Shown one piece after another: positions 1 to 64,000 of a DNA stretch of 64,000 nucleotides. The position numbers were made by a program, and so were the translations under genes. Within the stretch, counting starts at the first letter, position 1; each line of letters starts with the position of its first letter. The DNA comes from Candidatus Omnitrophota bacterium (lineage in GTDB: Bacteria; Omnitrophota; Omnitrophia; Omnitrophales; Aquincolibacteriaceae), in assembly GCA_030698625.1 (NCBI GenBank), contig JAUYMS010000021.1, positions 6,227 through 70,226 of the forward strand. The letters run 5' to 3'. The notes below the pieces were generated by a model, which made no database searches, was not told where the DNA came from, and worked only from the letters and a program-made list of their open reading frames with translations.

Positions 1-224
1 TTGTTAGAATGCAAGTTCCGGAGAAGGCCGAGGAGGAATACCTGAGGGCATTGAAGCTCTATCCGGACCATCGTGATGCCCTTTACAACTTGGGAATGCT
101 CTACCATGCGAGGGGAGAGCAGGGTAAAGCGCAGGAGTATTGGAGCCGTTTAACTAAAGTATATCCCTCGGCCCGTCTGACGGCTCGAGTGCAAACCTTG
201 ATGGAGCGTGTTGCCAAAGCGTAA
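1..224 (+). CDS. TPR-repeat protein, C-terminal fragment (start lies upstream of window)
   Basis: Track ORF 9..224, but the frame is open back to the window edge. The TPR-like sequence (EEEYLRALKLYPDHRDALYNLGMLYHARGEQGKAQEYW) resembles the C-terminal TPR tail of the 21366..23288 protein. Confidence 0.4.
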   Translation, partial: VRMQVPEKAEEEYLRALKLYPDHRDALYNLGMLYHARGEQGKAQEYWSRLTKVYPSARLTARVQTLMERVAKA

Positions 225-1668
225 AATTAAAAGACTTATGACATTTTTATCGCTATTTCTCACATTCCTGATGTTTCTTGGCGCCGTGCCGGCGTATGCC
301 GAGGGGCCCGGGTCCTTCATCCCTGCGGTGAGCTCCCAGGTAGGGGCACGCGTCGGAATCACCGCTGCCGTTCAGGGAACCGTGCAGCTGCTGCGTCCCG
401 GCCAAGCCGGGCATTTGGCGGGTAGCGGCGAAGCCGTGCACATCGGTGATGTGATTGAGACGGATGCGGAGAGCCAATTGCAGATCATCTTGCTCGACGA
501 GACGGTCTTTACGATCGGGCCGGAAAGCAGCATGGTGATCGACGAGTTTGTCTATGATCCCACGGACCGTTCAGGTGTCGTTAGGGCAAGTGTGACCAAG
601 GGTGTTTTTCGTTTTGTGACCGGCCAGATTGCCCGCAAGAAGCCCAGCAATATGGAAGTGAAGGTGCCGACGGGAACGATCGGCGTGCGCGGCACGATCG
701 TGCTTGGGAGCGCGGCCCCGGAGAAGTCCCTGGTGATTCTTATGGGACCGGGCGAAAATAATAATACCGGAGACCGCTTCGGAAGTTTGAAGCTGACCGG
801 CGAGGCTGAAGGTAAGAAAAAAAGTGTTAATGTCAATCGGCCCGGATTCGGGTCGGAGTTATATGCCGGAAAGGGTCCTACGCCGGCCTTTGATGCCCGC
901 GATCAGGTCATGGGACTTCAGTTGCAGTTGACTCCCAAAGAGGACGCCGGCAAGGCAAAGAAAAAATCCGGCGGCAAGGGTGCCGGCGGAGGCGGAGGCA
1001 ATGCCGGCGGTAATGACGATGGCGGGGACGGTGATGGCGGATCCGCCTCTTCCGATGCCGGCCAAGATACCGCGGCGGCCGGAGGAAGCCTCAGAGATAC
1101 CACAAGCGTCGGAGATCTGGCTCAAGATGCCGGCCGCAGTGTCAATGCCGCCATTAGCGATGGGGCCGAGGCTGACGTCCTCCAGATTCTTGACGGTGAA
1201 GCGACCTTTGCGCAATTGCGTACAGTGAGCACCGGGCAATTTAACTTCAAACAAACCGGGGTGCCTCTTTTTCTGTCCAATGGGAGTCCGGACGGAGCCG
1301 CTAACTATAATATCCAACTCGATATTGACTTTGGGGCACGTCGGATAGCGGGGGGGAATTCCAGGTTGGTGATCAATAATAGTGCGCTGTTCGGGGCGCC
1401 GACAAGGACTTTCACTTTGCCCGGTTTTTCTTTTAATAATTTAACCGGCAATGCGGCTGCTGATTTTAATTTCACGGTTGGCAGCGAGGACGCCAATTGT
1501 AGCGGAAGTGATTGCACCGTTAACTTAGGGGTGGACTTTATCAACGGTGGGGGTGTTGCCGGCAGAAGTCTCGATCACGACGTGATCATCATCAATCCCA
1601 ACCAAGGGGCTCCGAACGATCGTTCCACAGGCGCAGGCCAGACGCAGCGCCAGAGCGGCCTGTCCTAA
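208..1668 (+). CDS. secreted FecR-domain protein with Gly/Asp-rich low-complexity linker
   Basis: Hydrophobic signal-like N-terminus (MTFLSLFLTFLMFLGAVPAYA, alternative Met at 238). FecR-like stretch VHIGDVIETDAESQLQIILLDETVFTIGPESSMVI. Long G/D/A-rich region. Beta-rich C-terminus. Confidence 0.5.
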   Translation: MLPKRKIKRLMTFLSLFLTFLMFLGAVPAYAEGPGSFIPAVSSQVGARVGITAAVQGTVQLLRPGQAGHLAGSGEAVHIGDVIETDAESQLQIILLDETVFTIGPESSMVIDEFVYDPTDRSGVVRASVTKGVFRFVTGQIARKKPSNMEVKVPTGTIGVRGTIVLGSAAPEKSLVILMGPGENNNTGDRFGSLKLTGEAEGKKKSVNVNRPGFGSELYAGKGPTPAFDARDQVMGLQLQLTPKEDAGKAKKKSGGKGAGGGGGNAGGNDDGGDGDGGSASSDAGQDTAAAGGSLRDTTSVGDLAQDAGRSVNAAISDGAEADVLQILDGEATFAQLRTVSTGQFNFKQTGVPLFLSNGSPDGAANYNIQLDIDFGARRIAGGNSRLVINNSALFGAPTRTFTLPGFSFNNLTGNAAADFNFTVGSEDANCSGSDCTVNLGVDFINGGGVAGRSLDHDVIIINPNQGAPNDRSTGAGQTQRQSGLS

Positions 1669-1671
1669 TCT

Positions 1672-3891
1672 CTATTTGCTGAGGGCGATGTAGACACCAT
1701 CCCAGTCAGTGCCGGGGGGGTGGGCCTGATAGAAGCGAATGCGCTCCTGATAAAGGTTGTAAAGAATCTGCAAGCGCGTTCGCGGCGTATCCCACTTCCA
1801 ACATTCATCAATCAGTTTGAGCGCATCATTCCATCGCTGACCGCGATAGGCCGTCAGCATCTCTCCATGATTACGAATTAACGTTTGAAACCAATCGGCC
1901 TCTTTCATGGTTGAATCGCCCAGAAGTGCGAAGATGTGCACCGGTACTTTCTTGCCCTTCACCCTGATGAGGTCCACTTCGACGGCGGCAAACCCGCTAG
2001 CTTCATCGTATGTGTTTTTTCCGATGATGATGTCCGCGTTATAGTTTTTTGACTGGCCCTCCAGGCGAGAGGCCAAGTTGACGTTGTCACCCAAGGCCGA
2101 ATAGTCGAACCGTTGCTCCGAACCCATATTTCCGACGCAGCAATCACCGGTGTTGAGTCCGATGCCGATGTGTACGGGATAATAGGGTTTGCCCTTGGCT
2201 TCGAATTCGGCCTTAATGTCCGTATTCCAATCGAGCATATGGTTGCGCATGTTCAGCGCGGCTTGGCAGGCGTTAGAGGCATGATTTGGGTCATCGAGCG
2301 GGGCATTCCAGAAAGCCATAATACAGTCGCCCATGTACTTGTCGATCGTCCCGCTTTCCTTCATGATGAAGTCGGTCATCGGCGTCAGGAAGCGGTTAAT
2401 AAAGTTCGTAAGTTCTTGTGCATCAAGGTTTTCCGAGATGGTGGTAAAACCGCGGATATCGGCAAAAAGAAGCGTCATGTTCCTAGTTTCGCCGCCGAGC
2501 TTTAACTGTTCGGGATGTTGCGCCAATCGCTCGACCAAGGCCGGGTTCATGTAACGGCTGAAGGCAGCACGTACCTGTGCCTTCTCCGTTTCAGTTCGCA
2601 GGAAACTGATCAACGATACGACGATATAAAGAATCAAGCACATGAGCGACGGTACAATGGGGTCGACGAGCCAGCTCCTATTTGTGAAGAAATACCAGGA
2701 GAGTCCCACGGCCGTACCTGCGCCGACCAATCCGATAATTGCGCACCAGGCAGCCCCGAGCCTGGGCATGAGGATGATTAAGATCAGTCCGAGGATGAGG
2801 ACGAATAGAAACTCGGCTCCCGGCGCCCAATCGGGCCGGTAGAGAAACTCCTGATGAATGATTTGCTCGGCAAGCTGGGCATGAATGTCGACGCCTGCGG
2901 CGAGCGGATCGAGAGGCGTGGTTCTCAGATCTTTGAGACCTGCAGCGCTCGTGCCCACGAACAGTATGGCGCCGTTGATTTCCTCACCGTCATAGCTTTC
3001 ATCCAGAAGTTTCCATGCGGGAATGCGCCGCTCTTTTATAAAGCCCGTGTCATAGAGCCACATTCTTCCTTCGGCGTCCGTCGGTATAGCAAACTGCCCG
3101 ATCTTTACGCTGACGATGCCTGTGTACTCACCAAAGCTCATCTCGCCGCTTGCACCGGATGATTTTATGATATAGGTGGAAGCGTCTTGGGCTACGCGCA
3201 GCGCTTCGCCGGTAAGTGAGGGATAAAGCTCTTGTTTGAGACGAAACAAAAATGGGACACGTCTGATGATGGCGTCATGGTCCGCGAAAAAATTAAAGCT
3301 TCCGTTGCCCATTGATGCTTTCTCGATTTCGGGCAGGTTGAGGATTGCGCCGTTAAAGGGGACTAGGCTTTTCTTTGGGTCATCCCCCCCGTGCGCAAAG
3401 CCCGCTTTACGTTGAGGTGTTATGCCGTTGTCGTTCATGGTCAGATTGAAACCCGTGACGACGCGGGAACTCGCGAGCGTCTCGGCGAAGTATTCATCAT
3501 GTTTCGGCAACGCATCGATCTGAGACAGGAGAGTTTTAACGCCGGGTGTCTGCGGCCAAAACGGGAGAATGTTCTCCGGAGAGCTGCGATCGGGCTCCGC
3601 AAATAAAACATCAAAAGCGATGACGGCAACACCGAAGTCGGTCGCACGCTTCACGAGACCCGCAACGAGTGTCCGCGGCCACGGCCATTGCCCGAGGCGC
3701 GACAAGCTTTCTTCGTCGATATCGATAACCCGTACCGGAGCGGGCTCATATTGGCGGGGTTTAATGCGCTGATACGTGTCAAAGACGTTCAGTTGGAGAT
3801 CGTCGACAGCAGTGGGGGTCGCAATTCTTAGGCCCAAAAGTCCGATCAGAAGGATATAGGGAATAAGAGCCGACCCAATGCGTTTCATCAA
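1672..3891 (-). CDS. class III adenylate/guanylate cyclase with N-terminal CHASE2 sensor domain
   Basis: N-terminal TM, CHASE2-like segment (VRVIDIDEESLSRLGQWPWPRTLVAGLV), TM cluster, C-terminal cyclase motifs (FADIRGFTTISE, MGDCIMAFWNAP, GIGLNTGDCCVGNMGS, YSALGDNVNLASRLEG). Confidence 0.85.
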   Translation of the reverse strand: MMKRIGSALIPYILLIGLLGLRIATPTAVDDLQLNVFDTYQRIKPRQYEPAPVRVIDIDEESLSRLGQWPWPRTLVAGLVKRATDFGVAVIAFDVLFAEPDRSSPENILPFWPQTPGVKTLLSQIDALPKHDEYFAETLASSRVVTGFNLTMNDNGITPQRKAGFAHGGDDPKKSLVPFNGAILNLPEIEKASMGNGSFNFFADHDAIIRRVPFLFRLKQELYPSLTGEALRVAQDASTYIIKSSGASGEMSFGEYTGIVSVKIGQFAIPTDAEGRMWLYDTGFIKERRIPAWKLLDESYDGEEINGAILFVGTSAAGLKDLRTTPLDPLAAGVDIHAQLAEQIIHQEFLYRPDWAPGAEFLFVLILGLILIILMPRLGAAWCAIIGLVGAGTAVGLSWYFFTNRSWLVDPIVPSLMCLILYIVVSLISFLRTETEKAQVRAAFSRYMNPALVERLAQHPEQLKLGGETRNMTLLFADIRGFTTISENLDAQELTNFINRFLTPMTDFIMKESGTIDKYMGDCIMAFWNAPLDDPNHASNACQAALNMRNHMLDWNTDIKAEFEAKGKPYYPVHIGIGLNTGDCCVGNMGSEQRFDYSALGDNVNLASRLEGQSKNYNADIIIGKNTYDEASGFAAVEVDLIRVKGKKVPVHIFALLGDSTMKEADWFQTLIRNHGEMLTAYRGQRWNDALKLIDECWKWDTPRTRLQILYNLYQERIRFYQAHPPGTDWDGVYIALSK

Positions 3892-4268
3892 TGCGAGGCT
3901 AGCTCGGTGAGCGCCTCCTCTTCCGATCCGACTATCGAAAAGAAGAGCTGTAGTTTGGCGAGTTCAAAGATGTTGCGAACGGCGTCGGAAAGATTGTAAA
4001 AAACAAGCTTGCCGCCATGGCTTTTGATCTTCTGATAAAATTCGACAAAGACCGCAATGCCGGAACTGTCGATGTAAGGCACTCCTTGGAAATCCAGGAG
4101 AATTTTTTGGGCCTTGTCATCGACTAACCGGGTCAATTGAGCTCGCATCTCGGAAGAACCTTGATAGTCGAGGTCTTCACTCAGCATCACGTGATCGCAA
4201 CCGTCGCCCTTTTTATCGAACCGGATCTTCATAGGCGAAATTATAGGCCGTCCGGCAGAGGAGCACAA
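3888..4268 (-). CDS. STAS-domain anti-sigma-factor antagonist (SpoIIAA/RsbV-like)
   Basis: STAS-like sequence LDFQGVPYIDSSGIAVFVEFYQKIKSHGGKLVFYNLSDAVRNIFELAKL. Its stop overlaps the cyclase start by 4 nt (translational coupling). Likely start at the internal Met near 4232. Confidence 0.7.
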   Translation of the reverse strand: MCSSAGRPIISPMKIRFDKKGDGCDHVMLSEDLDYQGSSEMRAQLTRLVDDKAQKILLDFQGVPYIDSSGIAVFVEFYQKIKSHGGKLVFYNLSDAVRNIFELAKLQLFFSIVGSEEEALTELASH

Positions 4269-4316
4269 ATCCTAAATTTAGCCTGCTTGCATTCTTGCGG
4301 CAGTTGAACTACTATT

Positions 4317-5444
4317 TTGCAGATGGCCTCTCAGGATACTAACTTTCAAGCCGCACAAGAGATAGGGAAGATCTACCAGTCTATTCTGGAGAAAAAGCCG
4401 CTCTGTGATTTTTTCGTGGAAAGCGTCTCAAAGTATGTCCAGGCCTCGCGCGGCTATTTCTTTCTGCTGGGGCGTGAGGATACTTTCTGGCTGGAAGCTT
4501 CTACCGATTCTCGTAAAACCGCCCCTTCCGAGATCGAAGAACGCGCCAAGAAAGGTCTCGCTCAAGGAAAACCCCTCATGGAGTTCCTCCATCTGATGGT
4601 TCCGCTCGTTGTTCGGAATAATCCGGTGGGGATCGTCTGTCTCGTGCGCGAAGAATCGAAGGGACCGTTTGAACAGGGTGATCTGGACCTCGCTGCTGCT
4701 TTGGCGGCTCAGATGGCGGGGGCGTTTAAGAACATTCTCTTACTCGAAGAAAACCTTAAAATGGAGCGGCTTGCCGCAATCGGAAACACCGTCGGCATGG
4801 TCATGCATGAAATAAAGAACATTATGCAGCTCGCTCAGCTTTCCTACGAATACACCCAGAAGGGTGTAGAACTCAAGAAGGAGAACTTCATCGAAAAGGG
4901 ATTGGCGATGATGTCCAAGGCGCTCAAAGAAATGAACGGATTTATCTGGGAGATGCTCAGCTTGTCAAAGGAATGCGCGATCGAACCCGTTTCGGTCGAC
5001 ATGCCGAAGTTACTCAAAGAACTTACCGATGATCTTAGAGACAAGGCGCAGAGTTTCAGAGTGACTCTCAAATTGGATTTGGAAGAGAATTTCCCGGCCG
5101 TGCAGGCTGACGGACGGGGCCTTTACCGTGCGATACTCAATCTGGTGAAGAACTCCATGGAGGCATGCCACAAGGAAGAGTCCACGGTGACGCTGTCCCT
5201 TCGCTCTTGTGACGAAGTATCTTATCAGATAGGCGTGGAAGATAACGGTGACGGAATGACTCAGGAAGTGAAAGCACGAATTTTTGAGGCTTTTTTCTCA
5301 ACCAAAGGCGCTCGCGGTACCGGGCTCGGACTTATGATTATAGACCGCACAATACGCGCCCATCACGGGACAATTGAGGTGAAGAGTGAATTGGGAGAAG
5401 GCACCCGGATCACTTTGACTCTCCCGACAACGCCCCCGGTTTAA
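4317..5444 (+). CDS. sensor histidine kinase (GAF-like N-terminus, HisKA, HATPase_c)
   Basis: H-box MHEIKNIMQ. ATPase G-boxes GDGMTQEVKARIFEAFFSTKGARGTGLGLMIIDRTIRAHHGTIEV. The track start is a TTG at 4317, and an ATG at 4323 is the more likely start. Confidence 0.75.
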   Translation: MQMASQDTNFQAAQEIGKIYQSILEKKPLCDFFVESVSKYVQASRGYFFLLGREDTFWLEASTDSRKTAPSEIEERAKKGLAQGKPLMEFLHLMVPLVVRNNPVGIVCLVREESKGPFEQGDLDLAAALAAQMAGAFKNILLLEENLKMERLAAIGNTVGMVMHEIKNIMQLAQLSYEYTQKGVELKKENFIEKGLAMMSKALKEMNGFIWEMLSLSKECAIEPVSVDMPKLLKELTDDLRDKAQSFRVTLKLDLEENFPAVQADGRGLYRAILNLVKNSMEACHKEESTVTLSLRSCDEVSYQIGVEDNGDGMTQEVKARIFEAFFSTKGARGTGLGLMIIDRTIRAHHGTIEVKSELGEGTRITLTLPTTPPV

Positions 5445-6838
5445 CTGCTGAGCATGACGACGAGATTGGTCATGTCGTCGTGTTGCGGGGCGCCGCCCAC
5501 AAAATCCTGCACGGAACGGATAAGGCCTTCGCACTGGTCTTTTGCGTTTGCGTGTTTCGTCATCGTCGCCTGAGTGAGCCGATTCATACCGTATTCCTCA
5601 CCCTTCTTGTTCCGCGCCTCGACAATGCCGTCAGTATAAAGGTACAGCCTATCTCCCGCTGAAAGCGAAATACAGGACTCCGTGTAGGGGGTGTCCTTTA
5701 CGAGGCCGAGAGGAACTCCTGCATTGTGATCCAGCGGTTCCGACAGGTGCGCGTCGGGGCGACTTCTGATAATTGGGTGGTGTCCGGCCGAAGCGTAAGA
5801 TAATTCTCTGTTTTTCACGTCAAGGACCATGTAAAGCAGTGTGATGAACATGCCGAATTGCGTCGCCTTTACCAGAGAGTTGTTGAGCGTCATGAGAAGT
5901 TCGGACGGGGCCGGATACCTTAATGCCATGGAGCGGTAATCGCAAATAGCTCGCACCATATAGAGCGCTGCGGGCACGCCCTTACCCGAGACATCCGCAA
6001 CGAGGACTCCGATTTTATCTTCCGTCAGTTTAAGGACATCATAGAAATCGCCGCCGACACCGCGTGCCGGAATGCTCGTTGCCGCGATATCGACTCCCGC
6101 GCAGACAGCCTCGAGCTCAGGGAGAAAGTTCTGTTGAATGTCGTGAGCTATTTTGAGTTCTTGTCGTGAACGCTCCTGCTTAAGGATCTCACTGTGCAGC
6201 CTGGCCGCTTCGACGGCAATGGCCGCCTGATCTGCGAAGACTTCAAATAGGTCCAGGTCCCGCTGTTCAAATTCTGTGCGGCCCGTCGGGTTCAAAGCCT
6301 GCAACACGCCGATGATTTTGTCTTTCGCTTTCATGGGGACGCATATAATGGCCTTCGACTTAAACCCGGTAGCTTTATCGAAGCGGCGGGCGAATCGCTT
6401 GTCCTTTTCGGGCTCATTGACGATTACGGATTCTCCCGATTGGGCAACATGACCGGCAATTCCCTCGCCCATCTTGAGCCGGAACTGCTCCACCAACTGA
6501 GTTCCTTTCTCACCCAAGGCCACTCGGAAAATCAACTCGTCTGTCTGTTCGTCGACGAGCATGAGGGAGGCGGCGCCGGTGCGCATGACTTCGGCCGCCG
6601 TATTCATAATAACGGTCAGGAGTTCGTCGAGATCGAGCGTGGAGTTGAGTTTGCTTGTTACCGAAAGGACTTTGCGGAGATCTTGGATGGTTTGAGCTGT
6701 TGAATTTTTCAAATCCAAAGTCGGAATAAAAGGCCCATGAGGGCGGCCACCGAAAAACTGGACAAAAAGTCGGACTTGTCCCTGAGCTTTGGCGATGTGA
6801 GCCGTAGGAGCCCGACCATGGGGGCCGCGATCATCCAA
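5441..6838 (-). CDS. GAF-domain PP2C-family serine phosphatase (RsbU/SpoIIE-like)
   Basis: N-terminal GAF-like region. C-terminal PPM motifs (GVGGDFYDV, GVLVADVSGKGVPAALYM, LYLYTDGIVEARN). The first ~40 residues of the track ORF look non-coding. The real start is probably a TTG near 6712-6718, directly after the stop of the upstream gene. It converges tail-to-tail on the kinase (4-nt overlap). Confidence 0.8.
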   Translation of the reverse strand: MDDRGPHGRAPTAHIAKAQGQVRLFVQFFGGRPHGPFIPTLDLKNSTAQTIQDLRKVLSVTSKLNSTLDLDELLTVIMNTAAEVMRTGAASLMLVDEQTDELIFRVALGEKGTQLVEQFRLKMGEGIAGHVAQSGESVIVNEPEKDKRFARRFDKATGFKSKAIICVPMKAKDKIIGVLQALNPTGRTEFEQRDLDLFEVFADQAAIAVEAARLHSEILKQERSRQELKIAHDIQQNFLPELEAVCAGVDIAATSIPARGVGGDFYDVLKLTEDKIGVLVADVSGKGVPAALYMVRAICDYRSMALRYPAPSELLMTLNNSLVKATQFGMFITLLYMVLDVKNRELSYASAGHHPIIRSRPDAHLSEPLDHNAGVPLGLVKDTPYTESCISLSAGDRLYLYTDGIVEARNKKGEEYGMNRLTQATMTKHANAKDQCEGLIRSVQDFVGGAPQHDDMTNLVVMLSS

Positions 6839-7413
6839 AGCGGATTTGTCGCAAAAACGAAAACACCCGCCACCAAACCGCGCTCCACAAGCCCGTGGGA
6901 CATCTCGAAGCTGGAGATGCCGTGATCGGGGCGTGACGACGGAATAAAACTGCGGCGAAAAGTGAACGCGAGGTAACTGTACCCGAAGGTAACCCCAATG
7001 AAAAGCAACAGGATCAATGTTACTGCGTCATGCGAGTAAAGCGTATCCAGTAAGGGGTACTCGGGCACACCCAACCGGAGCCGGCTTGCCGGCAGCAGGA
7101 ATGCTCCTGTAATCCACAAAAAGTGAAAGAACTGATCGGTGACAAAGCATGGGAACATAATCCGCTGATTTTGCTGTAACCGGTATTTGAGGCGGTCTTG
7201 AAGATAATGAAGCATACATAGGAAGAAGACATAGAACCACATTGAAGTAAACTGTAGATAGGGGAATACGAGCAGCATGGTGACGATGTAGTGAATGGCT
7301 ACATGCAGAAAATGACCGAGGACCCGTTTGACCTTGAGTTTATAAAGCTCGTCAAACTGCAGTATAAAATCGCCGATCATATGAGCGAGGCATAATTTCA
7401 GGAACAGAAACAT
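6709..7413 (-). CDS. DUF3307-like integral membrane protein
   Basis: Motif HMIGDFILQ (H-x-x-x-DF-x-LQ) plus multiple TM helices. Start placed at the internal Met 7413, because the first 95 residues of track ORF 6709..7698 look like junk. Confidence 0.5.
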   Translation of the reverse strand: MFLFLKLCLAHMIGDFILQFDELYKLKVKRVLGHFLHVAIHYIVTMLLVFPYLQFTSMWFYVFFLCMLHYLQDRLKYRLQQNQRIMFPCFVTDQFFHFLWITGAFLLPASRLRLGVPEYPLLDTLYSHDAVTLILLLFIGVTFGYSYLAFTFRRSFIPSSRPDHGISSFEMSHGLVERGLVAGVFVFATNPLWMIAAPMVGLLRLTSPKLRDKSDFLSSFSVAALMGLLFRLWI

Positions 7414-7504
7414 GAGGTCGATTTTAACATATAGAAACAATATTTGACTACCCCTTAGGTGAGGGTCACAATAGCCGCGCATAAGAAAGGCCGGAACTAG
7501 ATCT

Positions 7505-8821
7505 ATGGGAAAAGTACGATATCGGTGTACGCACTGCGGACGGCGGTTTGAGGCTGAGGACAGGGAGACTCTTGAGTGTCCCCACTGTTTCTGGAGTTCG
7601 TCGGTAAAGAGGGAAGACGACGTTGATGACCGCAAACCAGGGGCCCTCGCTCCCGCCAACGAGACCCATGTAAAGAAGAAGCCTCGGGAACCCTTCAAAA
7701 CTCCGGCATGGGTAAGGCCCGCGGGTTATGCCGCACTTGGAATCGCCGTCATTGCCCTGGCAATTTATTGTTTTATGGCTTATTGGCCTTTTTCTTCCGG
7801 GAGCGAGACTCGGGATAGCGTAGAGCACATAGATATTCCGGCCGTGCCCGAAAGCAAAGCCGGGGCTCAGAGCTCCAGCCTCTCCGATGCAGAGCGATAC
7901 AGCTTGCAGAATCGTGTCTTGCTGGCCCCAGACCGCACTGTGGAAGCCGATGAAAGAGAGGCCTTAGATGTCCGCGTGTCTTTTAAGACGGGGCTGGTAG
8001 AGCAGTTGCCGTCACGCATCTGGACTTTAGAGGCTTATACGGGACTCATCGCCGAACGGGAAGCCTTTTACCACGTACCGCTTTCCCGCAGCTATAAAAA
8101 GAAGCTTGAGAACCTCTTTAAAGATTACTATCTCTCCGGCGAAACTGCTTTTAATGACGGCGACTTGCTTAAAGCACGTGACCTATGGGTGCGGTCGCTG
8201 GTTTTTCCGATTTACGGGGACGATATACAAAAGCATCGGGGCGTGGTGCTGACCATGATCCGGCCGTTTATTAACGATACGCTTTCCAAGATCGGGGCCA
8301 TTAATACTTCGCTCGTGGAACGGGTTATCCGAGAAACGGAACAAGCGATTAGCATCGACTACGCGAAACTGCACGACTTGATTCAAAAGCGTTCGTGGCA
8401 GGAGGCCTCGAGCCTACTGCGTAGCTTGGAAGGACAAATCCTCGCACTGGAAGCTTCTCAGGGCACGACAGGAACGGCGCCGCCCTATTCGGAGGCTCTG
8501 ACTCAAATGGATGCCGATATTCGCGGAACGCTTTTAAATCTTCGAGAGCCGCCGATGCCCGCTGTTGCGGATTTGACAGAAATGCTCGGGGACGTTCGCA
8601 GAAAAATGTCTCTCGTTGACAGTTTCATTCCCGAGACATTGAAACAGACGACGGCAAGTTATCAAAACATGGCGCGTGAGATTGAGGCCGGCCGATGGCG
8701 GGAAGTAGAAGGCATGTTGCGAAACGTAAATCTTCCGCAAGTCTATGCGAATGATCTTCGCGCGAAGATTGAAGTTGCGAAAAAAATGGACAAGCAAAAG
8801 CTTGCTTCGGGTGTGAATTAG
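7505..8821 (+). CDS. hypothetical protein with N-terminal C4 zinc ribbon and one TM helix
   Basis: YRCTHCGRRFEAEDRETLECPHCFWS, then TM helix AGYAALGIAVIALAIYCFMAYW. No family recognised. Confidence 0.45.
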   Translation: MGKVRYRCTHCGRRFEAEDRETLECPHCFWSSSVKREDDVDDRKPGALAPANETHVKKKPREPFKTPAWVRPAGYAALGIAVIALAIYCFMAYWPFSSGSETRDSVEHIDIPAVPESKAGAQSSSLSDAERYSLQNRVLLAPDRTVEADEREALDVRVSFKTGLVEQLPSRIWTLEAYTGLIAEREAFYHVPLSRSYKKKLENLFKDYYLSGETAFNDGDLLKARDLWVRSLVFPIYGDDIQKHRGVVLTMIRPFINDTLSKIGAINTSLVERVIRETEQAISIDYAKLHDLIQKRSWQEASSLLRSLEGQILALEASQGTTGTAPPYSEALTQMDADIRGTLLNLREPPMPAVADLTEMLGDVRRKMSLVDSFIPETLKQTTASYQNMAREIEAGRWREVEGMLRNVNLPQVYANDLRAKIEVAKKMDKQKLASGVN

Positions 8822-8866
8822 CGTTAAGCTTTGAATTAGAAAATTAAACTTTTTCTACATTTCAAA

Positions 8867-9265
8867 ATGTCGAATTGGCGAGAGGTTTCTCCAGGATTGA
8901 GCCCGTCGGGAGCGGTTTTTGCGCTGGTGGCCAGCGTAGAGATAGCGACCCGGCTTGTGAAGGCAGCAAAGCATTGTCATGCGCAGTTAAATAATTTTGA
9001 CGATGTGGAACGCCTGCTTGCCTTTGCCCGGGAAAAACCGCCCATGTTCATCATTTTGGATTGGGATGAACGAGAGGCGCAGGCATTTCGGTTGTTGCAG
9101 GCCCTTCGGTCGGCGGGTCTCGATAAGGTGCCAACCGTAGGCTTCAGTTCGCAATCAAAGGGCAGCTTGCGAGAGGAAGCTCAGCGGGCAGGGTGCCATA
9201 GAGTGTATCCAAAATCTGAATTTATTCGAAATTTGGACGATATATTTATGAGGTATGTGACATGA
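8867..9265 (+). CDS. hypothetical protein (possibly degenerate receiver-like fold)
   Basis: ORF with coding-like composition. ATGA overlap with the next ORF. Confidence 0.3.
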   Translation: MSNWREVSPGLSPSGAVFALVASVEIATRLVKAAKHCHAQLNNFDDVERLLAFAREKPPMFIILDWDEREAQAFRLLQALRSAGLDKVPTVGFSSQSKGSLREEAQRAGCHRVYPKSEFIRNLDDIFMRYVT

Positions 9266-9573
9266 TTTTTCATCTTGGCACTGAAATTCCTGAAAGGTCT
9301 GAAGCGACGCTTGATCATGAAAGGATCGAGCTTACTAAGACTGAAGGCGATATCATCAAGACTCAGATCCGAAAGAATAGCGTCCTTGTGGACGAATATG
9401 TGGGCCGGTTGGATCTTCTCCTCAATAAGGAACGATACCCGCAGCACGCCGTATTCATCAAGAAGATACGGCGCCGTCTCGAGCTTTTAATGGACGAAAA
9501 TAATACCTTCCGCAAAGTCCTCTGGGCCCACTTACAACGTGAAGAACTCTCAAGGATAAGCCTTCATCCATGA
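9262..9573 (+). CDS. hypothetical small protein
   Basis: ATGA overlaps with both the upstream ORF and glgC (translationally coupled chain). Confidence 0.3.
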   Translation: MIFHLGTEIPERSEATLDHERIELTKTEGDIIKTQIRKNSVLVDEYVGRLDLLLNKERYPQHAVFIKKIRRRLELLMDENNTFRKVLWAHLQREELSRISLHP

Positions 9574-10832
9574 GCGAGCAGATTACGACCTTAATTTTGG
9601 GAGGGGGACAGGGGAAGCGCCTGTTTCCATTGACGAGTTATCGCTCCAAACCGGCGGTTCCGATCGGAGCAAAGTACCGGCTTGTCGATATCCCCATCTC
9701 CAATTCGATTAATTCCGGTCTCCGGCAAATTTTTGTCCTGACTCAATTTAATTCCGTATCGTTGCACCGGCACATTCACCGAGCCTATGCTTATGGGCCG
9801 TTCAACCAAACCTCGATCGAGCTTCTGGCGGCCGAGCAGACGCCGGTGACAACGGATTGGTTCCAGGGAACTGCGGATGCGGTTCGCAAGCACTTGGATC
9901 ACTACCATCTCAAGTCTGCTGATACCGTGGTCATTCTGTCAGGCGACCATCTGTATCGCATGGATTACAGGAAGATTCTCGACTTCCATTATAAAAAAAA
10001 TGCGGACGTCACGATTTCGACAGTGCCTGTTACGAAGAGGGACGTGAGTGGCTTCGGTATCCTGCAGCTGCGGTCGAATGGTCGCGTGTCAGCCTTCTTG
10101 GAGAAACCGGCAAAGAATGTCGAGATCGGCGATTATGTAATCCCAGGCAACATTCGCAAGGCATACCATGTGCGAGGCGCCAAGGAGCTCTACCTTGCGT
10201 CTATGGGTGTTTATGTGTTTAAAGCGGGTGTCTTGGCGTCTCTCTTGGCAGGCAAGGAGACGGATTTTGGTCGGGAAATCATCCCCAAGTCGATTAAACA
10301 ATGTCAAGCATATGGCTACGTCTTCAACGGTTACTGGCGCGATATCGGAACGATTCGCAGTTTTTATGAAACGAGCATTGAGCTGACGTGTACGGATCCC
10401 CCGTTTAACTTTATGGCTCCTGAGGGGAGAATTTTTACGCGTGCGCGGTTTCTTCCGCCTTCGACAATGACAGAGAGCAATTTTTCGAGTGTCCTTATGG
10501 GAGAAGGATGTGTCATTAAAGGTGCGGATATTTCGCAGTCGCTCGTAGGAGTGCGCTCCGTAATCGATGAAGGAACAAGTATCCGCAAGAGCGTTTTGAT
10601 GGGAAATGACTTTTATGAAACGGGCAAGTCACGCGGGAAGCCGCAGCTCGGCATCGGCAAGAAATGCGTGATTGAAAATTGTATCCTGGATAAGAACGTC
10701 CGTATCGGTGACCGCGTTCGGATCACGAATCAGAAGCGTGTGCAGGAAAAAGACGGGAACAATTATTATATTCGGGACGGAATTGTGATTGTCCCTAAGG
10801 GTGCCGTCATTGCGAGCGGCACGCGAATCTAA
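9570..10832 (+). CDS. glgC: glucose-1-phosphate adenylyltransferase
   Basis: N-terminal GGGQGKRLFPLTSYRSKPAVPIGAKYRLVDIPISNSINSG and a left-handed beta-helix C-terminus. Confidence 0.9.
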   Translation: MSEQITTLILGGGQGKRLFPLTSYRSKPAVPIGAKYRLVDIPISNSINSGLRQIFVLTQFNSVSLHRHIHRAYAYGPFNQTSIELLAAEQTPVTTDWFQGTADAVRKHLDHYHLKSADTVVILSGDHLYRMDYRKILDFHYKKNADVTISTVPVTKRDVSGFGILQLRSNGRVSAFLEKPAKNVEIGDYVIPGNIRKAYHVRGAKELYLASMGVYVFKAGVLASLLAGKETDFGREIIPKSIKQCQAYGYVFNGYWRDIGTIRSFYETSIELTCTDPPFNFMAPEGRIFTRARFLPPSTMTESNFSSVLMGEGCVIKGADISQSLVGVRSVIDEGTSIRKSVLMGNDFYETGKSRGKPQLGIGKKCVIENCILDKNVRIGDRVRITNQKRVQEKDGNNYYIRDGIVIVPKGAVIASGTRI

Positions 10833-10903
10833 ACGGCCAGGAAATACCCCTCCAAATCCCGCAAGGTGAAAGCGAGTCCGCCAGAAACGCCAAGGAAGAA
10901 CGC

Positions 10904-11114
10904 CCGGAAAACACTCCTCCGCATGTTTCTGACAGCCTCGTTTTGACCTCGCAGGCCTGGGCCGCTTGGGCAAAAGAAGAAGGAAGGACGGCCGGGAAAT
11001 ACTCCGGAAAAACAATCAGCGCTTCTTGCGGAGACGAGGAGATCCACTTTTGGGACGGAAGTCCCAAAAGTTAACTCCGAGCGCAGCAGCGCGTTTTGGA
11101 GGAGTGTTTTCCGG
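10904..11114. repeat. MITE-like element copy A (17-bp perfect terminal inverted repeats, no ORF)
   Basis: Terminal inverted repeats CCGGAAAACACTCCTCC (10904-10920) and GGAGGAGTGTTTTCCGG (11098-11114). The ~200-bp core is about 85-90% identical by eye to 33133-33334. Shared strings include ctcctccgcatgtttctgacagcc, ggaaggacggcc, atactccggaaaaacaat, gcggagacgagg and ttaactccgagcgcagcagcgcgttttggaggagtgttt. Confidence 0.6.
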
Positions 11115-11130
11115 CTGTCTTTAGAGATAC

Positions 11131-12228
11131 TTAACGGTTACCGCGGTCGAGATTGAGCAGAGCCCCCACCGAAAAGACGATATTTCCCAGCCAGGCACCC
11201 GCAAAAGGTATCAGCTTGCCTGCCTTTCCCAGCGCCAGTCCGACGGCGCCCATCACGTGATAGGAAAAGACCAATCCGACGCAGAGTAAGACCGTGCCCG
11301 CAATCGCTTTTCGATTTCGTGTTGGTGCAAGGAGAGGCACGGCGATTAGCATCATTACTAGACCCTGCCATGGGGACGCAAGTTTGTACTGCAGGTCCAC
11401 CTTCTCCGAGTAGACGAGAACGCCGTTTTCTTTCAATTTCGCGATGGAATGTTTGAGTTCGCGGTATGACAGGAATGCGCTGTCACTCGAGGCGTTGAGT
11501 AACTCGCGGGGTGTCATGGTTATTTGCGGATACACCTTCTTAGTCATGTAGCGCGGTTCGCCAAGAATTCGGCCCTGCGAATCCACTTTGTATTCCGTGA
11601 CCCCCTCAAATTCCCATGCAGTCCCCGACCATTTTCCGCGCTCGGCAATTGTTTTCTGAAAAGTGGTCTGGTCCGGTTTATCCATCCACAGGATGATGGC
11701 ATCCTCGACTACTTTTCGTGTCGCATAGAAAGTCCGAAAATAGAAAAGCTGATTTCCGCCGGAGTAATAGGTCACGTTCTGGAAACTTTTCTCCTCTTTC
11801 CGCTCCTTCTTCTGTTCAATGTAAACTTCGCGCAGATCGGTCGCCATTCGATAGCTCACGGGCACGAGCCGGTCACCGATCAAGAATGTAAAGATTCCGA
11901 TCAAAAATCCCACGAAAACGATCGGTTTAATGATAGTGGTGATCCGCAGGCCGGCAACCTTCATGGCGATGATTTCATTGTGGAGCCCGAAATTAACCAG
12001 GAGGAAGAGTGTTCCGAGCCATGTGGCCCAGGGGATCGTTTCGCAATAGGCGTAAGGGATCAGCGAGAAGTAATACTTCAATATGATTCCGATGGAGATT
12101 CTGTTTCTTAAAATTTCGTCGAGATTATCGAAGAGGTCGGCAATCAGGATCATGAAGACGAGCGTTGCCGAGCTACACACGATGGGCATCAAAAGCTCCC
12201 GTACGAGATAACGATCGATTACTTTCAT
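11131..12228 (-). CDS. LptF/LptG family LPS export permease (YjgP/YjgQ)
   Basis: N-terminus MKVIDRYLVRELLMPIVCSSATLVFMILIADLFDNLDEIL, six-TM architecture with a periplasmic insert. Confidence 0.8.
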   Translation of the reverse strand: MKVIDRYLVRELLMPIVCSSATLVFMILIADLFDNLDEILRNRISIGIILKYYFSLIPYAYCETIPWATWLGTLFLLVNFGLHNEIIAMKVAGLRITTIIKPIVFVGFLIGIFTFLIGDRLVPVSYRMATDLREVYIEQKKERKEEKSFQNVTYYSGGNQLFYFRTFYATRKVVEDAIILWMDKPDQTTFQKTIAERGKWSGTAWEFEGVTEYKVDSQGRILGEPRYMTKKVYPQITMTPRELLNASSDSAFLSYRELKHSIAKLKENGVLVYSEKVDLQYKLASPWQGLVMMLIAVPLLAPTRNRKAIAGTVLLCVGLVFSYHVMGAVGLALGKAGKLIPFAGAWLGNIVFSVGALLNLDRGNR

Positions 12229-12923
12229 AGCGATGCCGCCCTTGGGGAGTCAGAAGCTTCGGTGCGGGCAAGAACCAATAGATCGACCTGCCTTGCCCCT
12301 GCGAGTCTCAACGTCGTGGCTGCTTCTTGAGATGTAGCGCCGGTTGTGAGGATGTCGTCAACTAAAAGCAAGCGTTGACCACGAACGCGTTTTGATCGAG
12401 CCCGGAAAGCGTCCCTTAGATTATGCCGTCGTGCCTCTCGGCCCAGGCTGCTCTGGCGCGTAAGCGAGAATCGCTTGCTCAAGATGCGGCGTTCCAGGGG
12501 GATGCCTGAAGCCTGGCTGACGATGGCTGCCAAGAGTTCGGCTTGATTAAACTCTCGCTCCACGTAATGCCGCCTGTCCATGGGAACCGGAATTACGGCA
12601 TCATAGCTATTATCAGCGGCTAAGGCCTGACTCAGCTCTCGGAGTTCACTGCGGAAAGCACTGATAAGCCATTGCTTCCCCGAAAATTTGACGGCCGTTA
12701 GCAAATCTCTGACCGGGCCTTCATACGGATAAATCGACCAGGCATTCGCTACGGCAGCAAATCGCTGTGACATGATTGCCTGCACAGGATCGCGTCTCAG
12801 TTGAACCAGCTTCTTGCGGCAGGCCGGACACAGCTCTCTGTCATGTAAACCCAACGCTAGCTTACAGATGCCGCATTGGGCAGGGTAGATCAACCGCATT
12901 AAGGCTTCCGCGTAGGGTCTCAT
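12225..12923 (-). CDS. comF: ComF family protein (phosphoribosyltransferase domain)
   Basis: N-terminal Cys4 (CGICKLALGLHDRELCPACRKKL). PRTase motif LLLVDDILTTGATSQEA. ATGA overlap with the LptF/G gene. Confidence 0.8.
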   Translation of the reverse strand: MRPYAEALMRLIYPAQCGICKLALGLHDRELCPACRKKLVQLRRDPVQAIMSQRFAAVANAWSIYPYEGPVRDLLTAVKFSGKQWLISAFRSELRELSQALAADNSYDAVIPVPMDRRHYVEREFNQAELLAAIVSQASGIPLERRILSKRFSLTRQSSLGREARRHNLRDAFRARSKRVRGQRLLLVDDILTTGATSQEAATTLRLAGARQVDLLVLARTEASDSPRAASL

Positions 12924-12976
12924 GGCACGCTATTCTAATCCTTTCACCCCCTGGGGCAAGGCAAATATCCTTATTC

Positions 12977-13004
12977 TTGACCTAGGGAACGAAAGCCGTA
13001 TAAT
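12977..13004 (+). promoter_or_regulatory. sigma70-type promoter for rpsU: TTGACC-N16-TATAAT
   Basis: -35 TTGACC at 12977-12982. Spacer 16 nt. -10 TATAAT at 12999-13004, about 70 nt upstream of the rpsU GTG. Confidence 0.5.
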
Positions 13005-13073
13005 GGGATGTTTTTTGAAACATCTTATCTCAAAACGAGATACAATTATTCCACAGGAAAGAGGCGATCTGTA

Positions 13074-13247
13074 GTGCCCAAAGTTGATATCACCGATAAT
13101 GAGCCGCTAGAAAAGGCTCTGAAGCGTTTAAAGAAGAAGATAGAGCGCGAGGGAACTCTGAAGATTCTCAAGGCGCGTAAGCACTTCGAAAAACCGAGTG
13201 AAAAAAGGCGCCGTAAGCAGCGCATGTCCAAGAAGAAAAAATTCTGA
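13074..13247 (+). CDS. rpsU: 30S ribosomal protein S21
   Basis: VPKVDITDNEPLEKALKRLKKKIEREGTLKILKARKHFEKPSEKRRRKQ. GTG start at 13074 with AGGAAAGAGG 10 nt upstream. The track ORF start at 13008 is an upstream extension. Confidence 0.9.
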   Translation: MPKVDITDNEPLEKALKRLKKKIEREGTLKILKARKHFEKPSEKRRRKQRMSKKKKF

Positions 13248-13262
13248 CCTAGGACCCACTCC

Positions 13263-14072
13263 ATGCCGGTCCGTACACCCTATGTGGCGGGAACCTTCTA
13301 CCCGGCTGATCCCGAAGAACTCCGGGAGTACTGTCGAAGCCAGTTAGCAACTCCTAGAGGCCCCCTAATTCCCAAAGCACTCATTGTTCCGCACGCAGGC
13401 TATGTCTATTCGGGAAAGACGGCGTGCCGCGTCTTTGATTCCGTCCGGATTCCGAACCGCATTTTACTGATAGGGCCTAACCATTCCGGCGTCGGGACAA
13501 AATTCTCCGTTATGAGCAGCGGCCAATGGGGGAGTCCGCTAGGAAACGTGCCCATCGATGAAGAATTCGCCCATACCCTTTTGGCGGCATCGGACGACTT
13601 GTCTGCGGATGAGTCGGCTCATCATCTGGAGCACTGTCTGGAAGTCGAAGTCCCGTTCCTTCAAACCAAGAACCCAAATATTAAGATTGTACCGCTCGTC
13701 GTCGGAACCCTGGACTTGCTTTCTGCCAGAGCTGTGGCCCTGGCATGTGGGGAATGTCTATCGAAAGAGTCCGAGGATCCCTTGCTCGTGGTTATTTCTT
13801 CAGATATGAATCATTATGAAGATGATCAGACCACGAGGAAAAAAGATGCATACGCCATTGATGCGATTCTCAATTTGGACGAAGGAGCGCTTGCCAAAGC
13901 TGTAAAGGAGCACAGGATTACGATGTGTGGATTTGTTCCCGTCTATATGTTGCTGGCGATGAAGAAGATTCTGGGGATTCACAAGGCGACATTGATTGAC
14001 TACAGTACAAGCGCGGATGCGAGCGGCGATAAAAGCCGGGTCGTTGGATATGCTGGATTTATCTTCGAATAG
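13263..14072 (+). CDS. MEMO1-family protein (AmmeMemoRadiSam system protein B)
   Basis: MPVRTPYVAGTFYPADPEEL ... ALIVPHAGYVYSG. Confidence 0.8.
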   Translation: MPVRTPYVAGTFYPADPEELREYCRSQLATPRGPLIPKALIVPHAGYVYSGKTACRVFDSVRIPNRILLIGPNHSGVGTKFSVMSSGQWGSPLGNVPIDEEFAHTLLAASDDLSADESAHHLEHCLEVEVPFLQTKNPNIKIVPLVVGTLDLLSARAVALACGECLSKESEDPLLVVISSDMNHYEDDQTTRKKDAYAIDAILNLDEGALAKAVKEHRITMCGFVPVYMLLAMKKILGIHKATLIDYSTSADASGDKSRVVGYAGFIFE

Positions 14073-14598
14073 CCGCTCCAAACTCCTGGAACTGGCCCGG
14101 GAGTCCATTCGTCAACACATCAGCACCGGAGATTCTCTCACCTTCGAGACCTCGGATCCCGAACTGACCATAAAAGCGGGCTGCTTTGTGACGCTGCGTC
14201 AGCGAGACTCCCTTCGCGGTTGCGTCGGGACCTTCGAGCCCACCAAACCCCTTTATGAAAATGTCTTGCGCATGGCATGCTCGGCGGCCTTTCAGGATGT
14301 GCGCTTTTCACCGGTCAGTAAGGAAGAGCTGCCGGGGATTCATATCGATATCTCCGTGTTGGGTGAGCCCTTCAAGATGAACTCCGTCGATGAAATCGAG
14401 ATCGGTAAGCATGGCGTGCTTGTCCAATATGGCGACAGGCGCGGAACCTTTTTGCCGGAAGTGGCGGTCGAGCAGAAATGGAATGCTGCCGAATTTATTA
14501 CCTTTTGCGCCCGTGAGAAGGCGGGCCTCAGCCCGTCGGAATGCGGCAGAGCGGACGTCTACCTCTATGAGGTTCTCAAATTTTCTGAGCCTTCCTAG
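14050..14598 (+). CDS. AMMECR1-domain protein (AmmeMemoRadiSam system protein A)
   Basis: AMMECR1 hallmark LRGCVGTFEP, then FQDVRFSPV. Start placed at the internal Met 14050, overlapping the MEMO gene by 23 nt. Confidence 0.8.
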   Translation: MLDLSSNSRSKLLELARESIRQHISTGDSLTFETSDPELTIKAGCFVTLRQRDSLRGCVGTFEPTKPLYENVLRMACSAAFQDVRFSPVSKEELPGIHIDISVLGEPFKMNSVDEIEIGKHGVLVQYGDRRGTFLPEVAVEQKWNAAEFITFCAREKAGLSPSECGRADVYLYEVLKFSEPS

Positions 14599-14668
14599 CG
14601 CCGGAAGGAGAGATTGCGGCCCCATTTTGGCTGTGTTATCATCTTAAGTTCTTTAGTTAGGAGGGATT

Positions 14669-15940
14669 GTGGCAAAGAAGTATGCAGCTTTTCCCGGCAT
14701 GGACGACCTCTTGCCGGGGGATATCGAAAAATGGCAATGGATCGAGGAGCGCGCACGTATCTTTATGGAGGCCTGCGGGTACAAGGAAATTCGGACACCG
14801 CTGCTGGAGCCCACCGAGCTGTTTACCCGGTCCATAGGCGAAGCGAGCGATATCGTGCATAAGGAAATGTACACCTTTGAGGACCGGGGAGGCCGCAGCA
14901 TGACCCTGAGACCGGAAATGACCGCATCCGTGGCACGCGCCGTTATTGAAAAAGGACTCCTCTCACGCGCCAAATCCCTCCGGTATTACTATATAGGGCC
15001 CATGTTTCGTGCTGAAAGACCGCAGGCTGGGAGGAAAAGGCAATTTCATCAGATCGGCGCCGAAATTGTCGGCGAAGCGGGAGCGGCGGCGGATTTTGAG
15101 ATCGTGCAGGTTCTCTACCGCTTTTTGGGTTACGCGGGGCTTAATAACGTTACCTTAAAAATCAATGACCTGGGACAGACGAGCGATCGCTCCAAAATTA
15201 CAGCGCGACTTTCAGAATACTTCACCCGGCAGAAAGAGAAGCTTTGCAAAGACTGCCATTATCGTCTCGAAAAAAACGTGCTGCGGATCTTTGATTGTAA
15301 GGTCAAATCCTGCCAACCCGTTATAGAAGCCGCCCCCTGGGAAGAAATTTCTCCGTTGGGTGAGAGCTTTAGCGAGCTTTGCGCGCGGCTTGAGGAGCAT
15401 GAAATTCCGTACCGAGTGGAGCGAAGATTGGTTCGCGGTTTGGACTACTACACGGGCATTGTTTTTGAAGTGGCTGCGGAGGGACTGGGCTCGCAAGATG
15501 CCGTCGCCGGCGGCGGACGGTATGACGACCTTTATGCGGAACTCGGCGGGAAACCGACTCCGTGCACCGGCTTCAGTATCGGTGTGGAGCGTCTGTTGCT
15601 CGCGGCCGAGGCCGGTGATAACGGCCTTAGCACACAGCTTCGTGACCACAGAGTCTATCTGGCACCGTTGGAAACACGTCCTGATGTCTTGGGGAAGTGT
15701 CAGGCCCAGGCGCTCGAACTTCGCAGCCGCGGTTTTCGCGTCGAGACGACGCCGGGCCAATCGTCTTTAAGTCATCATCTGAAGAGGGCGAATCAGCTCG
15801 GTCTTCGCTGGGTTGTAATATTGGGGGCCGAAGAATTGAAGAAGGGCGTTTATCTGGTAAAAGATTTGGACCATCGGAAGCAGTCAGAGGTCGAGACTTC
15901 GAAGCTGTATTCCTATCTGGAAGGAGTAGCGAGCTTATGA
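14669..15940 (+). CDS. hisS: histidine--tRNA ligase
   Basis: Class II motifs LRPEMTASVARA and AGGGRYDDL. C-terminal anticodon-binding domain. Confidence 0.95.
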   Translation: MAKKYAAFPGMDDLLPGDIEKWQWIEERARIFMEACGYKEIRTPLLEPTELFTRSIGEASDIVHKEMYTFEDRGGRSMTLRPEMTASVARAVIEKGLLSRAKSLRYYYIGPMFRAERPQAGRKRQFHQIGAEIVGEAGAAADFEIVQVLYRFLGYAGLNNVTLKINDLGQTSDRSKITARLSEYFTRQKEKLCKDCHYRLEKNVLRIFDCKVKSCQPVIEAAPWEEISPLGESFSELCARLEEHEIPYRVERRLVRGLDYYTGIVFEVAAEGLGSQDAVAGGGRYDDLYAELGGKPTPCTGFSIGVERLLLAAEAGDNGLSTQLRDHRVYLAPLETRPDVLGKCQAQALELRSRGFRVETTPGQSSLSHHLKRANQLGLRWVVILGAEELKKGVYLVKDLDHRKQSEVETSKLYSYLEGVASL

Positions 15941-17712
15941 TGCGGACGGCAACTTGTGGAGATTTAAGCAGTAAGAACGTCGACAAGGAAGTGACTTTAG
16001 CCGGGTGGGTGGATACCCGGCGCGATCACGGCAATCTCATTTTTATTGATCTGCGCGACCGATGGGGGATCACTCAGGTCGTCTTCAACCCGGAAAAAAA
16101 CGCCGACCTGCATCGTCTGGCCGAAACCGTTCGGTCGGAATTTGTGTTGCAGGTTAAGGGCCGTGTTTCTAATCGTCCTCAGGGCACAGTCAATAAAAAG
16201 ATTCCGACCGGAGAGGTTGAGGTTCTGGCCGATTCGCTCGTTATCTTGAACGCTTCGCCGACACCGCCCTTTGAAATCGGTGAAATGAATGTTGGTGAAG
16301 ACATTCGCCTAAAATACCGGTATCTGGACCTTAGACGGCGGGTGATGCTGGAGAACCTCTCTTTTCGTTATCGTGTTTCGAAGATCGCCAGGGATTATTT
16401 GGATAAACAGGCGTTCATCGAGATCGAAACGCCCTATTTGACACGCAGTACGCCGGAGGGCGCGCGCGATTACTTGGTTCCCTCGCGAGTTCATACAGGC
16501 AGTTTCTATGCCCTGCCGCAATCCCCACAGCTTTTCAAGCAGCTCCTCATGGTGGGCGGCTATGACCGTTATTTTCAACTGGCCCGTTGCTTTCGCGACG
16601 AAGATTTACGATCAGACCGACAGCCCGAACATACACAGATCGATATTGAGATGTCGTTCGTGGAAGAGGAAGATGTGATGAATTTGGTCGAGGGCATGGT
16701 GGCCGATTGCGTCGAGAAAGCTAAGGGGCTTAAATTCGCGCGGCCCTTCAAGCATTTAAGTTATGAAGAGGCATTGTCGCGATTCGGATCGGATAAGCCG
16801 GATCTACGTTTTGATATGGAGCTAGTGGATCTCACCGAGATATTCGCAGAGAGCGGATTCAAAGTTTTTGATTCGGTGATCAAAAGCGGCGGGAAAGTGC
16901 GCGGCATCTGTTTGCGTCCTCCTCAGGGCGTGGAATACTCGCGTAAAGATTTTGATGACTTGACGGCGTGGATTCAGGATTACGGGGCCAAGGGGCTTGC
17001 CTGGTTCAAAGTTAAGGGGCCAGACAGCGTGGAATCGCCCATTCAGAAATTCTTCGTGCCTGATCGCATGGCGAAGGTGATCGGATCCCTGCAGGCGCAG
17101 GCCGGCGATATTCTATTCATGGTCGCCAGTACGCCCCAGATTTCCGCGGTAGCCCTTGGCGCCTTGCGGGTGAAGTTGGCCCATCGCCACGGTCTCATGG
17201 ATCTCGATCGATTCGAGGTGCTGTGGATCACAGATTTCCCGCTTTTCGAGTGGGATGAGGATGGCGGGCGTTATCACGCGCTGCATCATCCCTTTACGTC
17301 TCCCATGGAGAAGGATATCCCTCTGCTGGAGAAGGATCCGGCCGCCGTGCGAGCCCGCGCCTATGACCTTGTATTAAACGGAGTCGAAATCGGCGGAGGC
17401 AGTATTCGTATCCATCGCCGCGACGTCCAGGACAAGGTTTTTCGCGCGCTGGGCATCGGTGCCGATGAGGCACGCGATAAATTCGGGTTTCTTCTTGATG
17501 CGCTCAGCTACGGGGCCCCTCCGCACGGGGGTTTGGCTATGGGCTTGGATCGATTCGTGGCTCTGTTGCTCGGCTTGGACAGTATTCGTGAAGTCATTGC
17601 TTTTCCCAAAACTCAAAAGGGAACATGTCTCATGACTGAAGCCCCCTCAGAAGTTCATCCCGATCAACTCAAGGAGCTTGGGCTGCACGTCAAGTCACTC
17701 GACCGCGTGTAA
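15937..17712 (+). CDS. aspS: aspartate--tRNA ligase
   Basis: [10 protein letters not shown] start (ATGATG overlapping the hisS stop, AAGGAG at 15921). Core motif [44 protein letters not shown]. Confidence 0.95.
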
Positions 17713-17729
17713 CCCTTCAGGAGGTCTCA

Positions 17730-18671
17730 TTGGAAAAGACACTCACGCTTAATTCCAATCAAGAAGCAATACGACTTTACGGAAGCCTCGATGAGAATTT
17801 GCGTCATGCCGAAGAGAAGTTTAAAGTCCGGTTGGCTGCGAGGAACGATAAGTTGCGCATTATCGGTTCAAAAGCCGGCGTGGAGGGAGCCTACCGGTTT
17901 TTTCTAAACACTCTTGAGGCCATTCGAGGCGGGCCCGGCCCGGCGAAGCACAAGGAAGCAGGCTTGAAGAAGAAACCCGCCCGGCGTGAAAGCACCTATG
18001 AGCCTGCGTCCGAAGCCGTCAGGTTTTATCACCGCGGCAAAAGTATTCGGCCGCACAGTGTGAATCAGGAGCATTATCTGGCCGCAATTCGTGATCATGA
18101 TGTGGTTATTTGCATCGGACCGGCAGGAACAGGGAAGACCTACCTTGCTATGGCTGCCGCTCTCGATCATCTCAAGCGTAAAGTTGTCAGCCGTATCGTC
18201 CTGACCCGTCCCGCCGTGGAGGCCGGTGAAAACCTCGGATTTCTTCCGGGAGATCTTTATGCTAAAGTGAATCCGTATCTGAGACCGCTCTATGACGCCC
18301 TCTACGACATGATGGATTACGAAGAAGCCAATCGCAATCTCGAGCGGGGGGTTATCGAGGTAGCTCCGCTGGCTTATATGCGTGGACGAACATTGAATGA
18401 TTCCTTTGTGATACTCGACGAAGGACAGAATTGCACCAGCACTCAGGTGAAGATGTTTCTGACGCGCCTTGGCGAAGCCTCGAAGACAGTGCTGACGGGT
18501 GACGTTACCCAGATTGATCTGCCTAGCGCAAAGCAATCAGGATTGATAGAAGCCCGAGAGATTCTGGCATCGATTAAGGGGATTTCAATCTGCCAACTGA
18601 CCGAGACAGACGTCGTGCGACATCCGCTGGTACGGGAAATTATTGCCGCTTATGACAGACACCAGCATTAA
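17730..18671 (+). CDS. PhoH-like ATPase
   Basis: Walker [21 protein letters not shown], PhoH C-terminal region. Confidence 0.9.
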
Positions 18672-20889
18672 ACCGAAAACCAAACTTTCTCCCCGCCGCC
18701 AGTGGTTGTTTTGGACGGGGCGCGTGGGGCTGTATTTGCTGGCCGCTGTCCTTGCGACGATGATGCTTGCCATAGAGAGGGAGCCTACGCTCATTGGCGG
18801 CGAATTTGCTTTGGGAGAACCTGCGCCCCGGACCTTGTTCTCGCCGTTGACGCTAACCTACGTGAACGAGGAAAAGATGCGGTTGCGGCAGGAAGATGCG
18901 GCGGAAGACGTGGCGCCGATTCTCTTGGTTGATTCTGCTGTTGCTGATCAAATAGGTCAGAAGCTTGGCGCCTTCTTTGCGGCGATAGAAATGAACTCTT
19001 CCGGAGCAAGCGAAGCGATTGAGTTGGCTTCCCTGGAATTACCCTTTGATGTTTCCGATGCCGATATCAGGGCATTGTCCGACCCGGAGAGGCTGAACGC
19101 AGCTCGCGAGAACGTGGAGCAGCTCCTGCGTGCGGCACTCGGCGGCGGACTCTTGAGCTACCAGACGAAACTCGAACTCCTCGAACAGGACACGGCCGTT
19201 GTTGTGATATCGAACGGGGACGCTGCGACGGAAAGGCAAGTTTCGGTTCGGGATGTTTTGAGTATGAGGGAATTGCGCGAGGCGGCCGTGAGGATGCTGC
19301 CCGCCGACGTTACGCGAAGGAGAAAGCTGCGGACCGCTATCCTCGATATATTTGAGGCCGTTATCGAACCGAATCTGAGTTTTGACAGATCTCTGACGGC
19401 TGTGCGGCGTCAGGCAACGCGAGCGGCAGTCAAGGACGTTCAGGAAACGATCAAGAAGAACGAACTGATTGTCGGACGGGGAATTCTGGTCACGCCGGAT
19501 ATCCGGCTGAAAGTCGAACAAATCCAGCAGAAATTGGCTGCGCGCAAAATTCTTGGGCGGATTACTGCCGATAGCATCTTGGCTTCCCTTACCTTCATGC
19601 TCTTTTTTGCGTATCTCTTCTTTTTCGAGCGCAAGATGCTGCTGAATTTGCGTATGGTCTATCTGACACTATCGGTGTTTCTGCTTGCGATCGCATTGTG
19701 TAAAATTATCACGGTCTGGCCGGGTTCTTCGCCTTATCTCATGCCGGGAGCTTTAGCCTCCCTGCTGCTGGTGCTCCTGACGCGCTCGCGTCTGGGCACG
19801 GTGTCCGCCGTGGTTATGGCCATCATGACGGCGCCGCTCGCGGATTTTCATCCTGATATCATGAGCGCGATCCTTTTGGCGGGAATGGTCGGTACTTTTT
19901 CAGCTTTGCGGATTCGTAGACGCGTGCAGTTTTTGCAAGTCGGCCTTGCTATCGGTTTCGTCACGATGGCCGTCTTATTTGCTTTTCAACTCTTTGAGGG
20001 TTTCACCTTTGCGGCCTCTTTGCAAGCCAGCGGTGTGGGGTTGGCTAACGGGCTGATCATTACGGCCCTGCTTTTCTTGCTCCTGCCCCTGTTGGAACCG
20101 GTGTTCGGTGTTACCACTGATATCACGCTGCTTGAACTCTCCGACCTTAATCATCCGTTACTCAAGCGGATGATCATCGAAGCGCCGGGAACTTACCATC
20201 ACAGTCTTGTCGTAAGCCGTCTTGCCGAGTCGGCCTGCGAGGCGATCGGCGCTAATGAACTGCTCGCGCGTGTCGGTTGTTATTTCCACGATATCGGGAA
20301 AATTGCGCGAGCGGAGTTTTTTACCGAGAATCAGGCCGATAAGTTCAGTGGCAAACACGAGAAATTGGCCCCGACCATGAGTGCTCTGATTATCTTGAAT
20401 CACGTCAAAGACGGTATCGAGTTAGGACGCAAATATAAACTCAGGGACACGATCCTTCGCTTTATTCCCGAGCACCAGGGCACGGGGATCATTTATTATT
20501 TTTACCGCAAGGCCATAGACCAGGCCCAGCCGGGAGAAAGGGTCGATCCGAACGATTTTCGTTATCCGGGACCGAACCCCCAAAGCCGCGAAACGGCCGT
20601 GGCGCTTTTGGCAGATTCCACTGAGGCTGCCTCTCGGTCGCTCAGGGATCCAAACGCGGAGAGTATTCGCCAACTTGTGCGTAAAATCATCAACGACAAG
20701 TTCATTGATGGGCAGTTGGATGAATGCGATCTTACGCTTCGCGATCTTTTTAGAATCCAAGAGAGTTTCGTGCACAATCTCATGGCCATTTTTCATACGC
20801 GCGTCGAATACCCCAAAAAGCCTGCCGAGGATGATAATCCGGATATTTTTGAAGAAGGTCAATTCCAGAAATTTCGCCTAAGTCCTTAG
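18643..20889 (+). CDS. 7TM receptor with intracellular HD-domain hydrolase (YqfF/PgpH family)
   Basis: Seven-TM block, then HD motif [14 protein letters not shown] ... CYFHDIGKI. Conserved phoH-HD-ybeY order. Real start probably Met 18652. Confidence 0.85.
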
Positions 20890-20892
20890 ACC

Positions 20893-21369
20893 TTGCCGAG
20901 CGCCGCCTTCGACATCCAAGTCCGGAACGAAACCCGATCACGAAGCATGTCCTGCGAGAAAATTCGCCGTATCGCTTCGCAGACATTGCGCGCCCTTGGC
21001 CTGCGTTCGGGGGTCTTGAGTGTCCTGCTTGTCGGTGACCGCAAGATGCAGAGCCTTAACCGCCGCTATCTGCAGCATGACCGTCCGACGGACGTCATTG
21101 CTTTCGGCGGACTGCTTGATTCCGGCCGCCTTGAAGCGACGCAGGGTAGGCCTTATCTCGGTGACATCGTAATCTCTGTGGATACCGCGCGGCGGCAGGC
21201 GCGATCATACGGAAACTCATTTTCCTATGAGCTAATGTTCTACCTCTGTCACGGCATTCTCCACCTGCGCGGGTATCGGGATAAGACCGTTAAAGGGGCC
21301 TCGGCGATGGAGGGTAAACAAAAGACACTGCTGAAGAAAATAGGGATAAAGAACACGCCTTCGAGATGA
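20893..21369 (+). CDS. ybeY: rRNA maturation endoribonuclease YbeY
   Basis: CHGILHLRGYRD histidine-triad region. Size and synteny fit. Confidence 0.9.
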   Translation: MPSAAFDIQVRNETRSRSMSCEKIRRIASQTLRALGLRSGVLSVLLVGDRKMQSLNRRYLQHDRPTDVIAFGGLLDSGRLEATQGRPYLGDIVISVDTARRQARSYGNSFSYELMFYLCHGILHLRGYRDKTVKGASAMEGKQKTLLKKIGIKNTPSR

Positions 21370-23288
21370 ATTCCGACCATATTGAGTATCTGAAAAAGAA
21401 TCACCGCAGACTTTCAATGCGGAAACTTGCCAAGGAACTCGGCTTGTCGCGGGATGACGTGCGGAAAGCTATCCGCGACTTGGATAGGAGTGAAAAAGAA
21501 CAGCTTTCAGTTGCTGATTCGGGGGCAAACCAGATTCCTTTGTGGGGATACGGCGTCCTACTTTTCGCCATTCTGGCAGGTGTTTTGGCAGTGTATGCCG
21601 GGACACTCTCATTCCCTTTTGTGAACTGGGATGATCCTCAATATGTGCTCGAAAATCGCCTCATCCGTTCCTTCTCCATCGAAAATCTTACGGAGATGTT
21701 TACGAAGCCACATTTCAGCCTGTTTATCCCTCTTACCCTGGTCAGTTACGCGGTTGATTATCAGATCTACCATTTCGAGGCCTATGGTTATCACCTGACA
21801 AACCTTATTTTCCATGTGGCTAATGCAGCGTTTGTGTTTATTCTAATCACGACGCTTACGCGTGATTGGTTGGTGGCTATAGGTGTTTCACTGGCATTTG
21901 CATTACACCCGGTTCAAGTAGAGTCCGTTGTCTGGATCGCAGAGCGCAAGAATGTCCTCTCAACGTTTTTCTTTCTCCTTTCTTTTCTTAGTTATTCCCA
22001 GTGGAGGGCTCGAGAAGATAATCGCTGGGGATTCTATGCGGCCTCGTTAGGAATTTTCTTTGCCGCATGCTTTTCGAAGCCCAACGTCGTGATGTTACCC
22101 CTGCTCCTGATTTTGTTCGACGCAACACATGGCGGAAGCGAGAAAAAGCCGGCATGGAGATACCTTCCCTATTTCGGAGGCGCTCTGATTTTTGCATTCA
22201 TTACGTTTGGAATCACACGGGATTCAGATAAGTTGATTTACCATGGCGGTAGCTTTATTACGACGATGAGGACCATGACCGTCGTTATGATGAAATATCT
22301 TGAGCTTCTGGTTTTGCCTTTGCGTCAGAGCCTGCTTTACAGGTTTCCGGCATACGAGACAATACTTCATCCGCATGTTGCCTTTTCGACGCTTTCTCTG
22401 GCGGCGGGTGCCTGTGTTTTGGTGTGGCTGTGGCGCGTTTCCCGGCAACTCTTCTTCTGGGCCGGCTGGTATATTGTGTTGTTAATTCCGGTTCTGAACA
22501 TTGTGCCGTTCCCGAGTCTGATGAATGACAGGTACCTTTACTTGCCTTTGATAGGATTCTTTGCCGCATTGTTTCTAGGACTTCGCCACTGGCTGAGGAA
22601 GTGGCTTGTGGGTGTGTTGATTTTGTTATGCGTGTTCGCTTGGGGGTATCTTAACCTCGAACGTCAGAAAGTTTGGGCCAGTTCTGAAGCGCTGTGGGTT
22701 GAGACACAAGGGATGGTTGCGGAACGCGCCACCTCACCCGGTATTAATCTCGGGCTTCATTACATAGAGCAGGGTAAGGCAGATCTTGCGATATCAGAAT
22801 TCCGGAAGGTTTTAGAAAATTATGACAAACCGGAGGCCTATGACGGCTTGGGGTTAGCCTACTATGTTAAAAAGGATTTTCCGGAGGCGATTCGTTTTTT
22901 TGAGAAGGCTATAGAAAAGGATGCTCAGGAACCGGCTTTTCATAGTCACCTAGCCCTTGTATATGAGGCGCAGGAAGATTACGAGTCTGCGGTAAAGGTC
23001 CTGAGACGGACTATTGAACTGGCGCCGAAACAGGCCACATTCAGGAATAATCTGGGAACTGTGTTGGCGAAGATGGGGGCTGTGGAGGAGGCTATTCGAG
23101 AATATGAACAGACGCTAGAGCTTGATCCTGATTTTCCGGATACCTTGTACAATCTTGGGTACTACTATTTGAGGGTCGGAAGACCTGAGAAGACTATTGC
23201 GTATTGGGAAAAATTTCTTCGCATCTATCCGAACCACCCGAACGCTGCTAAAATCAGGTCCGGCCTGAAGAAAATTCGGCCTCAGTGA
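21366..23288 (+). CDS. TMTC/PMT-like multi-pass membrane protein with C-terminal TPR repeats
   Basis: FPFVNWDDPQYVLENRL motif typical of DUF1736/PMT-type O-mannosyltransferase-like proteins. About 10 TM helices. C-terminal TPR repeats. Confidence 0.55.
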   Translation: MNSDHIEYLKKNHRRLSMRKLAKELGLSRDDVRKAIRDLDRSEKEQLSVADSGANQIPLWGYGVLLFAILAGVLAVYAGTLSFPFVNWDDPQYVLENRLIRSFSIENLTEMFTKPHFSLFIPLTLVSYAVDYQIYHFEAYGYHLTNLIFHVANAAFVFILITTLTRDWLVAIGVSLAFALHPVQVESVVWIAERKNVLSTFFFLLSFLSYSQWRAREDNRWGFYAASLGIFFAACFSKPNVVMLPLLLILFDATHGGSEKKPAWRYLPYFGGALIFAFITFGITRDSDKLIYHGGSFITTMRTMTVVMMKYLELLVLPLRQSLLYRFPAYETILHPHVAFSTLSLAAGACVLVWLWRVSRQLFFWAGWYIVLLIPVLNIVPFPSLMNDRYLYLPLIGFFAALFLGLRHWLRKWLVGVLILLCVFAWGYLNLERQKVWASSEALWVETQGMVAERATSPGINLGLHYIEQGKADLAISEFRKVLENYDKPEAYDGLGLAYYVKKDFPEAIRFFEKAIEKDAQEPAFHSHLALVYEAQEDYESAVKVLRRTIELAPKQATFRNNLGTVLAKMGAVEEAIREYEQTLELDPDFPDTLYNLGYYYLRVGRPEKTIAYWEKFLRIYPNHPNAAKIRSGLKKIRPQ

Positions 23289-23343
23289 TCGAAGTGATTC
23301 AGCTCGGACGTGTTAGAATACTCCTTCAAGGAGTCCTGTATTA

Positions 23344-24108
23344 ATGGCCATTCATCGTACTGAAGCATTTGTTCTAAAGACGCAGCCTCTGCGCTCGAGT
23401 TCCCTGATCGTAACGTTCTTTACGCCCGGTTTCGGAAAGATGAAGGGGGTGGCCAAGGGCGTGCGCCGCGAAAAGGAATTACGGGGAGCGCTTTACGAGC
23501 TTTTTACGCGCTTGGAGATTGTTTTCTACGAAAAGACGCGTTCCGATTTACACCTGATTTCAGATGCCGCAATCGTTGACAGCAATGACGGTCTTCGCCG
23601 CCGCTTCGATACGATAACTTATGCGAGCTACTTCTGCGAAATGGTAGACGTTCTCACGGTGGTGCATGATCGGCACGAGCCCGTTTTTGATCTTTTAGAT
23701 TTTGTTTTTCGCTATCTGCGTTCTATCCCCGGATCTCAATTGACCCTCGTTTTCAAACTGAAGCTGCTCAATGAAGTGGGCTGGCTGCCTTATTTGGCCG
23801 GGTGCTTTCACTGTCGCAAAGTGCAGTTTGAAGAAGGCTTTTTTTCCGTCTCGCAGGGAGCTCTTCTTTGTCCGGCCTGCGGGAGAAACTATACCGATGC
23901 GCGTTCCATCTCGGGTGAAGCGCTTGGGGCTCTGCGGTATTATGGCAATCATCAGCCGGAGGACTGTATTCGCCGTCGCTTGACCCCATCAGTCGAGGGT
24001 GAACTGACTGTATGGCTGTCGGAGTTTCTCGATTTTCGCTTGCCCATCCCTCTAAAGACGACCCAGTTCATTGAGGCCGTCCGACCCGTCTTGTCCGACC
24101 TCGCCTAA
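23344..24108 (+). CDS. recO: DNA repair protein RecO
   Basis: N-terminal OB-fold sequence MAIHRTEAFVLKTQPLRSSSLIVTFFTPGFGKMKGVAKGVRR. C-terminal Cys4 (CFHCRK...CPACG). Confidence 0.85.
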   Translation: MAIHRTEAFVLKTQPLRSSSLIVTFFTPGFGKMKGVAKGVRREKELRGALYELFTRLEIVFYEKTRSDLHLISDAAIVDSNDGLRRRFDTITYASYFCEMVDVLTVVHDRHEPVFDLLDFVFRYLRSIPGSQLTLVFKLKLLNEVGWLPYLAGCFHCRKVQFEEGFFSVSQGALLCPACGRNYTDARSISGEALGALRYYGNHQPEDCIRRRLTPSVEGELTVWLSEFLDFRLPIPLKTTQFIEAVRPVLSDLA

Positions 24109-24469
24109 GATCGACATTCCTGACTATTTCAATGACCCCAGCATAGTCTTTTTTAGCACCCTAGGTTTCAATCGAACTGCCAATTGCCACTAGGGCCATT
24201 TGCGGGCCTGATTTTGATAACTTTTGTGGTCCTTAGGGTCCATAATCCCCGGTGTCAGATTTATAGCAATTCCTGTAATCTGTTCATATTAAACAAGTTA
24301 AGTCATGTCAATTCACTGCTTGAGTGCAGGAATTTGTTGTTGGATTTATTTGATCTACATTTGACACTTATGATAGTACGTGTTATTTTTTAGTAAGAAA
24401 ACAGTGGCGGTGGATCTCCACTAAATATATTTAAAAAGTTATTACTTTTAAGGGCAGGTAAGCGATTCG

Positions 24470-25279
24470 ATGAAACGCAAACAGCTGGATGACAACTGTC
24501 TTTATTTCGATATTACCAAGCAGGAGAGAGATTCCGCTATTCGCTATCTGCTAGGGGCTATCATCAAAGTCCGGGATGAAGGGGACTTTCCTTCCAACTA
24601 CTACATCTTCGATGAGGACGTCAATATCTACCTGGCCCATCTTCTTTTTGCAGTCTCCCTGCCGGAGTATCACGAAATGGCTGAGCCGTATCTTTCCACT
24701 GAATCGAGCGACATTCTGCGCTGGGTCAGGGCTACTGAGGATCGCACGGTTCGTTACTTTATTTTCAAGGTCAACGCCGACCACCTGTTGGTCCACAGTG
24801 CCGTGTTTAACGACCTAGAGAAACGCAAACCCCACAAGTTCTTTCGCAAGAACCACAAACATTACCGGGAGCTTGCGAAGCTTTACTACGATCAGGCTAC
24901 TGCTTATCACCGCAAGATTTACCGGAAGAGGACCGGGGTGGGCGAGGTCTTGGGGAAACTTTCGCATTACTATCAGTGGTATCAGGAGATCCTAAAGCAG
25001 GTTCGCCGAGAATATTTCCATTTTGTGAATAGGTTCCGCGACGAGGCCTTCGATCACTTTATGGATCAAGTCAGCAACTACGAAAACGATTTCCAGAAAA
25101 AAGTCAAATTGGACCATTTCCTGGATCTGTACGGGCGGTGGCTGGATACCAAGGATCCGGTCTTGCGTAAGGAAATTCAGAAGTTGGTCTACGACCTGAA
25201 GGCGCTCGATAAGCGCTTTCGTTTTGATTTGGAACAGCTTGGCGACGGGGGTTTCGACCATGAAAAGAAATGTGCGTAG
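24470..25279 (+). CDS. hypothetical protein (no recognisable family)
   Basis: Long ORF downstream of a ~360-bp AT-rich gap. Composition slightly lower in GC than its neighbours. Confidence 0.4.
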   Translation: MKRKQLDDNCLYFDITKQERDSAIRYLLGAIIKVRDEGDFPSNYYIFDEDVNIYLAHLLFAVSLPEYHEMAEPYLSTESSDILRWVRATEDRTVRYFIFKVNADHLLVHSAVFNDLEKRKPHKFFRKNHKHYRELAKLYYDQATAYHRKIYRKRTGVGEVLGKLSHYYQWYQEILKQVRREYFHFVNRFRDEAFDHFMDQVSNYENDFQKKVKLDHFLDLYGRWLDTKDPVLRKEIQKLVYDLKALDKRFRFDLEQLGDGGFDHEKKCA

Positions 25280-25436
25280 ATTTCGTGCCAAGGCGAGAAG
25301 GCTTCTCCAGCTCTACTCGCGTTGGCAAGAAACGCGTCAGGATGACCTTCAGCAAAAGTGCTTGGGGCTTCTGAGCGAAATCCTAGTTATCCAACCGACA
25401 TTTAACCTGCGGCAGGAATTTCAAGAGGCATTCTGA
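25260..25436 (+). CDS. hypothetical small basic protein
   Basis: Overlaps the end of 24470..25279. Weak call. Confidence 0.2.
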   Translation: MKRNVRRFRAKARRLLQLYSRWQETRQDDLQQKCLGLLSEILVIQPTFNLRQEFQEAF

Positions 25437-25439
25437 TCG

Positions 25440-25637
25440 GTGAAGACACCCTACCTCGTCCTTCGAATTGAAGATGAAGCAGACCTCAAGTATGAAATCC
25501 AAAAAAAACAAGACGAGTTTCTGGACGTGTATTCCCTCTATTTAAGATCCCGTGTCTCCTGGATTCGCGATGAGGTGAAGCTCAAGGCCTATGAGCTTCA
25601 TTTGCTGGACCCATCCTTCTCTTTTCAAGCAGACTAG
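25440..25637 (+). CDS. hypothetical small protein
   Basis: Weak call. Same strand and cassette as 24470..25279. Confidence 0.2.
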   Translation: MKTPYLVLRIEDEADLKYEIQKKQDEFLDVYSLYLRSRVSWIRDEVKLKAYELHLLDPSFSFQAD

Positions 25638-25691
25638 TCTCTGCTATACTCCCCACTTAAATTCAGATGCATTCTTGTACAGAGAGGAATA

Positions 25692-26885
25692 TTGAATAAG
25701 ACCGTGCCCATAGAACCGCCTGACAGACTCAAGAAGCTACCGCCTTATCTATTCGCAGTAGTAGACCGCATGAAGCGCGAGCAGATAGCTAAAGGCAAAG
25801 ACGTCGTGGACCTGGGCGTCGGTGATCCGGATCTCCCCACGCCGAAATTTATTATTGATGTTTTGGCGGAAGCCGCGAAGGACCCCGCGAACCACCGGTA
25901 TGCATTGGATGCCGGAATGCCGGCACTACGCCGCTCGATGCAGAGCTGGATCCAGCGCCGTTATGATATTGAGCTCGACCCGGATGCGGAAATTCTTCCG
26001 TTACTGGGATCCAAAGAGGGGCTCGGTCACCTCCCTCTGGCGATACTTAATCCCGGAGATATAAGTCTCATCCCGGATCCTTGCTATCCCGTCTATAAGT
26101 CCTCAACGCTCTTTGCCGGCGGAGAAGCACATATCCTGCCGCTCATGGAATCGAATGATTATCTGCCCGATTTGGAATCCATCGAGCCTCAGGTTCTCGA
26201 CAAGGCCAAGATCCTCTACTTGAATTACCCCAATAATCCGACATCGGCCGTAGCGCCGCTGGAGTTTTTTGAAGAGGCCGTTGCGTTTGCCCGCAAACAC
26301 GGCCTATTGATTGCGCAGGACGCCGCGTATTCGGAAATGGGTTTCGACGGATACAGAGCGCCCAGCATCCTACAGGTTGACGGGGCTAAGGATGTCGCCG
26401 TTGAATTTCATTCTTTGTCGAAGACCTATAATATGACTGGATGGCGCGTTGCTTTTGCTGCCGGTAATCGGGAAGCCCTGAAACTACTCGGTAAGGTGAA
26501 GGCTAATATGGATTCCGGTATCTTTCAGGCCGTCCAACTTGCAGGCAAGGCGGCCCTTGATGAGGGAGATGTTGAGATAGAGAGAAACATAAAGGTCTAT
26601 GAGAAACGCCGCGATTTGGTTGTTTCAGCTTTCGAGCGGCTCGGCTGGCACTTCAATGCCCCGAAAGCCACCTTCTATTGTTGGATTCCCGTCCCGCCCG
26701 GATATACCTCAACCGAGCTGGCTGTGATGTTTCTCGAGCAAATGAACATCGTTGTGACGCCTGGAAACGGATTCGGTGCCAATGGCGAGGGCTATTTTCG
26801 TATTTCGCTGACGGTCCCGGATGCACGCCTCAAAGAGGCGATCAAACGCATCGAACAGAGTCACAAACACCTGCACTCCAAATAG
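25692..26885 (+). CDS. PLP-dependent class I aminotransferase, LL-diaminopimelate aminotransferase (DapL)-like
   Basis: LPPYLFAVVDRMKREQIAKGKDVVDLGVGDPDLPTP...NHRY N-terminus. PLP-lysine context SLSKTYNMTGWRVAFAAGN. Confidence 0.65.
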   Translation: MNKTVPIEPPDRLKKLPPYLFAVVDRMKREQIAKGKDVVDLGVGDPDLPTPKFIIDVLAEAAKDPANHRYALDAGMPALRRSMQSWIQRRYDIELDPDAEILPLLGSKEGLGHLPLAILNPGDISLIPDPCYPVYKSSTLFAGGEAHILPLMESNDYLPDLESIEPQVLDKAKILYLNYPNNPTSAVAPLEFFEEAVAFARKHGLLIAQDAAYSEMGFDGYRAPSILQVDGAKDVAVEFHSLSKTYNMTGWRVAFAAGNREALKLLGKVKANMDSGIFQAVQLAGKAALDEGDVEIERNIKVYEKRRDLVVSAFERLGWHFNAPKATFYCWIPVPPGYTSTELAVMFLEQMNIVVTPGNGFGANGEGYFRISLTVPDARLKEAIKRIEQSHKHLHSK

Positions 26886-26897
26886 GAACCGATTGTT

Positions 26898-27359
26898 GTG
26901 GCCCACGTCTTCCTGGGAGTGGGTTCCAATCTCGGCGATCGACGCGAGAATTTGGACGCGGCTCGTCGTGAACTAGAACTCACTCCACAAATCAAAGACC
27001 TTCGTAGTTCTCCCGTTTATGAGACTGAGCCCGTAGGGGGTCCGCCCCAGGGTAAATTTCTTAATGCCGTCTGGGAGTTTGAGACCTCACTCGAACCACC
27101 GGTTTTATTCGAGCTCACCCAAAGCATCGAATCTCAGCTTGGGCGTTCGAGGCAGGAAAAAAATTGTCCTAGGACGATTGATCTGGACGTGCTCTTCTAC
27201 GAAAAGGAATGCTTGCAAGGACCGTTGCTTACGGTGCCGCATCCGCGACTTCACGAACGGCGGTTTGTTCTTGAGCCCTTGCACGACCTGGCCCCCGACT
27301 GGGTCCATCCTATCATCGGGAAGACGGTGCAGGCCATGCTCGAGGAATTGCCGTCGTGA
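26898..27359 (+). CDS. folK: 2-amino-4-hydroxy-6-hydroxymethyldihydropteridine diphosphokinase
   Basis: GTG start. VFLGVGSNLGDRRENL, RTIDLDVLFY, PHPRLHERRFVLEPL. Confidence 0.9.
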   Translation: MAHVFLGVGSNLGDRRENLDAARRELELTPQIKDLRSSPVYETEPVGGPPQGKFLNAVWEFETSLEPPVLFELTQSIESQLGRSRQEKNCPRTIDLDVLFYEKECLQGPLLTVPHPRLHERRFVLEPLHDLAPDWVHPIIGKTVQAMLEELPS

Positions 27360-28216
27360 AGGTCATCCGGTCTCCCAAAGAATTTCAGCATCGCATGCGC
27401 CTCTTGCGGCGCCGCGGCAGCAGCATAGGTTTTGTTCCCACCATGGGGGCCTTGCATGAAGGGCATCTGCGTCTTGTGAGGCGGGCCTGTGCCGAAAATG
27501 ATACTGTTGTCGTGAGTATCTTTGTCAATCCTACGCAGTTCGGACCGGGCGAAGATTATAAGAAATATCCGCGCCGCATGCGTGATGACCTGAAGAAGCT
27601 GCGCCGGGAAAAGGTCGATTATGTATTCGAGCCGACCGCATCCGCCATGGTTCCGAAAAAATCTTCGCATCCTGTGCGATGGGAAACAAGCCGAGAATTC
27701 CATCGGCTCGCAGGGGTGCTGTGCGGAAAGTACCGCCCCGGTCATTTCCGGGGTGTTGCCGCGATCGTTGCCAAACTCTTTTATTTGGCTCAACCTCACC
27801 GGGTCTATTTCGGGGCAAAAGACTACCAGCAAACCGCCATCGTGCGGCGATTGATTTCTGATCTCGACTTGGATATTGCGTTTCGGCTCGTACCGACGGT
27901 TCGCGAGGGGGACGGCCTCGCCATGAGCTCGCGGAACGCCTATCTGAGCCCTGCGGAGCGAGCCCGTGCGCTAAGTCTGTCCCGGGTTCTATTTGTCTTG
28001 AGGCGGGAAATCCGTGCGGGGCGGCGGGGTATAGCCGTCTTAAGACAAGACGCCATAAGCACTTTGCGGCGCCGTGTCGACCGATTGCAGTACCTCGAAA
28101 TCGTAGATGCCGAGACACTACGGCCGGTTAGCCGGAGAGGGCGAAAATGTGTGGCCCTGGCAGCCTGTTACGTAGGGCAGACAAGACTCATTGATAATGT
28201 TATAATCCCGGGTTAA
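27356..28216 (+). CDS. panC: pantoate--beta-alanine ligase
   Basis: GFVPTMGALHEGHLRLV (HxGH motif). 4-nt overlap with folK. Confidence 0.9.
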   Translation: MKVIRSPKEFQHRMRLLRRRGSSIGFVPTMGALHEGHLRLVRRACAENDTVVVSIFVNPTQFGPGEDYKKYPRRMRDDLKKLRREKVDYVFEPTASAMVPKKSSHPVRWETSREFHRLAGVLCGKYRPGHFRGVAAIVAKLFYLAQPHRVYFGAKDYQQTAIVRRLISDLDLDIAFRLVPTVREGDGLAMSSRNAYLSPAERARALSLSRVLFVLRREIRAGRRGIAVLRQDAISTLRRRVDRLQYLEIVDAETLRPVSRRGRKCVALAACYVGQTRLIDNVIIPG

Positions 28217-28246
28217 ATTTATAGCCCAAACGAGGTTAATGCTCCC

Positions 28247-28624
28247 ATGAAACGTCAAATGCTACACGGCAAGATTCACCGGGCGACCGTCACCGACGCC
28301 CAGTTAGATTACGAAGGCAGTATTACTATAGATCCTGTTCTGCTTGAAGCGGCCGATATCCTGTCTCATGAGAAGGTACTCATCGCCAATCTCACCAACG
28401 GCGCACGGATTGAGAGTTACTGTATTCCGGGCGAGCCGGAAAGCGGTGTCGTATGCCTCAACGGGGGTGCGGCAAAGCACGGCAAAAAAGGCGATTTGAT
28501 TATTATCATGGCCTTCGCAGTGCTTAATGATGAGGAGTTAAAGACTCATGTGCCGCGGGTTGTGCGCGTCGACTCCCAAAACAGAATGATCTCTGCAGCC
28601 AAAGCCGTCTCCTCCAAGTTCTAA
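28247..28624 (+). CDS. panD: aspartate 1-decarboxylase
   Basis: MKRQMLHGKIHRATVTDAQLDYEGSITID (pyruvoyl-forming GS site). Confidence 0.9.
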   Translation: MKRQMLHGKIHRATVTDAQLDYEGSITIDPVLLEAADILSHEKVLIANLTNGARIESYCIPGEPESGVVCLNGGAAKHGKKGDLIIIMAFAVLNDEELKTHVPRVVRVDSQNRMISAAKAVSSKF

Positions 28625-28654
28625 TATTCGCTGGCGACTCCTTTCCGGTATCTC

Positions 28655-29467
28655 ATGAAAAAAATGAAAGTCGGTATTATCGGTTGCGGAACGATTGGCA
28701 CCGAGCTCGCACGCATTCTACGCCGGGAGTTTCAACGCAGCCTGAGCGTAGCCTGTCTGGCGGATCATCACGCCGCCAAGGCGCAAGCCGCCAGACGACT
28801 TTATAGTCCGCGCGCCAAAGTGACATCGAATGCAACTTTGATCCGTCAGTGCGATATTATTATCGAAGCAGCGTCTGCTACATGTTCTGCCGCTATTGCG
28901 CATCAGGTTCTCCGCCAAAAAAAGCATGTGCTCATCATGAGCGTAGGAGGCCTCTTGCAGGACAAGAGTCTCAGTCGTCACGTGAATGGTATGAAGGGGA
29001 AACTCTGGATTCCATCAGGGGCACTCAGCGGCATTGACGCTCTTCTTGCGGCTAAGGAGGGCCGGCTGCGCAGTGTCCGTCTCGTTACCAAAAAGCCGCC
29101 GGCAGGTTTGCGGGAGGCCCCATATTTTCAAAAGCACAAGTTCCCTACACTGCGTGGTTCACGCCCTGTTCGTGTATTTAAAGGAACTGCCCGGTCTGCA
29201 GTGCGTGCTTTCCCACAGAACGTTAATGTCGCTGCGATCCTGAGTCTGGCGGGTATCGGTGACCGGAAAACGCAGGTCGAAATCTGGACCTCGCGCAGCT
29301 TCCGGCGGAATCAGCATGAAGTTTATGCCGAAGGAGATTTCGGCACCGTTCAAACCATCACTCAGAACCGTCCGTCTCGGAACAATCCCAAGACCAGTTA
29401 TCTTGCGGTTCTCTCGGCTGTTGCCACCATTCGAAAAATGCTGGCTAATGTCCGCGTCGGCACATGA
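28655..29467 (+). CDS. L-aspartate dehydrogenase-like NAD(P)-binding protein
   Basis: Rossmann N-terminus MKVGIIGCGTIGTELA. Length and C-terminal region fit the NadX/Asp-DH family. The gene symbol nadX is tentative. Confidence 0.6.
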   Translation: MKKMKVGIIGCGTIGTELARILRREFQRSLSVACLADHHAAKAQAARRLYSPRAKVTSNATLIRQCDIIIEAASATCSAAIAHQVLRQKKHVLIMSVGGLLQDKSLSRHVNGMKGKLWIPSGALSGIDALLAAKEGRLRSVRLVTKKPPAGLREAPYFQKHKFPTLRGSRPVRVFKGTARSAVRAFPQNVNVAAILSLAGIGDRKTQVEIWTSRSFRRNQHEVYAEGDFGTVQTITQNRPSRNNPKTSYLAVLSAVATIRKMLANVRVGT

Positions 29468-32268
29468 AGGCAACCGCCGAACCGGCGCTCTCGTCTGCCT
29501 ACATCGAAGTCTACGGCGCGCGCGAGCATAATCTTAAAAACCTCCGGGTCAAGATTCCGCGAAACAAATTCGTTGTGATTACCGGGCTTTCGGGATCCGG
29601 AAAATCCTCCCTCGCCTTTGATACCATTTATGCGGAAGGACAGCGCCGCTATCTGGAGAGCCTTTCCTCTTATGCCAGGCAGTTCCTGGAAAAAATCAAG
29701 AAACCGGATGTGGACTATATCTCAGGGCTATCGCCAAGCATTGCGATAGAGCAGCGTTCCGCTGCGCACAACCCGCGATCCACCGTTGCGACGGTGACCG
29801 AGATATACGACTACATGAGGCTGCTCTATGCCAAGGCGGGCGACATTTTCTGCCATGAGTGCGGCCGTGCGCTCGCAAGCCAGACGATCGGAGAGATTAC
29901 CTCAGACGTCCTTGATGATTTTTCCGGCACTGAAATCCGGATTTTGGCGCCGGTTGTGCGGGGTCGAAAGGGCGAATTTCAAAAGTTGTTCCAGAGCGTT
30001 TTGAAGAAAGGTTATTCGCGGGCGAGAATTGACGGCGTGATGACTGCCCTTAAGCCTGAACTGAAGCTTCGCAAGATGCACCGTCACGACGTTGAAGTGC
30101 TTGTCGATCACCTGTGCGCTGTGCGGGATTCCCATAAGCGCCTCCATGCTTCGATTACCGCGGCCACGGAACTGGCAGAGGGAAGCGTCATGATTCTGCC
30201 GGCAGCGACGAAGAAGCAGAGTAAGGAACGGCTTTTTTCGACGCGGCGCAGTTGTCCAGACTGCCAGATCAGTTACCCTGAGTTGACCCCGAATATGTTT
30301 TCCTTCAACAGTCCCTATGGTGCATGTCAGCGCTGCAAAGGCTTGGGTAAATATTCTCAGATACTTATCAAGGGTGTGGTCTCCGACGATTCAAAGCCGC
30401 TCATGAAAGGTGCGCTCAACGAAGAGGTGTTCTTTTCGTTTAATAAGTATTTCATTGAAGACCTTCTTTATGACCTTACGCAGAAGTATCATTTTGAATG
30501 GAGTCGTCCGCTTGCCGATTGGCCCGCAGAAGCCCGGGAAGCCTTCTTTTGGGGCGATGAGGAGCTCTCCGGATTCATGGGAGAACTGGAGCGGCTTTTT
30601 CATGAAACCAGTTCGGACGAAGTGCGGCGCAAAGTACGAAAATTCCTCCGTGAGGATCAGTGCCCGGATTGCCTGGGAAAACGACTGGCCAAGCAGAGTA
30701 TCGGTGTACGCGTTCAGGGGAAGAATATTGTTGAGGCCACCGAACAATCCGTAGACGAAGCGGTCGATTACTTCGACAAACTCAAATTTAGTGACAAACG
30801 AAAACCTATCACGGAACCTATTTTGAAAGAGGTGCGCGAACGGTTGCGGTTTCTGAAGAATGTGGGGCTTGGTTATCTCACTTTGGACCGGTCGGTGACG
30901 ACTCTGGCCGGCGGTGAAATACAGCGTATCCGCCTTGCGGCGCAGATCGGCGTCGGCCTGACCGGCGTTTTGTATGTGCTTGATGAACCAAGTATCGGCT
31001 TACATCCGCGAGACCACAGCAAATTACTCGACACGCTTACCCGGCTTCGTGATTTGCGCAATACCGTGCTGGTCGTGGAACACGACGCGGAGACCATGCG
31101 CCGGGCCGACTACGTCATCGATCTAGGGCCCGGAGCGGGACGTGCGGGCGGCACACTTGTGGCCGAAGGGGCACCTGAGGTTCTCGAGAAGGATGAGAAA
31201 TCTTTAACGGCTAAATACCTATCGGGTAGAGCGAGTATCCCCGTGCCGGCCTCGCGAAGTGATTGGCGCGGCCGACCCGTCATTCAATTGAAAGGTTGCA
31301 GCGAACACAACCTGAAGAATGTGACTGTCAGCATTCCGCTGGGGTTGTTTATATGCGTGACGGGAGTCTCGGGTTCCGGTAAAAGCACCCTTATCTACGA
31401 CACCCTGTATAAAGAGTTACACAATCGTTTATGGAAAACCGGATACCGGGTCGGCCGCTTTAAAAAAATGCTGGGCGCAGAGGCGGTCGACAAGATAATC
31501 GCCATAGATCAGTCACCGATCGGACGGACGCCGAGGTCGAACCCCGCGACATACACGGACTTGTTCGGTTTAATCCGCAAATTATTTAGTGAGTTGGCCG
31601 AATCAAAATTGCGCCGCTACTCGCTTTCACGCTTTAGCTTTAATCTCAAAGGCGGCCGTTGCGAAATTTGTAGAGGCGAAGGTTACGAAAAACTGCAAAT
31701 GAGTTTCATGCCTGACATCTATGTCTTATGTGAGACTTGCCGGGGAAAGCGCTATAACGAACAGACGCTTGAAGTCCGATACCGGGGTAAAAACATTGCT
31801 GAAATCCTGGATATGACCGTTGAAGAGGCCGTGGACTTTTTTTCGCATATTTCAACGATACAGACCCGTTTAGTCCTTTTAAAGACAATCGGCCTCGGCT
31901 ATGTCAAGTTAGGACAACCGTCCACTACGTTGTCAGGCGGTGAGGCGCAGCGCATTAAGATCGGTACGGAACTCAGCAAGAAGACGACGGGGAAGACGAT
32001 GATTCTGCTCGACGAGCCTACGACGGGGCTTCATTTTGCGGATATTGAAAATCTCCTGACGGCCCTTTTCCAACTACGGGATCAGGGCAATACCGTCATC
32101 GTCATAGAGCATAATTTGGATGTCATCAAGACGGCTGACTATGTCATCGATCTGGGGCCGGAGGGGGGCGCCGGAGGCGGGAAGCTCATTGCCTGCGGGA
32201 CGCCCGAAGAAGTGGCGTCCACCAAGGGATCTGCCACCGGGGCTTATCTTAGCGACGTTTTGAAATAA
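29464..32268 (+). CDS. uvrA: excinuclease ABC subunit A
   Basis: [35 protein letters not shown]. Two ABC ATPase modules and zinc fingers. ATGA overlap with the upstream gene. Confidence 0.95.
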
Positions 32269-32366
32269 GTTGAAAGGGCTGCTTTGATCTGTTATATTCG
32301 TGCCCGGTCTGAGCTCTAACAATAGTAACTTCCGAGACTTAAGCAAACGTTTTTTAAGGAGAAGGC

Positions 32367-32588
32367 ATGATCAGTATCACGGAAATTGGCATCGCCGCAG
32401 GGGATATATGGCACTATCTGGACGAAAACGGTGAAGCCACTCTAGATCAGTTGGAAAAAAAGATTGCCAAGAAGCGTGAGCTCATCCTGATGAGTCTCGG
32501 ATGGCTGGCCCGTGAAGGCCATGTCACAATCGGTAACCCTGAAGCTGGTTTTCCCGCTAAACTCGCAAAACGTCAACCTCAACTATAG
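32367..32588 (+). CDS. hypothetical small protein (possible winged-helix)
   Basis: 73-aa ORF with AAGGAGAAGG RBS 6 nt upstream. Confidence 0.35.
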   Translation: MISITEIGIAAGDIWHYLDENGEATLDQLEKKIAKKRELILMSLGWLAREGHVTIGNPEAGFPAKLAKRQPQL

Positions 32589-32607
32589 TTCCTAACCCTT
32601 CCTCATT

Positions 32608-32925
32608 TTGTCAGCCATTCTAGTTCTGACAACCGTTCCCAATCGCAAAGAGGCACGTAAAATTGCCGATCGGGTGCTGTCCGCCCGCGTTGCCGCCTGC
32701 GTCAATATCCTTTCTGGGATCGAGTCGCATTACTGGTGGCAGGGCAAGAAGGAAAAGGCGGGAGAGGTGGCGCTGCTTATCAAGACACGCAAGTCCCTTT
32801 ACAAGCAACTGGAAAAAGTGATTTTAAAAGTGCACTCCTATGGTACTCCAGAGATCATTGCATTCCCGATTTCAAATGGGAATCCTGCCTATCTAAAATG
32901 GCTCAGAAGTGAGACTAAGTCTTAG
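32608..32925 (+). CDS. cutA: divalent-cation tolerance protein CutA
   Basis: ILVLTTVPNRKEARKIADRVLSARVAACVNIL...SHYWWQGK...EVALLIKT...YGTPEIIAFPI. Confidence 0.85.
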   Translation: MSAILVLTTVPNRKEARKIADRVLSARVAACVNILSGIESHYWWQGKKEKAGEVALLIKTRKSLYKQLEKVILKVHSYGTPEIIAFPISNGNPAYLKWLRSETKS

Positions 32926-32945
32926 ATTCTAAGTCTATTCTGCAA

Positions 32946-33410
32946 GGACGGCCAGGAAACACTCCTCCGCAGGTTCCGACAGCGTTGTTCTCACCTCTCG
33001 GGTTGCGCCCACCGGGAGACGCTTCGCGAGGCAAAAACAAGTCTGTCCGAAACGCTACGGATTTCTTGGCCTATCCTGCCCATCAAAGTCCTGCCGAAAA
33101 CCGGTGACTTTGATACACGCCGATACGGCCAGCGAGCTCCTCCGCATGTTTCTGACAGCCTTGTTTTCACCTCGCAGGCCTGGGATGTTTGCGGCGAAAG
33201 GAAGGACGGCCAGGGGATACTCCGGAAAAACAATTAGCGCTGTTTGCGGAGACGAGGTGATAAATTTTTGGGGCGACAGTCCCAAAAATTAACTCCGAGC
33301 GCAGCAGCGCGTTTTGGAGGAGTGTTTCCTGGCCGTCCCGCGCTAGCGTTTCGGACGGACTCTTTTTTACCGCGTAGCGCGCGTCAGAGGAGTGTTTTCG
33401 GTTCGTCCTT
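32946..33410. repeat. MITE-like element copy B (composite or nested; 23-bp perfect terminal inverted repeats)
   Basis: Terminal inverted repeats GGACGGCCAGGAAACACTCCTCC (32946-32968) and GGAGGAGTGTTTCCTGGCCGTCC (33316-33338). The inner 33133-33334 is homologous to the copy A core. Extra 12-bp inverted repeat gtccgaaacgct (33045-33056) / agcgtttcggac (33345-33356). A further repeat-end-like gaggagtgttttcgg sits near 33388. Confidence 0.6.
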
Positions 33411-33447
33411 CGGTGAGTGAAGGAGAAATACCTCTATGAGGGCGATG

Positions 33448-34005
33448 CTAGATCTTCGAGGGTGAAACCGTAACGAGGGTTCGTGCGGGTTTATCTTGCG
33501 GATTGCTGAGCTTGTGCGGAAAAGACGCATCAAAGTAAAGCGTTTCACCCGTCTTCAATGTGAATTCCTGCTGATCAACCCGGACTTTAACTTCCCCTTC
33601 CAACTGATAGAGAAATTTTTCCACACCGCGTTCCTGACTTTCCAATGAGGTCTCGGCATTCCTGGAAAGAGTGATTAAAAGCGGAGTGATCTTTTTCTTT
33701 GAGCTTTCTGCCGTGAGCAGCTCAATCTGAACCCCTTTTTCCTGATGATGCGCCCTTCGCTCTGCGTCCTTTTGGAGGTGGGCTGTTTGTTCATAACGGG
33801 AGTCAATGCCTGTGTAGAGGTCCGCCAAGCCTATTCCGAGGACTTCCGAGATGAGTTCATGACTTTCGATGGTGCCCGTCATCACGCCAGTCTCAATCCG
33901 GGATAGCGTAGCCTGCGCAATCTTGGTCCTTTTGGAGAGCTCCACGAGGGTAATTCCCTTGTCTTTGCGCAGGGTTCGAAGGCGTTTTCCGAGGTTTTTC
34001 AGCAT
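33448..34005 (-). CDS. XRE-family HTH transcriptional regulator with C-terminal cupin domain
   Basis: HTH_3: LRKDKGITLVELSKRTKIAQATLSRIETG. Cupin: GEVKVRVDQQEFTLKTGETLYFDASFPHKLSNP. Confidence 0.8.
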   Translation of the reverse strand: MLKNLGKRLRTLRKDKGITLVELSKRTKIAQATLSRIETGVMTGTIESHELISEVLGIGLADLYTGIDSRYEQTAHLQKDAERRAHHQEKGVQIELLTAESSKKKITPLLITLSRNAETSLESQERGVEKFLYQLEGEVKVRVDQQEFTLKTGETLYFDASFPHKLSNPQDKPARTLVTVSPSKI

Positions 34006-34090
34006 GAATCATGATAATCAGGGAATCGGGATTATTCAAGGGCATTATGATAAAGTTGCAATTTATGTATGCGTAATAGCAAAATATTAA

Positions 34091-34119
34091 TTGACAAATA
34101 ATTATATTATGGGTATTCT
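34091..34119 (+). promoter_or_regulatory. putative sigma70 promoter for comEA: TTGACA-N17-TATTCT
   Basis: -35 TTGACA at 34091-34096. 17-nt spacer. -10 TATTCT at 34114-34119, in the AT-rich divergent gap. Confidence 0.4.
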
Positions 34120-34150
34120 CCACCTAATTCTAAATAAGGAGGTGAAGCCA

Positions 34151-34471
34151 ATGCAAAACGTATTAACCAGATCAAGGTGGTTCCAGGCTTTCCTGGTACT
34201 GACCCTTCTTCTTGGCGGTACTTCGCTACTCCCGACCCCTTGGGCCTACGGGGCTCCCGTGAATACGTCTCAGAACGCAGGTCAAATCAGCGTGAATGAG
34301 GCGAATTTTGAGGAACTCCAGGCCATACAAGGCGTTGGGCCGGCCGTTGCACGCCGGATTATTGAGTACCGTGAAGCAAACGGGCCATTTAGGCTCCTTG
34401 GAGATTTGACCCTGGTCCGCGGAATAGGAACGGTCAAGTTTCTTCAGATCAAACCACAAATCAGGTTATAA
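34151..34471 (+). CDS. comEA: ComEA-like helix-hairpin-helix DNA-binding protein
   Basis: AAGGAGGTG RBS 6 nt before ATG 34151. Signal/TM segment WFQAFLVLTLLLGG. HhH region ELQAIQGVGPAVARRIIEYREANGPFRLLGDLTLVRGIG. Confidence 0.8.
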   Translation: MQNVLTRSRWFQAFLVLTLLLGGTSLLPTPWAYGAPVNTSQNAGQISVNEANFEELQAIQGVGPAVARRIIEYREANGPFRLLGDLTLVRGIGTVKFLQIKPQIRL

Positions 34472-34508
34472 CAACAACCGAGGAAGCAAAATCGAGGTTT
34501 GACAGGAC

Positions 34509-34544
34509 AAAACCCCCGCCTCACCGGCGGGGGTTTTGTATTTG
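34509..34544 (+). terminator. rho-independent terminator after comEA
   Basis: Stem cccccgcc (34513-34520) / ggcggggg (34526-34533), 5-nt loop, then ttttgtattt. A-run on the 5' side means it may act bidirectionally. Confidence 0.6.
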
Positions 34545-34680
34545 CAATGTATAGCATGAGCTAGAGCATACAAGTTTAATTCCGCATCTGTTTGTATTCA
34601 CGCCTAAGGCCGCGCAACTTTCCGTAAGTCGTTTGTAAATCAAGTACTTACAAGCTAACCTTTACGACACACTAGATTTT

Positions 34681-34709
34681 TTGAAAGTTACCTGAAAGAC
34701 CAGGATAAC
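34681..34709 (+). promoter_or_regulatory. candidate promoter of the giant gene: TTGAAA-N17-GATAAC
   Basis: -35 TTGAAA at 34681-34686. 17-nt spacer. Weak -10 GATAAC at 34704-34709. Located in a ~220-bp AT-richer leader. Confidence 0.3.
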
Positions 34710-34716
34710 GTCAAGC

Positions 34717-34735
34717 GAATGCAAGACTTGCATTC
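34717..34735. promoter_or_regulatory. perfect 9-bp inverted repeat GAATGCAAG-a-CTTGCATTC (operator-like)
   Basis: Read directly from sequence. It sits between the candidate -10 and the RBS (AGGAGAAG 34742-34749) of the giant gene. Confidence 0.35.
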
Positions 34736-34768
34736 ATTTTTAGGAGAAGACCACACCTTCAAGAAAAA

Positions 34769-34846
34769 ATGAAATCGAGACGTCTACTAAAACTCATAGC
34801 CATTGTCACATCACTTTGTTTTCTCTGTGAGCAAACCTTGTATGCC
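34769..34846 (+). other. signal-peptide-like N-terminus of giant protein (MKSRRLLKLIAIVTSLCFLCEQTLYA)
   Basis: Basic n-region, hydrophobic core, A-x-A-like end. Read from sequence. Confidence 0.5.
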
Positions 34847-37800
34847 GATATGGCAGCGAGCGTTCACCGCTTTGCGAATGCTAGCAAAACAGAATTCGAT
34901 ATCCCTGCATCAATTCAGGCGACGCTTCCGTCCGAGCTAGGGTTTGTTGAGGAAGTCTGGATTCCCGCGGAGTCCCCTGAACAATTCCGTTCTGTCGTTC
35001 TGATTCAGGATGCCCACGGGCAGTACGGTGCCCAGAAGAATATCGAAGGAGTTCTCGAGTTTCTTCGCGAAAAATACAAGCTCTCTGCGATTTTCATCGA
35101 GGGAGGTGCAGGGCGCCTCGAACCGGAACGCTTAAGATTTTTTCAAGAAGACGAGTTCAACCGCGAAGCTGCCGATCTTTTGACTCGCGAATCCGAGATC
35201 GGCGGCCCTGAGATCTTTCTCCTACTTGACTCGATCGCAAGACGAAAACCCGTTCCGGCTTTTGGCGCTGAAGTTCCGGATCTTTACCTCGACAACCTCG
35301 AAGCTTACCGTGCCGTCATGGCTCGCAAGGAAACCACCGATCGATTCCTCGAAAACGAAATTTCTACACTTGTCTCCGACTGCTCCCGGATCTTCAGGCC
35401 TGAGCTGCAGAAGTTTTTCAAGAATTGGCTTCTCTACGAACGGGAAGAAGTCGATTTTAACCATTATTTGGATGTGATGACTAAGCAGGCTCAAGAGAGT
35501 CTCGGCGTGGACCTCAGAGATCCTCGCGAACAGATCGAATGGCCGATGCTCGTGCGTCTGGCTGAAGTGAGAGCCAGAGAGAAGGGGCTCGATTACGAAA
35601 AAGCGAATCAAGACCGGCTGCGTTTGCTTGAGTGGAGTCGGGATAATCAGATCGATAACTCTCTTAGTGGATTCCTCGAAGCGGAGATGAGGAAGGAAAT
35701 TCAGGACAGGCGCTCTTTCTGGGAGCTTTTTTATGCCGAAGCCAATCCGAAGGGGTTTGAGTTCGGTGAGTACCGTGACTTGGCTCTCTCGGAAGGGTTC
35801 CATATTCTGCGGAGTGAAATCGATTCCAAAAGACTCTTTCGCGAGATCGATCTTCTTCGTGACCGTACGCTCGTGGCGTTGGCCACCGATGCGGCCGAAC
35901 ATGAGCTCGTGAACCGGTTTCGTACCCACCTGCTCCTAAGAAAACTCTTCAAACTCGAACTCAGCCGTGAAGAGTTTGATCTGCTTAAAGATTCGGCCTC
36001 CGGCACCGTCATGGCTTCTAGTGAAGTTGAGGAAGTCTATGCGGACGCTCTTAGATTTTACCAACTGGCTCGCCGACGCGAAGACGCCATGGTCGAACAG
36101 ATTTTTAAACAACTGCAGGATGACAGCAGTCTCAAAAACATCGCACTTGTCGCCGGCGGGTTTCATACCCAGGGGCTCACGTCGCTTCTGAGAAAATCCA
36201 GAGTCCCTCATGCCGTTGTTAGCCCTCATATCCGGGAAATAGAAGATCACGACAAATACCGCGCCTCACTCATGGGCGAAGCGCCTGTCCTGGATCTGGA
36301 GCAGTATCACTTGCGCGGAATCAACTTTATCGTCGCCGACGGCGTATGGAACGGCCGTCTTCCTCAGGATGTTCGTGATCGCCGCGCCGCGGTTGTTAAA
36401 GCCGTTATTGCCAGCGTACTTGCACGCGGGGCGACACTTTTGAGTGGGCCCAAAAGGTCGGAACTGCGTGCTTCCGAACCGACTCCCGCAGCAATGGAAG
36501 CCGCCCGGCAAATGTACGATCTTGTTAGTGCTGACTTCGTCGCGACGCGTGCCATGCTCGCAACCGTTCGTGACGGAAATGTGCCGGCGATGTCAATCGT
36601 CGCCATGCGACTTCTTGACATTGCTCTTGAGGAGTTTCCCGCTACGCGGGCCGTCGACAATCTCGGTGCCTTGGGATCTTATCTGGCCAGCTTAAAACGG
36701 TCGGCACGGTCCGAGCTCAGGACGTCTTCGGGGCGTAGAAGGACCCATCGCGTTTCCGTGAAACCCGATCTGACCTATTCCGTGGAAATGGTCGAAGACC
36801 TCTTGGATCCAAAGAATCAAATCCTTAAGGAGGAAATCAGCAATAGAAAGACCTTGGTCGTACTGGATCGCGGCATAGGCGAAAGGCAAATAGCAAAGGT
36901 TAAAGATTACTTCAGGGAATCCAAAATCAGGGCTGCCTTTGTCGAACTCGAAGGTGGAGAGGCCGTCAAAGACGGAGAAGAAGGGAGAAAGAACATAGAC
37001 TTAATAGCGCGTAAAGCGGAGGCATTCGAGTTGGACCGTAAAGCGGTCATTGTGATAGTCGGAGGCGGTGCCGTGCTGGACGTGGCGGGGCTTGCGGCAA
37101 GCCAACTTCATCGCGGCGTTCCCTATATTCGCATTCCGACTACATTGCTGGCCCAAATCGATGCCGGAATTGGCGTTAAGACCGGTATCAATTACTTTGA
37201 TCAGAAGAATTTTTATGGGACCTTTTATCCGCCTCAGTCGGTATTGGTGGACCCGCAACTCTTAGCTTCCCTCGACGAACGGCAAATGCGCTCGGGCCTG
37301 GCCGAAGCCGTGAAAGTCGCGCTCATGAAAGATTCCCGCTATTTTGACTTGCTCGAGCGAGGTTATGAGGACGTTTTGGGTAAGAATTTCAGCGGTGATA
37401 GTGCGGCGCTCGATATCATGTGGCGCTCCATCATCCTGCATCTCGAGCAAATCAAGACCGACCCCTTTGAAACTAAACTCACCCGGCCGCTCGACTACGG
37501 CCACGAATACGGGCATCGCTGGGAAAGGGTAACGCTCGAGAAATTCGGGAAATTCGGCGAGGCGCACGTCGCGACCCACGGCGAGGGCGTATGGTTCGGC
37601 ATGGCGATAGACACGGTGATTTCCTGGCAGCGGGGTTATATTACCGCCGCACAGCGCGATCGCGTCCTCAACCTCATAGATGCCATTGGTTATAACAACA
37701 CTGCGGTCGGTGCGATTCCTACCTATGACTCCCGTGCTACGGTCAACGCCCTTTGGCCGGGCGTGGAAAGTTTTCGCAGGCATCTAGGCGGCAAACTCAC

Positions 37801-40800
37801 GATATCTCTGCTGGCCGCTATCGGCGAGAAAAAAGACGTCACGCAACTGCATAAGGCAGCGCTGGGTAATGCCCTGCGTTTTCTGAAGAAACGCGCCGCG
37901 GTACGGTCCGAGCTGCGCAACGGGAATAAATTGGTTTTTGCGGGCCACAAATTGACCGAAGCCGATTTGCCCGATCCTGACGCATTCCGGATTTTGTTCG
38001 GAGAGGCGGGCGAAAAGGTTGATGCGGGGCTCGACCTCCCGCAGCGCTCGGAGCTGCGCTCGACTGGCTCGACTTCCGACGAGTTTGCCAAAGAGGAAAA
38101 CTTTCTCAGGACCGAGGCCATGATTGCCCATTTGTATACGGGGCGTGTCATCGAGTCATTGAGCCGAAACCAGATTCCCACGTGGATCACCGGTTTTTTT
38201 CATGACAAGGTTGTTAACGGCAAGAAAAGAGAATCCGTCCTGACAGCGGCGAGGCGGTATTTTCGGCGCAACCTGGCCAGGGGCGTTGCATCTGTGTTAG
38301 GGTTGACGGGCTACTGGGGAGCGATCAAATCGACTGCGGCCGACCGGTATATTTTTTGGCTCGACAACGACGAAGAGCTGCAAGCCTCGGGCATGGAGCC
38401 CGTTCTTATTCACGGTGATGATTACCGCATGGACAAGATACCGTTGAGTGAAGCGCCTTCCGACATCCGCGAGCAGTTTGAAACCCTTCAGCATGCGATG
38501 ATTTTGGCGGAGCGCTTGAAGTTGGAAGACGCCGACAACCCCGAGGGAGATGCCATTGCCCAGGGAATCAGGCAGTCCTACCGCGAATTCTCAAGACGCC
38601 TCTACGACCTCGGACTGCGCATTTACGATCTGCATGAAGGTAAGGTCGGGCTGGAATTGGAACAGGTCTTCGATTTCCGCCGCCTTGCCCACCTCATGCT
38701 TGCACTCAAGGGCAAAATTCACAGCACCTATGACCGCGGCCTCATGACCGAAGCGGAATACCGTGAAGCGCATTACCGCCCGATCGCCGATTCGCGGACC
38801 CGCAAGCTTCACCGTATCGCGCTGGGTGAGAACGGCCGGCCGCGCTATCTCCTGGGCCTGGCGCATCCGATTTATGCGGAAATCGTCGAAAACGGCGGAG
38901 GGGCGGCCGTATTAGAATTTCGCCGCCAGACAGAAAGCGGCAAAATTGAAGAAGTCTCGCTTAATGAAATCGACGACAAGACGGAGTTCTTCGAACGTGA
39001 CGTGGCGCTCGACCCCGAAGTAGACGTTCGCGCTGACGGTAGCCGCCGCTACCGCCTGCATTTCGGCCGGGAGATGCGCTATGAAGAAGACTCGCATATC
39101 GATCTTATCCTTTCGGCGGACGGCACAAAGCTAACGATTGAATACGAACAAGGGGAGCCCGCTCTTTACGTCTCTATTCCTTTAACGAAATGGCGCATTC
39201 GGAACCGTTTCGTGGTGGGGGCTGCGGTTGCGCTGCGGCACTGGACCCGGGGGTGGATCAATCTTGTGCGTAGTACGCCGACCGGTCTCGAGCCCGTGGC
39301 CCTCAAACATTATGACTTTCCGGCCAAAGTGTTGATCCGCCACAAGCCGACGCCCACCAAGCTGTATTTTGTCGAGTCTCTCCTGCTCCCGTTGCTCAGT
39401 GACGAGTACCCCGAAATTCGTTATCCCGGTGTCTACGACGATCTGGTGTTCAACAGCGGTAATTTCTGGGTACGGCTGCTGCGTGTGATGCACCGCGCTG
39501 AGGCAGCGGAACCGGGCCGGAAGGGCCCGCTGGAAGATGTCAAAAACATGCGCACGGAACGCCACTTTGTGCTCGAGGACGGCCGTCTCCAAGAGCGAGC
39601 CGGCGAATCGCGAGTCGTCTTGAGCACCCACAGCCGCATCGAAGAGCTTTTCCGCTTGTGGCTTTACGATTACCTGAACGAAGTCGAAGCGGCAGACACT
39701 ATTGAGGAGGAATTTGCGATGGATTCGCGCGCCCTGGATTCTGAGCTCAACGATGTGCTCCGCCGGACCATCGAAGAAAAGATCCGAAAAGCCGGGCTTG
39801 AGCTAAATGCGACCATTCATTCCGTCAACGGCGTTCAGGCGGCAGAGGTCGGCGATCTCCTGATCAAATTTATGCGCGTTCCCAAAGAAGAAGGCGTTTA
39901 TGAATTGAGTCCGGCCTTGCAGCGATTCTATGAGGAGCGTATCAAGCCGGGGGCTGGAATGGAGTTCATCGCAGGCTCGCTTGTTGATCTGTCGGGGCTT
40001 GGGCCCATCAGGCTCCGGGATGAAGACGGGCAGGAGCAGACCATTCGGCTGGGGACTGTGCTCGTGCAGCCGCGGGCCATGAGCCTGCGCGAATTTCTTT
40101 GGCGTCTCGACGAGGGGATCGAGCAGGCGCGCGCCTTCGCCGACGGGGACCGCGAACGGGACTACATGCGCTTGGCCGAGTCTTTGCTCGAGCAATCGAT
40201 TCGAGACGATATCGCGCTGGGGCGGCAAGGCCTTGTCAACACCCGGCCGCACCGCAACTTCCATCAAAAGGACGTCTTTACGCGGCACGGAACGGCCATG
40301 CCGTTTCATGCGTCACTCAGCAGTTTGAGTGTCCGCATGGAAGATTACGATCCGGCGGGCTATTACCGGGTTCTCGATGATACGTCCGGAGGGAAGTCCG
40401 TTGTTCCGCCGCGTTTTCAAGCCACCTATCGCAAGCTGCTCGACCGGTTGCTGCCGAGTAAGAAACGGTTTGAGAGGCGTATTTTCGGCAGGAATCCCGA
40501 GAAACACCGTGTCTCGCGCACGATAGACTGGGAAATCGCCCGCGCTGCCATCAACTACATCGCAGAGCGTATGCTTCCCGTGAAGTTCCGTCTCCTGCGC
40601 GAGCGTCAGATCGAGCCGCTATTGGCCTCCGATAATGCGCTTGCGGAATTTAAGGGCGTTTCGTTTGAAACGGCGCGGAAGCGGCTGCTCGCTTATGTGT
40701 TTATGGTTAAAGAAACGCTTGCCTACGGAAAGACAGCTCACTATGCCGCTCTTGAAGACGCCTATGTCGACCTGCTCGGGGATCCCGCTGCGACGACCGG

Positions 40801-43800
40801 AGATGAACTTCTCAGACTGCTCAAGAGCAGCTTCGAGGCATCCCGTCAAAAGCACGGCTCTCTTCGCGACCCGAGTTCCCGAGATTCGCTGTTTATCGCG
40901 CTCTTTTTGAGGGATGCTACCGAAATTGTGGGACAAGGTCCCCAGCGCTCGGAACTCCGGGCGGACCGCACGCTCGGTGAAGTGCTCGATTCCATCATTG
41001 ATGACACACAAACAGAAAAGTGGACACGCGAGCGTTGGCAGGATGAATTTGAAATCGTTCTGAAATACGTTCACCCCGACCTCGTCAAGGAGGCGGGAGC
41101 CCCCGTGCCGGAACGGACGGCGCTCGAAGCGAGAGCTGTCGAGATTCGTGAGGCCGATCAAAGCGGTGTTATGACGACGCTCGTCAGCAATCTGCCGCCG
41201 CCGGGCGGTTTTTTCGGCAGCGGCGGCGCTATCGAGTTTGACCTTTTCAAGATGTTATTTACCTCTTATGCCGCGCATCTCAACCGCATCCTCAAGGGCG
41301 TGCAGGAAGATGAATCTCTCGGAGAAGTCGAAGTGCCGACGGAAATCGACATTACCGCGCCCATTGAAGAGCAGCATGAGCTTTTTCGCCATGTCCTGCG
41401 TTTGACAGAAAGACAACGCGGATACAGCATTAACTTTACGCTGCTTGTCGCGGGTCTCGATCCCGATGAGATCAATAATCCCGGCGCAGAGTACACGCCG
41501 GCCGCGGCCCTGATCCTGAGGCAGGCTGGGTTCCATGCCGCCCATTTTGCCAGTGACATGGCCCGAACCTTTCGTCCGGAGGCGGAACCTGTACTCGTGG
41601 ATCCCGAAGATGTTTTGATTATATCCCGCTTTAATCCTATTCGCCACATCACGGTCAAATCCGCTGATGGCGGGTATCCTCCGTATCTCGTGGTGGAATT
41701 CAGCCGTGCATCCGGTGAACAGATCAGCCGGTTTCAACGTATTCATTTATTGAAGGCTGCATTGCCCGACCAACCGGTTGCCCAAGAGGTTACGAGCGAG
41801 TTCGTGCGTAGTGGTTTCGTGCATGAGCTTGGGGGCGAGTCGGGGTTAAATTCCTTTGCCTTTGATTACGACACAGCTCCCGAAGAACGCGCGGCGAAGA
41901 TCGCCCGCTTGAAGGCACTCGCCGAGCAGGAACTGCTCCTGATCCAGGACCGGTACATGCCGGAGGTGACTCAGGAGACCATTGAAAGATTCGCGAAATT
42001 TGTCGGCCGCTCGGAGCAGGAAAGGCATGCCATGGCGTTGGGTTATCCGCATATTGTGCACGAACAGAAGCTCGGGCGCGAGCGTACTCACTTTGCCAAC
42101 AAGACGGGTATCGCATCCCCGGGGCTTGGTGCCAATGACGACGTTCAGACACGCCGCTTTCGCCGCTTGCGGGTGTTTTGGGAACAGCGCAATCTGAGCC
42201 GCTTGAAGGACGCCATACTCTATGCCGGGGAAGAGGAGGAGTCGGCACGTCGTGATATCTCCGATCGGGTCAGGCAAGGGAAGTTGGAATTGCCTGAGGG
42301 TGACGGCGCGGAAAAGAAATTCGAGGAGGAGGTCGCGGCACTCACCGCGGATAGAGAGCGCCTAACGGTTTACTCGCCGCTCGTGGCCCTGTATTTGGCT
42401 GCCGACGGTGATGGGAATTTTCTCATTCCCGATAACGCGGCTGATGCCTATCTCGCATGGCTTGAGGACCTCAGCAAACAAGGTCTGCAAAAGAAATTTG
42501 CCGAAGCATTGAAAGAGGCCAAAGCCGGAATCAAACCGGCCGGTGAAACACGGACCGACGGACTGATTGCCGATGAAATCGGGGATATCCTTGAGCTGGA
42601 AGTCCTCTACCGTCTTCTCTATGAGCATCTTCGAACAGCCTCATTTTTTGATCGCGAGAGCCGGTCGAAATTTTGGCTCAATCTGAACCATTATCACGAG
42701 TTTTACCGAAACAGCGATGTGACTTCAAGCCGTCTCTGGGCGCTCGCGCGCTCCCATTTTGAAGACAGTATTCGCAGCGATCTTGGCGATGCCTGGAACC
42801 ACCTGCAGGAGTATTTCCTAAAGCCTCAGGATATGTCCGCAGGCGCAGAGGTCAATGCGGCTGCCACCATGATCGCCAATCAGGACCGCAAGTTGTTGCC
42901 TGCGGAACTGCCCGATCTTCTTCGCGGCGCGACAGAAAAGATTCTCGGTTCACAGACCGTTCATCTGACGAGTGCAGCCACAACGGCAGATAGGTTGCCC
43001 GGTATTTTGAGCACTTTTCTCAAAGGTCTAGACCGCTTCGACCTGCCGGCGCTTTCGCTTGCGAAACGAGAGGCTCTGAGTCGCCGTCAGGCCTTTTATG
43101 ATGACCTCATCCGTATCCGAGAACTTTATGAGACCGGTCGCTTTGAACAGGCGCTTCGCCTTACGAATGGCTTGCTGGGTCATGGCGAAGATGCGCCCAA
43201 GCTTTCGAAGAAACAGAGGAGAGCTTTAAGGAAGGGAAAGGAAGTTGAATTGCCGGAGGCCCCGGCCGGACTGCTGGTGCCTGCAGCCGAAGAATCGTTG
43301 CGCGAGATGCAGGCGCGTTTGCGCGAGGCGATGGCAACGGCCTCGACGGCAGCTCCTCAAGCCGATGAATCCTCTGCGGTCGTCGCAGAACCGGCTGATG
43401 TCGCAGTCGTTGAGCCAAAAGCAGTTCCCGCTCCGAAAGAAAAGCGCGAGCTTACGCCGAAACAAGAATTTATGGCTCTCGAACAGATCAGTCCGGGACT
43501 TCGGAATCTCATCGGCGAAATACTGGAGCCCTCCGCGATCGCATCCAGAAGCAACAAGCGATGGATAGCGCTTCACAATGCGTTCTTCAAGTTTTTCTTC
43601 TCAGATGACGGCAGTCAACCCAATGAATTAGAAAAGCGTGCCTGGGATATAGTGTTGGCCGCTTTTAACCGTGGTTTGGCCAAGAAACTGGCGGATGGCC
43701 GAATGGTGCCCGAGATGCGGATGGGCGATTTCTTCGATATGGCTCAGGACTACGGTAAAGCGACCGACAGACCGGAGTCCCAAGCGGATATCATGGTGCA

Positions 43801-46800
43801 GCCGACCAAGACACTGCTGCTGATGTCTTCATCTATGGCGCGCGTTCTGACGGGATTGATTGCCGAGGAAGCCGAGACACAGCCGGCAACAACAGATCTT
43901 GCGCCGCCTGCCGCGAATATGAGTCCCGCTGAATATGCTGAATCCTATCGGCAGAATATTCTCATTAATGGAAATCGCCTTCAGGACTTCTTGTCGCATG
44001 TCCCGGGTGCCTTAGTCGGTTATAAGGTAACGGCCGACATCAAGCAGAAGGGCCAGGGCGCGCCGCTCGCTTTGGCCCCCATATGGGCCTTCCGCCAGTT
44101 CGGGTTACAGCCTACGTTCCGCGTGATTCCCGACTTTGTAAGCCAGGCAGGGGAAATAAAGAATATTGCTTATATCGAAGCGACCGAAGGAAATCCGCCG
44201 GCCGTGAGAGTGGAGTTTAATAAAGCCTTGGAGGATCCGCGTACCGGGCAGTCTTTTACGGATGTTGCGCTTTTCGTGGTTAGAAACCCTTGGGCCGACT
44301 TCGCGCGATCAAGCGACAGCTTGGAGGACGTTGAGTTTGATACCGAAACCGTAAGGGGCTATGCATTCCGACCTGGGGATGCCCAAGTTGAGCGCACCCA
44401 AAAAATCCGTCAGTTGAGACAAGCCGCATTGGATCAGAAAGTCGTCTTGCGTGTTCCGTACTTATTGCCGCTGCATGAGGGGGCTGTAAAGCGTATTGCG
44501 GAAGCGATGGGACGTACGGCAGCAGAGCGGTGGGCCGCGGAAACGTACTTTGCGCTGGGCTTCAGTGACCCGAGCGGCAATACACCGCGGCGCATTGAGA
44601 GGTTTCCCGATCCGGAAAGGTCTCAGCCATTAATAGAAGGTGCTCAGACTATTGGTGACGCAGCTCTGGCCTTCAGTGACGGCGCCCGCGCGCGTATTAC
44701 TATTTTAGAAAGCAAAAAGAATTTGATTGCGCTCTTAGCGCACCCGATTTTTGAACCGTTGATGCGGCTCATGACGGCCCGTGACGCCAAGGGCGAGTGG
44801 GTCGTCAGTGTGCGAAGCGCCGGAAAGGTGGCCGCACAACTTGATCGATTGGCCGGTGACGTGATTCTGCCTGCGATCGATGATATCGCCAAACAGGCGC
44901 CCGAGATCCAGGATCAAGCGGCGCTTGCCCGTTTCGCCGCCGAACTCAATCTGGCCGCCCTCACCCAAGTCCCGAGAAGGATATATCAACAGCCCGACAT
45001 CAATGATATCCGCATACGATTAGTAACGGAAACCGGTCGGGCTTGGGATGCGGATCTCAGCAAGTTTAAGGCTGTCGTAACACCGCCTGGTTCCGAGAGG
45101 GACCAGACCCTTCGTGAAATTGCGGCAAAGGAAAGCCTCGTCATCGCCGGATTTGATCGTGAAGATACTACAGAGGAGCGCACCGCAGCCATGGCAGAAG
45201 CCTTAAGCGACTACCGGAAGAACGCCGAAGGGCTTGTCCTTCTGGATTTTTCATCGCCGGAAACATTGACGGCGTCAGCCCTGGATTTGGCGCATCGCTT
45301 AAAGACGGGAAGATCGCAGGCTGTCGAAGCGCGCCGCGCCTATTTAGAAGCCCTGGTTTCGCTTCGCAAACTCGCCGAAGCGGGGGATCAGTCGCGGGCA
45401 TTTACAAACGCCGCTGCTTTGCTTGCGACGCTCAACGACGGTGAGGATAAGGAGCGCGTCGAATTATTCCGCGGCCGCGTCCGTGCGGCACTCGTAGCTA
45501 ACATGCAGTCGCATCTGGATTCTGTGGCGGGTATGGTCACGGATGTTCACAAATCTTCCGGCGATATCGAAGCCGCGACGGCTGACGCGGTAAAACTTCA
45601 CGATTTATTGAGACCTCTCGTTGCCGGAGAGACCGGGCCTTATGAAACGGCGCTTGCATTCGCGCAGACCGGTTTGGAACGTAAGAGGGAAGCGGAGCAG
45701 CGGACCGCGGCTACTCGCGGCGCAGATCTTAGCCTCTTGGAAGGGCATCTGGAACTTGCCGCAGTGGCCGACAAACTTGAGGAAGCCGAGCCCGAGTGGG
45801 ATAAGGCACAGGCGATTATCCGGGAGGTCAAATTCGAGGAAGGCGACGAGAAGACAAAGTTTGAGGGGCTCATTGCGGCAACGGAGAAAAATGTGACGGC
45901 ACTCAAGCGGAAAAAACAGTTTGCAGTCGAACTCGCGACATTGCAAACGGATGGGAAGGCAGCTTACCTCAAAGCGCAAGCGTATGCCAAGCATCTGAAC
46001 GATGCCGATCCGGATATAGTGCTTGTCGAGCATATGATTGAATTGCTTATCGTTGCACAGGAAACAAAAGAATTGGCCGATTTTAGCGTGGCTGACCGGT
46101 TCTCATACCATTTGTTGGAAACGCGGGTCTTTAGGGCTTACGGGGCAAACGATCTTGCAACGCTTGCGGCGGGCAATGCTCTGATAGTCCGGGAGAATAT
46201 GGAGAAACGGGATTACACGGTGGAAATTGCACTCGAAGAACAAATCGAAAAACTGGATGAAGCAAACGACGTCCTTTTACGCCGGCGCGAGGAGCGTCGT
46301 ATCGATGAAATCCTCAAAAAGATGCCGGAGCGTGTGCGGCACGTAAGCCCCACAAGCTATGAAGCTTTTGCCAAGGAGATTGCTCAAGTCCGTTCCGATA
46401 TCGAAGGCCTCGCGCAGTATGATCATGCACGCATGCAGGGAACACTGGCCGCAAATCTAGATGCAGTTGAAATTATCTTTGAGGGCCGTAGGATTCGAGC
46501 CCGGATTGCCCGAAGTGCCAATGAAAGCCGCAAGCCGGGCGTCAAGAATCAAGCCGGTCATTTTCAGCGTGCGCGCACAGAAATCGCGGGGATCATTGAT
46601 CGGCTCGTTCGCCGTTTCGGCAGACCCGCTCACACTACCGCAGATGAGCTGCGAGCCGAACTCGATCGCGCCGCAAGTGGTTTCGATAAGAAGAAAAGAT
46701 CCGAGCTTCGAGTTGCCGAAGAAGTAGCCATTCTTCAGCCCGGTGAGAGCGCCTACGATGCTATGTTTAAAAACGGGGTCGCGGGAGGGCTCGAGGCATT

Positions 46801-49800
46801 GCGCGATTTTCTGGAGGAACGTTTCTTAGAGGGATCGGAAACGCCCTATGTGGTAAGGATTGTGCCGACCTCGACCGAGGAGAGAGCGGCATTGGAGGCG
46901 GATTCGGAAATCAGCGGGGTATCACCTCTTTATTCGGGGCCTGAGGCGGCCGACATTTTGAGCCGGCTGCGGATCTCGCAGATTTATCTGAACCAGGCAG
47001 ACTTGATTGAGATTTCTCTTTCCGAAGCGATTCCGTTATTCGGCAGATCCACAGATACGATTTCCATTGTCGGAGATGCCGACTTTTTCGCAAAGCTTCG
47101 CAACAGAAGCAGCTACGCAGCAACCATTAAAAGAGACGGCTATACGCCGGTAGAACGCGATGACTATGACACGATTTTTACCCGTGTGCGGCAAGAAGAC
47201 TTCCATGTGCTGGAAAGTGGTTGGGGATTTAACGCCGCAGAGCACCGCTTGGCATTTCGAGATGCCTTTGGCGTCGATGCACAAGCTGCGGATCTCTTGC
47301 TTTCCGAGGGCGAGTATTTGGAGCTTGAAAGGAACCGCCTGAGTGCACGAGTTGAGGCGGATCAGCAGCAATTGCGCGAAGACCTGGGGCAGGCGATCGA
47401 AGCCACCGGCAAAGGGAAAATCTCGAAGCTTGCGAGCAGGGCCTTGGCGCGAGACGAAACGGCAATCCATGAAAAGATTGATGCCCTGCAAAGTCAAGTC
47501 TCATTGGATGAGCATGAGGCTCCGCTGCTGTCGGGAACGCCGGAGACTGTCTATCAAACCGCCAAGCGAAAAGCCCCTGAAATATCCGCCCGGATTAAAT
47601 CGATTCAGGAACGGCATGCGGCACGGGAGGCGCTTGTCGGTGAGCTCGAATCTGCTCAGAAACTTCTCACCGAAGCTGTCCGAGCCAAGCAAGAATCCGG
47701 AGACATTGAATCCGAGATTGCCGATCTCGCGACCTTGTTCGAAGGGTGGGGTACTGTTGTGGACTATGCCGCCGAGATCAAGCGGATAACCGAAGCGCTC
47801 GAGGTCGCGATGGAGACAATCAGCAAGAAAATTGCCGCGCTTAAAGAAAGCGAAGTAATTGAAAAACCTCCCCTCATCGATGAGGCGACAGACTCCTTGC
47901 CCGCAAATGTCTTACTCAGGGAATTCCAGGCTGCTGTCGGGGAGTTGGGCGATCATTGGGCGGTGCAGGTACTCGAAGCGAGGCATGATCCGCGCTGGGA
48001 TCCGACTGCGAAGATAACCTTACCGGACCAGGGGTCCCAGGTTGCCGGTGCGGTGCGGGACATTCAGAAATTTGTTCGGGAAGTTCAAGCCATCAAGCCG
48101 TTTGCGGATGAAGAAAGCGGTAGGGAAGGCATTCGTGAGCTCGCCGAATCGTTTTCTTCAATCTATCGAACCATCGGCCAGCGTGCCCTCCGGTACGTCG
48201 GTATCGCGGGTACACGTGAGGATGCTGAAAGAAAGTTGAGAAAACAGGAGGAGGCCGCCCGCCAGCGGTTCATGCAGCGGCAAGATACCGGTATTCACGG
48301 CCCCGCTTCTAATACGGCTGCCCGGCGCGCTAAAGACAGGGCCAGAGATAAGACTCAACGTGCTCGTCAAAAGCGGAAGCATATGGACTATACCCTCTCC
48401 TACCTGACGGTGGCGCTCAGCATTGTTGAAGCTAATTTCAGGATGCTAATGCAGAGGGTGGCCTATGAAAATGCCTTCCTTCATCCGGTTAGAATCGAAG
48501 CCGAACCGAACCGGGAGAAGGTCAAGGAGGCGCTGAAATACATAACGCATAACCTACATGAGCGGGCGGGGGGGACATACAAACATCCGCCGCTGCGTAT
48601 GGGCATCGGCAGGCATGCGACTGACCTCGCCGAAGAGGTGGGATCCTTGATCGCGAATGTGGAAAATGCCGCCGACTTACAAACAGACGTGATCAATCTC
48701 GTCTTGAGATTAATGACCCTTGTCTCAAACCATGATGTGCTTTTTCCCGAACTCCTAGACAATGTGGGCGGCGCATACAAGGTGCAGTCATTCCTGACGG
48801 ATGAGATGATTCACTATGTGACCCATCTGCTTTCAGCCGCAGCTATTTCCTATGAGGAATCCGACTTGCGTACGAAGTTCGGCCTTCCGGATAATCTGGA
48901 TGGGACGGATGTCCTTGCGCAGTTAATTCACGAGGCCAAGGCGAATTGGCGAATAGCGCTTCACTCGGACGTGGAAGGAAAGGATACAGCGACACATCGT
49001 GAGAATCTTGCCGAGGTGTTGAAGCTGATCGCGTTTTCCAAAATAGTTCAAGATGACGATGACCTTTACGACAGATTGACTAAAACGAAGAGCTTCCCGG
49101 CAACCGAAGCGCTTATCGCCGAGAACGCGGACCGAATCGAGGCACTCCTCCGGCGCTCGCGGGAGGCCCATGGCCCCGACGGAATTTTTTATATTCGATT
49201 TCCTGCCGATCATCCCGACCTTCCTTTGGCAGAATTAGCGTTCTCCGCGCCGTTGGGGTATCTGCACGTATTAGCCGGTCCGGCAAGGACTCCCAATGAA
49301 CAGCATTCCTTGAGCGGCTATCCGGTGATCGGAAGCAAGGGGAAGAAGCCCGTTTTCTATGTGGAATATCCCTTCGACTACGCAGAACCGCAGCCGGTGA
49401 CGGCGTTCTTTTACAACTTTGCAGAGGAGCCGGAAATGCTGAGCTTCGCCCTTACGCTTAATAAATTGCGCGAAGAGGCGTCATTGGCGTCTGTATGGCC
49501 GGCCCTTGAAGGGCTCACGCGATGGATCGACGATCAGGCTCAGATCGTGACAATGGTCAACGCCGAAGGCAAGGAACTGGACTCAATGGGCTTTATGGCC
49601 CGCCGGCACCTGGAACGCGTGCTGACCTTAATTGCGGATAAGGTCGGTAAGACTGCTGCGCTGACGGCCGAGAAAATCGAATCGACTGACGGTAAAATGG
49701 CGCCGCAATACCGGGTGAAGATTGCTCATGAACATGGTTCCTCGATCGGCGAATGGGACGAGAGCGAGTATGACAACCTCGTATTTCTTATTAAGTTGCT

Positions 49801-52800
49801 CGGCCATGTGAAGCTTGCCGGCGAAGGGGAACCCGCGGAGCTCGAAGATGCAGAAATTTTCAGGACCCGCCATGATCACACGCTCGTCGGGGAGATGGCT
49901 AGAGACATCGACGGACGCACCGGCTACTTTGACGTTCGCATTCAGGGGCGCGGCGAAGAACCCGAGGAAGTCCTTATGACTCTCAAAAAGCCCGTGCGCT
50001 CAGAGCTCAGGGCAGAAGAGGCGGCCGTGCTGCAGCCGGGACAGACGGATTATAATCAGTTATTTAAAGACGGCATGCAATCAGGCCTAGACCGGCTAAG
50101 CGGCTTTCTTGAAGATAAGCTGCTGGAGGGAGGCGACTCGCCGTTTGTCCTTCGCGTGGTTCCGAGGAACCTTGAGCAGTGGAATGCACTGGATGAATAT
50201 CAACAGTTAACCGGTGTTGCGCCGCTTTACACAGGTCCGGAGGTCGCGGCGATTCTTGCCTCGCAGGACATCACAGAGATCTATCTCAATAAAGAAGATT
50301 TGGTCGAGATAGCATTTACCCCGTCCGGCGATGTTTTTGGCCGGCCGGCCGACACCGTGACCGTCATCGGCGATGCCCAGCTCTTCGAAAAACTGAGAAA
50401 CAAAGAGGCTTACCGCACGGCTATTGCGCGGGATGGTTATGCCGCCTTAAGTGAGGAAGATTACGATACGGTTTACACGCGCATTCGGCAGGAGCTCTTC
50501 CATGTATTGGAAAGCGGTTGGGGTTACCGGAGTGATAGTCAGCAGGCAAAGTTTCTGGAAACCTACGGAACCGATGCCGAGGCGGCTGAACTCCTTCTTT
50601 CCGAAGAGGGATACCGGGATTATGAGAAGTCCGTCTTGCTCGACACAATCGGTGTAGATCAGACGCGATTACGGCATGCACTCGAGCAGATCGCCGAGCC
50701 CATTCACAAGGGAGCTATGAATCCGCTCCTCGAAGCAGCTCTTCAGAGCGAGGAAACCGAGATCCGCGGGGAAATTAACCGTCTGGTGAATCACGCGGCT
50801 TCTGTGAGGCCGCTTCCTCTGCAGCGGACAGATATTGAGCCGGTTTATGCCGCGGCAGACGCTGCCGTCGTTGCCATAGCGATGACGATCGAACAAATTC
50901 AAGCGCGGCATGGCGCACGCGCGAAGCTGACCATCGAACTGGCGGGGTTTCAGGAGCTCTTAAGCGAAGAACTTGCGTCACGTGTGAGCGGTCTTACAGG
51001 AGAGGGCTTGCAGCAAGTTCGGGCTGAAGCTTTGGATCAAGCCTCGCGTCAGCTTACCTCTGAGATCGCATCGTTGGCCGGCACTTTCGGCGGGTGGGGA
51101 AATATTGCCACACATCAGGAAGAGCTAAAGAGAATAGCCGGCGAGTTGGAAACCCGCGCAGCGGCGATTGGCCGAAAAATCCGGGCGATCACCCTGCCGG
51201 AAGTTGAGAAAGAAATCCCTGCGGTTATTGAACCCGCGGCAGACGAAGGCCTAGCCTCGAATATCGTGCTGCGGAAGCATCAGGAACGGGCCGCACAACT
51301 GATGCATCACTGGTCCATGGTTGAAGCGGCAAAGCAGCCGGACCGCGACAGAATGGCGGCGAAAATGCTGGGCGAGATGCGCGATCATGCCGCGGCGATC
51401 GCGGCGGCCCCAGCCTATGCCGACGATGAATCGGGCCGTGCGGCCATTAGCGAGCTTATAAAAGAGTCACATGCCCTGTCGCGCGCCTTGCGTCTCGAAC
51501 TTCACGCCATGAAGGATGCCATTCAGGCTTCAGCCGACCAATTGCCCAGGGTTCTCGACGTGATGAGCCGGGCAGTCGAGAAGCAGACCGCGCGGGCACT
51601 ATCCACCATGCGGGGTAGATCCGGCGGTTCGTCAAGACGGATGATAACGAAAGTGATAGGAAAAGTGAATGAGGAGCGCGAGGCCTATGCCAGAAAAAAC
51701 GGCACAATCATGCAACTGATCGTTGCCGTCGCTCATTTTAATGAGATGACACAGGACCTTACTGGAGACGCCGTGAACATCGGCCTTCTGGATTTCGATG
51801 AGTCTGACCCTGTTGAGCTGGCTGTCTGGAACGCGGAGCCGGTCCGCTCAGAGGTTAACCGGGACGTGCTTATCCGTGTTTTGAGGCGCCTCGCCTCGGA
51901 CCTTCGTGATGAAGAGGCCCATGACTATGACCGCGACGAAGGCGGAATTCCCGGAATCGAAAAGAGGTTACCCATTGGCGGGCCTTCATTTGGAAGAGCG
52001 CACGGTGAGGCGGCCGCGCGCATCGAGTCTTTGATCGACGACCTGCCGACGGATACCGATGAACTGCGCGGTCAATTGACACGCGCCCTTGTTGACGTGG
52101 CGAATTTGCTCAGTATGACCTTTACCTTCTATACACAGCTTCTCCAGGGTGATGCGAAAGCGGATCGGGAAAACAATTTCACCACTTACGATATGCTCGG
52201 TGCCCTTGTGGCCTCATACCGCGCCGCGGGTCTCAGTGTCAACGAAAGCGCTATCCGCGAAATGATGGGTTACAGAAAGGCATTTGAGGCGGATTTGACA
52301 TTGCGTCATGCCGCCATGTCGGCACGGCGTGTCTGGATCCTGGAGCGAAAGAAAGACGCCGCGGGAGAAAATGCGCCGCTCCACGATGAAAATTTTTCGG
52401 AGTATATGCGCTATGTCGCTTATCTGAAACTGCTTCGAGACGAGAAGGCGCTAAGGGATGAACTGGAGAAGGCAGCCGGCTTTGCCGGTATTTATGCGTT
52501 AATGGAGAAACACGCAGACCGTATCGATGCGTTACTCGACGAGGCGCGACAGGCTCACGATGGCAGACTGAGCGGTGAGATCAGCATTCCTCAGAGTGAG
52601 AGCACTCTTCCGGGATTCGTCATCAATGCGACAAATGCAATGGGCGTAATTCATGAGTTGCAGATAACGGGTCAGAGCGATGTCGCCGGCCGCCTCTTTT
52701 TCGATGCGCCGCGTGCGGATTTCACCGGCGGTGTAGAGTATTATATCCAGTGGTTTGAGCAGGACCGGGATCCCACAAAGCGTTTAAACGCTCAACACCT

Positions 52801-55800
52801 TCCGGCCAGCGACGAGGGCATGGCGCTCTATGCTATCGGGCTCAGAGACTTTATACGGCACTTCGAGGCCGGCGACTTGTCGACGGAAAACGCCCGGATT
52901 GCGGCGGCCATCATGCCGACTGTGACCAGCCTCCTTGCCCGGCTCGAAAAACGCGCCCAATTAGTTGAAATGGTCAATACCGAAGGCAAACGTCTGGATG
53001 CCGCTCAAGAAGACGTGAGGCGTCGCGTGACGGATCTCTTCAAAAAGCTACTTTATCGAAAGGCAGATTGGCTTACTCTGACGGCAGAAACCAAAGAGAT
53101 TCGCGTGCAATCAAGCCCGGTACATCCGACAGAACAGAAAAGCGTAACCCGCTATTCCGTAACCGAGAAGATGCCGCAATCAGTCGTTACCTCGGACGAC
53201 CTCCCGTCAAATTACGACAACTTAGTCTTTCGTTTGAAGCTACTGGGAGACGTCAAGAAGAAAGTCGGCGATGCTCTCGCTGACATCGGTGAGGAGCGTT
53301 TCAATACCCACCATGATCACCTGCTGGTGGGGGAATTGACATTCGAAGAGTCGGTAAGATTCGGTATTGAAATCCAGGGCCGCGGGGAGAACCCGGAAAG
53401 CGTCAAAATTACAATTCTTGCAATGGATGCGGATGTCACGATAAGCCGTCCCAGGGGTATTCGACGCTCCGAGCTCAGAATGCAGGACGACGATGATGAG
53501 GAGGATGCTAAGCTGACGGTTGCCGAGGTCGAGCGCATTCTTTCCGAAAGCCCGAGTGTTGAAAATCTATACCGCATTATGGATAAGCTCACGGAAATCA
53601 ATAAAATTCCCGGTTCGAGCAAAAACAATCTGAGCGTTCCTCCTGCGATACTTTCATCCCTGCTCCTTCATTATGATGCCGCCGAGCGCGTGCTGAAGCA
53701 GGGGCAGGGCCTCGCCATGCAGTTGACTTACATGGGCGCGATCGCGAGTTGGTATCGCCGTCACCAAGACGACATTCTGGCCGCCTATGTCACGTACGGA
53801 GACGTCACCATCCTTGAAGCCCTTCGTGATTTCGCGGCTATTTATGCTCCGCAGGATCACATAACGAGTGCTATTCAAGCGGCGATATTTGAATTCAAGG
53901 CTCCGGCGGTTCAAGAGGAGAAGGCCGTGGAGAGTGAGGACGATGTCCTGCGCTTGAACGGTTTTAAACTGAAGGTGCGATACGCCGATCTCGAAATGCG
54001 CCGCCGGGCGACGGAAGACGTGCTCTACGGAGAATGGGCGCTCGCACCAGCTGATGCCTCGAAGCTTATGGGTATTGACGGCGACCGCCTCCGGGCGAGG
54101 CGCGCGATGCTCATGAAATATTTCAAATCCTTGCAGCCGTCTCCCCATGTCATTTTTGACCCCATTTTAAGTCCGGCACTCTTGCGTTTAAGGCTTACAA
54201 GTGTGCGAAATACGGTACTCGCGTTCCCCGAGACACTCGAGGAATTTGAAAAGCAGCTCCGGGAAGAATTGGCGAAAGAGGGTCTCGCAAGTGATGGGGA
54301 ATTCTTCAAGCAGCGTGATGACCTCTATGGCCGCGAGATGTGGGAAGCCGTAGAAAACGAGATTCGCCTGGAAAGCGAGACCCGGGCCGAATCCAACCGC
54401 GAACGTTTGCACCGGAACCTGCTGGTGCAGCAATTCCGCGAATGGTTCCTGGGCCTGTCGCCGATATTGCCGGAGGAAGCCATGCCACAAAATGTTTTTA
54501 CGGATGACCGGAGCTCCTTTGTTGTTCCCTTTGACGTCGTGCGCCATGAATCCCGCGCGACACTCTCGATCGCACCCAGGTTTCGCAAGGATGAGAACGG
54601 TGAGCCCCGCACGATTTGGCTGCGTGCGGCGGAGCACCCCGTGACCCGCGAAAAGATGATCACGCTTCACCTTCGCCCCGACGGCGAGGTCCTGGGTTAT
54701 GCCTTATGGGATGAATACGACCAGAAATTTCGTGGATATGAAGGACCGATGCTCCACACTCAATATGCCAATCCCGCTCGGCGTCACTTCGAGTCCTATG
54801 TCTATGATCCGTACAACGTCACACCGATGAAGCCGCGCCGGATGAAGGTTCGCGGCACGATTCGTGAGCAGCGGCGCATCACCCTGCTGCCGTCGTTTGA
54901 GGGCAAAGATTACAGCAATGTCTATAACGTGAATTTCAAGACGAAGGAATCCGTCAAGGTTGAGACTGTTGCCATTGCCGGTGAGAGCCGTTTTATCCTG
55001 CATCTGGCCGCAAAACCGGGGAGGCGGGAGCAAAAGATCGTACGCTACGCTCATGATGACGAAGTGAGGCTGCTTACTCCCGAAGACGAGTTGGTGAAGA
55101 GGTTAGCTTCCGATTGGACAAAGGAAATGCCGCGCGCAATTGCGTTGGACCGGACTAAGGCGGGCCTTCTGAACTTTCGCAAAGAGAGCGTCGATCAACA
55201 GGGCTTGACGGTGAGACTGCCCAAGGTCAAGAAGGATTGGGATCGCCAGGTATTTGTGACCTTCCACCTCCAACGCGTCGACGGAAAACTCCAAAAGGTG
55301 ATTGATGTTTATGGGAGAAACAAGAAATGGGATGAGGAAGGCCGTCCTGTTGAACATATCTGGAGCGGATATTACGACGAGGATGAGGATGCGATGATCG
55401 TCTTTGACGATTTTGAGCGGCGGCGTCTGGTCGGCCACGAGCGCTATGATATCCAACTGCATGCCTGGAGTTTGCGTTATGCCGAGCGCCCGGGGGATAT
55501 CTTTACACCGGCCGAGACTGAGCATCTGATTCGTCTCGCGACACTCGATAAGCCGCATACTTTGGAAGAGGTGTGGAAAAATTTCGGAGGTGAAAATTAT
55601 TCAATCGAGTATCTGGAAAGTGTCTTCAAGAAGCTGCAGTCGCCGCGCTTGACGCCTGCGAGGCGCCTTGTCCATGTCGGTAACAACCGGTACTCGTCTC
55701 TGCTGAGGATCCGGATTACCCGGCATAATGAATACACGCACAATCACCGGCGTTATCATCTGGCCTACGACAACTACGACCTGGAAGACGTAACATCCTG

Positions 55801-58800
55801 GACGGCCTTTGAAGATAACCTGCCGCTGACGCATTACTTTTTTGACCACAATGTCCCGACTCTCCATTTGAAGCATGCCTGGGATCTTGACGGCAAACTG
55901 ATCGGATTCGGCACGCGGCGTGTCGACGGCCTGGGTGAAAGTTTTGTCTTCGGTAATTACGGACTCGAGAAAAAGGCGCGCGTTTCCGTAACGACAGCAG
56001 GAAACCGATTCCGCGTTCCCGGTAAGATGGGAGAAGTGGTCGCCGGTGTGGTCGTTGATGGGGCACTGATGCGGGTCGATTGGTTTCGCAAGGGCACTGA
56101 AATTCATAATATCTATGACATGAGCCAGATCGGCTTGGGAATCATTCGCTTGAAAGACGGGATTAAGCCGACTCGGAGCGCGACGCGGGCCGAACACGGT
56201 GAACTGCATGCACGGACGCTGCAAGCCTTAGTGGACAAGACGTGGACCGCCGCATGGATGCTCGAAGATACCGTGCAGCGTGCTCTTGACGAGAATGTCA
56301 GTGCGGCGCTCAGTAAAAGGCAGGCAAATGCCGCCAAGATCGTCAACCTGGGCCCTGATAGCCGGGGCACGGGCATCTTAGGGGCTAATGACGATGACTA
56401 TGGCATCACCTTCGGCGTCCAATTCCAGAGTCGCGCCCATCTCAACAGGTTCCTCAAGAAGGGCGACATGACGGCGCTTGAAGAAGTGCGCCGGATCTTT
56501 GAGCGTGCAGGCATGCAGCTCAGTTTAAAAAAGAAGGATACTAAGCGCACCGAAGGAAAAAAGATTGAATACCTCGGTCTGTACCGGGGTCGGCATATTC
56601 CCGTCAAGATCCGCCTTTATGCGAGGGCCGACAAGAAAGGGAGTATTTACAACGACCGGTTTGAGAATCAAATGGGCAAATTAAAGCGTCTCCGCGCCAG
56701 CGCCTTCCACCTCAAAGAGGAGATTAAAAAGTTTAAGGAATTTGCGCGCGAGGCAGGCATCTATGGCGACCTGGGAGATGTGCTCATGGAACAGCTCGTG
56801 ATCCAATCGGGAGAGGCAACCCATGCCGGCACCTATATCCGTGGCCGCGGAACCGCGATTAAAGCTCTGGATTGGATTCTCAACGAAGGGTACGGGTATC
56901 GCGGCAAACCTATTCGCTGGGCGGAAGTGAAGAAGAACTTCAAGGTTCATTATCCCGGTTATACCGAAAACATCCTGGCCGAGTTGAACGCCAAGACGTG
57001 GAATCAGTTGCTGGAGATGGCCAATACATTGCGAGGAGAAATCGTCGGCCGCAGCCGGGTTTCGCGCCATATTCGATCGGGAGTGCGGAAGGGAAAACTT
57101 GAAAAGGGTCTGCGCGTTATTGACGGCAGGGAGTTTGAGGGCATGTACCTGCTTTCCGAGAATCATAAGCGCATCACTTTGTGGGGATATGTACGCCTCA
57201 ATATTCCGCCACATGCCAAACCCTCGGAAATCGAACTTCATATTGATCCGGCGCCGCACATTGCGTCTGACGCGTGGACGGCCTCTCTGTGGTACAAGCG
57301 TCCCTCGGTGCCCATCGACTCGGTCGTCATCTTTAGCAAGGGGCAACTTATCGAAAAGGGTCCCCTCGCGGACGGGCGCGCAGGCTTCGCGCCTGTACGC
57401 GGTCCGATACCGGCTATCAAGACAAAATTTCGCGTTAGGGGAACCGAGGCACAGCGGTCTCGTTCGGCGACGCTGAAGGAAATCAAGCAAGCCTATCAGC
57501 AGAGGCTGTGGCTTGTCAGCGGGGGAGGCAAGATCCCCAAAGTTCAACCGCTGACTATATACAATGGTGTCGAGGAGTTGCTTCTTGCGCAGGGTGGCCA
57601 AACGATCGAGATTCCGTTAGGAGATGAATTCAACGGGAAGCGTGCGCGGCGTTCCTGGGTCCTTTTTCCAGAACTTGGTCCGGATGCCCGCGGGGTCGCC
57701 TATACCAGGCGCATCGGCAACCGGACGATCAGAAAGGAATTCGTACTGTTTCAGAACGGACGATTTGTGAAGGCGAGACGCGTCCAAAGCCAGCGCTCCG
57801 AGCTGCGCCAGCACGGTTATGGCACCGCGACAGTGGATGAGATTGTTTCGGACTCGAGGTTTCGCACCTTGCGCTATGACCGTAATGATTTTCTGTCGCG
57901 TCAAACTCCGGAGGCCCCGGTTAATTACGCTGCGCTCCGTGAGAGTTTGAAAGAGCTGGTCTCATACGCGGCCGGCCATGCGATGCCCTATCGCGATGTC
58001 GATGCCCCCAGGATCCTGGTCCAGATGGGCCTCGAAGATAAAGCCCATATATTGCAATTTCTCGATCCGAGTGCTATCGATGCCGTCGATGTGTTTCTAC
58101 ACAGCCTCATCTACCGAATCCGCATTCAGTTCATCGAGACGCCGACCGGTCTTTTTAGATTGAACGGAAAATTCCGGACTTCTTTGATCCAGTCTGATGA
58201 TCAGAACTTCTACACGATTCAAATTCCGATTAAGGAAAAGGACGGCCGCGATTTGTTTAGTCCCGAAGAGCGGGCAGTTATTATCGCCTATGACATAGCG
58301 TATGCCGCGGGCCTGTCGAAGGGGATGGATGAGGAAGCCGCCGATGCCTATGCCTGGCTCTTTACGGGCCTTTACAGCGTTATCTTCTTCTCCAAGCCGA
58401 ATGCGGTGAAGAGCAAGTACGAAAGACTTGCTCGGGAACTTAAGGAATTCGGCGAGCCGCAGGAATACATGACGCGCATGACGGTGGGTGACGCCGTGAT
58501 CGAGATCAAACAAGGCGACCTGACACTCGAGGCTGTGGATGCGCTGGCCTATGGCTCGAATCCGGATATTCAGTTCGGTATCGGCGCAAGCGGCGCCATC
58601 GCGCGAAGAGGGGGTGACGCCGTATTAGCGGAAGCTGCTATGAAGCCGCGCCTTGCGCCGGGTGAAGCGACATCGACTACTGCGGGCGAGATGGCCGCGA
58701 AACACGTGATTCACGCGGCTGTTTCTGATGAGTTCCTGAGGACCGATCTCAATGTGATTCGCGATGCTACCCAAAGCAGTCTCATTGAAGCGGACCGGCT

Positions 58801-61800
58801 GGAAGATGTTACCTCACTTGCGTTTTCTGCTTTCGGAACGGGTACGCTCGGCATTCCCTATAACGAATCGGCAGACGTCATGCTCGATGTCATCGAAGAA
58901 CATCTGGCAAGTTCCGGCACATCTCTGAAGAAAGTGGTCATCGTCCTGTTCGAAACAGATGCTTACGACGAATACGTTGAGGCGCTCATGAGACGGAGCC
59001 GCGGCCGGTCGGAATTGCGCGACGGTATTTCTGCCCTGCTTGCGCAAATAAATCAGGAGCCGATCCCGCTCATTGACGGGCCGGTAATGATCATGATGGG
59101 CGTGATTGCCGTCACAGTGTTTCTTGTATATTACTTCATGGTCGTGCGGCCGCGCTTGCGGAAATGGGTGGAGGAAGAGCAAAAGAAGAAAGAGGTCAAG
59201 GCGTCGCGGAAGCGCCCGGTGAAGTCAGCGCGGCAGGATAGGCTCAATTATGCCGCCGAGCAGCTCGGGAAATTTAAGGCCCAGGCCACCGATCAGCGGT
59301 ACAGCTCGCAGGGGCAATTGAGAGATGCCCGCGATGCGGCGGCCAGTCGTTACAAGCAAAGGTTCGGTGAGGATAGCACCCATAAGCGTTTGAGATTAGA
59401 TCTGGCACTTGCCTTCGAGGAGATTATGCGCGACCGAGGTGTTGCAGAAACCACGATCGAAGCGGACTGGCCGGACAAGGTGAAACGGCCGCGAGTGGAC
59501 AAATGGCGCAAGTGGTTCCGCAAGCGCGGCACGGCCCTGCTTCTATATAGAGAGTTTGTTGAAAAGCAGAAGGACGATACAGAGCAGGCGGCACGGTTTG
59601 AATTCAAGGAAGGACAGTACCAAAAATACATCGATAAGTTCGGTGAAGATCCGAAAGACAAGCGCCGTCGGCAACTGAAAGCCTGGTTGGAGACGAGTTA
59701 TGAGAAAGCGCTGCGCCGTCGGGGTGCACCGGCAGAATTGCAGCCGGTCGTCGACGAGCCTGCCGCTGTGGTTACTGAACCGGCGGAACTGCCTGCCGTC
59801 CAGGGGGTCGAAGCTCAGCCCGAGCCGCACCCGGAGCCATCGGTAGCAGTTGCCGAATCGGTTGTCCATACGCCGGCGAAGCCGACAGCAGAGTCTACCT
59901 TGGAAGAGTTTCGCGCCCAAAACGCGGGGATATACAGCGGCATGGCCAGAGTGGCTGTCACGACGAGTTCGACCCGTGAGCGGGCCGATGAATTACTGGC
60001 TCAGTTTGATCAAGCCGTGCAGTCTGCGATAGAACGATTTGCGGCTCTGCTGGATGAAGAAGAGGCGGCTCGCTTCCGTGTCATTGCCGCTACTACTGAT
60101 TTTATTCTGAGCGCGCGCGCAACGATTCAGGATCATGTGCAAACCTTTGTGGATGCCGATAATGCGCGCGACTTGTTGAGAGAGGCTCTTTCAACCATTG
60201 ACCATGATATTCGCCGCCGCATCAGGCACATACGCATGGCCGACGACGGAACTGTCCCTGCCGATGCCGTAAGGTTCGACGATATTTTCCAGCATCCCGG
60301 AGTCACCGGTTTTCGGGCATTGGTGGATGAACAGCCTCTGCCGGAAGCTGAAAAAGCAGAGTGGAAGCCGCGCGCGGCCGATATCGCGGAGCAGTTAAAG
60401 GTTGTCTTGGAAGATCGCTTGGCGACGGGTGTGTGGAAGACGGCGCCGGGCATTATCGCGAACCTTGAGAGGGAATTACGGCCGCAAGTCGTCAATCTTT
60501 CTTTGCACGGTGATGCGATCAACCGGCATGAACGGGTGCGCGCGATTCGCACGTGGTTGTCTGTGAATATCCCGCATGAACGCGGTAGAAAGGATCAGGC
60601 CGATTACCACAACCGGTTGCGTGAGGTCGGAGACGTCGTTCGCCGATTGCGAGGAGAGTCAGACGCCATTCTGGCGGACCCGGAGCGGTTTCGTGCCGCC
60701 TTAGCCGTGCACGACGATCCGATTGCCTTCGGTGTCTTGGCGGCCAATCAGGGCGATTTTGAATTTGCCGAAAAAGTTTTAACATCACTTATTCTAGACG
60801 ATGTATCCAAGTCCAGAGAGGAGCAGGCGGTGAGCGCAAATGCGGCACTTGCCCTATCGGGACTCTACGATAAACGGGGCCGTTTCGGTGACGCGTATCA
60901 GCTAGTCTCGACTCAGGCCGCATATCTCAAAGCAGCAAATCCGGATTTGTCGGCTGCCGGTGACGTGCACGCTTCCGATACGCTCGCCAGGGTGCTCGTG
61001 ATTCGGGCGATTAGAGATCTTGAAGAGAGCCAAACAACGATGTTGCAGGAAAATTTGAGCCGTGATCCGGCAAACCGCTGGGTGGGCGGAGTCGTTATTT
61101 CATCCGCTCGAGTCATCGCAGGCATTCGCGATTTACAGCGCAACGTGGCCGATCTTTCGCTTCGCGGCGATGCCATTCTTGACCACCCGGCCGTGCAAGC
61201 GGCGCGTGAATGGCTCAATCGCAATCTGCCTCACGACACGGAAGGTGAGAGTAAAACCGCTTATGACCAACTGACCGCGGAAGTCGACCGCATGGCCAGC
61301 CAGCTTGTAGCTGAGTCCGCGAAAATCATCGGTGATCCGGTAACATTCAGCGAGGTTCTGAGTAACCTAGAAAACCCCGTCGCCTTTGGTGTGCAGGCAG
61401 CCTACGACGGCGATTTCGATTTCGCGGAAAAGGTCCTGCTGTCAATCGCGGGGCGCGACTTCCCGGCATTATTTCGGTCGCGTGCAGCAGGTACGACTTC
61501 AGAGAACGATGTGACGCTGCAACTACGCAGCACGGAGGCGGCCCGCCAGCTTGCCATTCTTTATGAACGCCGGGGACGCAGTGGCGAAGCTCATGCATTG
61601 CTCGAAGAGCAACTCGATTGGCTTTATCTGGTCAACCCGTGGCTGCGTAAGGAAGGCATAAGTGTCGGCAGTCAGAGTCGGCTGCGAGCCGTGGCGGCAA
61701 GCCTGGAAGCAACGTTGGCGAATAGCACGCTTCAATCCGCCGAACTTTTTAGAGCGCGCGGCGATCAAGCGGCAGCGCGAGAGGGTTATCGCCAAACACA

Positions 61801-64000
61801 GGCCCGCGTTGCACGCCTACCGAACTGGGAAAGCAATCGTGAGCTATTGAGTCTTTATCATCGCGCAGGCCTGGCTTTGGAAGAATACGAGGATGGGGTG
61901 CCCGAGACACCTCAGGATTTGGCGGCCGCGGACGAAACGGCGAACGACTCCGAAGAAATTGTCGATTTTGATTCACGACTGGACAGCATTTATGAAATGC
62001 TCCGCAGTCGGACAGCTGCCGGGTCGTTGAAGGCGGCCGAGATGTACGCCCATCGGGAAATTACGGCTTATCGGGACGCCCTTTTTAACAGCACGCTGCC
62101 TCCGGATGAGAAGGAAGCAAAGCTTCTGTCTTTGGAATCTGACTTGGCGGGCGCTGCCTTCAGGAACCTGCGGGCCATTGTTGAAAACGGTTACGAACTC
62201 ACCGATGAAGAGCAACCGCATTTCGATCAGATTGAGCGCTACCGGAATATGCTAATTGCCGCCGGGCTTGACGCCGAGACCGGTATTCCGGCAGAGGAAC
62301 GGAAAAACCGGTTACAGGCGATTGCTGACATGATTGAAGAGTTGAAGGTCGCACCGCTCAAGGCGGAGCTAAAAGATCTTGTGCCCGTGTTGTGGGACGG
62401 CGTACGCGAGTCATCGCGTCGCCGTCGCGGGCGCGAGGGTCAGGACCGTAAGGTGTTATATCCCGAGGACGTTTTTTCAGACCGCAGCGTTGTCGAGTTT
62501 CAAGAAAAGGTCAACCGCGTCCTTTCCGGCGATGATATCGCCAGAGAAGAAATCCTTGCCGAGTTTGACGATCACCTGGTTCAGATGGCGCACTTTCTCT
62601 GGAAGGGAATGAACGCGATGGCGGTTAAGTACATCAATAATCAGTGGCAGAACGCGACGATGGCGATGATTAGTGCCGGTAAATTATTTGCCAACGCAGG
62701 CAGGGCACGGAAGCAGAATGATAATGACGGGGCCGTTCGCTTTTATAATGAAATCATACGTATCACAAACGAAGAAGCCGATGATCGTGTGCCGGAATTT
62801 GTGAGGCGGTCTACCATCGTGCGGGCCGTGGTCGGGAAGTCTGCGGCGCTCCGTCACAACAGTAAATTTCAGGAAAGCCGCTTTCCCAGGGCCCTTGAGG
62901 TGGTGAAGGCTGCCTATGAAGAGGAACCGTGGAGCCATTTTCTTCTGACCGAACTCGGGTGGATTGAGTATCACTGGGGCCGTAATGTAACGGCCGGCCG
63001 AAGGAAGCATTTCGAAGAGGCCAAAAAGCATGCGCTGGAACTCGTTCGTCGAGCGCCCACCGACAGAGGCGGCCAGCACTTGTTGGCTTGGACCCATCTT
63101 GCGCTCGGAGAAAATGCCGAAGCGCTCGCAATGGCTCAGGCTTATTATAATGAACAACCGAACGAGTGGCTCGCCAACGACCTGTTAGTCTCCGCGCTCA
63201 TCGCAAATAATCGCAAAGGTGAGGCTGTGACGCTTGCGAGGAAGATCGATCAAGAAAGCATCGGTGATGTTACGAAACTGACTGACGCCGCGAAAATCGG
63301 CACCAATCGGTCAGAGTTGAGAGTGGCGCTCGTGGCTCCTGTTGCGGCCCGGTTTAAGACATCAATTGGATTGACGGCACGAATTGTGCGGCTAGGCGAC
63401 TCGGTTCTGGGTCAGATCATTGCGACTGCTTATGCGGAAGTCCCGAAGCTGGTGATTTCGACGACAACTCAGGATCAAATCACGGTTGATTACAGCCGGG
63501 TCTTTGAAATCACTCAGGGTGCCGAAGCCGTATTGTCGGCCGGTTTGCTTCGCGAGCTATCGCCGGCCGGCCGAGTTGAGTATGTCGATGCGATTTTGGC
63601 GGGTGCTGAAGACGCTGATCGGCACGCTTTACCCGTGATTCATTTTGCCGGTGATGCCACGTTGAAAGAAGAGTTATCCGCCTCACCCGCATTTCGTAAT
63701 CCTCTCGCTCATCAAATATTCAGTGTCAGTCCTCTGGAGGAGAGTCTTGTTGCGAACACGGTGAGCGCAAAGCCCGTTTCCGTATCATTAGATACATTGC
63801 CTTCGGAGTCGAATCCGCTGGCCGGTCAGATTCCTGCGATGCTCCTGTCGGCCGTAGAGCGCGACGGCGACCTTTCGGAAACAGACCGTTTTCTGCGTCT
63901 GCACCGTTTGACCCAACTTCAGCTTCTGGCCGCTCATGAACTGAAGGACCGCCTCAAGGGTGCTACGCCCGCGCGAACCGGCGAGCTGCTTGGGGAATTC
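34769..64000 (+). CDS. giant multi-domain protein (at least 9,744 aa, 3' end beyond window); modular or polyprotein-like, function unknown
   Basis: ATG 34769 is the first start codon after the in-frame TAA at 34706-34708. The frame (pos mod 3 = 2) was checked by hand at 35162, 36761, 40931, 42002, 46697, 49982, 53459, 55982, 57782, 58988, 60002, 63302 and 63962, and is the same throughout and protein-like. No frame-2 + strand ORF appears in the track anywhere in 34769-64000. That is expected only if this frame has no stop before the window edge, because the track lists stop-terminated ORFs only. All listed ORFs here are short (<=306 aa) off-frame or antisense. Confidence 0.85.
   Translation, partial: [9744 protein letters not shown]
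36455..36469 (+). other. RSELR motif 1 ([12 protein letters not shown])
   Basis: agg tcg gaa ctg cgt, in the giant-gene frame. Confidence 0.8.
36707..36721 (+). other. RSELR motif 2 ([13 protein letters not shown]), immediately N-terminal of the DHQS-like domain
   Basis: cgg tcc gag ctc agg. Confidence 0.8.
36767..37860 (+). other. dehydroquinate-synthase-like (sugar phosphate cyclase superfamily) domain inside giant protein
   Basis: KTLVVLDRG...[19 protein letters not shown] (Gly-rich NAD loop, ~37061). [41 protein letters not shown] (37134-37195; compare AroB PTTLLAQVDSSVGGKT / NLIGAFYQP). [24 protein letters not shown] (compare GHTFGHAIE). [12 protein letters not shown] (37577-37612; compare HGEAVAIGM). 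Confidence 0.75.
37904..37918 (+). other. RSELR motif 3 ([13 protein letters not shown]), immediately C-terminal of the DHQS-like domain
   Basis: cgg tcc gag ctg cgc. Confidence 0.8.
38045..38059 (+). other. RSELR motif 4 ([13 protein letters not shown])
   Basis: cgc tcg gag ctg cgc. Confidence 0.8.
40946..40960 (+). other. RSELR motif 5 ([14 protein letters not shown])
   Basis: cgc tcg gaa ctc cgg. Confidence 0.8.
46697..46711 (+). other. RSELR motif 6 ([13 protein letters not shown]), start of module A
   Basis: aga tcc gag ctt cga. Confidence 0.8.
46697..49996 (+). other. paralogous module A (~1,100 aa) of giant protein
   Basis: Begins [27 protein letters not shown] and ends ...[37 protein letters not shown]. 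Colinear similarity to module B along its whole length. Confidence 0.7.
49997..50011 (+). other. RSELR motif 7 ([13 protein letters not shown]), module A/B junction
   Basis: cgc tca gag ctc agg. Confidence 0.8.
53465..53479 (+). other. RSELR motif 8 ([15 protein letters not shown]), end of module B
   Basis: cgc tcc gag ctc aga. Confidence 0.8.
57794..57808 (+). other. RSELR motif 9 ([13 protein letters not shown]), N-terminal boundary of the Macro-containing segment
   Basis: cgc tcc gag ctg cgc. Confidence 0.8.
58487..58985 (+). other. Macro (ADP-ribose binding/processing) domain inside giant protein
   Basis: [25 protein letters not shown]...[18 protein letters not shown]...[21 protein letters not shown]...[31 protein letters not shown]...[16 protein letters not shown]. 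Matches the macro-domain pattern (GDIT..VDAIVNAAN, GGGV.GAI, G.A..T.G..L.AK.VIH.VGP, SIAFPAISTGVYG.P). Confidence 0.7.
59006..59020 (+). other. RSELR motif 10 ([13 protein letters not shown]), between the Macro domain and the TM helix
   Basis: cgg tcg gaa ttg cgc. Confidence 0.8.
59084..59146 (+). other. predicted transmembrane helix inside giant protein ([21 protein letters not shown]), followed by Lys/Arg-rich segment
   Basis: 21 consecutive hydrophobic residues flanked by PLIDGP and [26 protein letters not shown] (positive-inside style). Confidence 0.55.
60381..61656 (+). other. tandem duplication of a ~190-aa unit near the window end of the giant protein (units ~60381-60953 and ~61070-61656)
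   Basis: Unit 1 contains [31 protein letters not shown]...[36 protein letters not shown]. Unit 2 contains [33 protein letters not shown]...[36 protein letters not shown]. Confidence 0.6.
63308..63322 (+). other. RSELR motif 11 ([13 protein letters not shown])
   Basis: cgg tca gag ttg aga. Confidence 0.8.

Follow-up and report, generated by a model that had tools for sequence, protein, structure and literature searches.

REPINs and BIMEs, which often lie at the 3' ends of genes, are extragenic, non-coding repeats without target-site duplications (TSDs); they form long imperfect hairpins with two inverted conserved arms and a less conserved spacer, and are mobilized by RAYT/TnpA-REP. BOX elements of Streptococcus pneumoniae are intergenic modules without an ORF, built from short blocks (boxA-boxB-boxC) with paired ends that form stable stem-loops. 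DDE-derived MITEs such as Correia/NEMIS of Neisseria and RUP of S. pneumoniae comprise 100–400 bp with perfect terminal inverted repeats (TIRs) and no ORF, are intergenic, and can be co-transcribed and fold into hairpins; they have defined TSDs, which for Correia and RUP are duplications of TA, and a recognizable parent IS. REPINs have been described as inverted doublets that form hairpins in single-stranded DNA or mRNA, with common compensatory changes and with higher-order clusters (PMC3116915).

The window, i.e. the whole 64-kb stretch of DNA that was analyzed, gave a direct view of two copies of a repeat, at loci A and B. The host belongs to the Omnitrophota, uncultured and mostly ultra-small bacteria with compact genomes; a literature search found nothing on intergenic repeats in this group. 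Most likely, the element is a small mobile parasite, new but of an ordinary kind. We consider it probable that it represents a non-coding, lineage-restricted, and non-autonomous repeat without TSDs that is MITE-like in a broad sense and closest in behavior to REPIN/BIME. It was filed neither as a MITE nor as a REP because no TSD was found and its constituent motifs, M1 and M2, are not palindromic units.

With REPINs and BIMEs, the element shares the extragenic position, the non-coding character without TSD, the long imperfect hairpin with two inverted arms around a less conserved spacer, the preservation of this hairpin by compensatory changes (here two compensatory and six wobble-preserving ones), and higher-order mosaic clusters with alternating motif orientation (PMC3116915). 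It differs in that REP units are themselves short imperfect palindromes (20–40 nt), whereas M1 and M2 are not self-complementary and are thus no REP units. Moreover, M1 has no GTAG at its 5' end, the unit, with its 139-nt hairpin in a core of ~220 bp, exceeds theirs in size, and no RAYT was present among the window ORFs scanned. The size, perfect TIRs, lack of an ORF, intergenic position, and capacity to fold are common to Correia/NEMIS and RUP; unlike in these, neither TSDs nor a parent IS were found, and homology continues past the TIRs. The modular build from few short blocks, the stem-loops, and the intergenic position without an ORF recall BOX, but there is no sequence similarity, and the fixed A-B(n)-C order of BOX contrasts with the use of both orientations and nesting here. 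Like bidirectional intrinsic terminators, the element lies between two stop codons and forms very stable hairpins on both strands; in contrast to these 20–40 nt structures, it comprises 100–470 nt, has no U- or A-tract beside its stems, and is repeated at an unrelated locus.

In copy A (10904–11114), CCGGAAAACACTCCTCC at 10904–10920 is the perfect reverse complement of 11098–11114 (17/17), and in copy B, GGACGGCCAGGAAACACTCCTCC at 32946–32968 is that of 33316–33338 (23/23). The shared core of ~205 bp (10914–11119 versus 33137–33337) aligned with 86% identity over 207 columns (BLASTN, E = 1e-55) and contains two ungapped blocks with 46/48 (10914–10961 versus 33137–33184) and 123/140 identical positions. 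Conservation is higher at the ends than in the middle, with the 46/48 block on the left and a 39-nt identical run on the right; this run contains all 31-mers repeated within the window. Pfam analysis of the neighboring genes placed locus A in the convergent gap between GlgC (9570–10832, plus strand) and LptF/G (11131–12228, minus strand), and locus B in that between CutA (32608–32925, plus strand) and an HTH+cupin regulator (33448–34005, minus strand). The genes flanking the two loci are unrelated, and both copies have the same orientation. An earlier note on this DNA had reported perfect TIRs of 17 bp in A and 23 bp in B, a shared core of ~200 bp at high identity, the position of both copies in convergent gaps (glgC/lptFG and cutA/XRE regulator), and a longer copy B with additional nested inverted repeats. 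All of this was borne out, the last point by the motif map described below, and exact alignment, which according to that note could have refuted it, revealed an inverted-repeat-bounded structure at both loci.

The repeated DNA exceeds the TIR-bounded interval, as 10833–10920 in A is 68% identical to the reverse complement of 33316–33406 in B. Including the homology outside the TIRs, the loci extend over 10833–11124 (292 bp) and 32944–33411 (468 bp). Locus A thereby fills the glgC/lptFG gap from the first base after the glgC stop to 6 nt short of the lptFG stop. Four convergent junctions are present in the window; two of them have no intergenic space, and the other two both carry the element, which is thus present in every convergent gap of the window that has room. 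The two without space, at 1668–1672 and 5441–5444, comprise a gap of 3 nt in one case and an overlap of 4 nt in the other.

An ungapped diagonal comparison of both loci on both strands identified two recurring motifs, each found in both orientations: M1 (25 nt, AAGGACGGCCAGGAAACACTCCTCC) and M2 (~30 nt), whose two orientations read GCGAGGTNAAAACGAGNCTGTCAGAAAC and GTTTCTGACAGCC...ACCTCGC. As M1 and M2 occur in direct and inverted orientation, nested long hairpins result at each locus. The features are as follows.

10833–11124, no strand: whole mosaic repeat of locus A, in the glgC/lptFG convergent gap.
10833–10853, plus: degenerate direct copy of M1, ACGGCCAGGAAATACCCCTCC, 19/21 identical to 32948–32968.
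10858–10890, plus: direct M2, left arm of hairpin 1, 24/31 complementary to 10925–10955 and 27/37 identical to 33025–33061.
10896–10920, plus: M1, left TIR of A (perfect part 10904–10920), 17/17 complementary to 11098–11114.
10921–10955, minus: inverted M2, right arm of hairpin 1, from the diagonal comparison.
10980–11005, plus: internal M1-like motif, 5' arm at the base of unit 2, 22/26 identical to 10892–10917, pairing with 11101–11122.
11046–11071, no strand: apical perfect hairpin of unit 2 with an 11-bp stem and a GGAA loop, one compensatory C-G to T-A change versus copy B.
11098–11124, minus: inverted M1, right TIR of A (perfect part 11098–11114), from its complementarity to the left TIR.
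32944–33411, no strand: whole mosaic repeat of locus B, in the cutA/HTH-cupin convergent gap.
32944–32968, plus: M1, outer-left end of B (perfect 23 bp at 32946–32968), 23/23 complementary to 33316–33338.
32969–33002, minus: inverted M2, diverged version of the left core portion (32944–33002 is 78% identical to 10896–10955).
33026–33057, plus: direct M2, 24/28 complementary to 33148–33175 and 26/31 to 33344–33374.
33058–33124, no strand: B-specific 67-nt spacer, absent from A, with its own hairpin (33082–33114, 9-bp stem).
33125–33143, plus: degenerate M1, ACGGCCAGCGAGCTCCTCC, left end of the A-like core in B, from comparison with A.
33144–33178, minus: inverted M2 inside the A-like core of B, within the 46/48 block 10914–10961 versus 33137–33184.
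33198–33223, plus: internal M1-like motif, 5' arm at the base of unit 2 in B, from the motif map.
33264–33289, no strand: apical hairpin of unit 2 in B, from folding.
33316–33338, minus: inverted M1, right end of the inner element; 33338 is the repeat boundary inferred from the k=31 assembly.
33344–33377, minus: inverted M2 outside the inner right end, complementary to the copy at 33026–33057.
33386–33411, minus: inverted M1, outermost right end of B, 21/25 complementary to 10895–10919 and 74% identical to the right end of A.

Locus A thus reads degenerate M1, direct M2, M1, inverted M2, spacer, internal M1, a stem with the apical hairpin, and inverted M1. Locus B reads M1, inverted M2, direct M2, the 67-nt spacer, degenerate M1, and inverted M2 in its left part, followed by internal M1, the apical hairpin, inverted M1, inverted M2, and inverted M1 in its right part. 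In its anatomy, the element is a mosaic in which two short motifs form nested hairpins, and not a single TIR-bounded MITE; M1 is found not just at the ends but also internally and in several direct copies. The conserved working unit has ~215–230 bp (10896–11124 in A, 33125–33338 in B) and consists, from left to right, of M1, inverted M2, spacer, and the 139-nt imperfect palindrome that the internal M1 and the right inverted M1 close. The perfect 23-bp repeat of B joins its outer-left end with the inner-right end, and the A-like core in B has a degenerate left end of its own (33125–33143). The TIRs of A and B differ from each other at two positions, and within each locus both arms share one variant: M1 contains CCGG in A and CCAGG in B, identical across all arms of the given locus. 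The 12-mer GGAGGAGTGTTT occurs five times with one mismatch or less (0.26 expected by chance) and is confined to loci A and B. A weak M1-like match at 5075–5101 lies inside a histidine-kinase gene and is attributed to chance.

Each terminal repeat, when read outward, gives GGAGGAGTG, a strong Shine–Dalgarno-like purine run, located at 10909–10920 (minus), 11098–11109 (plus), 32957–32968 (minus), and 33316–33327 (plus). Its complement CACTCCTCC resembles the anti-Shine–Dalgarno sequence.

Folding resolved two hairpin modules at each locus. Hairpin 1 consists of direct M2, a loop, and inverted M2 (10856–10957 in A, 33024–33180 in B), and unit 2 is the 139-nt imperfect palindrome in which internal M1 and inverted M1 enclose the apex (modules 10984–11124 and 33202–33340). 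RNA folding of the element, for which the earlier note had asked, was far better than that of shuffled sequences (z −4.5 to −8.5), with z values for the two strands of −4.5 and −5.3 at locus A and of −8.5 and −6.6 at locus B, where a coherent nested structure was obtained. Folded as single-stranded DNA, M1 and M2 were no better than shuffles (z −0.9 to +0.8).

The 139-nt hairpin is kept intact through the 18 substitutions that separate its two copies, ten of them in paired columns: 50/50 pairs are kept and none is broken. Two pairs carry changes in both partners, one from G-C to A-U and one, in the apical stem, from C-G to U-A; in six others, a single partner changed, each time to or from G.U. 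When 18 substitutions were placed at random, a mean of 7.4 pairs was broken, and no broken pair was obtained in only 4 of 100,000 trials; since the two sequences compared are also those from which the structure was derived, the test is partly circular and the resulting P value of 4e-5 optimistic. The two modules differ in their preferred strand. In both copies, the plus strand is favored in unit 2 by ~16 kcal/mol, whereas hairpin 1 is more stable by 11–17 kcal/mol on the minus strand at both loci (at 10856–10957, −51.5 kcal/mol on the minus versus −34.9 kcal/mol on the plus strand). On the minus strand, the helices of unit 2 contain six A.C mismatches per copy. Among the transition mismatches, counted on the plus strand, the ratio of the G.T to the A.C type was 4:1 and 5:1 in unit 2 and 1:5 and 0:2 in hairpin 1. 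With such small counts, the opposite strand preference of the modules is suggestive at most. The G.U-kept pairs, the strand bias, and the locus-uniform M1 variants are compatible with selection that acts on a single strand of RNA or DNA; REPINs have been characterized in like terms (PMC3116915).

The window GlgC matches MDP3919761.1, encoded on an 85,091-bp contig of a Candidatus Omnitrophota MAG, with 100% identity; the next closest GlgC reaches no more than 70%. No close relative has been sampled. About 19 loci of Omnitrophota MAGs share the convergent glgC/lptFG pair, and the element was absent from the orthologous gap of all of these related MAGs. This gap comprises 9–11 bp in three MAGs (L006, L007, L018) and 113–1114 bp in the others, and contains long palindromes unrelated to the element in L008, L011, L013, and L017. 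No dispersed repeats of at least 40 nt were detected in eight syntenic 21-kb loci of relatives; two such loci within 35 kb of ordinary genes are therefore unusual for the group. The orthologous gap is highly plastic across L005–L024: a conserved small ORF is found in L012, L013, L015, L017, and L019, a different conserved segment in L005 and L010, and a cyclophilin-type gene in L009, L014, L016, L020, and L022, and the unrelated palindrome in L008 (4026–4132) is 108 nt long.

The exact 21-mer GCGCGTTTTGGAGGAGTGTTT gave no further copy in GTDB species-representative genomes or JGI metagenomes. The gapped TIR pattern AAACACTCCTCC-N(162-192)-GGAGGAGTGTTT had no match in JGI metagenomes, an 18-mer of the element none in IMG/VR, and a distant-mode BLASTN search with the element none among plasmids or phages. 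A low-stringency BLASTN search with both loci covered 1.26 Mb of retrieved loci, among them 23 from Omnitrophota, and hit only contigs of the same organism from the Logan assembly (see below), and a covariance model of unit 2 run against the window and the 23 Omnitrophota loci retrieved the two known copies only. The earlier note had suggested the repeat-end motif as a lead to further copies and a parent IS; neither additional copies nor an IS with M1-like ends were found in the public collections searched. Rfam 15 gave no match in the whole window at the gathering score, and a permissive scan returned only a chance miRNA match (E = 0.63).

Several known classes were considered and rejected. 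A template/variable repeat pair of a DGR is at odds with differences that are not adenine-specific, and there was no reverse transcriptase among the window ORFs scanned. Integron attC sites were dismissed as R''/R' core sites are missing and the neighbors are housekeeping genes, Tn7-like ends as the TGT/ACA termini are absent, and a retron, a group II intron fragment, or a known sRNA as none has an Rfam match.

For a mobile repeat of this kind, an enzyme encoded elsewhere in the genome would recognize the M1 ends and copy or move the unit. In agreement with the statement of the earlier note that the copies contain no transposase ORF, neither a transposase nor a RAYT was present among the window ORFs scanned, all of which represent housekeeping or signaling genes. 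At the repeat-end edges, where TSDs had been suggested to be looked for, nine candidate pairs of boundaries gave flanking direct repeats of 2–3 nt at the longest, a slack of 3 nt to either side included. Mobilization as a single-stranded hairpin by an HUH/Y1-type enzyme, a route that has been proposed for REPINs, would be favored over DDE cut-and-paste, since TSDs are lacking, conservation concerns the hairpin and not the sequence, and the mismatches, of the G.T type, are strand-asymmetric. Locus B appears to have arisen from one unit that inserted into, or fused with, an older copy. When transcribed from either flanking gene, the hairpins would probably block read-through or protect 3' ends, as a side effect or secondary use and not as the reason for the existence of the element. 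A host-level role as read-through barrier or 3'-end protector is possible; a terminator or sRNA role is conjecture. Several points speak against the mobile-repeat reading: the direct view covers two loci only, the evidence for further copies is indirect, no transposase or RAYT was present among the window ORFs scanned, no related element was found in the collections searched, M1 and M2 are not palindromic, the perfect Watson–Crick TIRs are more typical of DDE elements, the test of hairpin conservation is partly circular, and the nested layout of locus B, in a MAG assembled across a repeat, could be partly chimeric.

The description of the element as MITE-like therefore holds in part. Its non-coding nature, the TIRs, the presence at two unrelated loci, and the absence from the gap of the relatives agree with it, whereas the missing TSDs, the mosaic anatomy, and the lack of a parent IS in the public collections searched do not. 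That the element is a classical MITE, i.e. a deletion derivative of an IS with a DDE transposase, moved in trans via M1 TIRs and with TSDs that were never made or have been erased, appears rather unlikely. Perfect Watson–Crick pairing of 17- and 23-bp TIRs, ends that are more conserved than the interior, and a small, non-coding element (core 215–230 bp, loci 292 and 468 bp, under about 600 bp) are all expected for such a derivative, and the identical variant in both arms of each locus would be explained if one protein binds both ends. However, TSDs should have survived next to TIRs that are still perfect, yet none longer than 3 nt was found at the nine boundary pairs. The homology that runs past the TIRs, the internal and several direct copies of M1, and the failure to find an IS with M1-like ends in the collections searched also argue against it.

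An origin as a duplicated functional cis-acting RNA or DNA structure, and not as a parasite, is unlikely. The repeat would then serve as a bidirectional read-through barrier or 3'-end stabilizer under selection at the RNA level, with unit 2 acting on plus-strand transcripts and hairpin 1 on minus-strand transcripts. The opposite strand preferences in stability and in G.T-type mismatches, the position of both copies in convergent gaps in the same orientation, the absence of broken pairs across 18 substitutions, and the unrelated long palindromes in the same gap of four relatives are in line with it. The mismatch counts are, however, small, and the two copies are not independent. Each transcript would meet the weaker hairpin first, an odd design for a terminator, and there is no Rfam family and no U-tract terminator: U-tract terminator-like sites numbered 0 in 10500–11500 and 0 in 32600–33700, versus 1.6–1.7 expected in shuffles. 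Furthermore, the element is absent from the orthologous site of every relative, three of which manage with a gap of 9–11 bp, and such a function leaves unexplained how it arrived at two unrelated loci.

A further reading, in which the element is a mobile two-part RNA-structure cassette, i.e. a transposable bidirectional terminator or insulator retained by the host, is considered quite unlikely. If true, G.U pairs would tune unit 2 for folding on one of the strands and hairpin 1 would fold on the opposite one, and a protective or terminating 3' hairpin would be provided for both transcripts wherever the cassette lands between convergent genes. Such a cassette would fit a phylum in which the convergent gaps, as seen here, are without U-tract terminators.

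An independent assembly bears on the integrity of the two loci. The Logan assembly of SRR13727534 uses k=31 (PMC12424806). Four Logan contigs that carry the flanking genes matched the window with 100% identity and extended well into both elements from all four sides. All four ended inside the elements, at 11027, 11080, 33062, and 33309, and the recovered contigs leave 11028–11079 and 33063–33308 uncovered. The 31-mers shared by A and B within the window account for the break at 11080 only, and three of the four breaks are unexplained by them. The break at 33309 implies that another sequence in the sample shares the 30-mer 33309–33338 and then diverges; the inferred divergence point, 33338, coincides with the final base of the 23-bp repeat. 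The view that the element truly ends at 33338, and hence that locus B arose by nested insertion, gains support from this coincidence. The breaks hint at at least one further copy, with the caveat that strain variants can cause contig breaks, too. Logan contigs also end at ~20954–20979, ~3235, and ~56131, all away from the element; contig ends alone are therefore no proof of a repeat.

A partial assembly artefact, in which the repeat is real but the layout of locus B, and possibly the cutA/HTH-cupin adjacency, stems from contig ends joined via the repeat, is very unlikely. The two uncovered intervals and the unusual nested motif order in B would be accounted for, and the synteny support covers the junction at locus A and not the cutA/HTH-cupin adjacency. 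On the other hand, the Logan contigs enter both elements without a mismatch from all four sides, the glgC/lptFG junction across locus A is syntenic in about 19 MAGs, and locus B folds as one coherent nested structure (z −8.5).

A duplicated gene fragment or pseudogene, the fallback of the earlier note, is effectively refuted: although minus-strand ORFs of 86 aa (10807–11067) and 76 aa (33055–33285) overlap the two copies, they are alike over 29 aa only, as a 5-nt indel then abolishes the common frame, both lack a Pfam match, none of the six frames has a homologue, and the sequence is palindromic throughout. The 86-aa ORF had no homologue among 5.8 billion protein clusters, and neither had the six-frame translation of the concatenated loci at E values up to 1 in the same clusters, a search run to catch spurious ORFs called on other copies. 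The loss of the reading frame after 29 aa also led us to reject real small proteins, and the proposal that the short ORFs resemble each other merely through the repeated DNA was corroborated.

As a lineage-specific repeat family, the mobile repeat would provide a marker for strain typing and, since it already fragments a k=31 assembly, for the diagnosis of assembly breaks in these MAGs. It would further offer a handle on the enzyme that moves it and a small natural test of hairpin repeats kept as 3'-end structures; in other respects, the element is bacterial selfish DNA of an ordinary type.

Downstream of locus B, one plus-strand frame at 34709–64000 is open for 9,764 codons and runs past the window end, i.e. 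a giant gene for more than 9,700 aa, of which Logan calls a truncated product of 7,094 aa. It fills the right half of the window, which explains the few ordinary ORFs listed there.

Follow-up and report, generated by a model that had tools for sequence, protein, structure and literature searches.

A giant Omnitrophota gene with a Tiki/TraB-fold head, recurrent RSELR motifs and exchangeable enzyme cassettes: a candidate exported polyprotein

Giant genes have been described as common in Omnitrophota (West-Roberts et al. 2023, bioRxiv 10.1101/2023.11.21.568195; Nielsen & Lui 2026, 10.64898/2026.06.07.730766), and in some samples, 24-28% of the contigs carry a protein of at least 10 kaa (10.64898/2026.06.07.730766). 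The genes are known, and the working of their products is an open question: the authors of these studies suspected post-translational cleavage, without showing it, and the published work names as a major point to be settled whether the giant proteins undergo any cleavage. Three features of the locus analyzed here, a Tiki-fold head, an RSELR delimiter, and a tail, are mentioned in neither study (10.1101/2023.11.21.568195; 10.64898/2026.06.07.730766).

This locus lies in a 64,000-nucleotide stretch (hereafter, the window) of a contig from a Candidatus Omnitrophota bacterium. Its giant protein shares with the published ones the phylum, a very long single ORF, an N-terminal signal peptide with an adjoining peptidase-like domain, metabolic-type enzyme domains predicted to be extracytoplasmic, and large stretches that are blank in Pfam. 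However, the published giants contain numerous transmembrane (TM) regions and a divergent SecA_DEAD domain, whereas the present protein has a single internal TM segment and no SecA_DEAD within aa 1-9,744 (Pfam). It also lacks the dockerin/cohesin/discoidin, glycosyl hydrolase/transferase, and methyltransferase sets of the Archaeovorin- and Dockerin-type subclasses (Pfam, E up to 1), and a C39 or S8 peptidase was not found either (Pfam). At a predicted length of about 9.8 kaa, compared with the cut-offs of 30,000 aa (10.1101/2023.11.21.568195) and 10,000 aa (10.64898/2026.06.07.730766) used in those studies, it falls at the low end of the Omnitrophota giant size range. Size alone is not new because Omnitrophota are already known for giant genes; an earlier note on this DNA, made from the sequence alone, stressed the rarity of such a gene, and that argument was overstated given how common giant genes are in this phylum (10.1101/2023.11.21.568195; 10.64898/2026.06.07.730766).

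The frame is open on the + strand from the ATG at 34769 to the last base of the window (34769..64000), with the 3' end of the gene beyond it, and translates into 9,744 codons with no stops and no N, as the earlier note had claimed. The in-frame TAA reported 63 nt 5' of the ATG is found at 34706, and ATG 34769 is the earliest ATG, GTG, or TTG past this stop. The AGGAG reported upstream is present as well but ends 22 nt before the ATG, a gap that exceeds canonical Shine-Dalgarno spacing. The two other + frames contain 352 and 508 stops in the same region, the second-longest open stretch anywhere in the window reaches 939 aa, and at the window stop-trinucleotide frequency of 0.032, the probability of 9,744 open codons is ~1e-139. 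Codon usage agrees with that of the 21 genes upstream (RSCU r=0.95; GC3 0.60 vs 0.59), in line with the proposal that the gene is native. A Logan contig of run SRR13727534, the product of a separate assembly, shows 0 mismatches over window positions 33309-44005, and in that contig, the ORF is called open across 7,094 aa.

The absence of stops, the uniform codon usage, and the identical Logan overlap bear out the proposal of one uninterrupted gene: the open frame of 29 kb represents one real gene, native to an Omnitrophota bacterium that is uncultivated. The assembly does come from short-read metagenome data, the 3' end of the gene is missing, and past ~56 kb, the second assembly gives no coverage, all of which might point to an artefact, that is, a mis-assembly, several genes joined into a chimera, or a pseudogene in decay. 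We consider such an artefact very improbable given the 0 stops, compared with the hundreds in the other + frames, the uniform codon usage, and the Logan contig that is identical across the overlap; furthermore, the region contains no DNA repeats able to mislead an assembler (none of at least 30 nt were found), the 5' head and the 3' tail both match one syntenic ortholog, and the RSELR motif recurs in frame as far as aa 9514. Judging by the homology of the tail to this ortholog (L086), the true stop probably lies 15-50 codons past the window end and the full protein is probably ~9,760-9,800 aa long, of which 9,744 aa are observed.

The suggestion that the gene might belong with the giant genes of candidate phyla such as Omnitrophota proved apt: housekeeping proteins of the window are exact NCBI matches (MDP3919761-81), and altogether, eight window proteins exactly match proteins named Candidatus Omnitrophota bacterium. 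UvrA by itself gave no taxonomic placement, its matches being spread over many phyla at only ~50% identity. Upstream of the giant gene lie a ComEA-like helix-hairpin-helix (HhH) ORF (34091..34471, +), syntenic with L086 and L089, and a divergent gene for an HTH-cupin regulator (33448..34005, -), syntenic with L086 at 61% identity. No type II secretion genes were found within 34 kb upstream, and no rRNA, tRNA, or Rfam families were found in the window. A defence-system or phage origin was rejected because PADLOC and PHROGs yielded no matches and viral contigs contained no relatives of the head. No recurrent protease, transporter, or other partner gene was found beside the family members, which leaves the head, encoded in cis, as the only universally co-occurring candidate.

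L086 encodes a protein of 3,795 aa in the same context, with uvrA, cutA, the HTH-cupin gene, and the HhH gene, and yet only the head (40% identity) and a tail of ~270 aa (35%) align with the giant protein. Its cargo is wholly different and includes an epimerase, a PLP enzyme, and a histidine phosphatase, each of its Pfam domains being contained within a single RSELR-bounded segment. As judged by these alignments, both ends are retained in the positional ortholog, whereas its cargo has been exchanged completely. In other relatives, a methyltransferase, a PRTase, and a radical-SAM domain are located between the motifs, and 11 complete relatives have a tail of 257-335 aa after the last motif. With the exception of L086, the tails of distant relatives show no detectable sequence homology.

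The head (34916..36283, +; aa ~50-505) is a domain of the Tiki/TraB/ChaN/erythromycin-esterase fold, with D81, H83, E111, R437, and H466 invariant or nearly so: H83 and E111 are invariant, and D81 and H466 are kept in at least 90% of the head-family members. The D81-x-H83, E111, and H466 positions correspond to E3900-x-H3902, E3930, and H4030 of RRSP, and H83 and E111 correspond to H85 and E113 of Bcr135 (PMC6254334); the spacing from H to E is 28 residues in all three proteins. Judged by residue conservation and spacing, the head has a complete His/acid catalytic set of the 2His/2Glu type, with Asp as the first acid instead of Glu. In the AF2 model (pLDDT 77.8), a helical insertion of ~280 residues separates the two halves of the core, and the head shares the parallel beta-sheet core fold of Ere, ChaN, TraB, HopBA1, and RRSP. 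Foldseek against the PDB gave nothing significant, the best relevant match being EreC (prob 0.66, E 0.056); a Pfam search of the head produced one weak ChaN match (E 0.075) and no superfamily model above threshold; and a head profile matched no PDB sequences. The fold alone does not make the head a protease, as the superfamily also holds esterases (Ere) and the haem-binding ChaN. The head is found at the N-terminus of P0001, P0003-P0009, and at least 271 long metagenome proteins, the latter retrieved with a 5-sequence head alignment as the query, and many of the head-bearing metagenome ORFs remain open after ~3,900 aa. It is always N-terminal, in very long proteins that are predicted to be secreted.

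All family members begin with the same signal-peptide-like N-terminus, which in the giant protein spans aa 1-26 (34769..34846, +) and consists of MKSRR, a hydrophobic core, and LYA/D. The signal peptide that had been noted is thus supported by hydropathy, with the cleavage site placed by eye, and hydropathy likewise supports the TM helix as one strong internal TM-like segment, IMMGVIAVTVFLVYYFMVV (59090..59146, +; aa 8108-8126; Kyte-Doolittle mean 2.49). This segment is not a conserved feature of the family; it would act as a stop-transfer sequence, and the C-terminal ~1,650 aa might then remain in the cytoplasm, a point against the export proposed below. The protein contains only 3 Cys in 9,744 aa, at positions 17, 20, and 205 (0.03%, compared with 1.1% for the 21 genes upstream; P=8e-43).

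Past the head, the protein is, as had been suspected, a train of unrelated cassettes, each of the listed cassettes being confirmed by Pfam, NCBIfam, self-comparison, or hydropathy. The two familiar classes of large bacterial proteins that had been set aside are indeed absent: Pfam detects no KS, AT, ACP, C, or A domains of NRPS/PKS, and no short-period or tandem repeats typical of Ig/cadherin adhesins were found. The parts list of the earlier note was therefore right, whereas the organising grammar, namely, the hydrolase-like head, the RSELR delimiter, and the conserved tail, had been missed.

The RSELR motif is present in 11 copies, all on the + strand. The first (36455..36469, aa 563) marks the end of the head; the second (36707..36721, aa 647) lies 10 aa ahead of a domain resembling dehydroquinate synthase (DHQS) or a sugar-phosphate cyclase (36737..37918, +; aa 657-1050), and the third (37904..37918, aa 1046) lies at its end, the 399-aa segment between them bracketing the domain within 5-10 aa. 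This domain, with its GGGAVLD loop at aa 765 (a GGGxxxD-type NAD-binding loop) and the DYGHEYGH and THGEGV motifs, matches PF01761 and PF24621 (E 6e-33 and 2e-19; 113.4 and 70.3 bits for the DHQ_synthase N and C domains vs Pfam cutoffs of 24.2 and 27.6) as well as NCBIfam models. It has no equivalog-level AroB match (NF004852, 312.8 bits vs the cutoff of 333; TIGR01357, 200.6 vs 305), and the best PDB match is 4p53 'Cyclase' (1.4e-46) rather than a DHQS. The fourth site (38045..38059, aa 1093) follows after a 47-aa spacer and the fifth is at 40946..40960 (aa 2060). Sites six (aa 3977) and seven (aa 5077) open the two paralogous modules of ~1,100 aa, A1 (46697..49996, +; aa 3977-5076) and A2 (49997..53464, +; aa 5077-6232), which align over aa ~3972-5072 and 5072-6216 with 25-47% identity, and site eight (53465..53479, aa 6233) marks the end of A2. 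Outside this protein, A1 has a relative only in P0009, and its AF2 model, built from 3 sequences, is unusable (pLDDT 47.7).

Site nine (57794..57808, aa 7676) opens a 404-aa segment that contains a MacroD-type macro domain (58478..58993, +; aa ~7904-8075), matched by PF01661 (44.6-48.8 bits vs the cutoff of 22), NCBIfam, and PDB entries, and site ten (59006..59020, aa 8080) lies 5 aa past this domain and precedes the TM segment by 28 aa. The MacroD catalytic motifs are Nx6GG[VLI]D and G[VIA][YF]G; these patterns are absent from the macro domain of the giant protein (aa 7904-8075), where GIGASGAI, a variant catalytic loop, and GTLGIP are present instead; binding is plausible and hydrolysis uncertain. 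Next comes the duplicated unit of ~190 aa (60413..61657, +; aa 8549-8731 and 8769-8963; 38% identity, E 3e-28), and site eleven (aa 9514) opens the tail module, which is cut by the window end (63308..64000). Permissive Pfam scans of each cargo segment (E up to 1) added nothing; a search with aa 8040-9744 against 5.8 billion proteins retrieved no homolog, nor the sequence itself, and one with aa 8745-9744 against GTDB genomes gave no match.

The 11 exact copies in 9,744 aa compare with 0.039 expected, and 2,000 shuffles never gave more than 5 copies of any 5-mer; no degenerate variants of RSELR were found in the giant protein. Seven of the 11 copies are no more than 17 aa away from a module boundary that was mapped independently (P=1.9e-9), and the motif is strictly conserved, with flanks that carry little information. 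A DNA-level repeat or recombination signal was rejected because synonymous codons vary at all five positions. The only use of 'RSELR' that we found in the literature is for PL7 alginate lyases, a jelly-roll domain with RSELR, QIH, and YFKAGxYxQ regions; this reading was rejected too, the giant protein having no PL7 match in Pfam and the motif being located in linkers. P0009, which is ~25% identical to the giant protein, contains 7 RSELR, likewise at the head and module boundaries. Family-wide, the relaxed pattern R[SA]ExR is observed 153 times vs 11.9 expected (4-36 for permuted control patterns), the first motif clusters at aa 559-733, directly after the head, and the median segment between motifs is 287 aa. 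Of the 125 inter-motif intervals, 22 are only 7-50 aa long and represent tandem sites and short spacers. Motif presence follows the head clade: it is found in 0 of 10 members of one clade and in 28 of 35 elsewhere. An alternative delimiter was sought in the motif-less clade and none was found. The head-motif association could reflect common ancestry alone.

We propose that the gene encodes an exported multi-enzyme polyprotein in which a Tiki-fold head is followed by RSELR-bounded cassettes that are cut at RSELR, and by the conserved tail; we give this reading about an even chance. The layout would be a Sec-type signal peptide, the head of ~450 aa, approximately ten RSELR-bounded cargo cassettes, and the tail of ~270 aa. 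The nearly Cys-free chain would be exported and then cleaved at the RSELR sites, the most economical choice of the cutter being the protein's own head, which we favour because its same-fold relatives TIKI and RRSP are sequence-specific endopeptidases; a separate protease could serve as well. The predicted products would be a sugar-phosphate cyclase, a macro-domain protein, two paralogous proteins of 1,100 aa, a membrane-anchored protein of 1,430 aa, and several unknowns.

The motif could instead be cut by a separate protease, of the bacterium or of its prey, with the head serving as one more effector or enzyme, perhaps an esterase or a protease directed at external targets, like RRSP within MARTX toxins. 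Many Arg-specific proteases would accept a motif that ends in Arg, and RRSP and HopBA1, both close to the head in structure, work as effectors against targets in the host. Moreover, because one head clade is entirely motif-free, the function of the head and the motif are separable, and the head must be able to function in the absence of RSELR. Against this reading, no protease gene recurs beside the family members, and clades 2-6 keep the motif amid cargo turnover, with the head as its sole constant partner besides the tail. On balance, we judge a separate protease of this kind unlikely. It is doubtful, too, that RSELR is not cut at all and serves as a linker element (an export or chaperone docking or pause signal, a modification site, or a cap) within one giant envelope-anchored multi-enzyme chain. 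A strict motif with low-information flanks is what a small recognition element of any kind would look like, the published work leaves the cleavage of Omnitrophota giants open, and the in-chain macro domain hints, speculatively, at chemistry with ADP-ribose, for which Arg, Ser, or Glu could be the acceptor residues. However, the tandem sites 7-50 aa apart resemble spacer peptides rather than structural linkers, and the segments are sized like free-standing enzymes, as exemplified by the one around the DHQS-like domain.

Under the polyprotein reading, the cargo would act in or on a host or prey cell of this episymbiotic or predatory phylum, which seems the most plausible site of action because many of the cargo domains depend on cofactors of the cytoplasm. 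It speaks against the polyprotein reading that no role outside the cytoplasm is obvious for cargo dependent on NAD, PLP, or SAM. In its broadest form, our proposal would posit a widespread new class of secreted polyproteins in which the Tiki/TraB-fold head performs autoprocessing, R-[S/A]-E-x-R is the cleavage grammar between freely exchangeable enzyme cassettes, and the conserved tail ends in Ala. Episymbiotic or predatory Omnitrophota would use them to deliver whole sets of cytoplasm-type enzymes into or onto other cells; this is a tentative extension that may well not hold.

For one large family, the locus offers a testable answer to the question of how the giant proteins work, namely, an invariant delimiter of five residues whose positions match the borders of domains, and adds a candidate built-in hydrolase with intact active-site residues. 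The RSELR sites are the first concrete candidate cut sites for Omnitrophota giant proteins and, if the proposal is true, would supply their missing cleavage points. They can be selected for proteomic and biochemical tests, and in-silico cutting of the giant ORFs of the family into enzyme-sized units for structure prediction is now possible. The head, which is invisible to Pfam, becomes a marker for further members in addition to those already seen in metagenomes.

Among the known systems outside Omnitrophota, the TIKI/TraB/PrgY/ChaN/erythromycin-esterase superfamily shares with the head the D-x-H...E...H set and the H-to-E spacing, whereas the large helical insertion, the sub-threshold Pfam scores, and the N-terminal place in long proteins set the head apart. 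Porphyromonas gingipain/HagA precursors are cut at Arg/Lys, and Mycoplasma hyopneumoniae adhesins at S/T-X-F|X-D/E. The likeness to these polyproteins would consist in one precursor with a recurring short cut motif and several extracytoplasmic products; however, they are only 1-2.5 kaa long and carry adhesin and protease domains, whereas in the giant protein, ~9.8 kaa are divided into at least 12 segments, the cargo is of the small-molecule-enzyme type, and the motif differs. MARTX toxins have glycine-rich repeats, type I secretion, and no N-terminal signal peptide. As in our proposal for the giant protein, they are very large secreted proteins with conserved ends and variable, unrelated effector cassettes, in which a built-in protease frees the cassettes by cutting the inter-cassette linkers and the repertoire varies between strains, and one of their effectors, RRSP, has the same fold as the head. 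Unlike MARTX, with its glycine-rich A/B/C repeats and a cysteine protease domain that cuts after Leu, the giant protein is free of such repeats, has a signal-peptide-like N-terminus, no matching Pfam domains, and no Cys past aa 205. It is not a member of the MARTX family, and if our reading is true, it would represent a second, independently evolved 'MARTX-like' strategy.

The giant gene of this Omnitrophota contig was described in the earlier note as a single uninterrupted frame, and translation bears this out: frame 2 of the + strand runs from ATG 34769 to the window's final base through 9,744 codons with no stops and no Ns. No other stretch in the window stays open for more than 939 aa, the other two + frames of the giant region contain 352 and 508 stops, and the chance of so long an open run at the stop frequency of the window is about 1e-139. 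The in-frame TAA reported upstream of the ATG was found at 34706, and ATG 34769 is the earliest possible start codon downstream of it; the AGGAG is present as well, but ends 22 nt short of the ATG. Between this TAA and the AGGAG, about 35 nt 5′ of the start codon, lies a hairpin with an 8-bp stem, followed by a T-run (34717–34735, +); it may either terminate the upstream ORF or belong to the leader of the giant gene. The codon style matches that of the surroundings, as claimed (RSCU r = 0.95 and GC3 of 0.60 vs 0.59, giant vs 21 upstream genes), and the 34–64 kb region is free of tandem repeats and of DNA repeats, whether direct or inverted, of at least 30 nt. A 22.8-kb Logan contig (run SRR13727534) agrees with the window, being identical to positions 33309–44005 over the 10,697 nt compared, and in it the giant ORF stays open for 7,094 aa.

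The neighbors in the window are ordinary diderm chromosomal genes (LptF/G, HisRS, GlgC, RecO, PanC, PanD, UvrA, CutA), and eight housekeeping products are identical to entries among the NCBI proteins MDP3919761–81 of a Candidatus Omnitrophota MAG. Two further + strand ORFs, of 438 aa (7505–8821) and 269 aa (24470–25279), have no Pfam match; the latter is a called gene on the Logan contig, likewise without Pfam. The giant gene is adjoined on its 5′ side by a 126-aa ComEA-like helix-hairpin-helix ORF (34091–34471, +; PF12836 in the Logan gene call), and this position is kept in two metagenome loci, L086 and L089. In L086, which comes from a 251-kb metagenome contig, the gene order is that of the window: uvrA (74% identity), cutA (50%), HTH-cupin on the opposite strand (61%), the ComEA-like gene (47%), and then a complete gene for a protein of 3,795 aa. 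Only two parts of this product can be aligned with the giant, namely, the N-terminal head (40%) and the C-terminal tail (giant aa 9514–9744, 35% identity). That both ends match one ortholog argues for a single gene as opposed to a chimera, and a real, single gene is what we hold the giant almost certainly to be.

Homology searches with aa 1–1100 delineated the head as a conserved region (aa ~50–510, 22–30% identity) found in one Omnitrophica partial protein and several proteins of 1,200–1,800 aa without any Pfam domain; all carriers found with this query have signal-peptide-like N-termini, and hydropathy indicates the same for the giant, as had been proposed. A scan with the head alignment produced 271 confirmed relatives in metagenomes, and none were found on viral contigs; in the 80 loci examined, the head ORF was very often still open at 3,800–3,900 aa, where the examined DNA ends. 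A Foldseek search with the head gave no significant match, the top non-coiled-coil ones being EreC and BcR135, and one family member shows a weak Pfam match to the ChaN/Tiki family (E = 0.075). The invariant or near-invariant head residues are D81, H83, E111, R437, and H466. Active members of the superfamily carry a 2His/2Glu set (E3900, H3902, E3930, and H4030 in RRSP; the pair H85/E113 in Bcr135; PMC6254334), which the conserved head residues match, with a His-to-Glu spacing of 28 residues as in both of these proteins. We consider a Tiki/TraB/Ere fold likely for the head, which, judging from these residues, is probably a divergent, active member of this hydrolase superfamily (peptidase or esterase). 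Several loci encode head-only proteins of ~500–550 aa without cargo or tail (L101, L121, L123, L143, L151, L153), and in 10 loci, including L150 (5708–6568), the head gene is flanked by an ORF that by eye resembles LysM/amidase proteins of the peptidoglycan amidase type. In the genome of one relative, P0003 (assembly GCA_964387845.1, contig CAYLXA010000008.1), the head gene is preceded at a distance of ~10 kb by another very long gene (L082 1–261), whose 5,181-aa product has methyltransferase and Peptidase_M23 hits.

Downstream of the head, the giant is punctuated by the pentapeptide RSELR, which occurs 11 times (aa 563, 647, 1046, 1093, 2060, 3977, 5077, 6233, 7676, 8080, and 9514) compared to 0.039 expected from composition; the most frequent 5-mers in 2,000 shuffles did not exceed 5 copies. 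Degenerate copies are absent from the giant, each relaxed pattern recovering the same 11 sites, and the codons vary at all five positions, so that the constraint acts on the protein rather than the DNA. Seven of the 11 sites lie within 17 aa of independently mapped boundaries (P = 1.9e-9): the head end, the two borders of the DHQS-like domain, the point where module A1 begins, its junction with A2, and the C-terminal limits of A2 and of the macro domain. Five copies of the motif are present in the L086 product, seven in the database relative P0009, including after the head and at both module ends, and one to four each in P0003–P0006 and P0008. Across the family, R[SA]ExR occurs 153 times (11.9 expected; 4–36 for five permuted control patterns), with the lineage variants RSEMR, RSEVR, RAEAR, and RAETR. 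The first motif is usually found at aa 559–733, immediately past the head, and the median inter-motif segment is 287 aa; 22 of the 125 measure less than 50 aa, which points to tandem sites with short spacers. The flanks are only mildly linker-like: Pro is 2.5-fold enriched at −4, and the residues to either side are small or polar. Motif presence tracks the head phylogeny: at least two motifs are found in 28 of the 35 proteins outside a motif-less clade, whose ten members (L113, L154/L158, L136, L108, L122, L131, L138, L124, and L128; ~26 kaa) contain neither R[SA]ExR nor a substitute delimiter or other recurrent 5-mer, and several of which have multiple TM-like segments. We are confident that RSELR is a selected module delimiter; whether it is also a cleavage site we regard as an even bet.

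The distance from the last motif to the stop is 257–335 aa in eleven complete motif-bearing relatives, and among the C-termini surveyed (L086–L165, P0003–P0009), nearly all long complete head-family proteins, R[SA]ExR-bearing or not, terminate in x-Ala-COOH (KSA, RAA, KAA, TQA, and others). Judged against the L086 tail, the window probably ends 15–50 residues short of the C-terminus of the giant, depending on the alignment used, so the full-length protein probably comprises ~9,760–9,800 aa.

The cassettes between head and tail conform to the earlier description. The DHQS-like domain (aa 657–1050) and the macro domain (aa ~7904–8075; 58478–58993) have Pfam, NCBIfam, and PDB matches; the two paralogous modules of ~1,100 aa (A1, aa 3977–5076; A2, aa 5077–6232), the duplicated ~190-aa unit, and a single strong hydrophobic segment (aa 8108–8126) were all recovered, with no NRPS/PKS domains in Pfam and no adhesin repeats. 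The interpretation of the giant in the earlier note is supported. The macro domain contains GIGASGAI in place of the MacroD GGGVDGAI and GTLGIP in place of G[VIA][YF]G, and may bind ADP-ribose without hydrolyzing it. About 90% of the giant has no match in Pfam, NCBIfam, PHROG, PADLOC, or PDB sequences. An exhaustive HMMER search of 1.84 billion representatives with module A1 retrieved one relative, P0009, a Cys-free protein of 6,157 aa that shares the head and contains the module once. Module A and the tail aside, the only cargo stretch common to another family member is aa 7190–7418 (nt ~56336–57022), similar to aa 1556–1783 of L120 (28% identity, E = 7e-14). The L086 cargo consists of an RmlD-type epimerase/reductase with a kinase-like region, a PLP-dependent enzyme, and a histidine phosphatase, each domain inside a single RSELR-bounded segment; methyltransferase, PRTase-like, and radical-SAM domains lie between the motifs of other relatives. 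Thus, the family retains the ends and the delimiter, whereas the cassettes turn over.

The giant contains only 3 Cys among 9,744 residues, 2 of these in the signal peptide, vs 1.1% Cys in the upstream genes (P = 8e-43), and the relatives are comparably Cys-poor (2 Cys in the L086 product). Proteins that are exported unfolded or active outside the cytoplasm typically show such strong avoidance of Cys; the depletion fits export of the giant but does not prove it. Under the most economical reading, the giant would be exported as a polyprotein, and cleavage at RSELR, by the head itself or a different protease, would yield about twelve products; that the head is the protease is a tentative suggestion that we consider rather doubtful. 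The TM segment, located 28 aa past the tenth site, would turn the following 1,430-aa segment into a membrane-anchored product; alternatively, it could act as a stop-transfer signal, in which case the C-terminal ~1,650 aa would remain in the cytoplasm. The cargo domains resemble cytoplasmic enzymes (an NAD-dependent cyclase and a macro domain in the giant; enzymes of the PLP, SAM, and radical-SAM types in relatives). As the phylum comprises episymbionts and predators, the products may act in or on another cell.

Giant genes have already been described as a feature of Omnitrophota (bioRxiv 10.1101/2023.11.21.568195 and 10.64898/2026.06.07.730766), so size alone is not novel, and the giant, at ~9.8 kaa, is near the lower limit of the sizes published. 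Neither paper mentions Tiki, TraB, erythromycin esterase, polyproteins, or a cleavage motif, and one of them names missing cleavage points as the obstacle to dissecting these proteins. In the searchable literature, the coverage of which is incomplete so that an earlier description is possible, RSELR as a whole word appears only as a PL7 alginate-lyase motif, and no paper combines polyprotein with Omnitrophota. What sets this giant apart from the known ones is the head-delimiter-tail grammar. Having no cysteine protease and no glycine-rich repeats but an N-terminal signal peptide, the giant is not a MARTX toxin; in its proposed working, however, it would resemble one, in that the ends are conserved, the effector cassettes are exchangeable, and a built-in protease would cleave the linkers.

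Follow-up and report, generated by a model that had tools for sequence, protein, structure and literature searches.

Omnitrophota genomes contain giant genes of up to ~147,000 codons (bioRxiv 10.64898/2026.06.07.730766), and it is a puzzle whether their products act as one chain or as many. Cleavage of these giants into smaller products has been hypothesised, invoking C39 and S8 peptidases (West-Roberts et al. 2023; bioRxiv 10.64898/2026.06.07.730766). Neither paper gives a cleavage or recognition motif, and the cleavage points were called unknown (West-Roberts et al. 2023). Motif-related terms searched in both papers, and 'Tiki' and 'ChaN' searched in the preprint, led to no passage on a recurring linear motif or on an N-terminal domain resembling TIKI/ChaN. 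A motif at the boundaries would provide a concrete, testable product map of the giant proteins and a rule for cutting them in silico before structure prediction. Here we analysed a giant gene in which the pentapeptide RSELR appeared to play such a role. It lies in a window, meaning the whole stretch analysed, of 64,000 nt from Candidatus Omnitrophota bacterium (GCA_030698625.1, contig JAUYMS010000021.1, positions 6,227-70,226 of the forward strand).

RSELR sites along the giant protein

The giant ORF occupies + frame 2, in which the final stop is at 34706 and positions 34709-64000 are stop-free (Table 1). Its N-terminus has a Kyte-Doolittle hydrophobic peak at aa 6-24. The neighbouring genes in the window are bacterial housekeeping genes (aspS, uvrA, panC, folK, lptF/G and glgC-like), and the closest relatives of the protein are encoded by Omnitrophota MAGs; MAG contigs with relatives reach 481 kb. 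A metagenome scan with the last 231 aa gave no match to a continuation past the window, and the sole indexed contig with the uvrA of the window is 12 kb long and ends short of the giant gene. The protein belongs to the same phylum as the 'Archaeovorins', the dockerin-type giants (West-Roberts et al. 2023) and the 'multi-enzyme metabolic cluster' class (bioRxiv 10.64898/2026.06.07.730766), and shares with them a very long ORF, a signal peptide, occasional TM helices and many unrelated enzyme domains. It has the features of the 'multi-enzyme' class, namely Omnitrophota origin, a length of >5,000 aa and several enzyme families tiling the chain (DHQS and Macro, with more in relatives).

Table 1. 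Features of the giant gene and its product (nucleotide positions in the window)
Feature	Position	Strand	Remarks
Giant ORF	34769..64000	+	at least 9,744 codons from first ATG; open at window end
Signal-peptide-like segment MKSRRLLKLIAIVTSLCFLCEQTLYA, followed by D	34769..34849	+	read from sequence; positives before hydrophobic core
TIKI-superfamily (ChaN / erythromycin-esterase / TraB / RRSP-like) hydrolase domain	34928..36238	+	aa ~54-490
Linker, TIKI domain to first RSELR	36236..36454	+	aa 490-562; AF2 pLDDT 27-42, low confidence
RSELR site 1	36455..36469	+	aa 563
RSELR site 2	36707..36721	+	aa 647; opens DHQS-like cassette
DHQS-like sugar phosphate cyclase cassette, complete, 399 aa	36707..37903	+	aa 647-1045; Pfam, NF004852, PDB
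RSELR site 3	37904..37918	+	aa 1046; ~9 residues past DHQS fold end
RSELR site 4	38045..38059	+	aa 1093; closes 47-aa mini-cassette
RSELR site 5	40946..40960	+	aa 2060
RSELR site 6	46697..46711	+	aa 3977; opens paralogous module A
Paralogous module A, 1,100 aa	46697..49996	+	aa 3977-5076; end-to-end alignment with module B
RSELR site 7	49997..50011	+	aa 5077; module A/B boundary
Paralogous module B, 1,156 aa	49997..53464	+	aa 5077-6232; end-to-end alignment with module A
RSELR site 8	53465..53479	+	aa 6233; end of module B
RSELR site 9	57794..57808	+	aa 7676; opens 404-aa cassette ending in Macro domain
Macro (ADP-ribose-binding or hydrolase) domain	58496..59002	+	aa ~7910-8078; PF01661 8.4e-13
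RSELR site 10	59006..59020	+	aa 8080; 1-2 residues past Macro fold
Transmembrane-like helix IMMGVIAVTVFLVYYFMVV	59090..59146	+	aa 8108-8126; 28 aa after site 10
RSELR site 11	63308..63322	+	aa 9514

The sequence-only reading had reported at least 11 copies of RSELR at a frequency far above chance, and exact translation gave 11, each at the position listed there and all of them in + frame 2 within the giant ORF. The composition-based expectation is 0.039 (Poisson P ~7e-24, or ~2e-17 when corrected for all 3.2 million pentamers). Apart from RSELR, no pentamer or other k-mer is over-represented in the protein, and no variant matching RSELR at four of the five positions occurs anywhere in the chain. 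Two more copies on minus-strand frames (12653 and 27547), one inside a ComF-like gene and the other antisense to panC, are single chance matches. The codons differ at each of the 11 sites (four for the first Arg, three for Ser, two for Glu, four for Leu and six for the last Arg). The five DNA strings quoted in the earlier reading are correct, and its claim that conservation acts on the peptide and not on the DNA holds. Position 4 is Leu at all sites in the window (P 2e-7).

The sites had been proposed to lie at domain boundaries, and we found them in short linker-like stretches, not buried in folds. Sites 2 and 3 do bracket a complete enzyme, which matches full-length DHQS over its N- and C-terminal domains (DHQ_synthase PF01761, 2.8e-34; DHQS_C PF24621, 1.3e-20). 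Residues 11-397 of the 399 in this cassette align to positions 11-395 of the 407 in NF004852 (1.4e-94), with a score of 317 against a cut-off of 333, and the top PDB matches, 4p53 (a 'Cyclase' in the PDB entry; 5.5e-48) and 5tpr, align over aa ~659-1037. The segment between sites 9 and 10 ends, as proposed, in a Macro domain that was matched over the whole fold by 50 PDB macrodomains (best 2dx6, 4e-17) and also by NCBIfam macro models; the PDB alignments stop at aa 8073-8078. The TM-like helix that follows has a Kyte-Doolittle mean of 2.49. A single-sequence AF2 model of the Macro domain, RSELR and this helix (pLDDT 36.5) was uninformative on the linker.

Sites 6, 7 and 8 likewise bound the two paralogous modules of about 1,100 residues. 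Modules A and B are 31% identical from end to end (E 3e-134), the alignment begins at the R of RSELR, and this internal duplication carries one motif per copy. A word-seeded search of a 5.8-billion-protein database, with 8,000 candidates scored, detected no homologue of module A elsewhere. Most of the giant chain in the window is without annotation by Pfam or by phmmer against the PDB: phmmer of aa 1093-9744 matched the Macro domain alone, and the mini-cassettes have no NCBIfam model. A tblastn search of plasmids with the first 1,092 aa returned ordinary DHQS genes only.

Motif conservation and genome dialects among relatives

Word-seeded protein searches were nearly blind to the family, and the N-terminal domain gave three fragments even with a 45-sequence profile. 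The family was recovered by a genome-contig scan and an exhaustive HMMER search, with relatives collected by their TIKI domain. Because the family was gathered in this way, the association between the TIKI domain and the motif is partly an ascertainment effect. R[SA]ExR occurs 290 times in 80 related loci (12.4 expected) and 649 times in 150 independent representatives, the 150 listed of 6,724 matched (23.4 expected). RSE.R was the top de novo pattern in 28 of 43 long ORFs. The motif reaches 11 to 23 copies, the median interval is 259 aa, and 11% of the intervals are shorter than 50 aa. About one quarter of the long TIKI-headed ORFs have no punctuation motif.

Over 189,479 aa of relatives, the R, E and R of the motif are essentially invariant, and K and D are not accepted. 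Position 1 is R in 238 cases (K in 3, 4.3 expected), position 3 is E (D in 5, 3.0 expected) and position 5 is R (K in 5, 4.3 expected). Position 2 is S (238), A (52) or P (14), and position 4 is V, L, M, A, I, T or S, almost never a charged or aromatic residue. The preference for basic residues or Pro at -1 to -4 described in the sequence-only reading holds in the window protein but does not extend to the family, whose flanks are unconserved and show only an enrichment of small residues (A/S/T/P) before the motif and of A/E after it. These flanks are less hydrophobic than the background (P 1e-28), and the rise in disorder propensity extends no farther than ~8 residues from the motif. Such strictness, combined with unconserved flanks and free codons, is typical of an enzyme site.

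In five relatives, every Pfam domain found sits wholly between consecutive motif sites, among them PP2C, receiver, UDP-glucose dehydrogenase, MraZ, 2-hydroxyacid dehydrogenase, GNAT, S8 and phosphorylase domains. Of 110 homologous cassette pairs, 55 cover at least 80% of both segments, and 22 cassette families have a motif at both ends while occupying differing ordinal positions among proteins. The motif is thus kept among homologues while the domains vary, which was one of the checks named in the sequence-only reading. In orthologous cassettes, position 4 varies freely, with R, E and R fixed. As judged from these sequence comparisons, the inter-motif cassette is the unit of evolution. Of 32 TM-like segments in the family, 11 are found no more than 40 aa downstream of a motif, compared with 13% for random placement. 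A sorting signal of the LPXTG or PEP-CTERM style, in which a TM helix follows the motif, was rejected because only 11 of ~290 sites precede a TM-like segment.

The motif variant tracks the genome and not the cassette. Both DAOPYQ01 paralogues use RAE[LRK]R, other genomes use RSEQR (7 copies), RxEIR (11) or xSESR (12), and genomes without RSExR carry [AG]xSLG or GARL instead. These genome-wise dialects match the prediction of co-evolution with a recognising enzyme. Two paralogues of one genome have a common dialect despite N-terminal domains that share just 32% identity and come from separate orthologous lineages, which fits one shared trans factor better than autoprocessing in cis.

A TIKI-fold domain at the head of the chain

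The N-terminal TIKI-fold hydrolase domain, an obvious candidate enzyme, was absent from the sequence-only reading. It has the alpha/beta fold with a central parallel beta-sheet that is common to Bcr135/136, EreC, ChaN, HopBA1 and RRSP, and such a domain is present at aa ~40-540 in all 150 representatives listed of the 6,724 matched. Profile matches are marginal: PF04187 (ChaN) was matched by 16 of 45 family members (best E 2.4e-5), TraB_PrgY_gumN weakly by one member, and DUF5682 and DUF5694, which we take to be TIKI-related, by one member each. The N-terminal domain of the window protein itself had no Pfam or NCBIfam match.

The candidate catalytic set consists of D81-x-H83, E111, E168, R437 and H466. 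Conservation of D81-A-H83, E111, R437 and G-G-F-H466 is 97-100% over 79 sequences, and 132 independent representatives have D/E/N-x-H, with Glu at +28 in 128 and GGFH in 129. The spacing between the acid-x-His and the Glu is the same as in Bcr135 (H85/E113) and RRSP (H3902/E3930), from which their equivalence is inferred; RRSP is a TIKI endopeptidase with a 2His/2Glu set (PMC6254334). The N-terminal domain thus appears to carry a 2His/2Glu-type catalytic set and a conserved Arg, matching RRSP. Because the superfamily also includes esterases and a haem-binding protein, the TIKI fold alone does not make a protease.

The MARTX effector RRSP cleaves Ras/Rap1 at the Tyr32-Asp33 bond, and Wnt is the substrate of vertebrate Tiki1/2. 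To our knowledge, these are the only two branches of TIKI-fold peptidases. They cut a foreign substrate once, and processing of an own polyprotein is not known for them. Unlike RRSP and Tiki, the N-terminal domain of the giant proteins, whose activity is predicted, has a large helical insertion of ~250 aa, and its sequence similarity is marginal.

In relatives, the first motif follows the His of GGFH by a median of 116 aa. In 19 of 80 loci the giant gene has a stand-alone TIKI paralogue beside it, encoded divergently; this paralogue keeps T-LSELR-N, a conserved, uncleavable-looking variant, at the equivalent position. The conserved neighbours of giant genes are this paralogue and ACT, exonuclease III-like and SRPBCC genes; no other co-conserved protease gene was found beside them. 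The 34 kb upstream of the giant gene in the window contain housekeeping and signalling genes only, with no protease gene.

Proposed processing at the motif, rival explanations and known systems

The giant ORF may best be read as encoding a polyprotein-like precursor headed by a Sec-type signal peptide and the TIKI-fold hydrolase domain. Independent enzyme-sized cassettes would follow (the DHQS-like cyclase, the Macro unit, modules A and B and several more of unknown fold), each behind a short exposed linker with R-S-E-L-R. A sequence-specific endopeptidase would recognise the motif and divide the precursor into separate proteins, some of which would start with their own membrane helix. The most likely enzyme would be a peptidase of the TIKI family, whether the precursor's own N-terminal domain or the stand-alone paralogue in trans, and its specificity would co-evolve with the sites to give each genome its own dialect. 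On balance, we consider this explanation as a whole, a precursor processed at the motif probably by a TIKI-family endopeptidase, to be the probable one. That the motif is a specific recognition site is strongly supported. Cleavage at the site is somewhat favoured by the sequence evidence, and the assignment of the TIKI domain as the cleaving enzyme is tentative. The count, the conservation in relatives and the boundary placement therefore support the earlier proposal of a linear recognition or cleavage motif punctuating a polyprotein-like precursor, in which cleavage itself is putative.

The motif may instead be processed by a protease unrelated to TIKI, for example a kexin/subtilisin- or trypsin-like enzyme that cuts after the final Arg and comes from elsewhere in the genome or from the host or prey. 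The TIKI domain would then have another role, such as esterase activity, cofactor binding or anchoring, and non-proteases do exist in its family. An Arg at the last position is acceptable to many serine proteases, and the dialect common to paralogues with divergent N-terminal domains suggests that each genome has a single trans factor. Omnitrophota giants have been reported to contain S8 and C39 peptidase domains (West-Roberts et al. 2023), and an S8 cassette is present in one of our relatives (L017). However, S8 was found in just this one of the five relatives scanned, the upstream region of the window offers no protease gene, and the sole peptidase candidate conserved beside giant genes is the stand-alone TIKI paralogue. 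TIKI is also the only constant domain, with a fully conserved set of catalytic-type residues, and we regard an unrelated protease as unlikely.

We give a similarly low probability to a motif that is recognised and not cleaved, serving as a repeated site at which, for example, a chaperone, a translocase threading the giant chain, an assembly partner or an enzyme that modifies Arg, Ser or Glu would dock or act, with the protein remaining one giant multi-enzyme chain. The strictness, the linker position and the genome dialects would suit a binding site equally well, T-LSELR-N of the stand-alone paralogue could be a bound pseudo-substrate, and such proteins have been regarded as single multi-enzyme chains (bioRxiv 10.64898/2026.06.07.730766). 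Docking motifs, however, usually accept K for R and D for E and rarely occur as one copy per domain boundary. The anatomy here is that of a polyprotein, with one motif per cassette, cassette-sized intervals, enzymes bracketed within ~10 residues and cassettes that open with a membrane helix, and the catalytic set of the sole constant partner domain is of hydrolase type.

A purely structural linker element without a partner, such as a helix cap or a salt-bridged hinge, would agree with sites in short linkers, and the charges of R-x-E-x-R could form i/i+2/i+4 salt bridges. Such an element would have no need for R over K or E over D. Neither a wholesale switch to the unrelated [AG]xSLG and GARL in other genomes nor a dialect change in step over all cassettes and paralogues of a genome would be expected from it, and the motif is lacking in 48 of the 57 other large ORFs of the same loci; we find this explanation very improbable. 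A DNA-level origin of the motif is imaginable at cassette boundaries, since cassettes are shuffled between proteins, but a nucleotide repeat or recombination scar is rejected because of the codon diversity at all 11 sites, with all six Arg codons used, and the freedom of position 4 beside fixed R, E and R, while chance or composition fails on the corrected Poisson P and on the repetition of the enrichment in 230 other proteins, so that this last explanation is negligible.

Among known systems, MARTX toxins are very large secreted proteins of unrelated effector or enzyme domains, with sites in disordered linkers cut by an in-built protease (PMC3153235). The analogy with MARTX drawn in the sequence-only reading stands in function, that is, in many unrelated enzyme domains in one very large chain and sites in short inter-domain linkers, but not in parts: no Pfam match to RTX repeats or to a MARTX-type cysteine protease (Peptidase C80) was found in the 9,744 aa seen, and the C-terminus lies beyond the window. 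The MARTX protease, a cysteine protease of clan CD, is switched on by InsP6 from the host, has a specificity governed almost only by P1 Leu and cuts at 3-4 sites, whereas the giant proteins have a strict five-residue motif in 11 to 23 copies, an N-terminal TIKI-fold candidate enzyme and an uncultured Omnitrophota host.

Viral polyproteins (picornavirus 3C, potyvirus NIa/TEV and flavivirus NS3) have high-information sites of 5-7 residues between all products and a protease in the same chain, and within a lineage the sites and the protease specificity co-evolve. The giant family has the recurrent site and the genome dialects, with cleavage and its protease putative. The giant gene differs in being chromosomal in a cellular organism, among housekeeping genes such as uvrA, panC, aspS and lptF/G, and its product is far longer, carries metabolic and signalling enzyme cassettes and has a different enzyme fold. 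An analogy of in-built processing to viral polyproteins was also made for MARTX (PMC3153235). Polyvalent proteins of phages and conjugative elements string independent enzymatic domains in one polypeptide, as the giant protein does, with predicted autoproteolytic release by an embedded peptidase (Iyer et al. 2017; PMC5512222). Unlike the giant family, they belong to mobile elements, have 2-15 domains and zincin-like metallopeptidase domains, and lack a defined recurring site.

Literature searches found no description of such motif punctuation in bacterial giant proteins, in agreement with the novelty claimed earlier, and for RSELR itself the sole match was the R package varSelRF. The present work thus offers a boundary motif and names a candidate processing enzyme, of TIKI fold. 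If cleavage occurs, the family would be the first large one of cellular bacterial polyproteins with viral-style, sequence-defined sites, and the dialects would represent naturally orthogonal protease/site pairs of possible use in synthetic biology. More broadly, Omnitrophota and some neighbouring lineages may run a large-scale cellular polyprotein system, an extension that we advance with reserve. Thousands of giant precursors would be cut at genome-specific five-residue sites (R[SA]ExR dialects, [AG]xSLG and GARL) into dozens of enzymes, membrane proteins and small peptides by a dedicated, hitherto unrecognised branch of TIKI-fold endopeptidases, present both at the precursor head and as stand-alone proteins. 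The motif would then be the long-missing map of mature products, and the precursor an operon at the protein level, possibly co-delivering sets of effectors into prey or host cells. It is speculative to regard the products as effectors that a predatory or parasitic bacterium delivers.

The intervals shorter than 50 aa are odd for released enzymes. The topology is also puzzling: with a signal peptide the TIKI domain would be extracytoplasmic, whereas the enzymes of the cassettes depend on cofactors and are of a cytoplasmic type. The giant ORF encodes three Cys in 9,744 aa, of which one (aa 205) lies in the mature protein.

The RSELR motif in the giant protein

Exact six-frame translation placed 11 copies of RSELR in forward frame 2 and zero or one copy in each other frame, and all coordinates listed by the sequence-only reading were reproduced precisely. 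Between 34709 and the end of the window, the single open frame that contains all 11 copies has no stop codon. Counted from its first ATG (34769), this giant ORF specifies 9,744 residues or more and continues past the window end. Based on the protein's own composition, 0.039 copies of RSELR are expected versus the 11 observed (Poisson P ~7e-24, or ~2e-17 after correction for all 3.2 million pentamers), and no other k-mer is over-represented in the giant protein. Elsewhere in the giant protein, we found neither a 4-of-5 pattern (xSELR, RxELR, RSxLR, RSExR, or RSELx) nor a conservative variant ([RK]SE[LIVM][RK]). The five DNA strings originally given for the sites are correct. Because the codons differ between sites, with all six Arg codons in use, selection acts at the peptide level. 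Two isolated copies outside the giant ORF, at 12653 (minus strand, within a ComF-like phosphoribosyltransferase ORF at 12225-12923) and at 27547 (minus strand, in a frame antisense to panC), are consistent with chance.

The N-terminus of the giant protein looks like a Sec signal peptide. Only three Cys residues occur in the 9,744 residues (aa 17, 20, and 205), two of which are within the putative signal peptide, and the relatives are likewise Cys-poor (0-8 Cys per ~3,900 aa). Depletion of Cys to this extreme is typical for proteins that function extracellularly or are unfolded while crossing membranes. Housekeeping and signalling genes of the usual bacterial kinds adjoin the giant ORF in the window. 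The nearest upstream gene, on the opposite strand, encodes an HTH-cupin regulator (33448-34005), and ~760 bp of non-coding DNA lies ahead of the ATG.

Motif conservation and dialects in the family

Relatives of the first 560 residues were found almost only in Omnitrophota MAGs, and the window protein is one of the giant proteins of Omnitrophota. Membership of the family was established through this constant N-terminal (TIKI) domain. Scanning a single genome for each species yielded 129 loci with the domain, of which 80 were fetched for analysis (L handles), and HMMER, run exhaustively against 1.84 billion representatives, gave 6,724 matches (4,356 at E ≤1e-10). In all of the 150 matches listed, the domain occupies residues ~40-540; the longest protein among these 150 has 7,818 aa. 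At several MAG loci, the TIKI-headed ORF ends where a large ORF in another frame directly follows or overlaps it, in some cases with motifs; possible causes are a frameshift in the assembly, a split gene, or giant genes in tandem.

The motif is a family trait. R[SA]ExR occurs 290 times versus 12.4 expected in the ORFs with the N-terminal domain from the 80 loci, and 649 times versus 23.4 expected in 150 independent representatives. De novo discovery, in which over-represented 4-of-5 patterns were scanned for, ranked RSE.R first in both sets: for 28 of the 43 long ORFs in the former and for 33 proteins in the latter. Position 1 accepts Arg (238) and not Lys (3 versus 4.3 expected), position 3 accepts Glu and not Asp (5 versus 3.0 expected), and position 5 accepts Arg and not Lys (5 versus 4.3 expected). 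Position 2 accepts Ser (238), Ala (52), and Pro (14), other residues being at background, and position 4 accepts Val, Leu, Met, Ala, Ile, Thr, and Ser, and almost never charged or aromatic residues. The basic or proline flanks described in the sequence-only reading are present in the window protein but not in the family, where the flanks are nearly uninformative (small residues are favoured upstream and Ala or Glu downstream); this preference is therefore local to the window protein. Forty-eight of the 57 other large ORFs of the same loci lack the motif, the exceptions being adjacent same-strand giant ORFs. About one quarter of the long family members, mostly the most divergent ones, have no recurring motif.

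The motif variant tracks the genome, not the cassette (the segment between consecutive motifs). In DAOPYQ01, both giant paralogues use RAE[L/R/K]R at 18 of 19 sites, and RAERR heads a cassette there whose counterparts in other genomes begin with RSEVR or RSEAR. The N-terminal domains of these two paralogues share only 32% identity with one another, and each matches an orthologue from a different genome, one with the ordinary dialect, at 60-63% identity. Several proteins use a single variant: RSEQR (7/7), RxEIR (11), RxEMR (7), xSESR (12), or only R[SA]ELR (15/15). The window protein has a Leu-only dialect, common to five other proteins; 11 of 11 Leu has a probability of 2e-7 at the family-wide frequency. 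In three Omnitrophota genomes without RSExR, [A/G]-x-S-L-G takes the corresponding positions, among them the site that comes first after the N-terminal domain (10 copies versus 1.6 expected in L014, from JACROU01, and nine in P0139, another relative lacking RSExR). In L065, a Planctomycetia MAG locus, GARL occurs seven times versus 0.11 expected. These recurrences suggest that [A/G]-x-S-L-G and GARL are alternative punctuation codes. Recurring short motifs in place of RSExR were observed in L014, L027, L070, L009, L010, P0139, and L065. Co-evolution with a single recognising protein would predict such a site, changing in step in every cassette and paralogue of a genome.

Sites as cassette boundaries

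In the window protein, Pfam recognised only two known domains. The claim that sites 2 and 3 bracket a DHQS-like domain proved correct: NCBIfam NF004852 aligns residues 11-397 of the cassette with profile positions 11-395 of 407, and the PDB relatives 4p53 and 5tpr cover aa ~659-1037 between motifs at 647 and 1046. The Macro cassette likewise ends where it was proposed to, with the domain end at aa ~8078 and the start of site 10 at 8080. The two paralogous modules proposed between sites 6, 7, and 8 align end to end (31% identity, E 3e-134). Because the alignment begins at the first Arg of RSELR in both copies, the duplicated unit is exactly one motif plus one cassette. The remaining cassettes have no relative detected in Pfam, NCBIfam, or PDB; ~85% of the giant protein (38045-57793 and 59006-64000) lacks one in these databases, and a word-seeded search of a 5.8-billion-protein set (8,000 candidates scored) gave no match for module A. 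The two mini-cassettes matched no known family and could be spacers or released peptides.

Coordinates of cassettes and other features (nt in the window or at the locus unless marked aa)
Feature	Location	Strand	Remark
RSELR sites 1-11	36455, 36707, 37904, 38045, 40946, 46697, 49997, 53465, 57794, 59006, 63308	+	
Mini-cassette	36455-36706	+	84 aa
DHQS cassette	between sites 2 and 3	+	399 aa; complete dehydroquinate-synthase-like sugar phosphate cyclase
Mini-cassette	37904-38044	+	47 aa
Module A	46697-49996	+	1,100 aa
TM-like helix, strong	59090-59146 (aa 8108-8126)	+	28 residues after site 10
Other TM-like helices	L017, L013, L023, L007, L016, L058, others		6-40 residues downstream of a motif, as in the window
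Pfam domains between sites	five relatives		PP2C, receiver, UDP-glucose dehydrogenase, MraZ, 2-hydroxyacid dehydrogenase, GNAT, DUF7790, subtilase, phosphorylase, HEAT
~1,270-aa cassette (aa)	L031 1154-2425; L049 1804-3075; L069 1689-2976; L026 1562-2851; L028 2322-3572		weak glycogen-phosphorylase-like stretch inside the L069 copy
Stand-alone TIKI paralogue	L013:2763-4991	-	same place in L016-L019, L022, L023, L026, L028-L031, L040, L043, L049, L058, L060, L066, L069
TIKI-headed ORF end / other-frame ORF	L039 9469/9473; L071 9602-11539 / 10858; L005 ~13,7xx / 14181		

In relatives, too, the sites lie between folded domains. In five relatives, each Pfam domain found sits wholly between two consecutive sites. 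Disorder propensity, averaged over 281 sites, rises only within 8 residues on either side of the motif, and the flanks are less hydrophobic (P 1e-28) and richer in small residues (P 1e-23) than random positions. An all-versus-all comparison of 231 inter-motif segments gave 110 homologous pairs between different proteins, 55 of which align over at least 80% of both segments. The motif is conserved while its surroundings vary: 22 cassette families keep it at both ends at differing ordinal positions (one is ninth in L013, third in L029 and L060, and eighth in L066). The sites thus delimit segments that evolve as units. The median interval between motifs is 259 aa (n = 735; 10-90% range, 43-908 aa), and 11% of intervals are shorter than 50 aa. 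The most widely shared cassette (~1,270 aa) occurs in eight genomes, at a different position in each protein. Eleven of 32 strong TM-like segments start or lie no more than 40 residues downstream of a site, versus 13% for random placement; therefore, some cassettes, if cut at the motif, would begin with their own membrane anchor.

The TIKI domain and putative processing

The constant N-terminal domain has the TIKI fold and a hydrolase-type residue set. When 45 members were scanned singly, 16 weakly matched PF04187 (ChaN, 'Tiki superfamily'; best E 2.4e-5). Acid-x-His83, Glu111, Glu168, Arg437, and Gly-Gly-Phe-His466 are 97-100% conserved, and in an independent set, 128 of 132 proteins have a Glu exactly 28 residues past the first His. 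The same spacing is found in the His-Glu pairs of Bcr135 and RRSP; the latter is a TIKI endopeptidase that has a 2His/2Glu set and cuts sequence-specifically without requiring a metal (PMC6254334). Across the family, a median of 116 residues separates the GGFH His from the first site; the window protein is modelled as disordered from aa 490 to the first RSELR at 563.

The finding of the sequence-only reading is confirmed and generalised: the motif is strict, peptide-level, boundary-located, and family-wide, with genome-specific dialects. On balance, these properties favour a putative processing site of a polyprotein. The protease may tentatively be sought in a candidate TIKI-family enzyme, acting in cis or more likely in trans because the DAOPYQ01 paralogues share a dialect despite their divergent N-domains. 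The reading as a TIKI-processed polyprotein is weakest in that the family was assembled by way of the TIKI domain, that the TIKI fold also includes non-proteases, that a presumably exported TIKI domain precedes cytoplasm-type enzymes, and that some family members have no motif at all. Cleavage by a protease unrelated to TIKI is rather unlikely. We give a similarly low probability to recognition without cleavage, in which the motif would serve docking, handling, or modification. A purely structural linker is very improbable, being contradicted by the discrimination of Arg from Lys and Glu from Asp and by wholesale motif switches between genomes. Codon diversity and the replicated enrichment leave practically no room for a DNA-level repeat or chance.

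The putative polyprotein has functional parallels in MARTX toxins and in polyproteins of viruses (PMC3153235), as well as in the polyvalent proteins that mobile elements encode (PMC5512222). It was excluded from these classes, as no RTX repeats or C80 domain were detected by Pfam in its 9,744 aa and no viral or plasmid context surrounds the ORF within the window. A recent survey of multi-enzyme giants (bioRxiv 10.64898/2026.06.07.730766) does not mention cleavage, any motif, or Tiki, and we found no literature on RSELR or on PF04187 in giant proteins. The motif is a sharply defined new variation on the polyprotein and autoprocessing-toxin theme, in a phylum whose giant genes pose an open problem, and makes the choice between one chain and many products directly testable.

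A divergently encoded stand-alone TIKI paralogue (~740 aa) lies directly upstream of the giant gene in 19 of the 80 loci, with 45-71% mutual identity; the window has none. Apart from this paralogue, no peptidase conserved near the giant genes was found. It retains the acid-x-His/Glu/GGFH set, and its C-terminal extension (~250 aa) has no Pfam match. In 15 of 17 full-length copies, T-LSELR-N-A-I-A-W is conserved 49-74 aa past GGFH (aa 497 in the L013 protein). This LSELR, with Leu replacing the first Arg, takes the position of the giant proteins' first site and may represent a relic site or act as a pseudo-substrate.

Follow-up and report, generated by a model that had tools for sequence, protein, structure and literature searches.

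RSExR delimits the modules of a giant Omnitrophota protein that carries an EboD-like sugar-phosphate cyclase

Layout of the giant open reading frame

The window, that is the whole 64,000-nucleotide stretch analyzed here, comes from a Candidatus Omnitrophota bacterium and contains one exceptionally long open reading frame (ORF). Housekeeping genes flank this ORF, which is a chromosomal bacterial gene. Its features are as follows, all on the forward strand.

34769..64000 (+): giant ORF, uninterrupted from the ATG at 34769 for 9,744 aa or more and truncated by the window end
34769..34846 (+): N-terminal segment MKSRRLLKLIAIVTSLCFLCEQTLYA, predicted by hydropathy and by eye to be a Sec-type signal peptide; 75 of the 80 relatives have a counterpart
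34847..36454 (+): N-terminal domain, conserved and modelled with a TIKI/erythromycin-esterase/ChaN-like fold; D81-x-H83, E111, E168, R437 and GGFH466 are invariant; candidate processing endopeptidase
36455..36469 (+): RSELR site 1
36470..36706 (+): spacer of 79 aa that separates site 1 from site 2 and matches no family
36707..36721 (+): RSELR site 2, flanking the cyclase module on its upstream side
36722..37903 (+): EboD-like sugar-phosphate cyclase module (dehydroquinate synthase, DHQS, superfamily), aa 652-1045
37904..37918 (+): RSELR site 3, flanking the cyclase module on its downstream side
38045..38059 (+): RSELR site 4, at the end of a 42-aa spacer
40946..40960 (+): RSELR site 5
46697..46711 (+): RSELR site 6
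46712..49996 (+): module 7, ~1,100 aa, without known domain; paralogous to module 8 and homologous to module 2 of the relative P0124
49997..50011 (+): RSELR site 7
50012..53464 (+): module 8, paralogous to module 7, with 31% identity along the entire length
53465..53479 (+): RSELR site 8
57794..57808 (+): RSELR site 9
58478..58993 (+): MacroD-type macro domain, aa 7904-8075; site 10 begins 4 residues beyond its end
59006..59020 (+): RSELR site 10
59090..59146 (+): strongly hydrophobic helix IMMGVIAVTVFLVYYFMVV, aa 8108-8126, 23 residues past site 10
63308..63322 (+): RSELR site 11

Only two domains, the DHQS-fold domain and the macro domain, are recognizable in the visible 9,744 aa of this ORF, which is cut by the window end. 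Cysteine is nearly absent: there are three residues (aa 17, 20 and 205) and none after residue 205. Signal peptide and topology calls were made from hydropathy only, and by this measure IMMGVIAVTVFLVYYFMVV is the sole internal transmembrane-like segment. The original prediction had placed the cyclase in a signal-peptide-bearing giant, a description that agrees with the single long frame and its predicted N-terminal signal.

The cyclase module

Module 3 of the giant ORF had been described, at 36767-37860, as a complete DHQS-like domain with most of its hallmark blocks in order. Translation of this interval (+ strand) recovers every block that was quoted (GGGAVLDVAGLAAS, IPTTLLAQIDAGIGVKTGIN, NFYGTFYPP, SGLAEAVKVALM, LDYGHEYGHRWE and HGEGVWFGMA). 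Both Pfam domains of the superfamily occur in order, at full length and above their gathering scores: DHQ_synthase (PF01761; 5.9e-33, 113.4 bits against a cut-off of 24.2) and DHQS_C (PF24621; 2.1e-19, 70.3 bits against 27.6). The 407-position profile of NCBIfam PRK06203 matches from position 23 to 381, at 4.1e-91. Among PDB sequences, ValA is the best match (1.2e-46, 162.7 bits), with DHQS at 7.8e-38. The module aligns end to end with free-standing enzymes of 356-412 aa, and the domain is complete, as was proposed.

Its key residues comprise the NAD loop G765-G767, D798, K804, N814, E846, K849, H891, R906, D909, H912, H916 and H937. In alignments with ValA, plant DHQS and DDGS, G765-G767, E846, H912 and H937 fall on conserved positions, so that the NAD loop and metal ligands are retained. 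The cyclase shares 72 of the 75 positions invariant among 12 free-standing EboD/PRK06203 members, and all tested positions of the metal site, the phosphate site and the NAD loop are among these 72. The other three are conservative changes (F to L, N to T and L to V), and at the second of them Thr is the canonical DHQS residue. Judged by its residues, then, the domain does not look like a relic, and 36722-37903 probably encodes a complete, active NAD- and metal-dependent sugar-phosphate cyclase. A dead binding domain, in which the fold survives solely as a scaffold for a sugar phosphate or NAD, would suit a score under the equivalog cut-off and the presence of two inserted loops, LEKFGKFGE (9 aa) and YNNTAVGA (8 aa), but the near-complete retention of invariant residues and the mildness of the three changes make it highly improbable.

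Assignment to the EboD clade

By sequence, the cyclase falls in the EboD/PRK06203 clade, a group of sugar-phosphate cyclases. Its best-scoring family is NF004852/PRK06203, at 305.9 bits, which is below the curated cut-off of 333; free-standing relatives score 344-626 bits. One of these, P0076 of Nostoc punctiforme (625.6 bits), is the scytonemin-cluster "AroB" that has been identified as eboD (PMC5133447). Identity to clade members is 37-52%, and the invariant set RPLD[FY]GH..(G/A)H(R/K)xE, the metal ligands and the end-to-end length are shared. The closest relatives either adjoin genes for PFK, FBP aldolase, a TIM-barrel protein and PHP, or lie within an ebo operon; aro genes are not adjacent. 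For example, P0007 (44% identity) is located in a DHQS-TatD-AP_endonuc_2-UbiA-Phosphodiest cluster, which is an ebo operon. Clade members are free-standing, whereas this cyclase lies inside a giant, predicted exported protein, and ebo partner genes (eboA-C, E and F; TatD-like, UbiA-like, TIM-barrel and phosphodiesterase) were found neither in the 34.7 kb upstream nor in the visible giant ORF. The carbohydrate-modifying role hinted at originally is consistent with these results, because the module falls in a sugar-phosphate cyclase clade; its substrate would presumably be a sugar phosphate.

As to subfamily, the DHQS-superfamily fold stands, but assignment to DHQS in the strict sense (the shikimate-pathway AroB) is rejected because the TIGR01357 aroB score is 206.9 bits, under the equivalog cut-off of 305, Asp replaces Asn268, and Arg264 is out of register. 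The module reads R-P-L-D-Y-G-H against R-x-x-x-N-x-G-H in DHQS, which puts Asp909 at the Asn268 position and the Arg one residue closer, and His891 occupies the position of a Lys in plant DHQS 3ZOK (the Lys250 position). We take these three positions (A. nidulans numbering) to be part of the DHQS substrate pocket.

A genuine 3-dehydroquinate synthase for aromatic amino acids, merely fused to a large protein, is therefore hardly credible. NCBI does call the best-matching family "3-dehydroquinate synthase", and His916 corresponds to His275 of DHQS, where EEVS and DDGS have Pro (the cyclase reads GHEYGH and lacks the Pro of GHSFSP). Against this reading stand the aroB score, the pocket residues, the neighbors of the nearest relatives and the predicted location of the module outside the cytoplasm. 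Moreover, the EboD clade is distinct from true DHQS (PMC5133447) and is reported in PMC12904256, which cites Tanoeyadi et al. 2024, as a mannose-6-P cyclase.

AroB, AROM and AroK-AroB fusions resemble the cyclase in fold, Gly-rich NAD loop, Glu/His/His metal site and His275 equivalent; AroB differs from it in model score and at the Asn268, Arg264 and Lys250 positions. AROM also carries the fold within a longer polypeptide. It is a cytosolic, unprocessed fusion of enzymes of a single pathway, whereas the neighboring modules in the giant ORF are unrelated and have RSELR between them. AROM had been given as the exception to a normally free-standing enzyme, but it is not the only fusion of this fold, as NCBIfam includes bifunctional AroK/AroB models. 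Nor is it as unexpected as was supposed that a giant protein should contain an enzyme cassette: many metabolic enzyme domains have already been described in Omnitrophota giant proteins (bioRxiv 10.1101/2023.11.21.568195; 10.64898/2026.06.07.730766).

The RSExR delimiter

Exact RSELR occurs 11 times in the giant ORF frame versus 0.04 expected from composition, while one-mismatch variants number 0 versus 2.2 expected. Codons differ among the 11 sites, and conservation is therefore at the protein rather than the DNA level. Information is confined to the five motif residues, the surroundings being Ala/Ser/Pro/Glu-rich and linker-like. The RSELR flanks attributed to the cyclase are exact sites (36707-36721 and 37904-37918), placed 15 residues upstream and ~10 downstream of the stretch that its free-standing homologs cover. 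Whole modules are bounded in this way, namely the cyclase, the MacroD domain and the two 1,100-aa modules 7 and 8, which are full-length paralogs with RSELR at their bounds.

The same architecture is found in P0124, a protein of 6,157 aa that is 23-28% identical and has 0 Cys. It contains 7 exact RSELR versus 0.02 expected, and the ends of orthologous modules fall on the sites. Related loci number 80 and are mostly from Omnitrophota, relatives of the N-terminal domain being nearly all labelled Candidatus Omnitrophota. Across these loci RSE.R was observed 242 times versus 4.2 expected. De novo counting of 5-mers ranks it first, control permutations are at background, and its density in neighboring ORFs is about a tenth of that in family proteins. 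The family consensus is R-[S/A]-E-x-R. Inter-site segments in relatives are whole enzymes, with Pfam domains beginning 6-19 residues past a site, and include GT5/GT1, radical SAM, HAD, GNAT and aldolase modules; pieces of only 3-50 aa are also common. Several members with the N-domain invariants (e.g. L026, L043, L071, L075 and L076) have no RSExR in their first 2,300-3,900 aa.

RSExR is thus a family-wide module delimiter, and it is more novel than the cyclase cassette itself, a point undervalued in the original prediction. No description of a delimiting RSExR motif was found in the literature searched. Omnitrophota giants have been described as "Archaeovorins" (West-Roberts et al. 2023) and "multi-enzyme metabolic clusters" (Nielsen and Lui 2026). 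In phylum, as judged from relatives of the N-terminal domain, they agree with the giant ORF, and both have great length, a signal peptide and enzyme domains of metabolism dispersed through sequence that is largely without annotation. Published giants reach 10 kaa or more and are tiled with several distinct enzyme domains; the visible giant ORF has at least 9,744 aa and two such domains. The module types listed above for relatives, such as GT5/GT1 and radical SAM, also occur in those papers. The main texts of both papers mention no cleavage-site motif, TIKI-like N-terminal domain, cysteine exclusion or DHQS-fold domain.

The N-terminal domain

The N-terminal domain is the only part common to all 80 loci. 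An AF2 model built from six sequences (medium confidence; pLDDT 68, pTM 0.62) has the alpha/beta TIKI fold, with a helical insertion of ~280 residues. A Foldseek search with the model gave nothing below E = 0.001, and sequence searches gave no match in Pfam, NCBIfam or PDB (for Pfam and PDB, none even at E up to 10). TIKI-superfamily profiles (TraB_PrgY_gumN, ChaN and Erythro_esterase) did not match either. This lack of a profile match, together with the insertion, sets the domain apart from Tiki, RRSP, TraB/PrgY, erythromycin esterases, ChaN and HopBA1.

A 2His/2Glu set (H83, E111, E168 and H466) is invariant across 70 sequences, in the pattern D/E-x-H, a Glu 28 residues later and a further His downstream. 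The same His-to-Glu spacing of 28 is found in RRSP (E3900/H3902/E3930/H4030) and Bcr135 (H85/E113) (PMC6254334). Because of the TIKI/erythromycin-esterase fold model and this invariant set, the domain is a candidate site-specific endopeptidase for RSExR.

Proposed processing and alternatives

The giant protein is, with somewhat more confidence than doubt, an exported polyprotein cut at RSExR, with the cyclase as first cargo and the N-terminal domain as best protease candidate. The precursor would be built as the TIKI-like domain followed by a variable string of RSELR-bounded modules. Following export through the Sec signal peptide, a site-specific endopeptidase, for which the precursor's own 2His/2Glu domain is the best candidate, would cut each RSExR. 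The separate products would be the ~400-aa cyclase, the MacroD module, other modules and short spacer peptides. DHQS-fold enzymes are usually dimers, and the released cyclase could dimerise in the same manner. It might also need no cofactor turnover, since in enzymes of this class the bound NAD+ is restored with each cycle. One of the two papers on Omnitrophota giants states that analysis was blocked by missing cleavage-point information. A strictly conserved five-residue separator that resembles a cutting site offers a testable answer on whether such giants become separate enzymes.

Some observations count against the polyprotein. An exported cyclase would have to obtain NAD+ outside the cytoplasm; some family members have the N-domain invariants and no visible RSExR; and the cyclase itself combines the sub-cut-off NF004852 score with two insertions and no ebo partners upstream.

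It is possible, though unlikely, that the giant protein is never cut. RSExR would then be an uncleaved linker or a docking motif for a chaperone, translocon or surface partner, and the cyclase would stay tethered in a megadalton scaffold. The linker-like surroundings of a motif whose information ends at five residues fit this idea. No protease of RSExR specificity is known to us, and none was found in the literature searched. Cleavage is also left open in both published accounts of Omnitrophota giant proteins (10.1101/2023.11.21.568195). However, a linker needs no invariant pentapeptide, yet one is kept between orthologs only 23-28% identical; the frequent 3-50 aa pieces make little sense as scaffold units; the sites follow the termini of free-standing enzymes; and dimerisation is awkward with a single tethered copy.

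Quite unlikely is cleavage of RSExR by a separate protease, whether from another gene or from the C-terminal part of the protein beyond the window (e.g. S8/C39), with the N-terminal domain acting as an esterase, anchor or cargo binder. C39 and S8 peptidase domains do occur in giant proteins and have been proposed as processors (West-Roberts et al. 2023, 10.1101/2023.11.21.568195), and the TIKI superfamily includes non-proteases, namely Ere esterases, haem-binding ChaN and PMT (motif absent) (PMC6254334). The domain also exists as a free-standing 519-aa protein (P0123), and its invariants are kept in the relatives without visible sites. On the other hand, Pfam searches of the visible 9,744 aa gave no peptidase domain, the N-terminal domain alone is common to all loci, and it has the full 2His/2Glu set with RRSP/Bcr135 spacing (PMC6254334).

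Comparison with known polyproteins

The proposed polyprotein resembles MARTX toxins, which are giant secreted precursors with variable enzyme modules and an in-polypeptide protease that cuts inter-module linkers. Moreover, the MARTX effector RRSP has the TIKI fold modelled for the N-terminal domain (PMC6254334). The two differ in that MARTX uses a Leu cut signal rather than the putative strict pentapeptide, carries toxins rather than metabolic enzymes, and is exported by type I secretion rather than a predicted Sec signal. Pfam searches of the visible 9,744 aa matched neither RTX/glycine-rich repeats nor the C80 domain; C80 is an inositol-phosphate-activated cysteine protease, whereas the giant ORF lacks Cys after residue 205. 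Viral polyproteins, such as those processed by picornavirus 3C and potyvirus NIa, are unlike the giant ORF in that the latter lies among chromosomal housekeeping genes, has a candidate protease of different fold and would be cleaved only putatively. They do share with it a short, near-invariant delimiter, an in-precursor protease (a candidate in the giant ORF) and short spacers.

A Cyclase Module within a Giant Protein

The giant frame follows a stop at 34706 and stays open without interruption from its first ATG (34769) to the end of the window, encoding at least 9,744 aa. Embedded in this frame is an enzyme module of the dehydroquinate synthase (DHQS) superfamily, bounded on both sides by the pentapeptide RSELR.

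Features of the giant open reading frame (window coordinates, + strand)
34769-64000: giant open reading frame, running to the window end
34847-36454: N-terminal domain
36470-36706: short inter-site peptide beside the cyclase module, 79 aa
36722-37903: cyclase module, aa 652-1045
37919-38044: short inter-site peptide beside the cyclase module, 42 aa
46712-49996: module 7
50012-53464: module 8
58478-58993: MacroD-type macro domain, occupying the last 170 residues of a 404-aa module and ending 4 residues ahead of an RSELR site
59090-59146: hydrophobic, TM-like helix, aa 8108-8126

The original prediction of a DHQS-like domain at 36767-37860 is borne out: every sequence block that it quoted is present in the translation, and both DHQ_synthase (5.9e-33) and DHQS_C (2.1e-19) exceed their gathering scores in a Pfam search of the giant protein. 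The RSELR sites lie 15 residues upstream and about 10 downstream of the cyclase span. The segment from one RSELR to the next (aa 652-1050) aligns end to end with all 12 free-standing relatives used for comparison (356-412 aa), and it retains 72 of the 75 positions that are invariant among them, the exceptions being F to L, N to T, and L to V. The NAD and metal ligands, predicted to be intact, are indeed kept (the loop G765-G767 and E846, H912, and H937, respectively), as are D798, K804, N814, K849, and H916.

With respect to subfamily, the prediction had named AroB, EEVS, and DOIS as the enzymes for comparison; membership of the DHQS superfamily holds, and assignment to AroB or EEVS does not. 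The top NCBIfam model is NF004852/PRK06203 (4.1e-91; 305.9 bits against a cut-off of 333), followed by aroB TIGR01357 (206.9 bits; cut-off 305). Among solved structures, the EEVS ValA scores best (1.2e-46), with plant DHQS and DDGS next. At the active site, canonical DHQS carries Asn where the module has Asp909, with the module's Arg906 one residue nearer that position; plant DHQS has Lys in place of His891; and EEVS and DDGS have Pro where the module keeps His916. On cut-offs and active-site positions, both a true AroB and an EEVS are rejected.

The sequence scores best on the family of the EboD clade. For instance, a free-standing relative from Nostoc punctiforme (P0076) reaches 625.6 bits on NF004852 and neighbours the tyrA, dsbA, and trp genes of the scytonemin cluster. 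Exactly that scytonemin-cluster “AroB” was identified by Yurchenko et al. as eboD, in a clade separate from true DHQS (PMC5133447). Another relative (P0007, 44% identical) occurs in a DHQS-TatD-TIM barrel-UbiA-phosphodiesterase cluster, i.e., an ebo operon, and the two closest (P0002 and P0005, 52%) adjoin genes for PFK, FBP aldolase, a TIM-barrel protein, and a PHP phosphoesterase. Based on the best-scoring family, the retained residues, and the EboD-clade relatives, the module is filed as a predicted cyclase of the DHQS superfamily, nearest EboD and not AroB. The metagenome contig that carries the P0007 ebo-type operon (L005) also has very long ORFs on both sides, at 1-4023 (1,341 aa) and 11132-16095 (>2,861 aa, truncated where the locus stops).

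The best 120 database relatives of the cyclase are all 278-437 aa long, and the best 80 metagenome relatives occupy stop-to-stop ORFs of at most 529 aa (median 405). A metagenome scan with the spacer-plus-cyclase region found no close relative, and the DHQS fold is absent from the first ~3,900 aa of all 80 related giant-type ORFs. The giant copy is the sole embedded cyclase among ~200 relatives with lengths listed or ORFs measured. The view of this embedding as unexpected is therefore supported in part: it is unique among the relatives compared, but West-Roberts et al. (10.1101/2023.11.21.568195) and Nielsen and Lui (10.64898/2026.06.07.730766) have already reported Omnitrophota giant proteins that contain domains of metabolic enzymes, so that an enzyme cassette as such is not a new kind. 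The main text of neither paper mentions a DHQS-fold domain, a delimiting motif, a TIKI-like N-terminal domain, or the exclusion of cysteine.

The RSExR Motif and the Segments It Bounds

The giant frame contains 11 exact RSELR sites, where composition predicts 0.04, and the other frames of that strand contain none; one-mismatch variants in the giant protein number 0 versus 2.2 expected. Codon usage varies between the 11 sites, and selection is therefore on the peptide, which rules out a DNA-level motif such as a recombination or restriction site.

Relatives of the giant protein were sought through its N-terminal domain. The single sequence retrieved none from one-genome-per-species contigs, and a profile was required; this yielded 148 relatives, the best 80 of which were analysed and are almost all labelled Candidatus Omnitrophota. 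A profile search of a word-indexed protein database gave two matches only. In 173,110 aa of ORFs beginning with the domain, a de novo count returned RSEVR, RSEAR, RSEMR, RSELR, RSEIR, and RAEVR as the top repeated 5-mers. RSE.R is about 58-fold enriched (242 occurrences versus 4.2 expected), while the controls RES.R, SRE.R, KSE.K, and RSD.R each occur 1-6 times. At least three sites are present in 28 of the 35 ORFs of at least 2,000 aa, and information content is confined to the five motif positions. In other ORFs of at least 300 aa from these loci, site density is roughly ten times lower, and half of the matches fall within family-protein fragments split by N-runs. In the literature searched, RSELR and RSExR returned only unrelated software names. 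Some relatives of at least 3,300 aa (L026, L016, L071, L076, and L081) lack RSExR and repeat other 5-mers instead (AASLG, GERTE/EQRNG, RAELR/RAERR), possibly as lineage-specific alternative delimiters.

The sites also bound a duplication unit. Modules 7 and 8 are adjacent, about 1,100 aa each, and contain no known domain; pairwise BLASTP identifies them as paralogs, 31% identical over their full length, each filling exactly the interval between two consecutive RSELR sites. A profile of the pair, searched against 1.84 billion representatives, found one homolog, module 2 of a 6,157-aa protein (P0124) whose N-terminal domain matches that of the giant protein at 28% identity. P0124 has seven exact RSELR sites (0.02 expected), with one at both ends of the orthologous module, and a paralogous module pair of its own, each member of which begins directly after a site.

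Apart from the cyclase, the sole Pfam domain in the 9,744 aa is the macro domain, a fold known for ADP-ribose binding or hydrolysis. The N-terminal 220 residues of its module have no match, and searches of the other RSELR-bounded segments with Pfam and NCBIfam at lax thresholds gave nothing. In the relatives, the segments between sites are 3-1,383 aa long; about a quarter are <100 aa and some only 3-20 aa, and these short peptides may be either spacers or released products. Pfam matches were obtained for 11 of 20 enzyme-sized segments scanned. They comprise two GT5+GT1 glycogen-synthase-like proteins (domain start at residue 6-9), an NAD epimerase (start at residue 17), an amidohydrolase, a radical SAM/SPASM protein, a class II aldolase, HAD, PHP, 2-hydroxyacid dehydrogenase, and GNAT domains, and DUF7790.

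Export and Cysteine Content

The N-terminus of the giant protein looks like a Sec signal peptide, and the same signal-peptide-like feature is found in 75 of the 80 relatives, 60-80 residues ahead of the first conserved motif. Export and topology are predictions of this kind. The sole internal, strongly hydrophobic helix (IMMGVIAVTVFLVYYFMVV) lies 23 residues past RSELR site 10, with acidic residues on its N-terminal side and basic residues on its C-terminal side. If the N-terminus is exported, the part ahead of this helix would be outside the cytoplasm and the remainder inside.

Cysteine is nearly absent. Only three residues of the 9,744 are Cys (aa 17, 20, and 205), none of them past residue 205, versus 1.1% in other ORFs of the window; P0124, at 6,157 aa, contains none, and the mean for the 80 relatives is 0.14% versus 0.81% in neighbouring ORFs. 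The one Cys-rich segment among 91 listed, with 8 Cys, is an RSExR-bounded radical SAM + SPASM segment of an Omnitrophota giant ORF (L066:9823-11022). Modules of this type need Cys for catalysis, and the residue appears to be retained only where chemistry requires it.

The N-Terminal Domain

The N-terminal domain has no match in Pfam, NCBIfam, or PDB sequences, and a four-sequence profile found nothing meaningful in PDB sequences or Pfam. A single-sequence AF2 model was unusable (pLDDT 38). Foldseek searches of the PDB with a better model gave nothing below E = 0.001, with Ere-family entries at top probability.

Comparison of the N-terminal domain with known proteins
Bcr135: 10.4
EreC: 10.1
ChaN: 9.6
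Bcr136: 9.6
HopBA1: 8.7
a TraB-family protein: 8.4
RRSP: 7.9
PMT: 7.0

RRSP and Tiki are site-specific endopeptidases. Invariant over 70 sequences of the domain are A82, H83, E111, G166, E168, R437, G463, G464, H466, and a Pro. Members of the TIKI superfamily include Bcr135, ChaN, HopBA1, PMT, and RRSP (Jang et al., PMC6254334), with a 2His/2Glu catalytic set given as E3900, H3902, E3930, and H4030 in RRSP and H85 and E113 in Bcr135 (PMC6254334). The domain matches this pattern in D81-x-H83, E111 exactly 28 residues on, and the later invariant H466. Given the TIKI-like fold of a medium-confidence model, the 2His/2Glu pattern, and the endopeptidases RRSP and Tiki, the domain can reasonably be proposed as a candidate RSExR protease. 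Its occurrence is not limited to giants, since it is also found alone (P0123, 519 aa) and in 800-1,350-aa proteins that have at most one site (stand-alone and mid-sized cases: P0123; L010, L011, L062, L072, and L074).

Cleavage or a Tethered Scaffold

The wider finding is a group of RSExR-bounded, Cys-free, polyprotein-like giants with a TIKI-like head, and it is directly testable. Whether Omnitrophota giants act whole or cut was left as an open question by their describers (10.1101/2023.11.21.568195). The proposal made here is that the giant protein would be an exported polyprotein, with cutting at RSExR freeing the cyclase and the remaining modules. Compared with a scaffold whose modules stay tethered, cleavage is favoured by a motif that is invariant despite 23-28% overall identity, by the frequency of very short inter-site peptides, and by the coincidence of sites with the termini of free-standing enzymes. 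On the other side, cleavage is read from sequence with a protease that is only a candidate, visible sites are absent in several relatives, and an exported enzyme of the cyclase class would still have to acquire NAD+. The last objection is softened because DHQS-type cyclases regenerate bound NAD+ at every turnover.

In its full form, the cleavage proposal is tentative and somewhat doubtful: Omnitrophota giants may be Sec-exported, Cys-free polyproteins whose own TIKI-like domain cuts every R-[S/A]-E-x-R, releasing enzymes and spacer peptides extracytoplasmically or into prey. If so, up to dozens of metabolic enzymes would be released, among them, in this protein, the EboD-like cyclitol synthase and the MacroD hydrolase, and the giant gene would amount to a single-ORF operon with its products separated after translation. 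The closest working analogy is with MARTX toxins, although the giant protein lacks the RTX repeats and the cysteine protease domain that define them.

According to West-Roberts et al., missing cleavage-site information has blocked in silico cutting and structural analysis (10.1101/2023.11.21.568195). RSExR, enriched as it is, kept at about 25% identity, and placed at enzyme termini, offers a concrete rule for such cutting and a hypothesis that proteomics and mutagenesis can address directly. If cleavage were confirmed, a cellular organism would be using polyproteins on a large scale. The products exported by these small and possibly predatory bacteria would then include an enzyme that forms cyclitols, a de-ADP-ribosylase, and numerous sugar enzymes.

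Genomic Surroundings

The 34.7 kb upstream of the giant gene is ordinary chromosome, encoding HisRS, AspRS, PhoH, YbeY, RecO, UvrA, GlgC, LptF/G, and signalling proteins, and contains no ebo genes. A perfect 14-nt GC-rich hairpin (ACAAAACCCCCGCC/GGCGGGGGTTTTGT) followed by a T run occurs at 34507-34539, past a ComEA-like gene and about 230 nt ahead of the giant gene's ATG; this suggests a separate promoter for the giant gene. Further upstream, the non-coding interval 32930-33420, between CutA-like and XRE/cupin genes, holds four ~23-31-nt copies of an element (GGACGGCCAGGAAACACTCCTCC), two per orientation, with one arm pair 100% complementary. Rfam and tRNA scans of the window gave no matches, including at this element, which may represent either a structured RNA or a small repeat. 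On the minus strand, 35222-57601 contains many 150-300-aa ORFs antisense to the giant gene; these lie inside the continuous 29-kb sense ORF and most likely represent shadow ORFs rather than genes.
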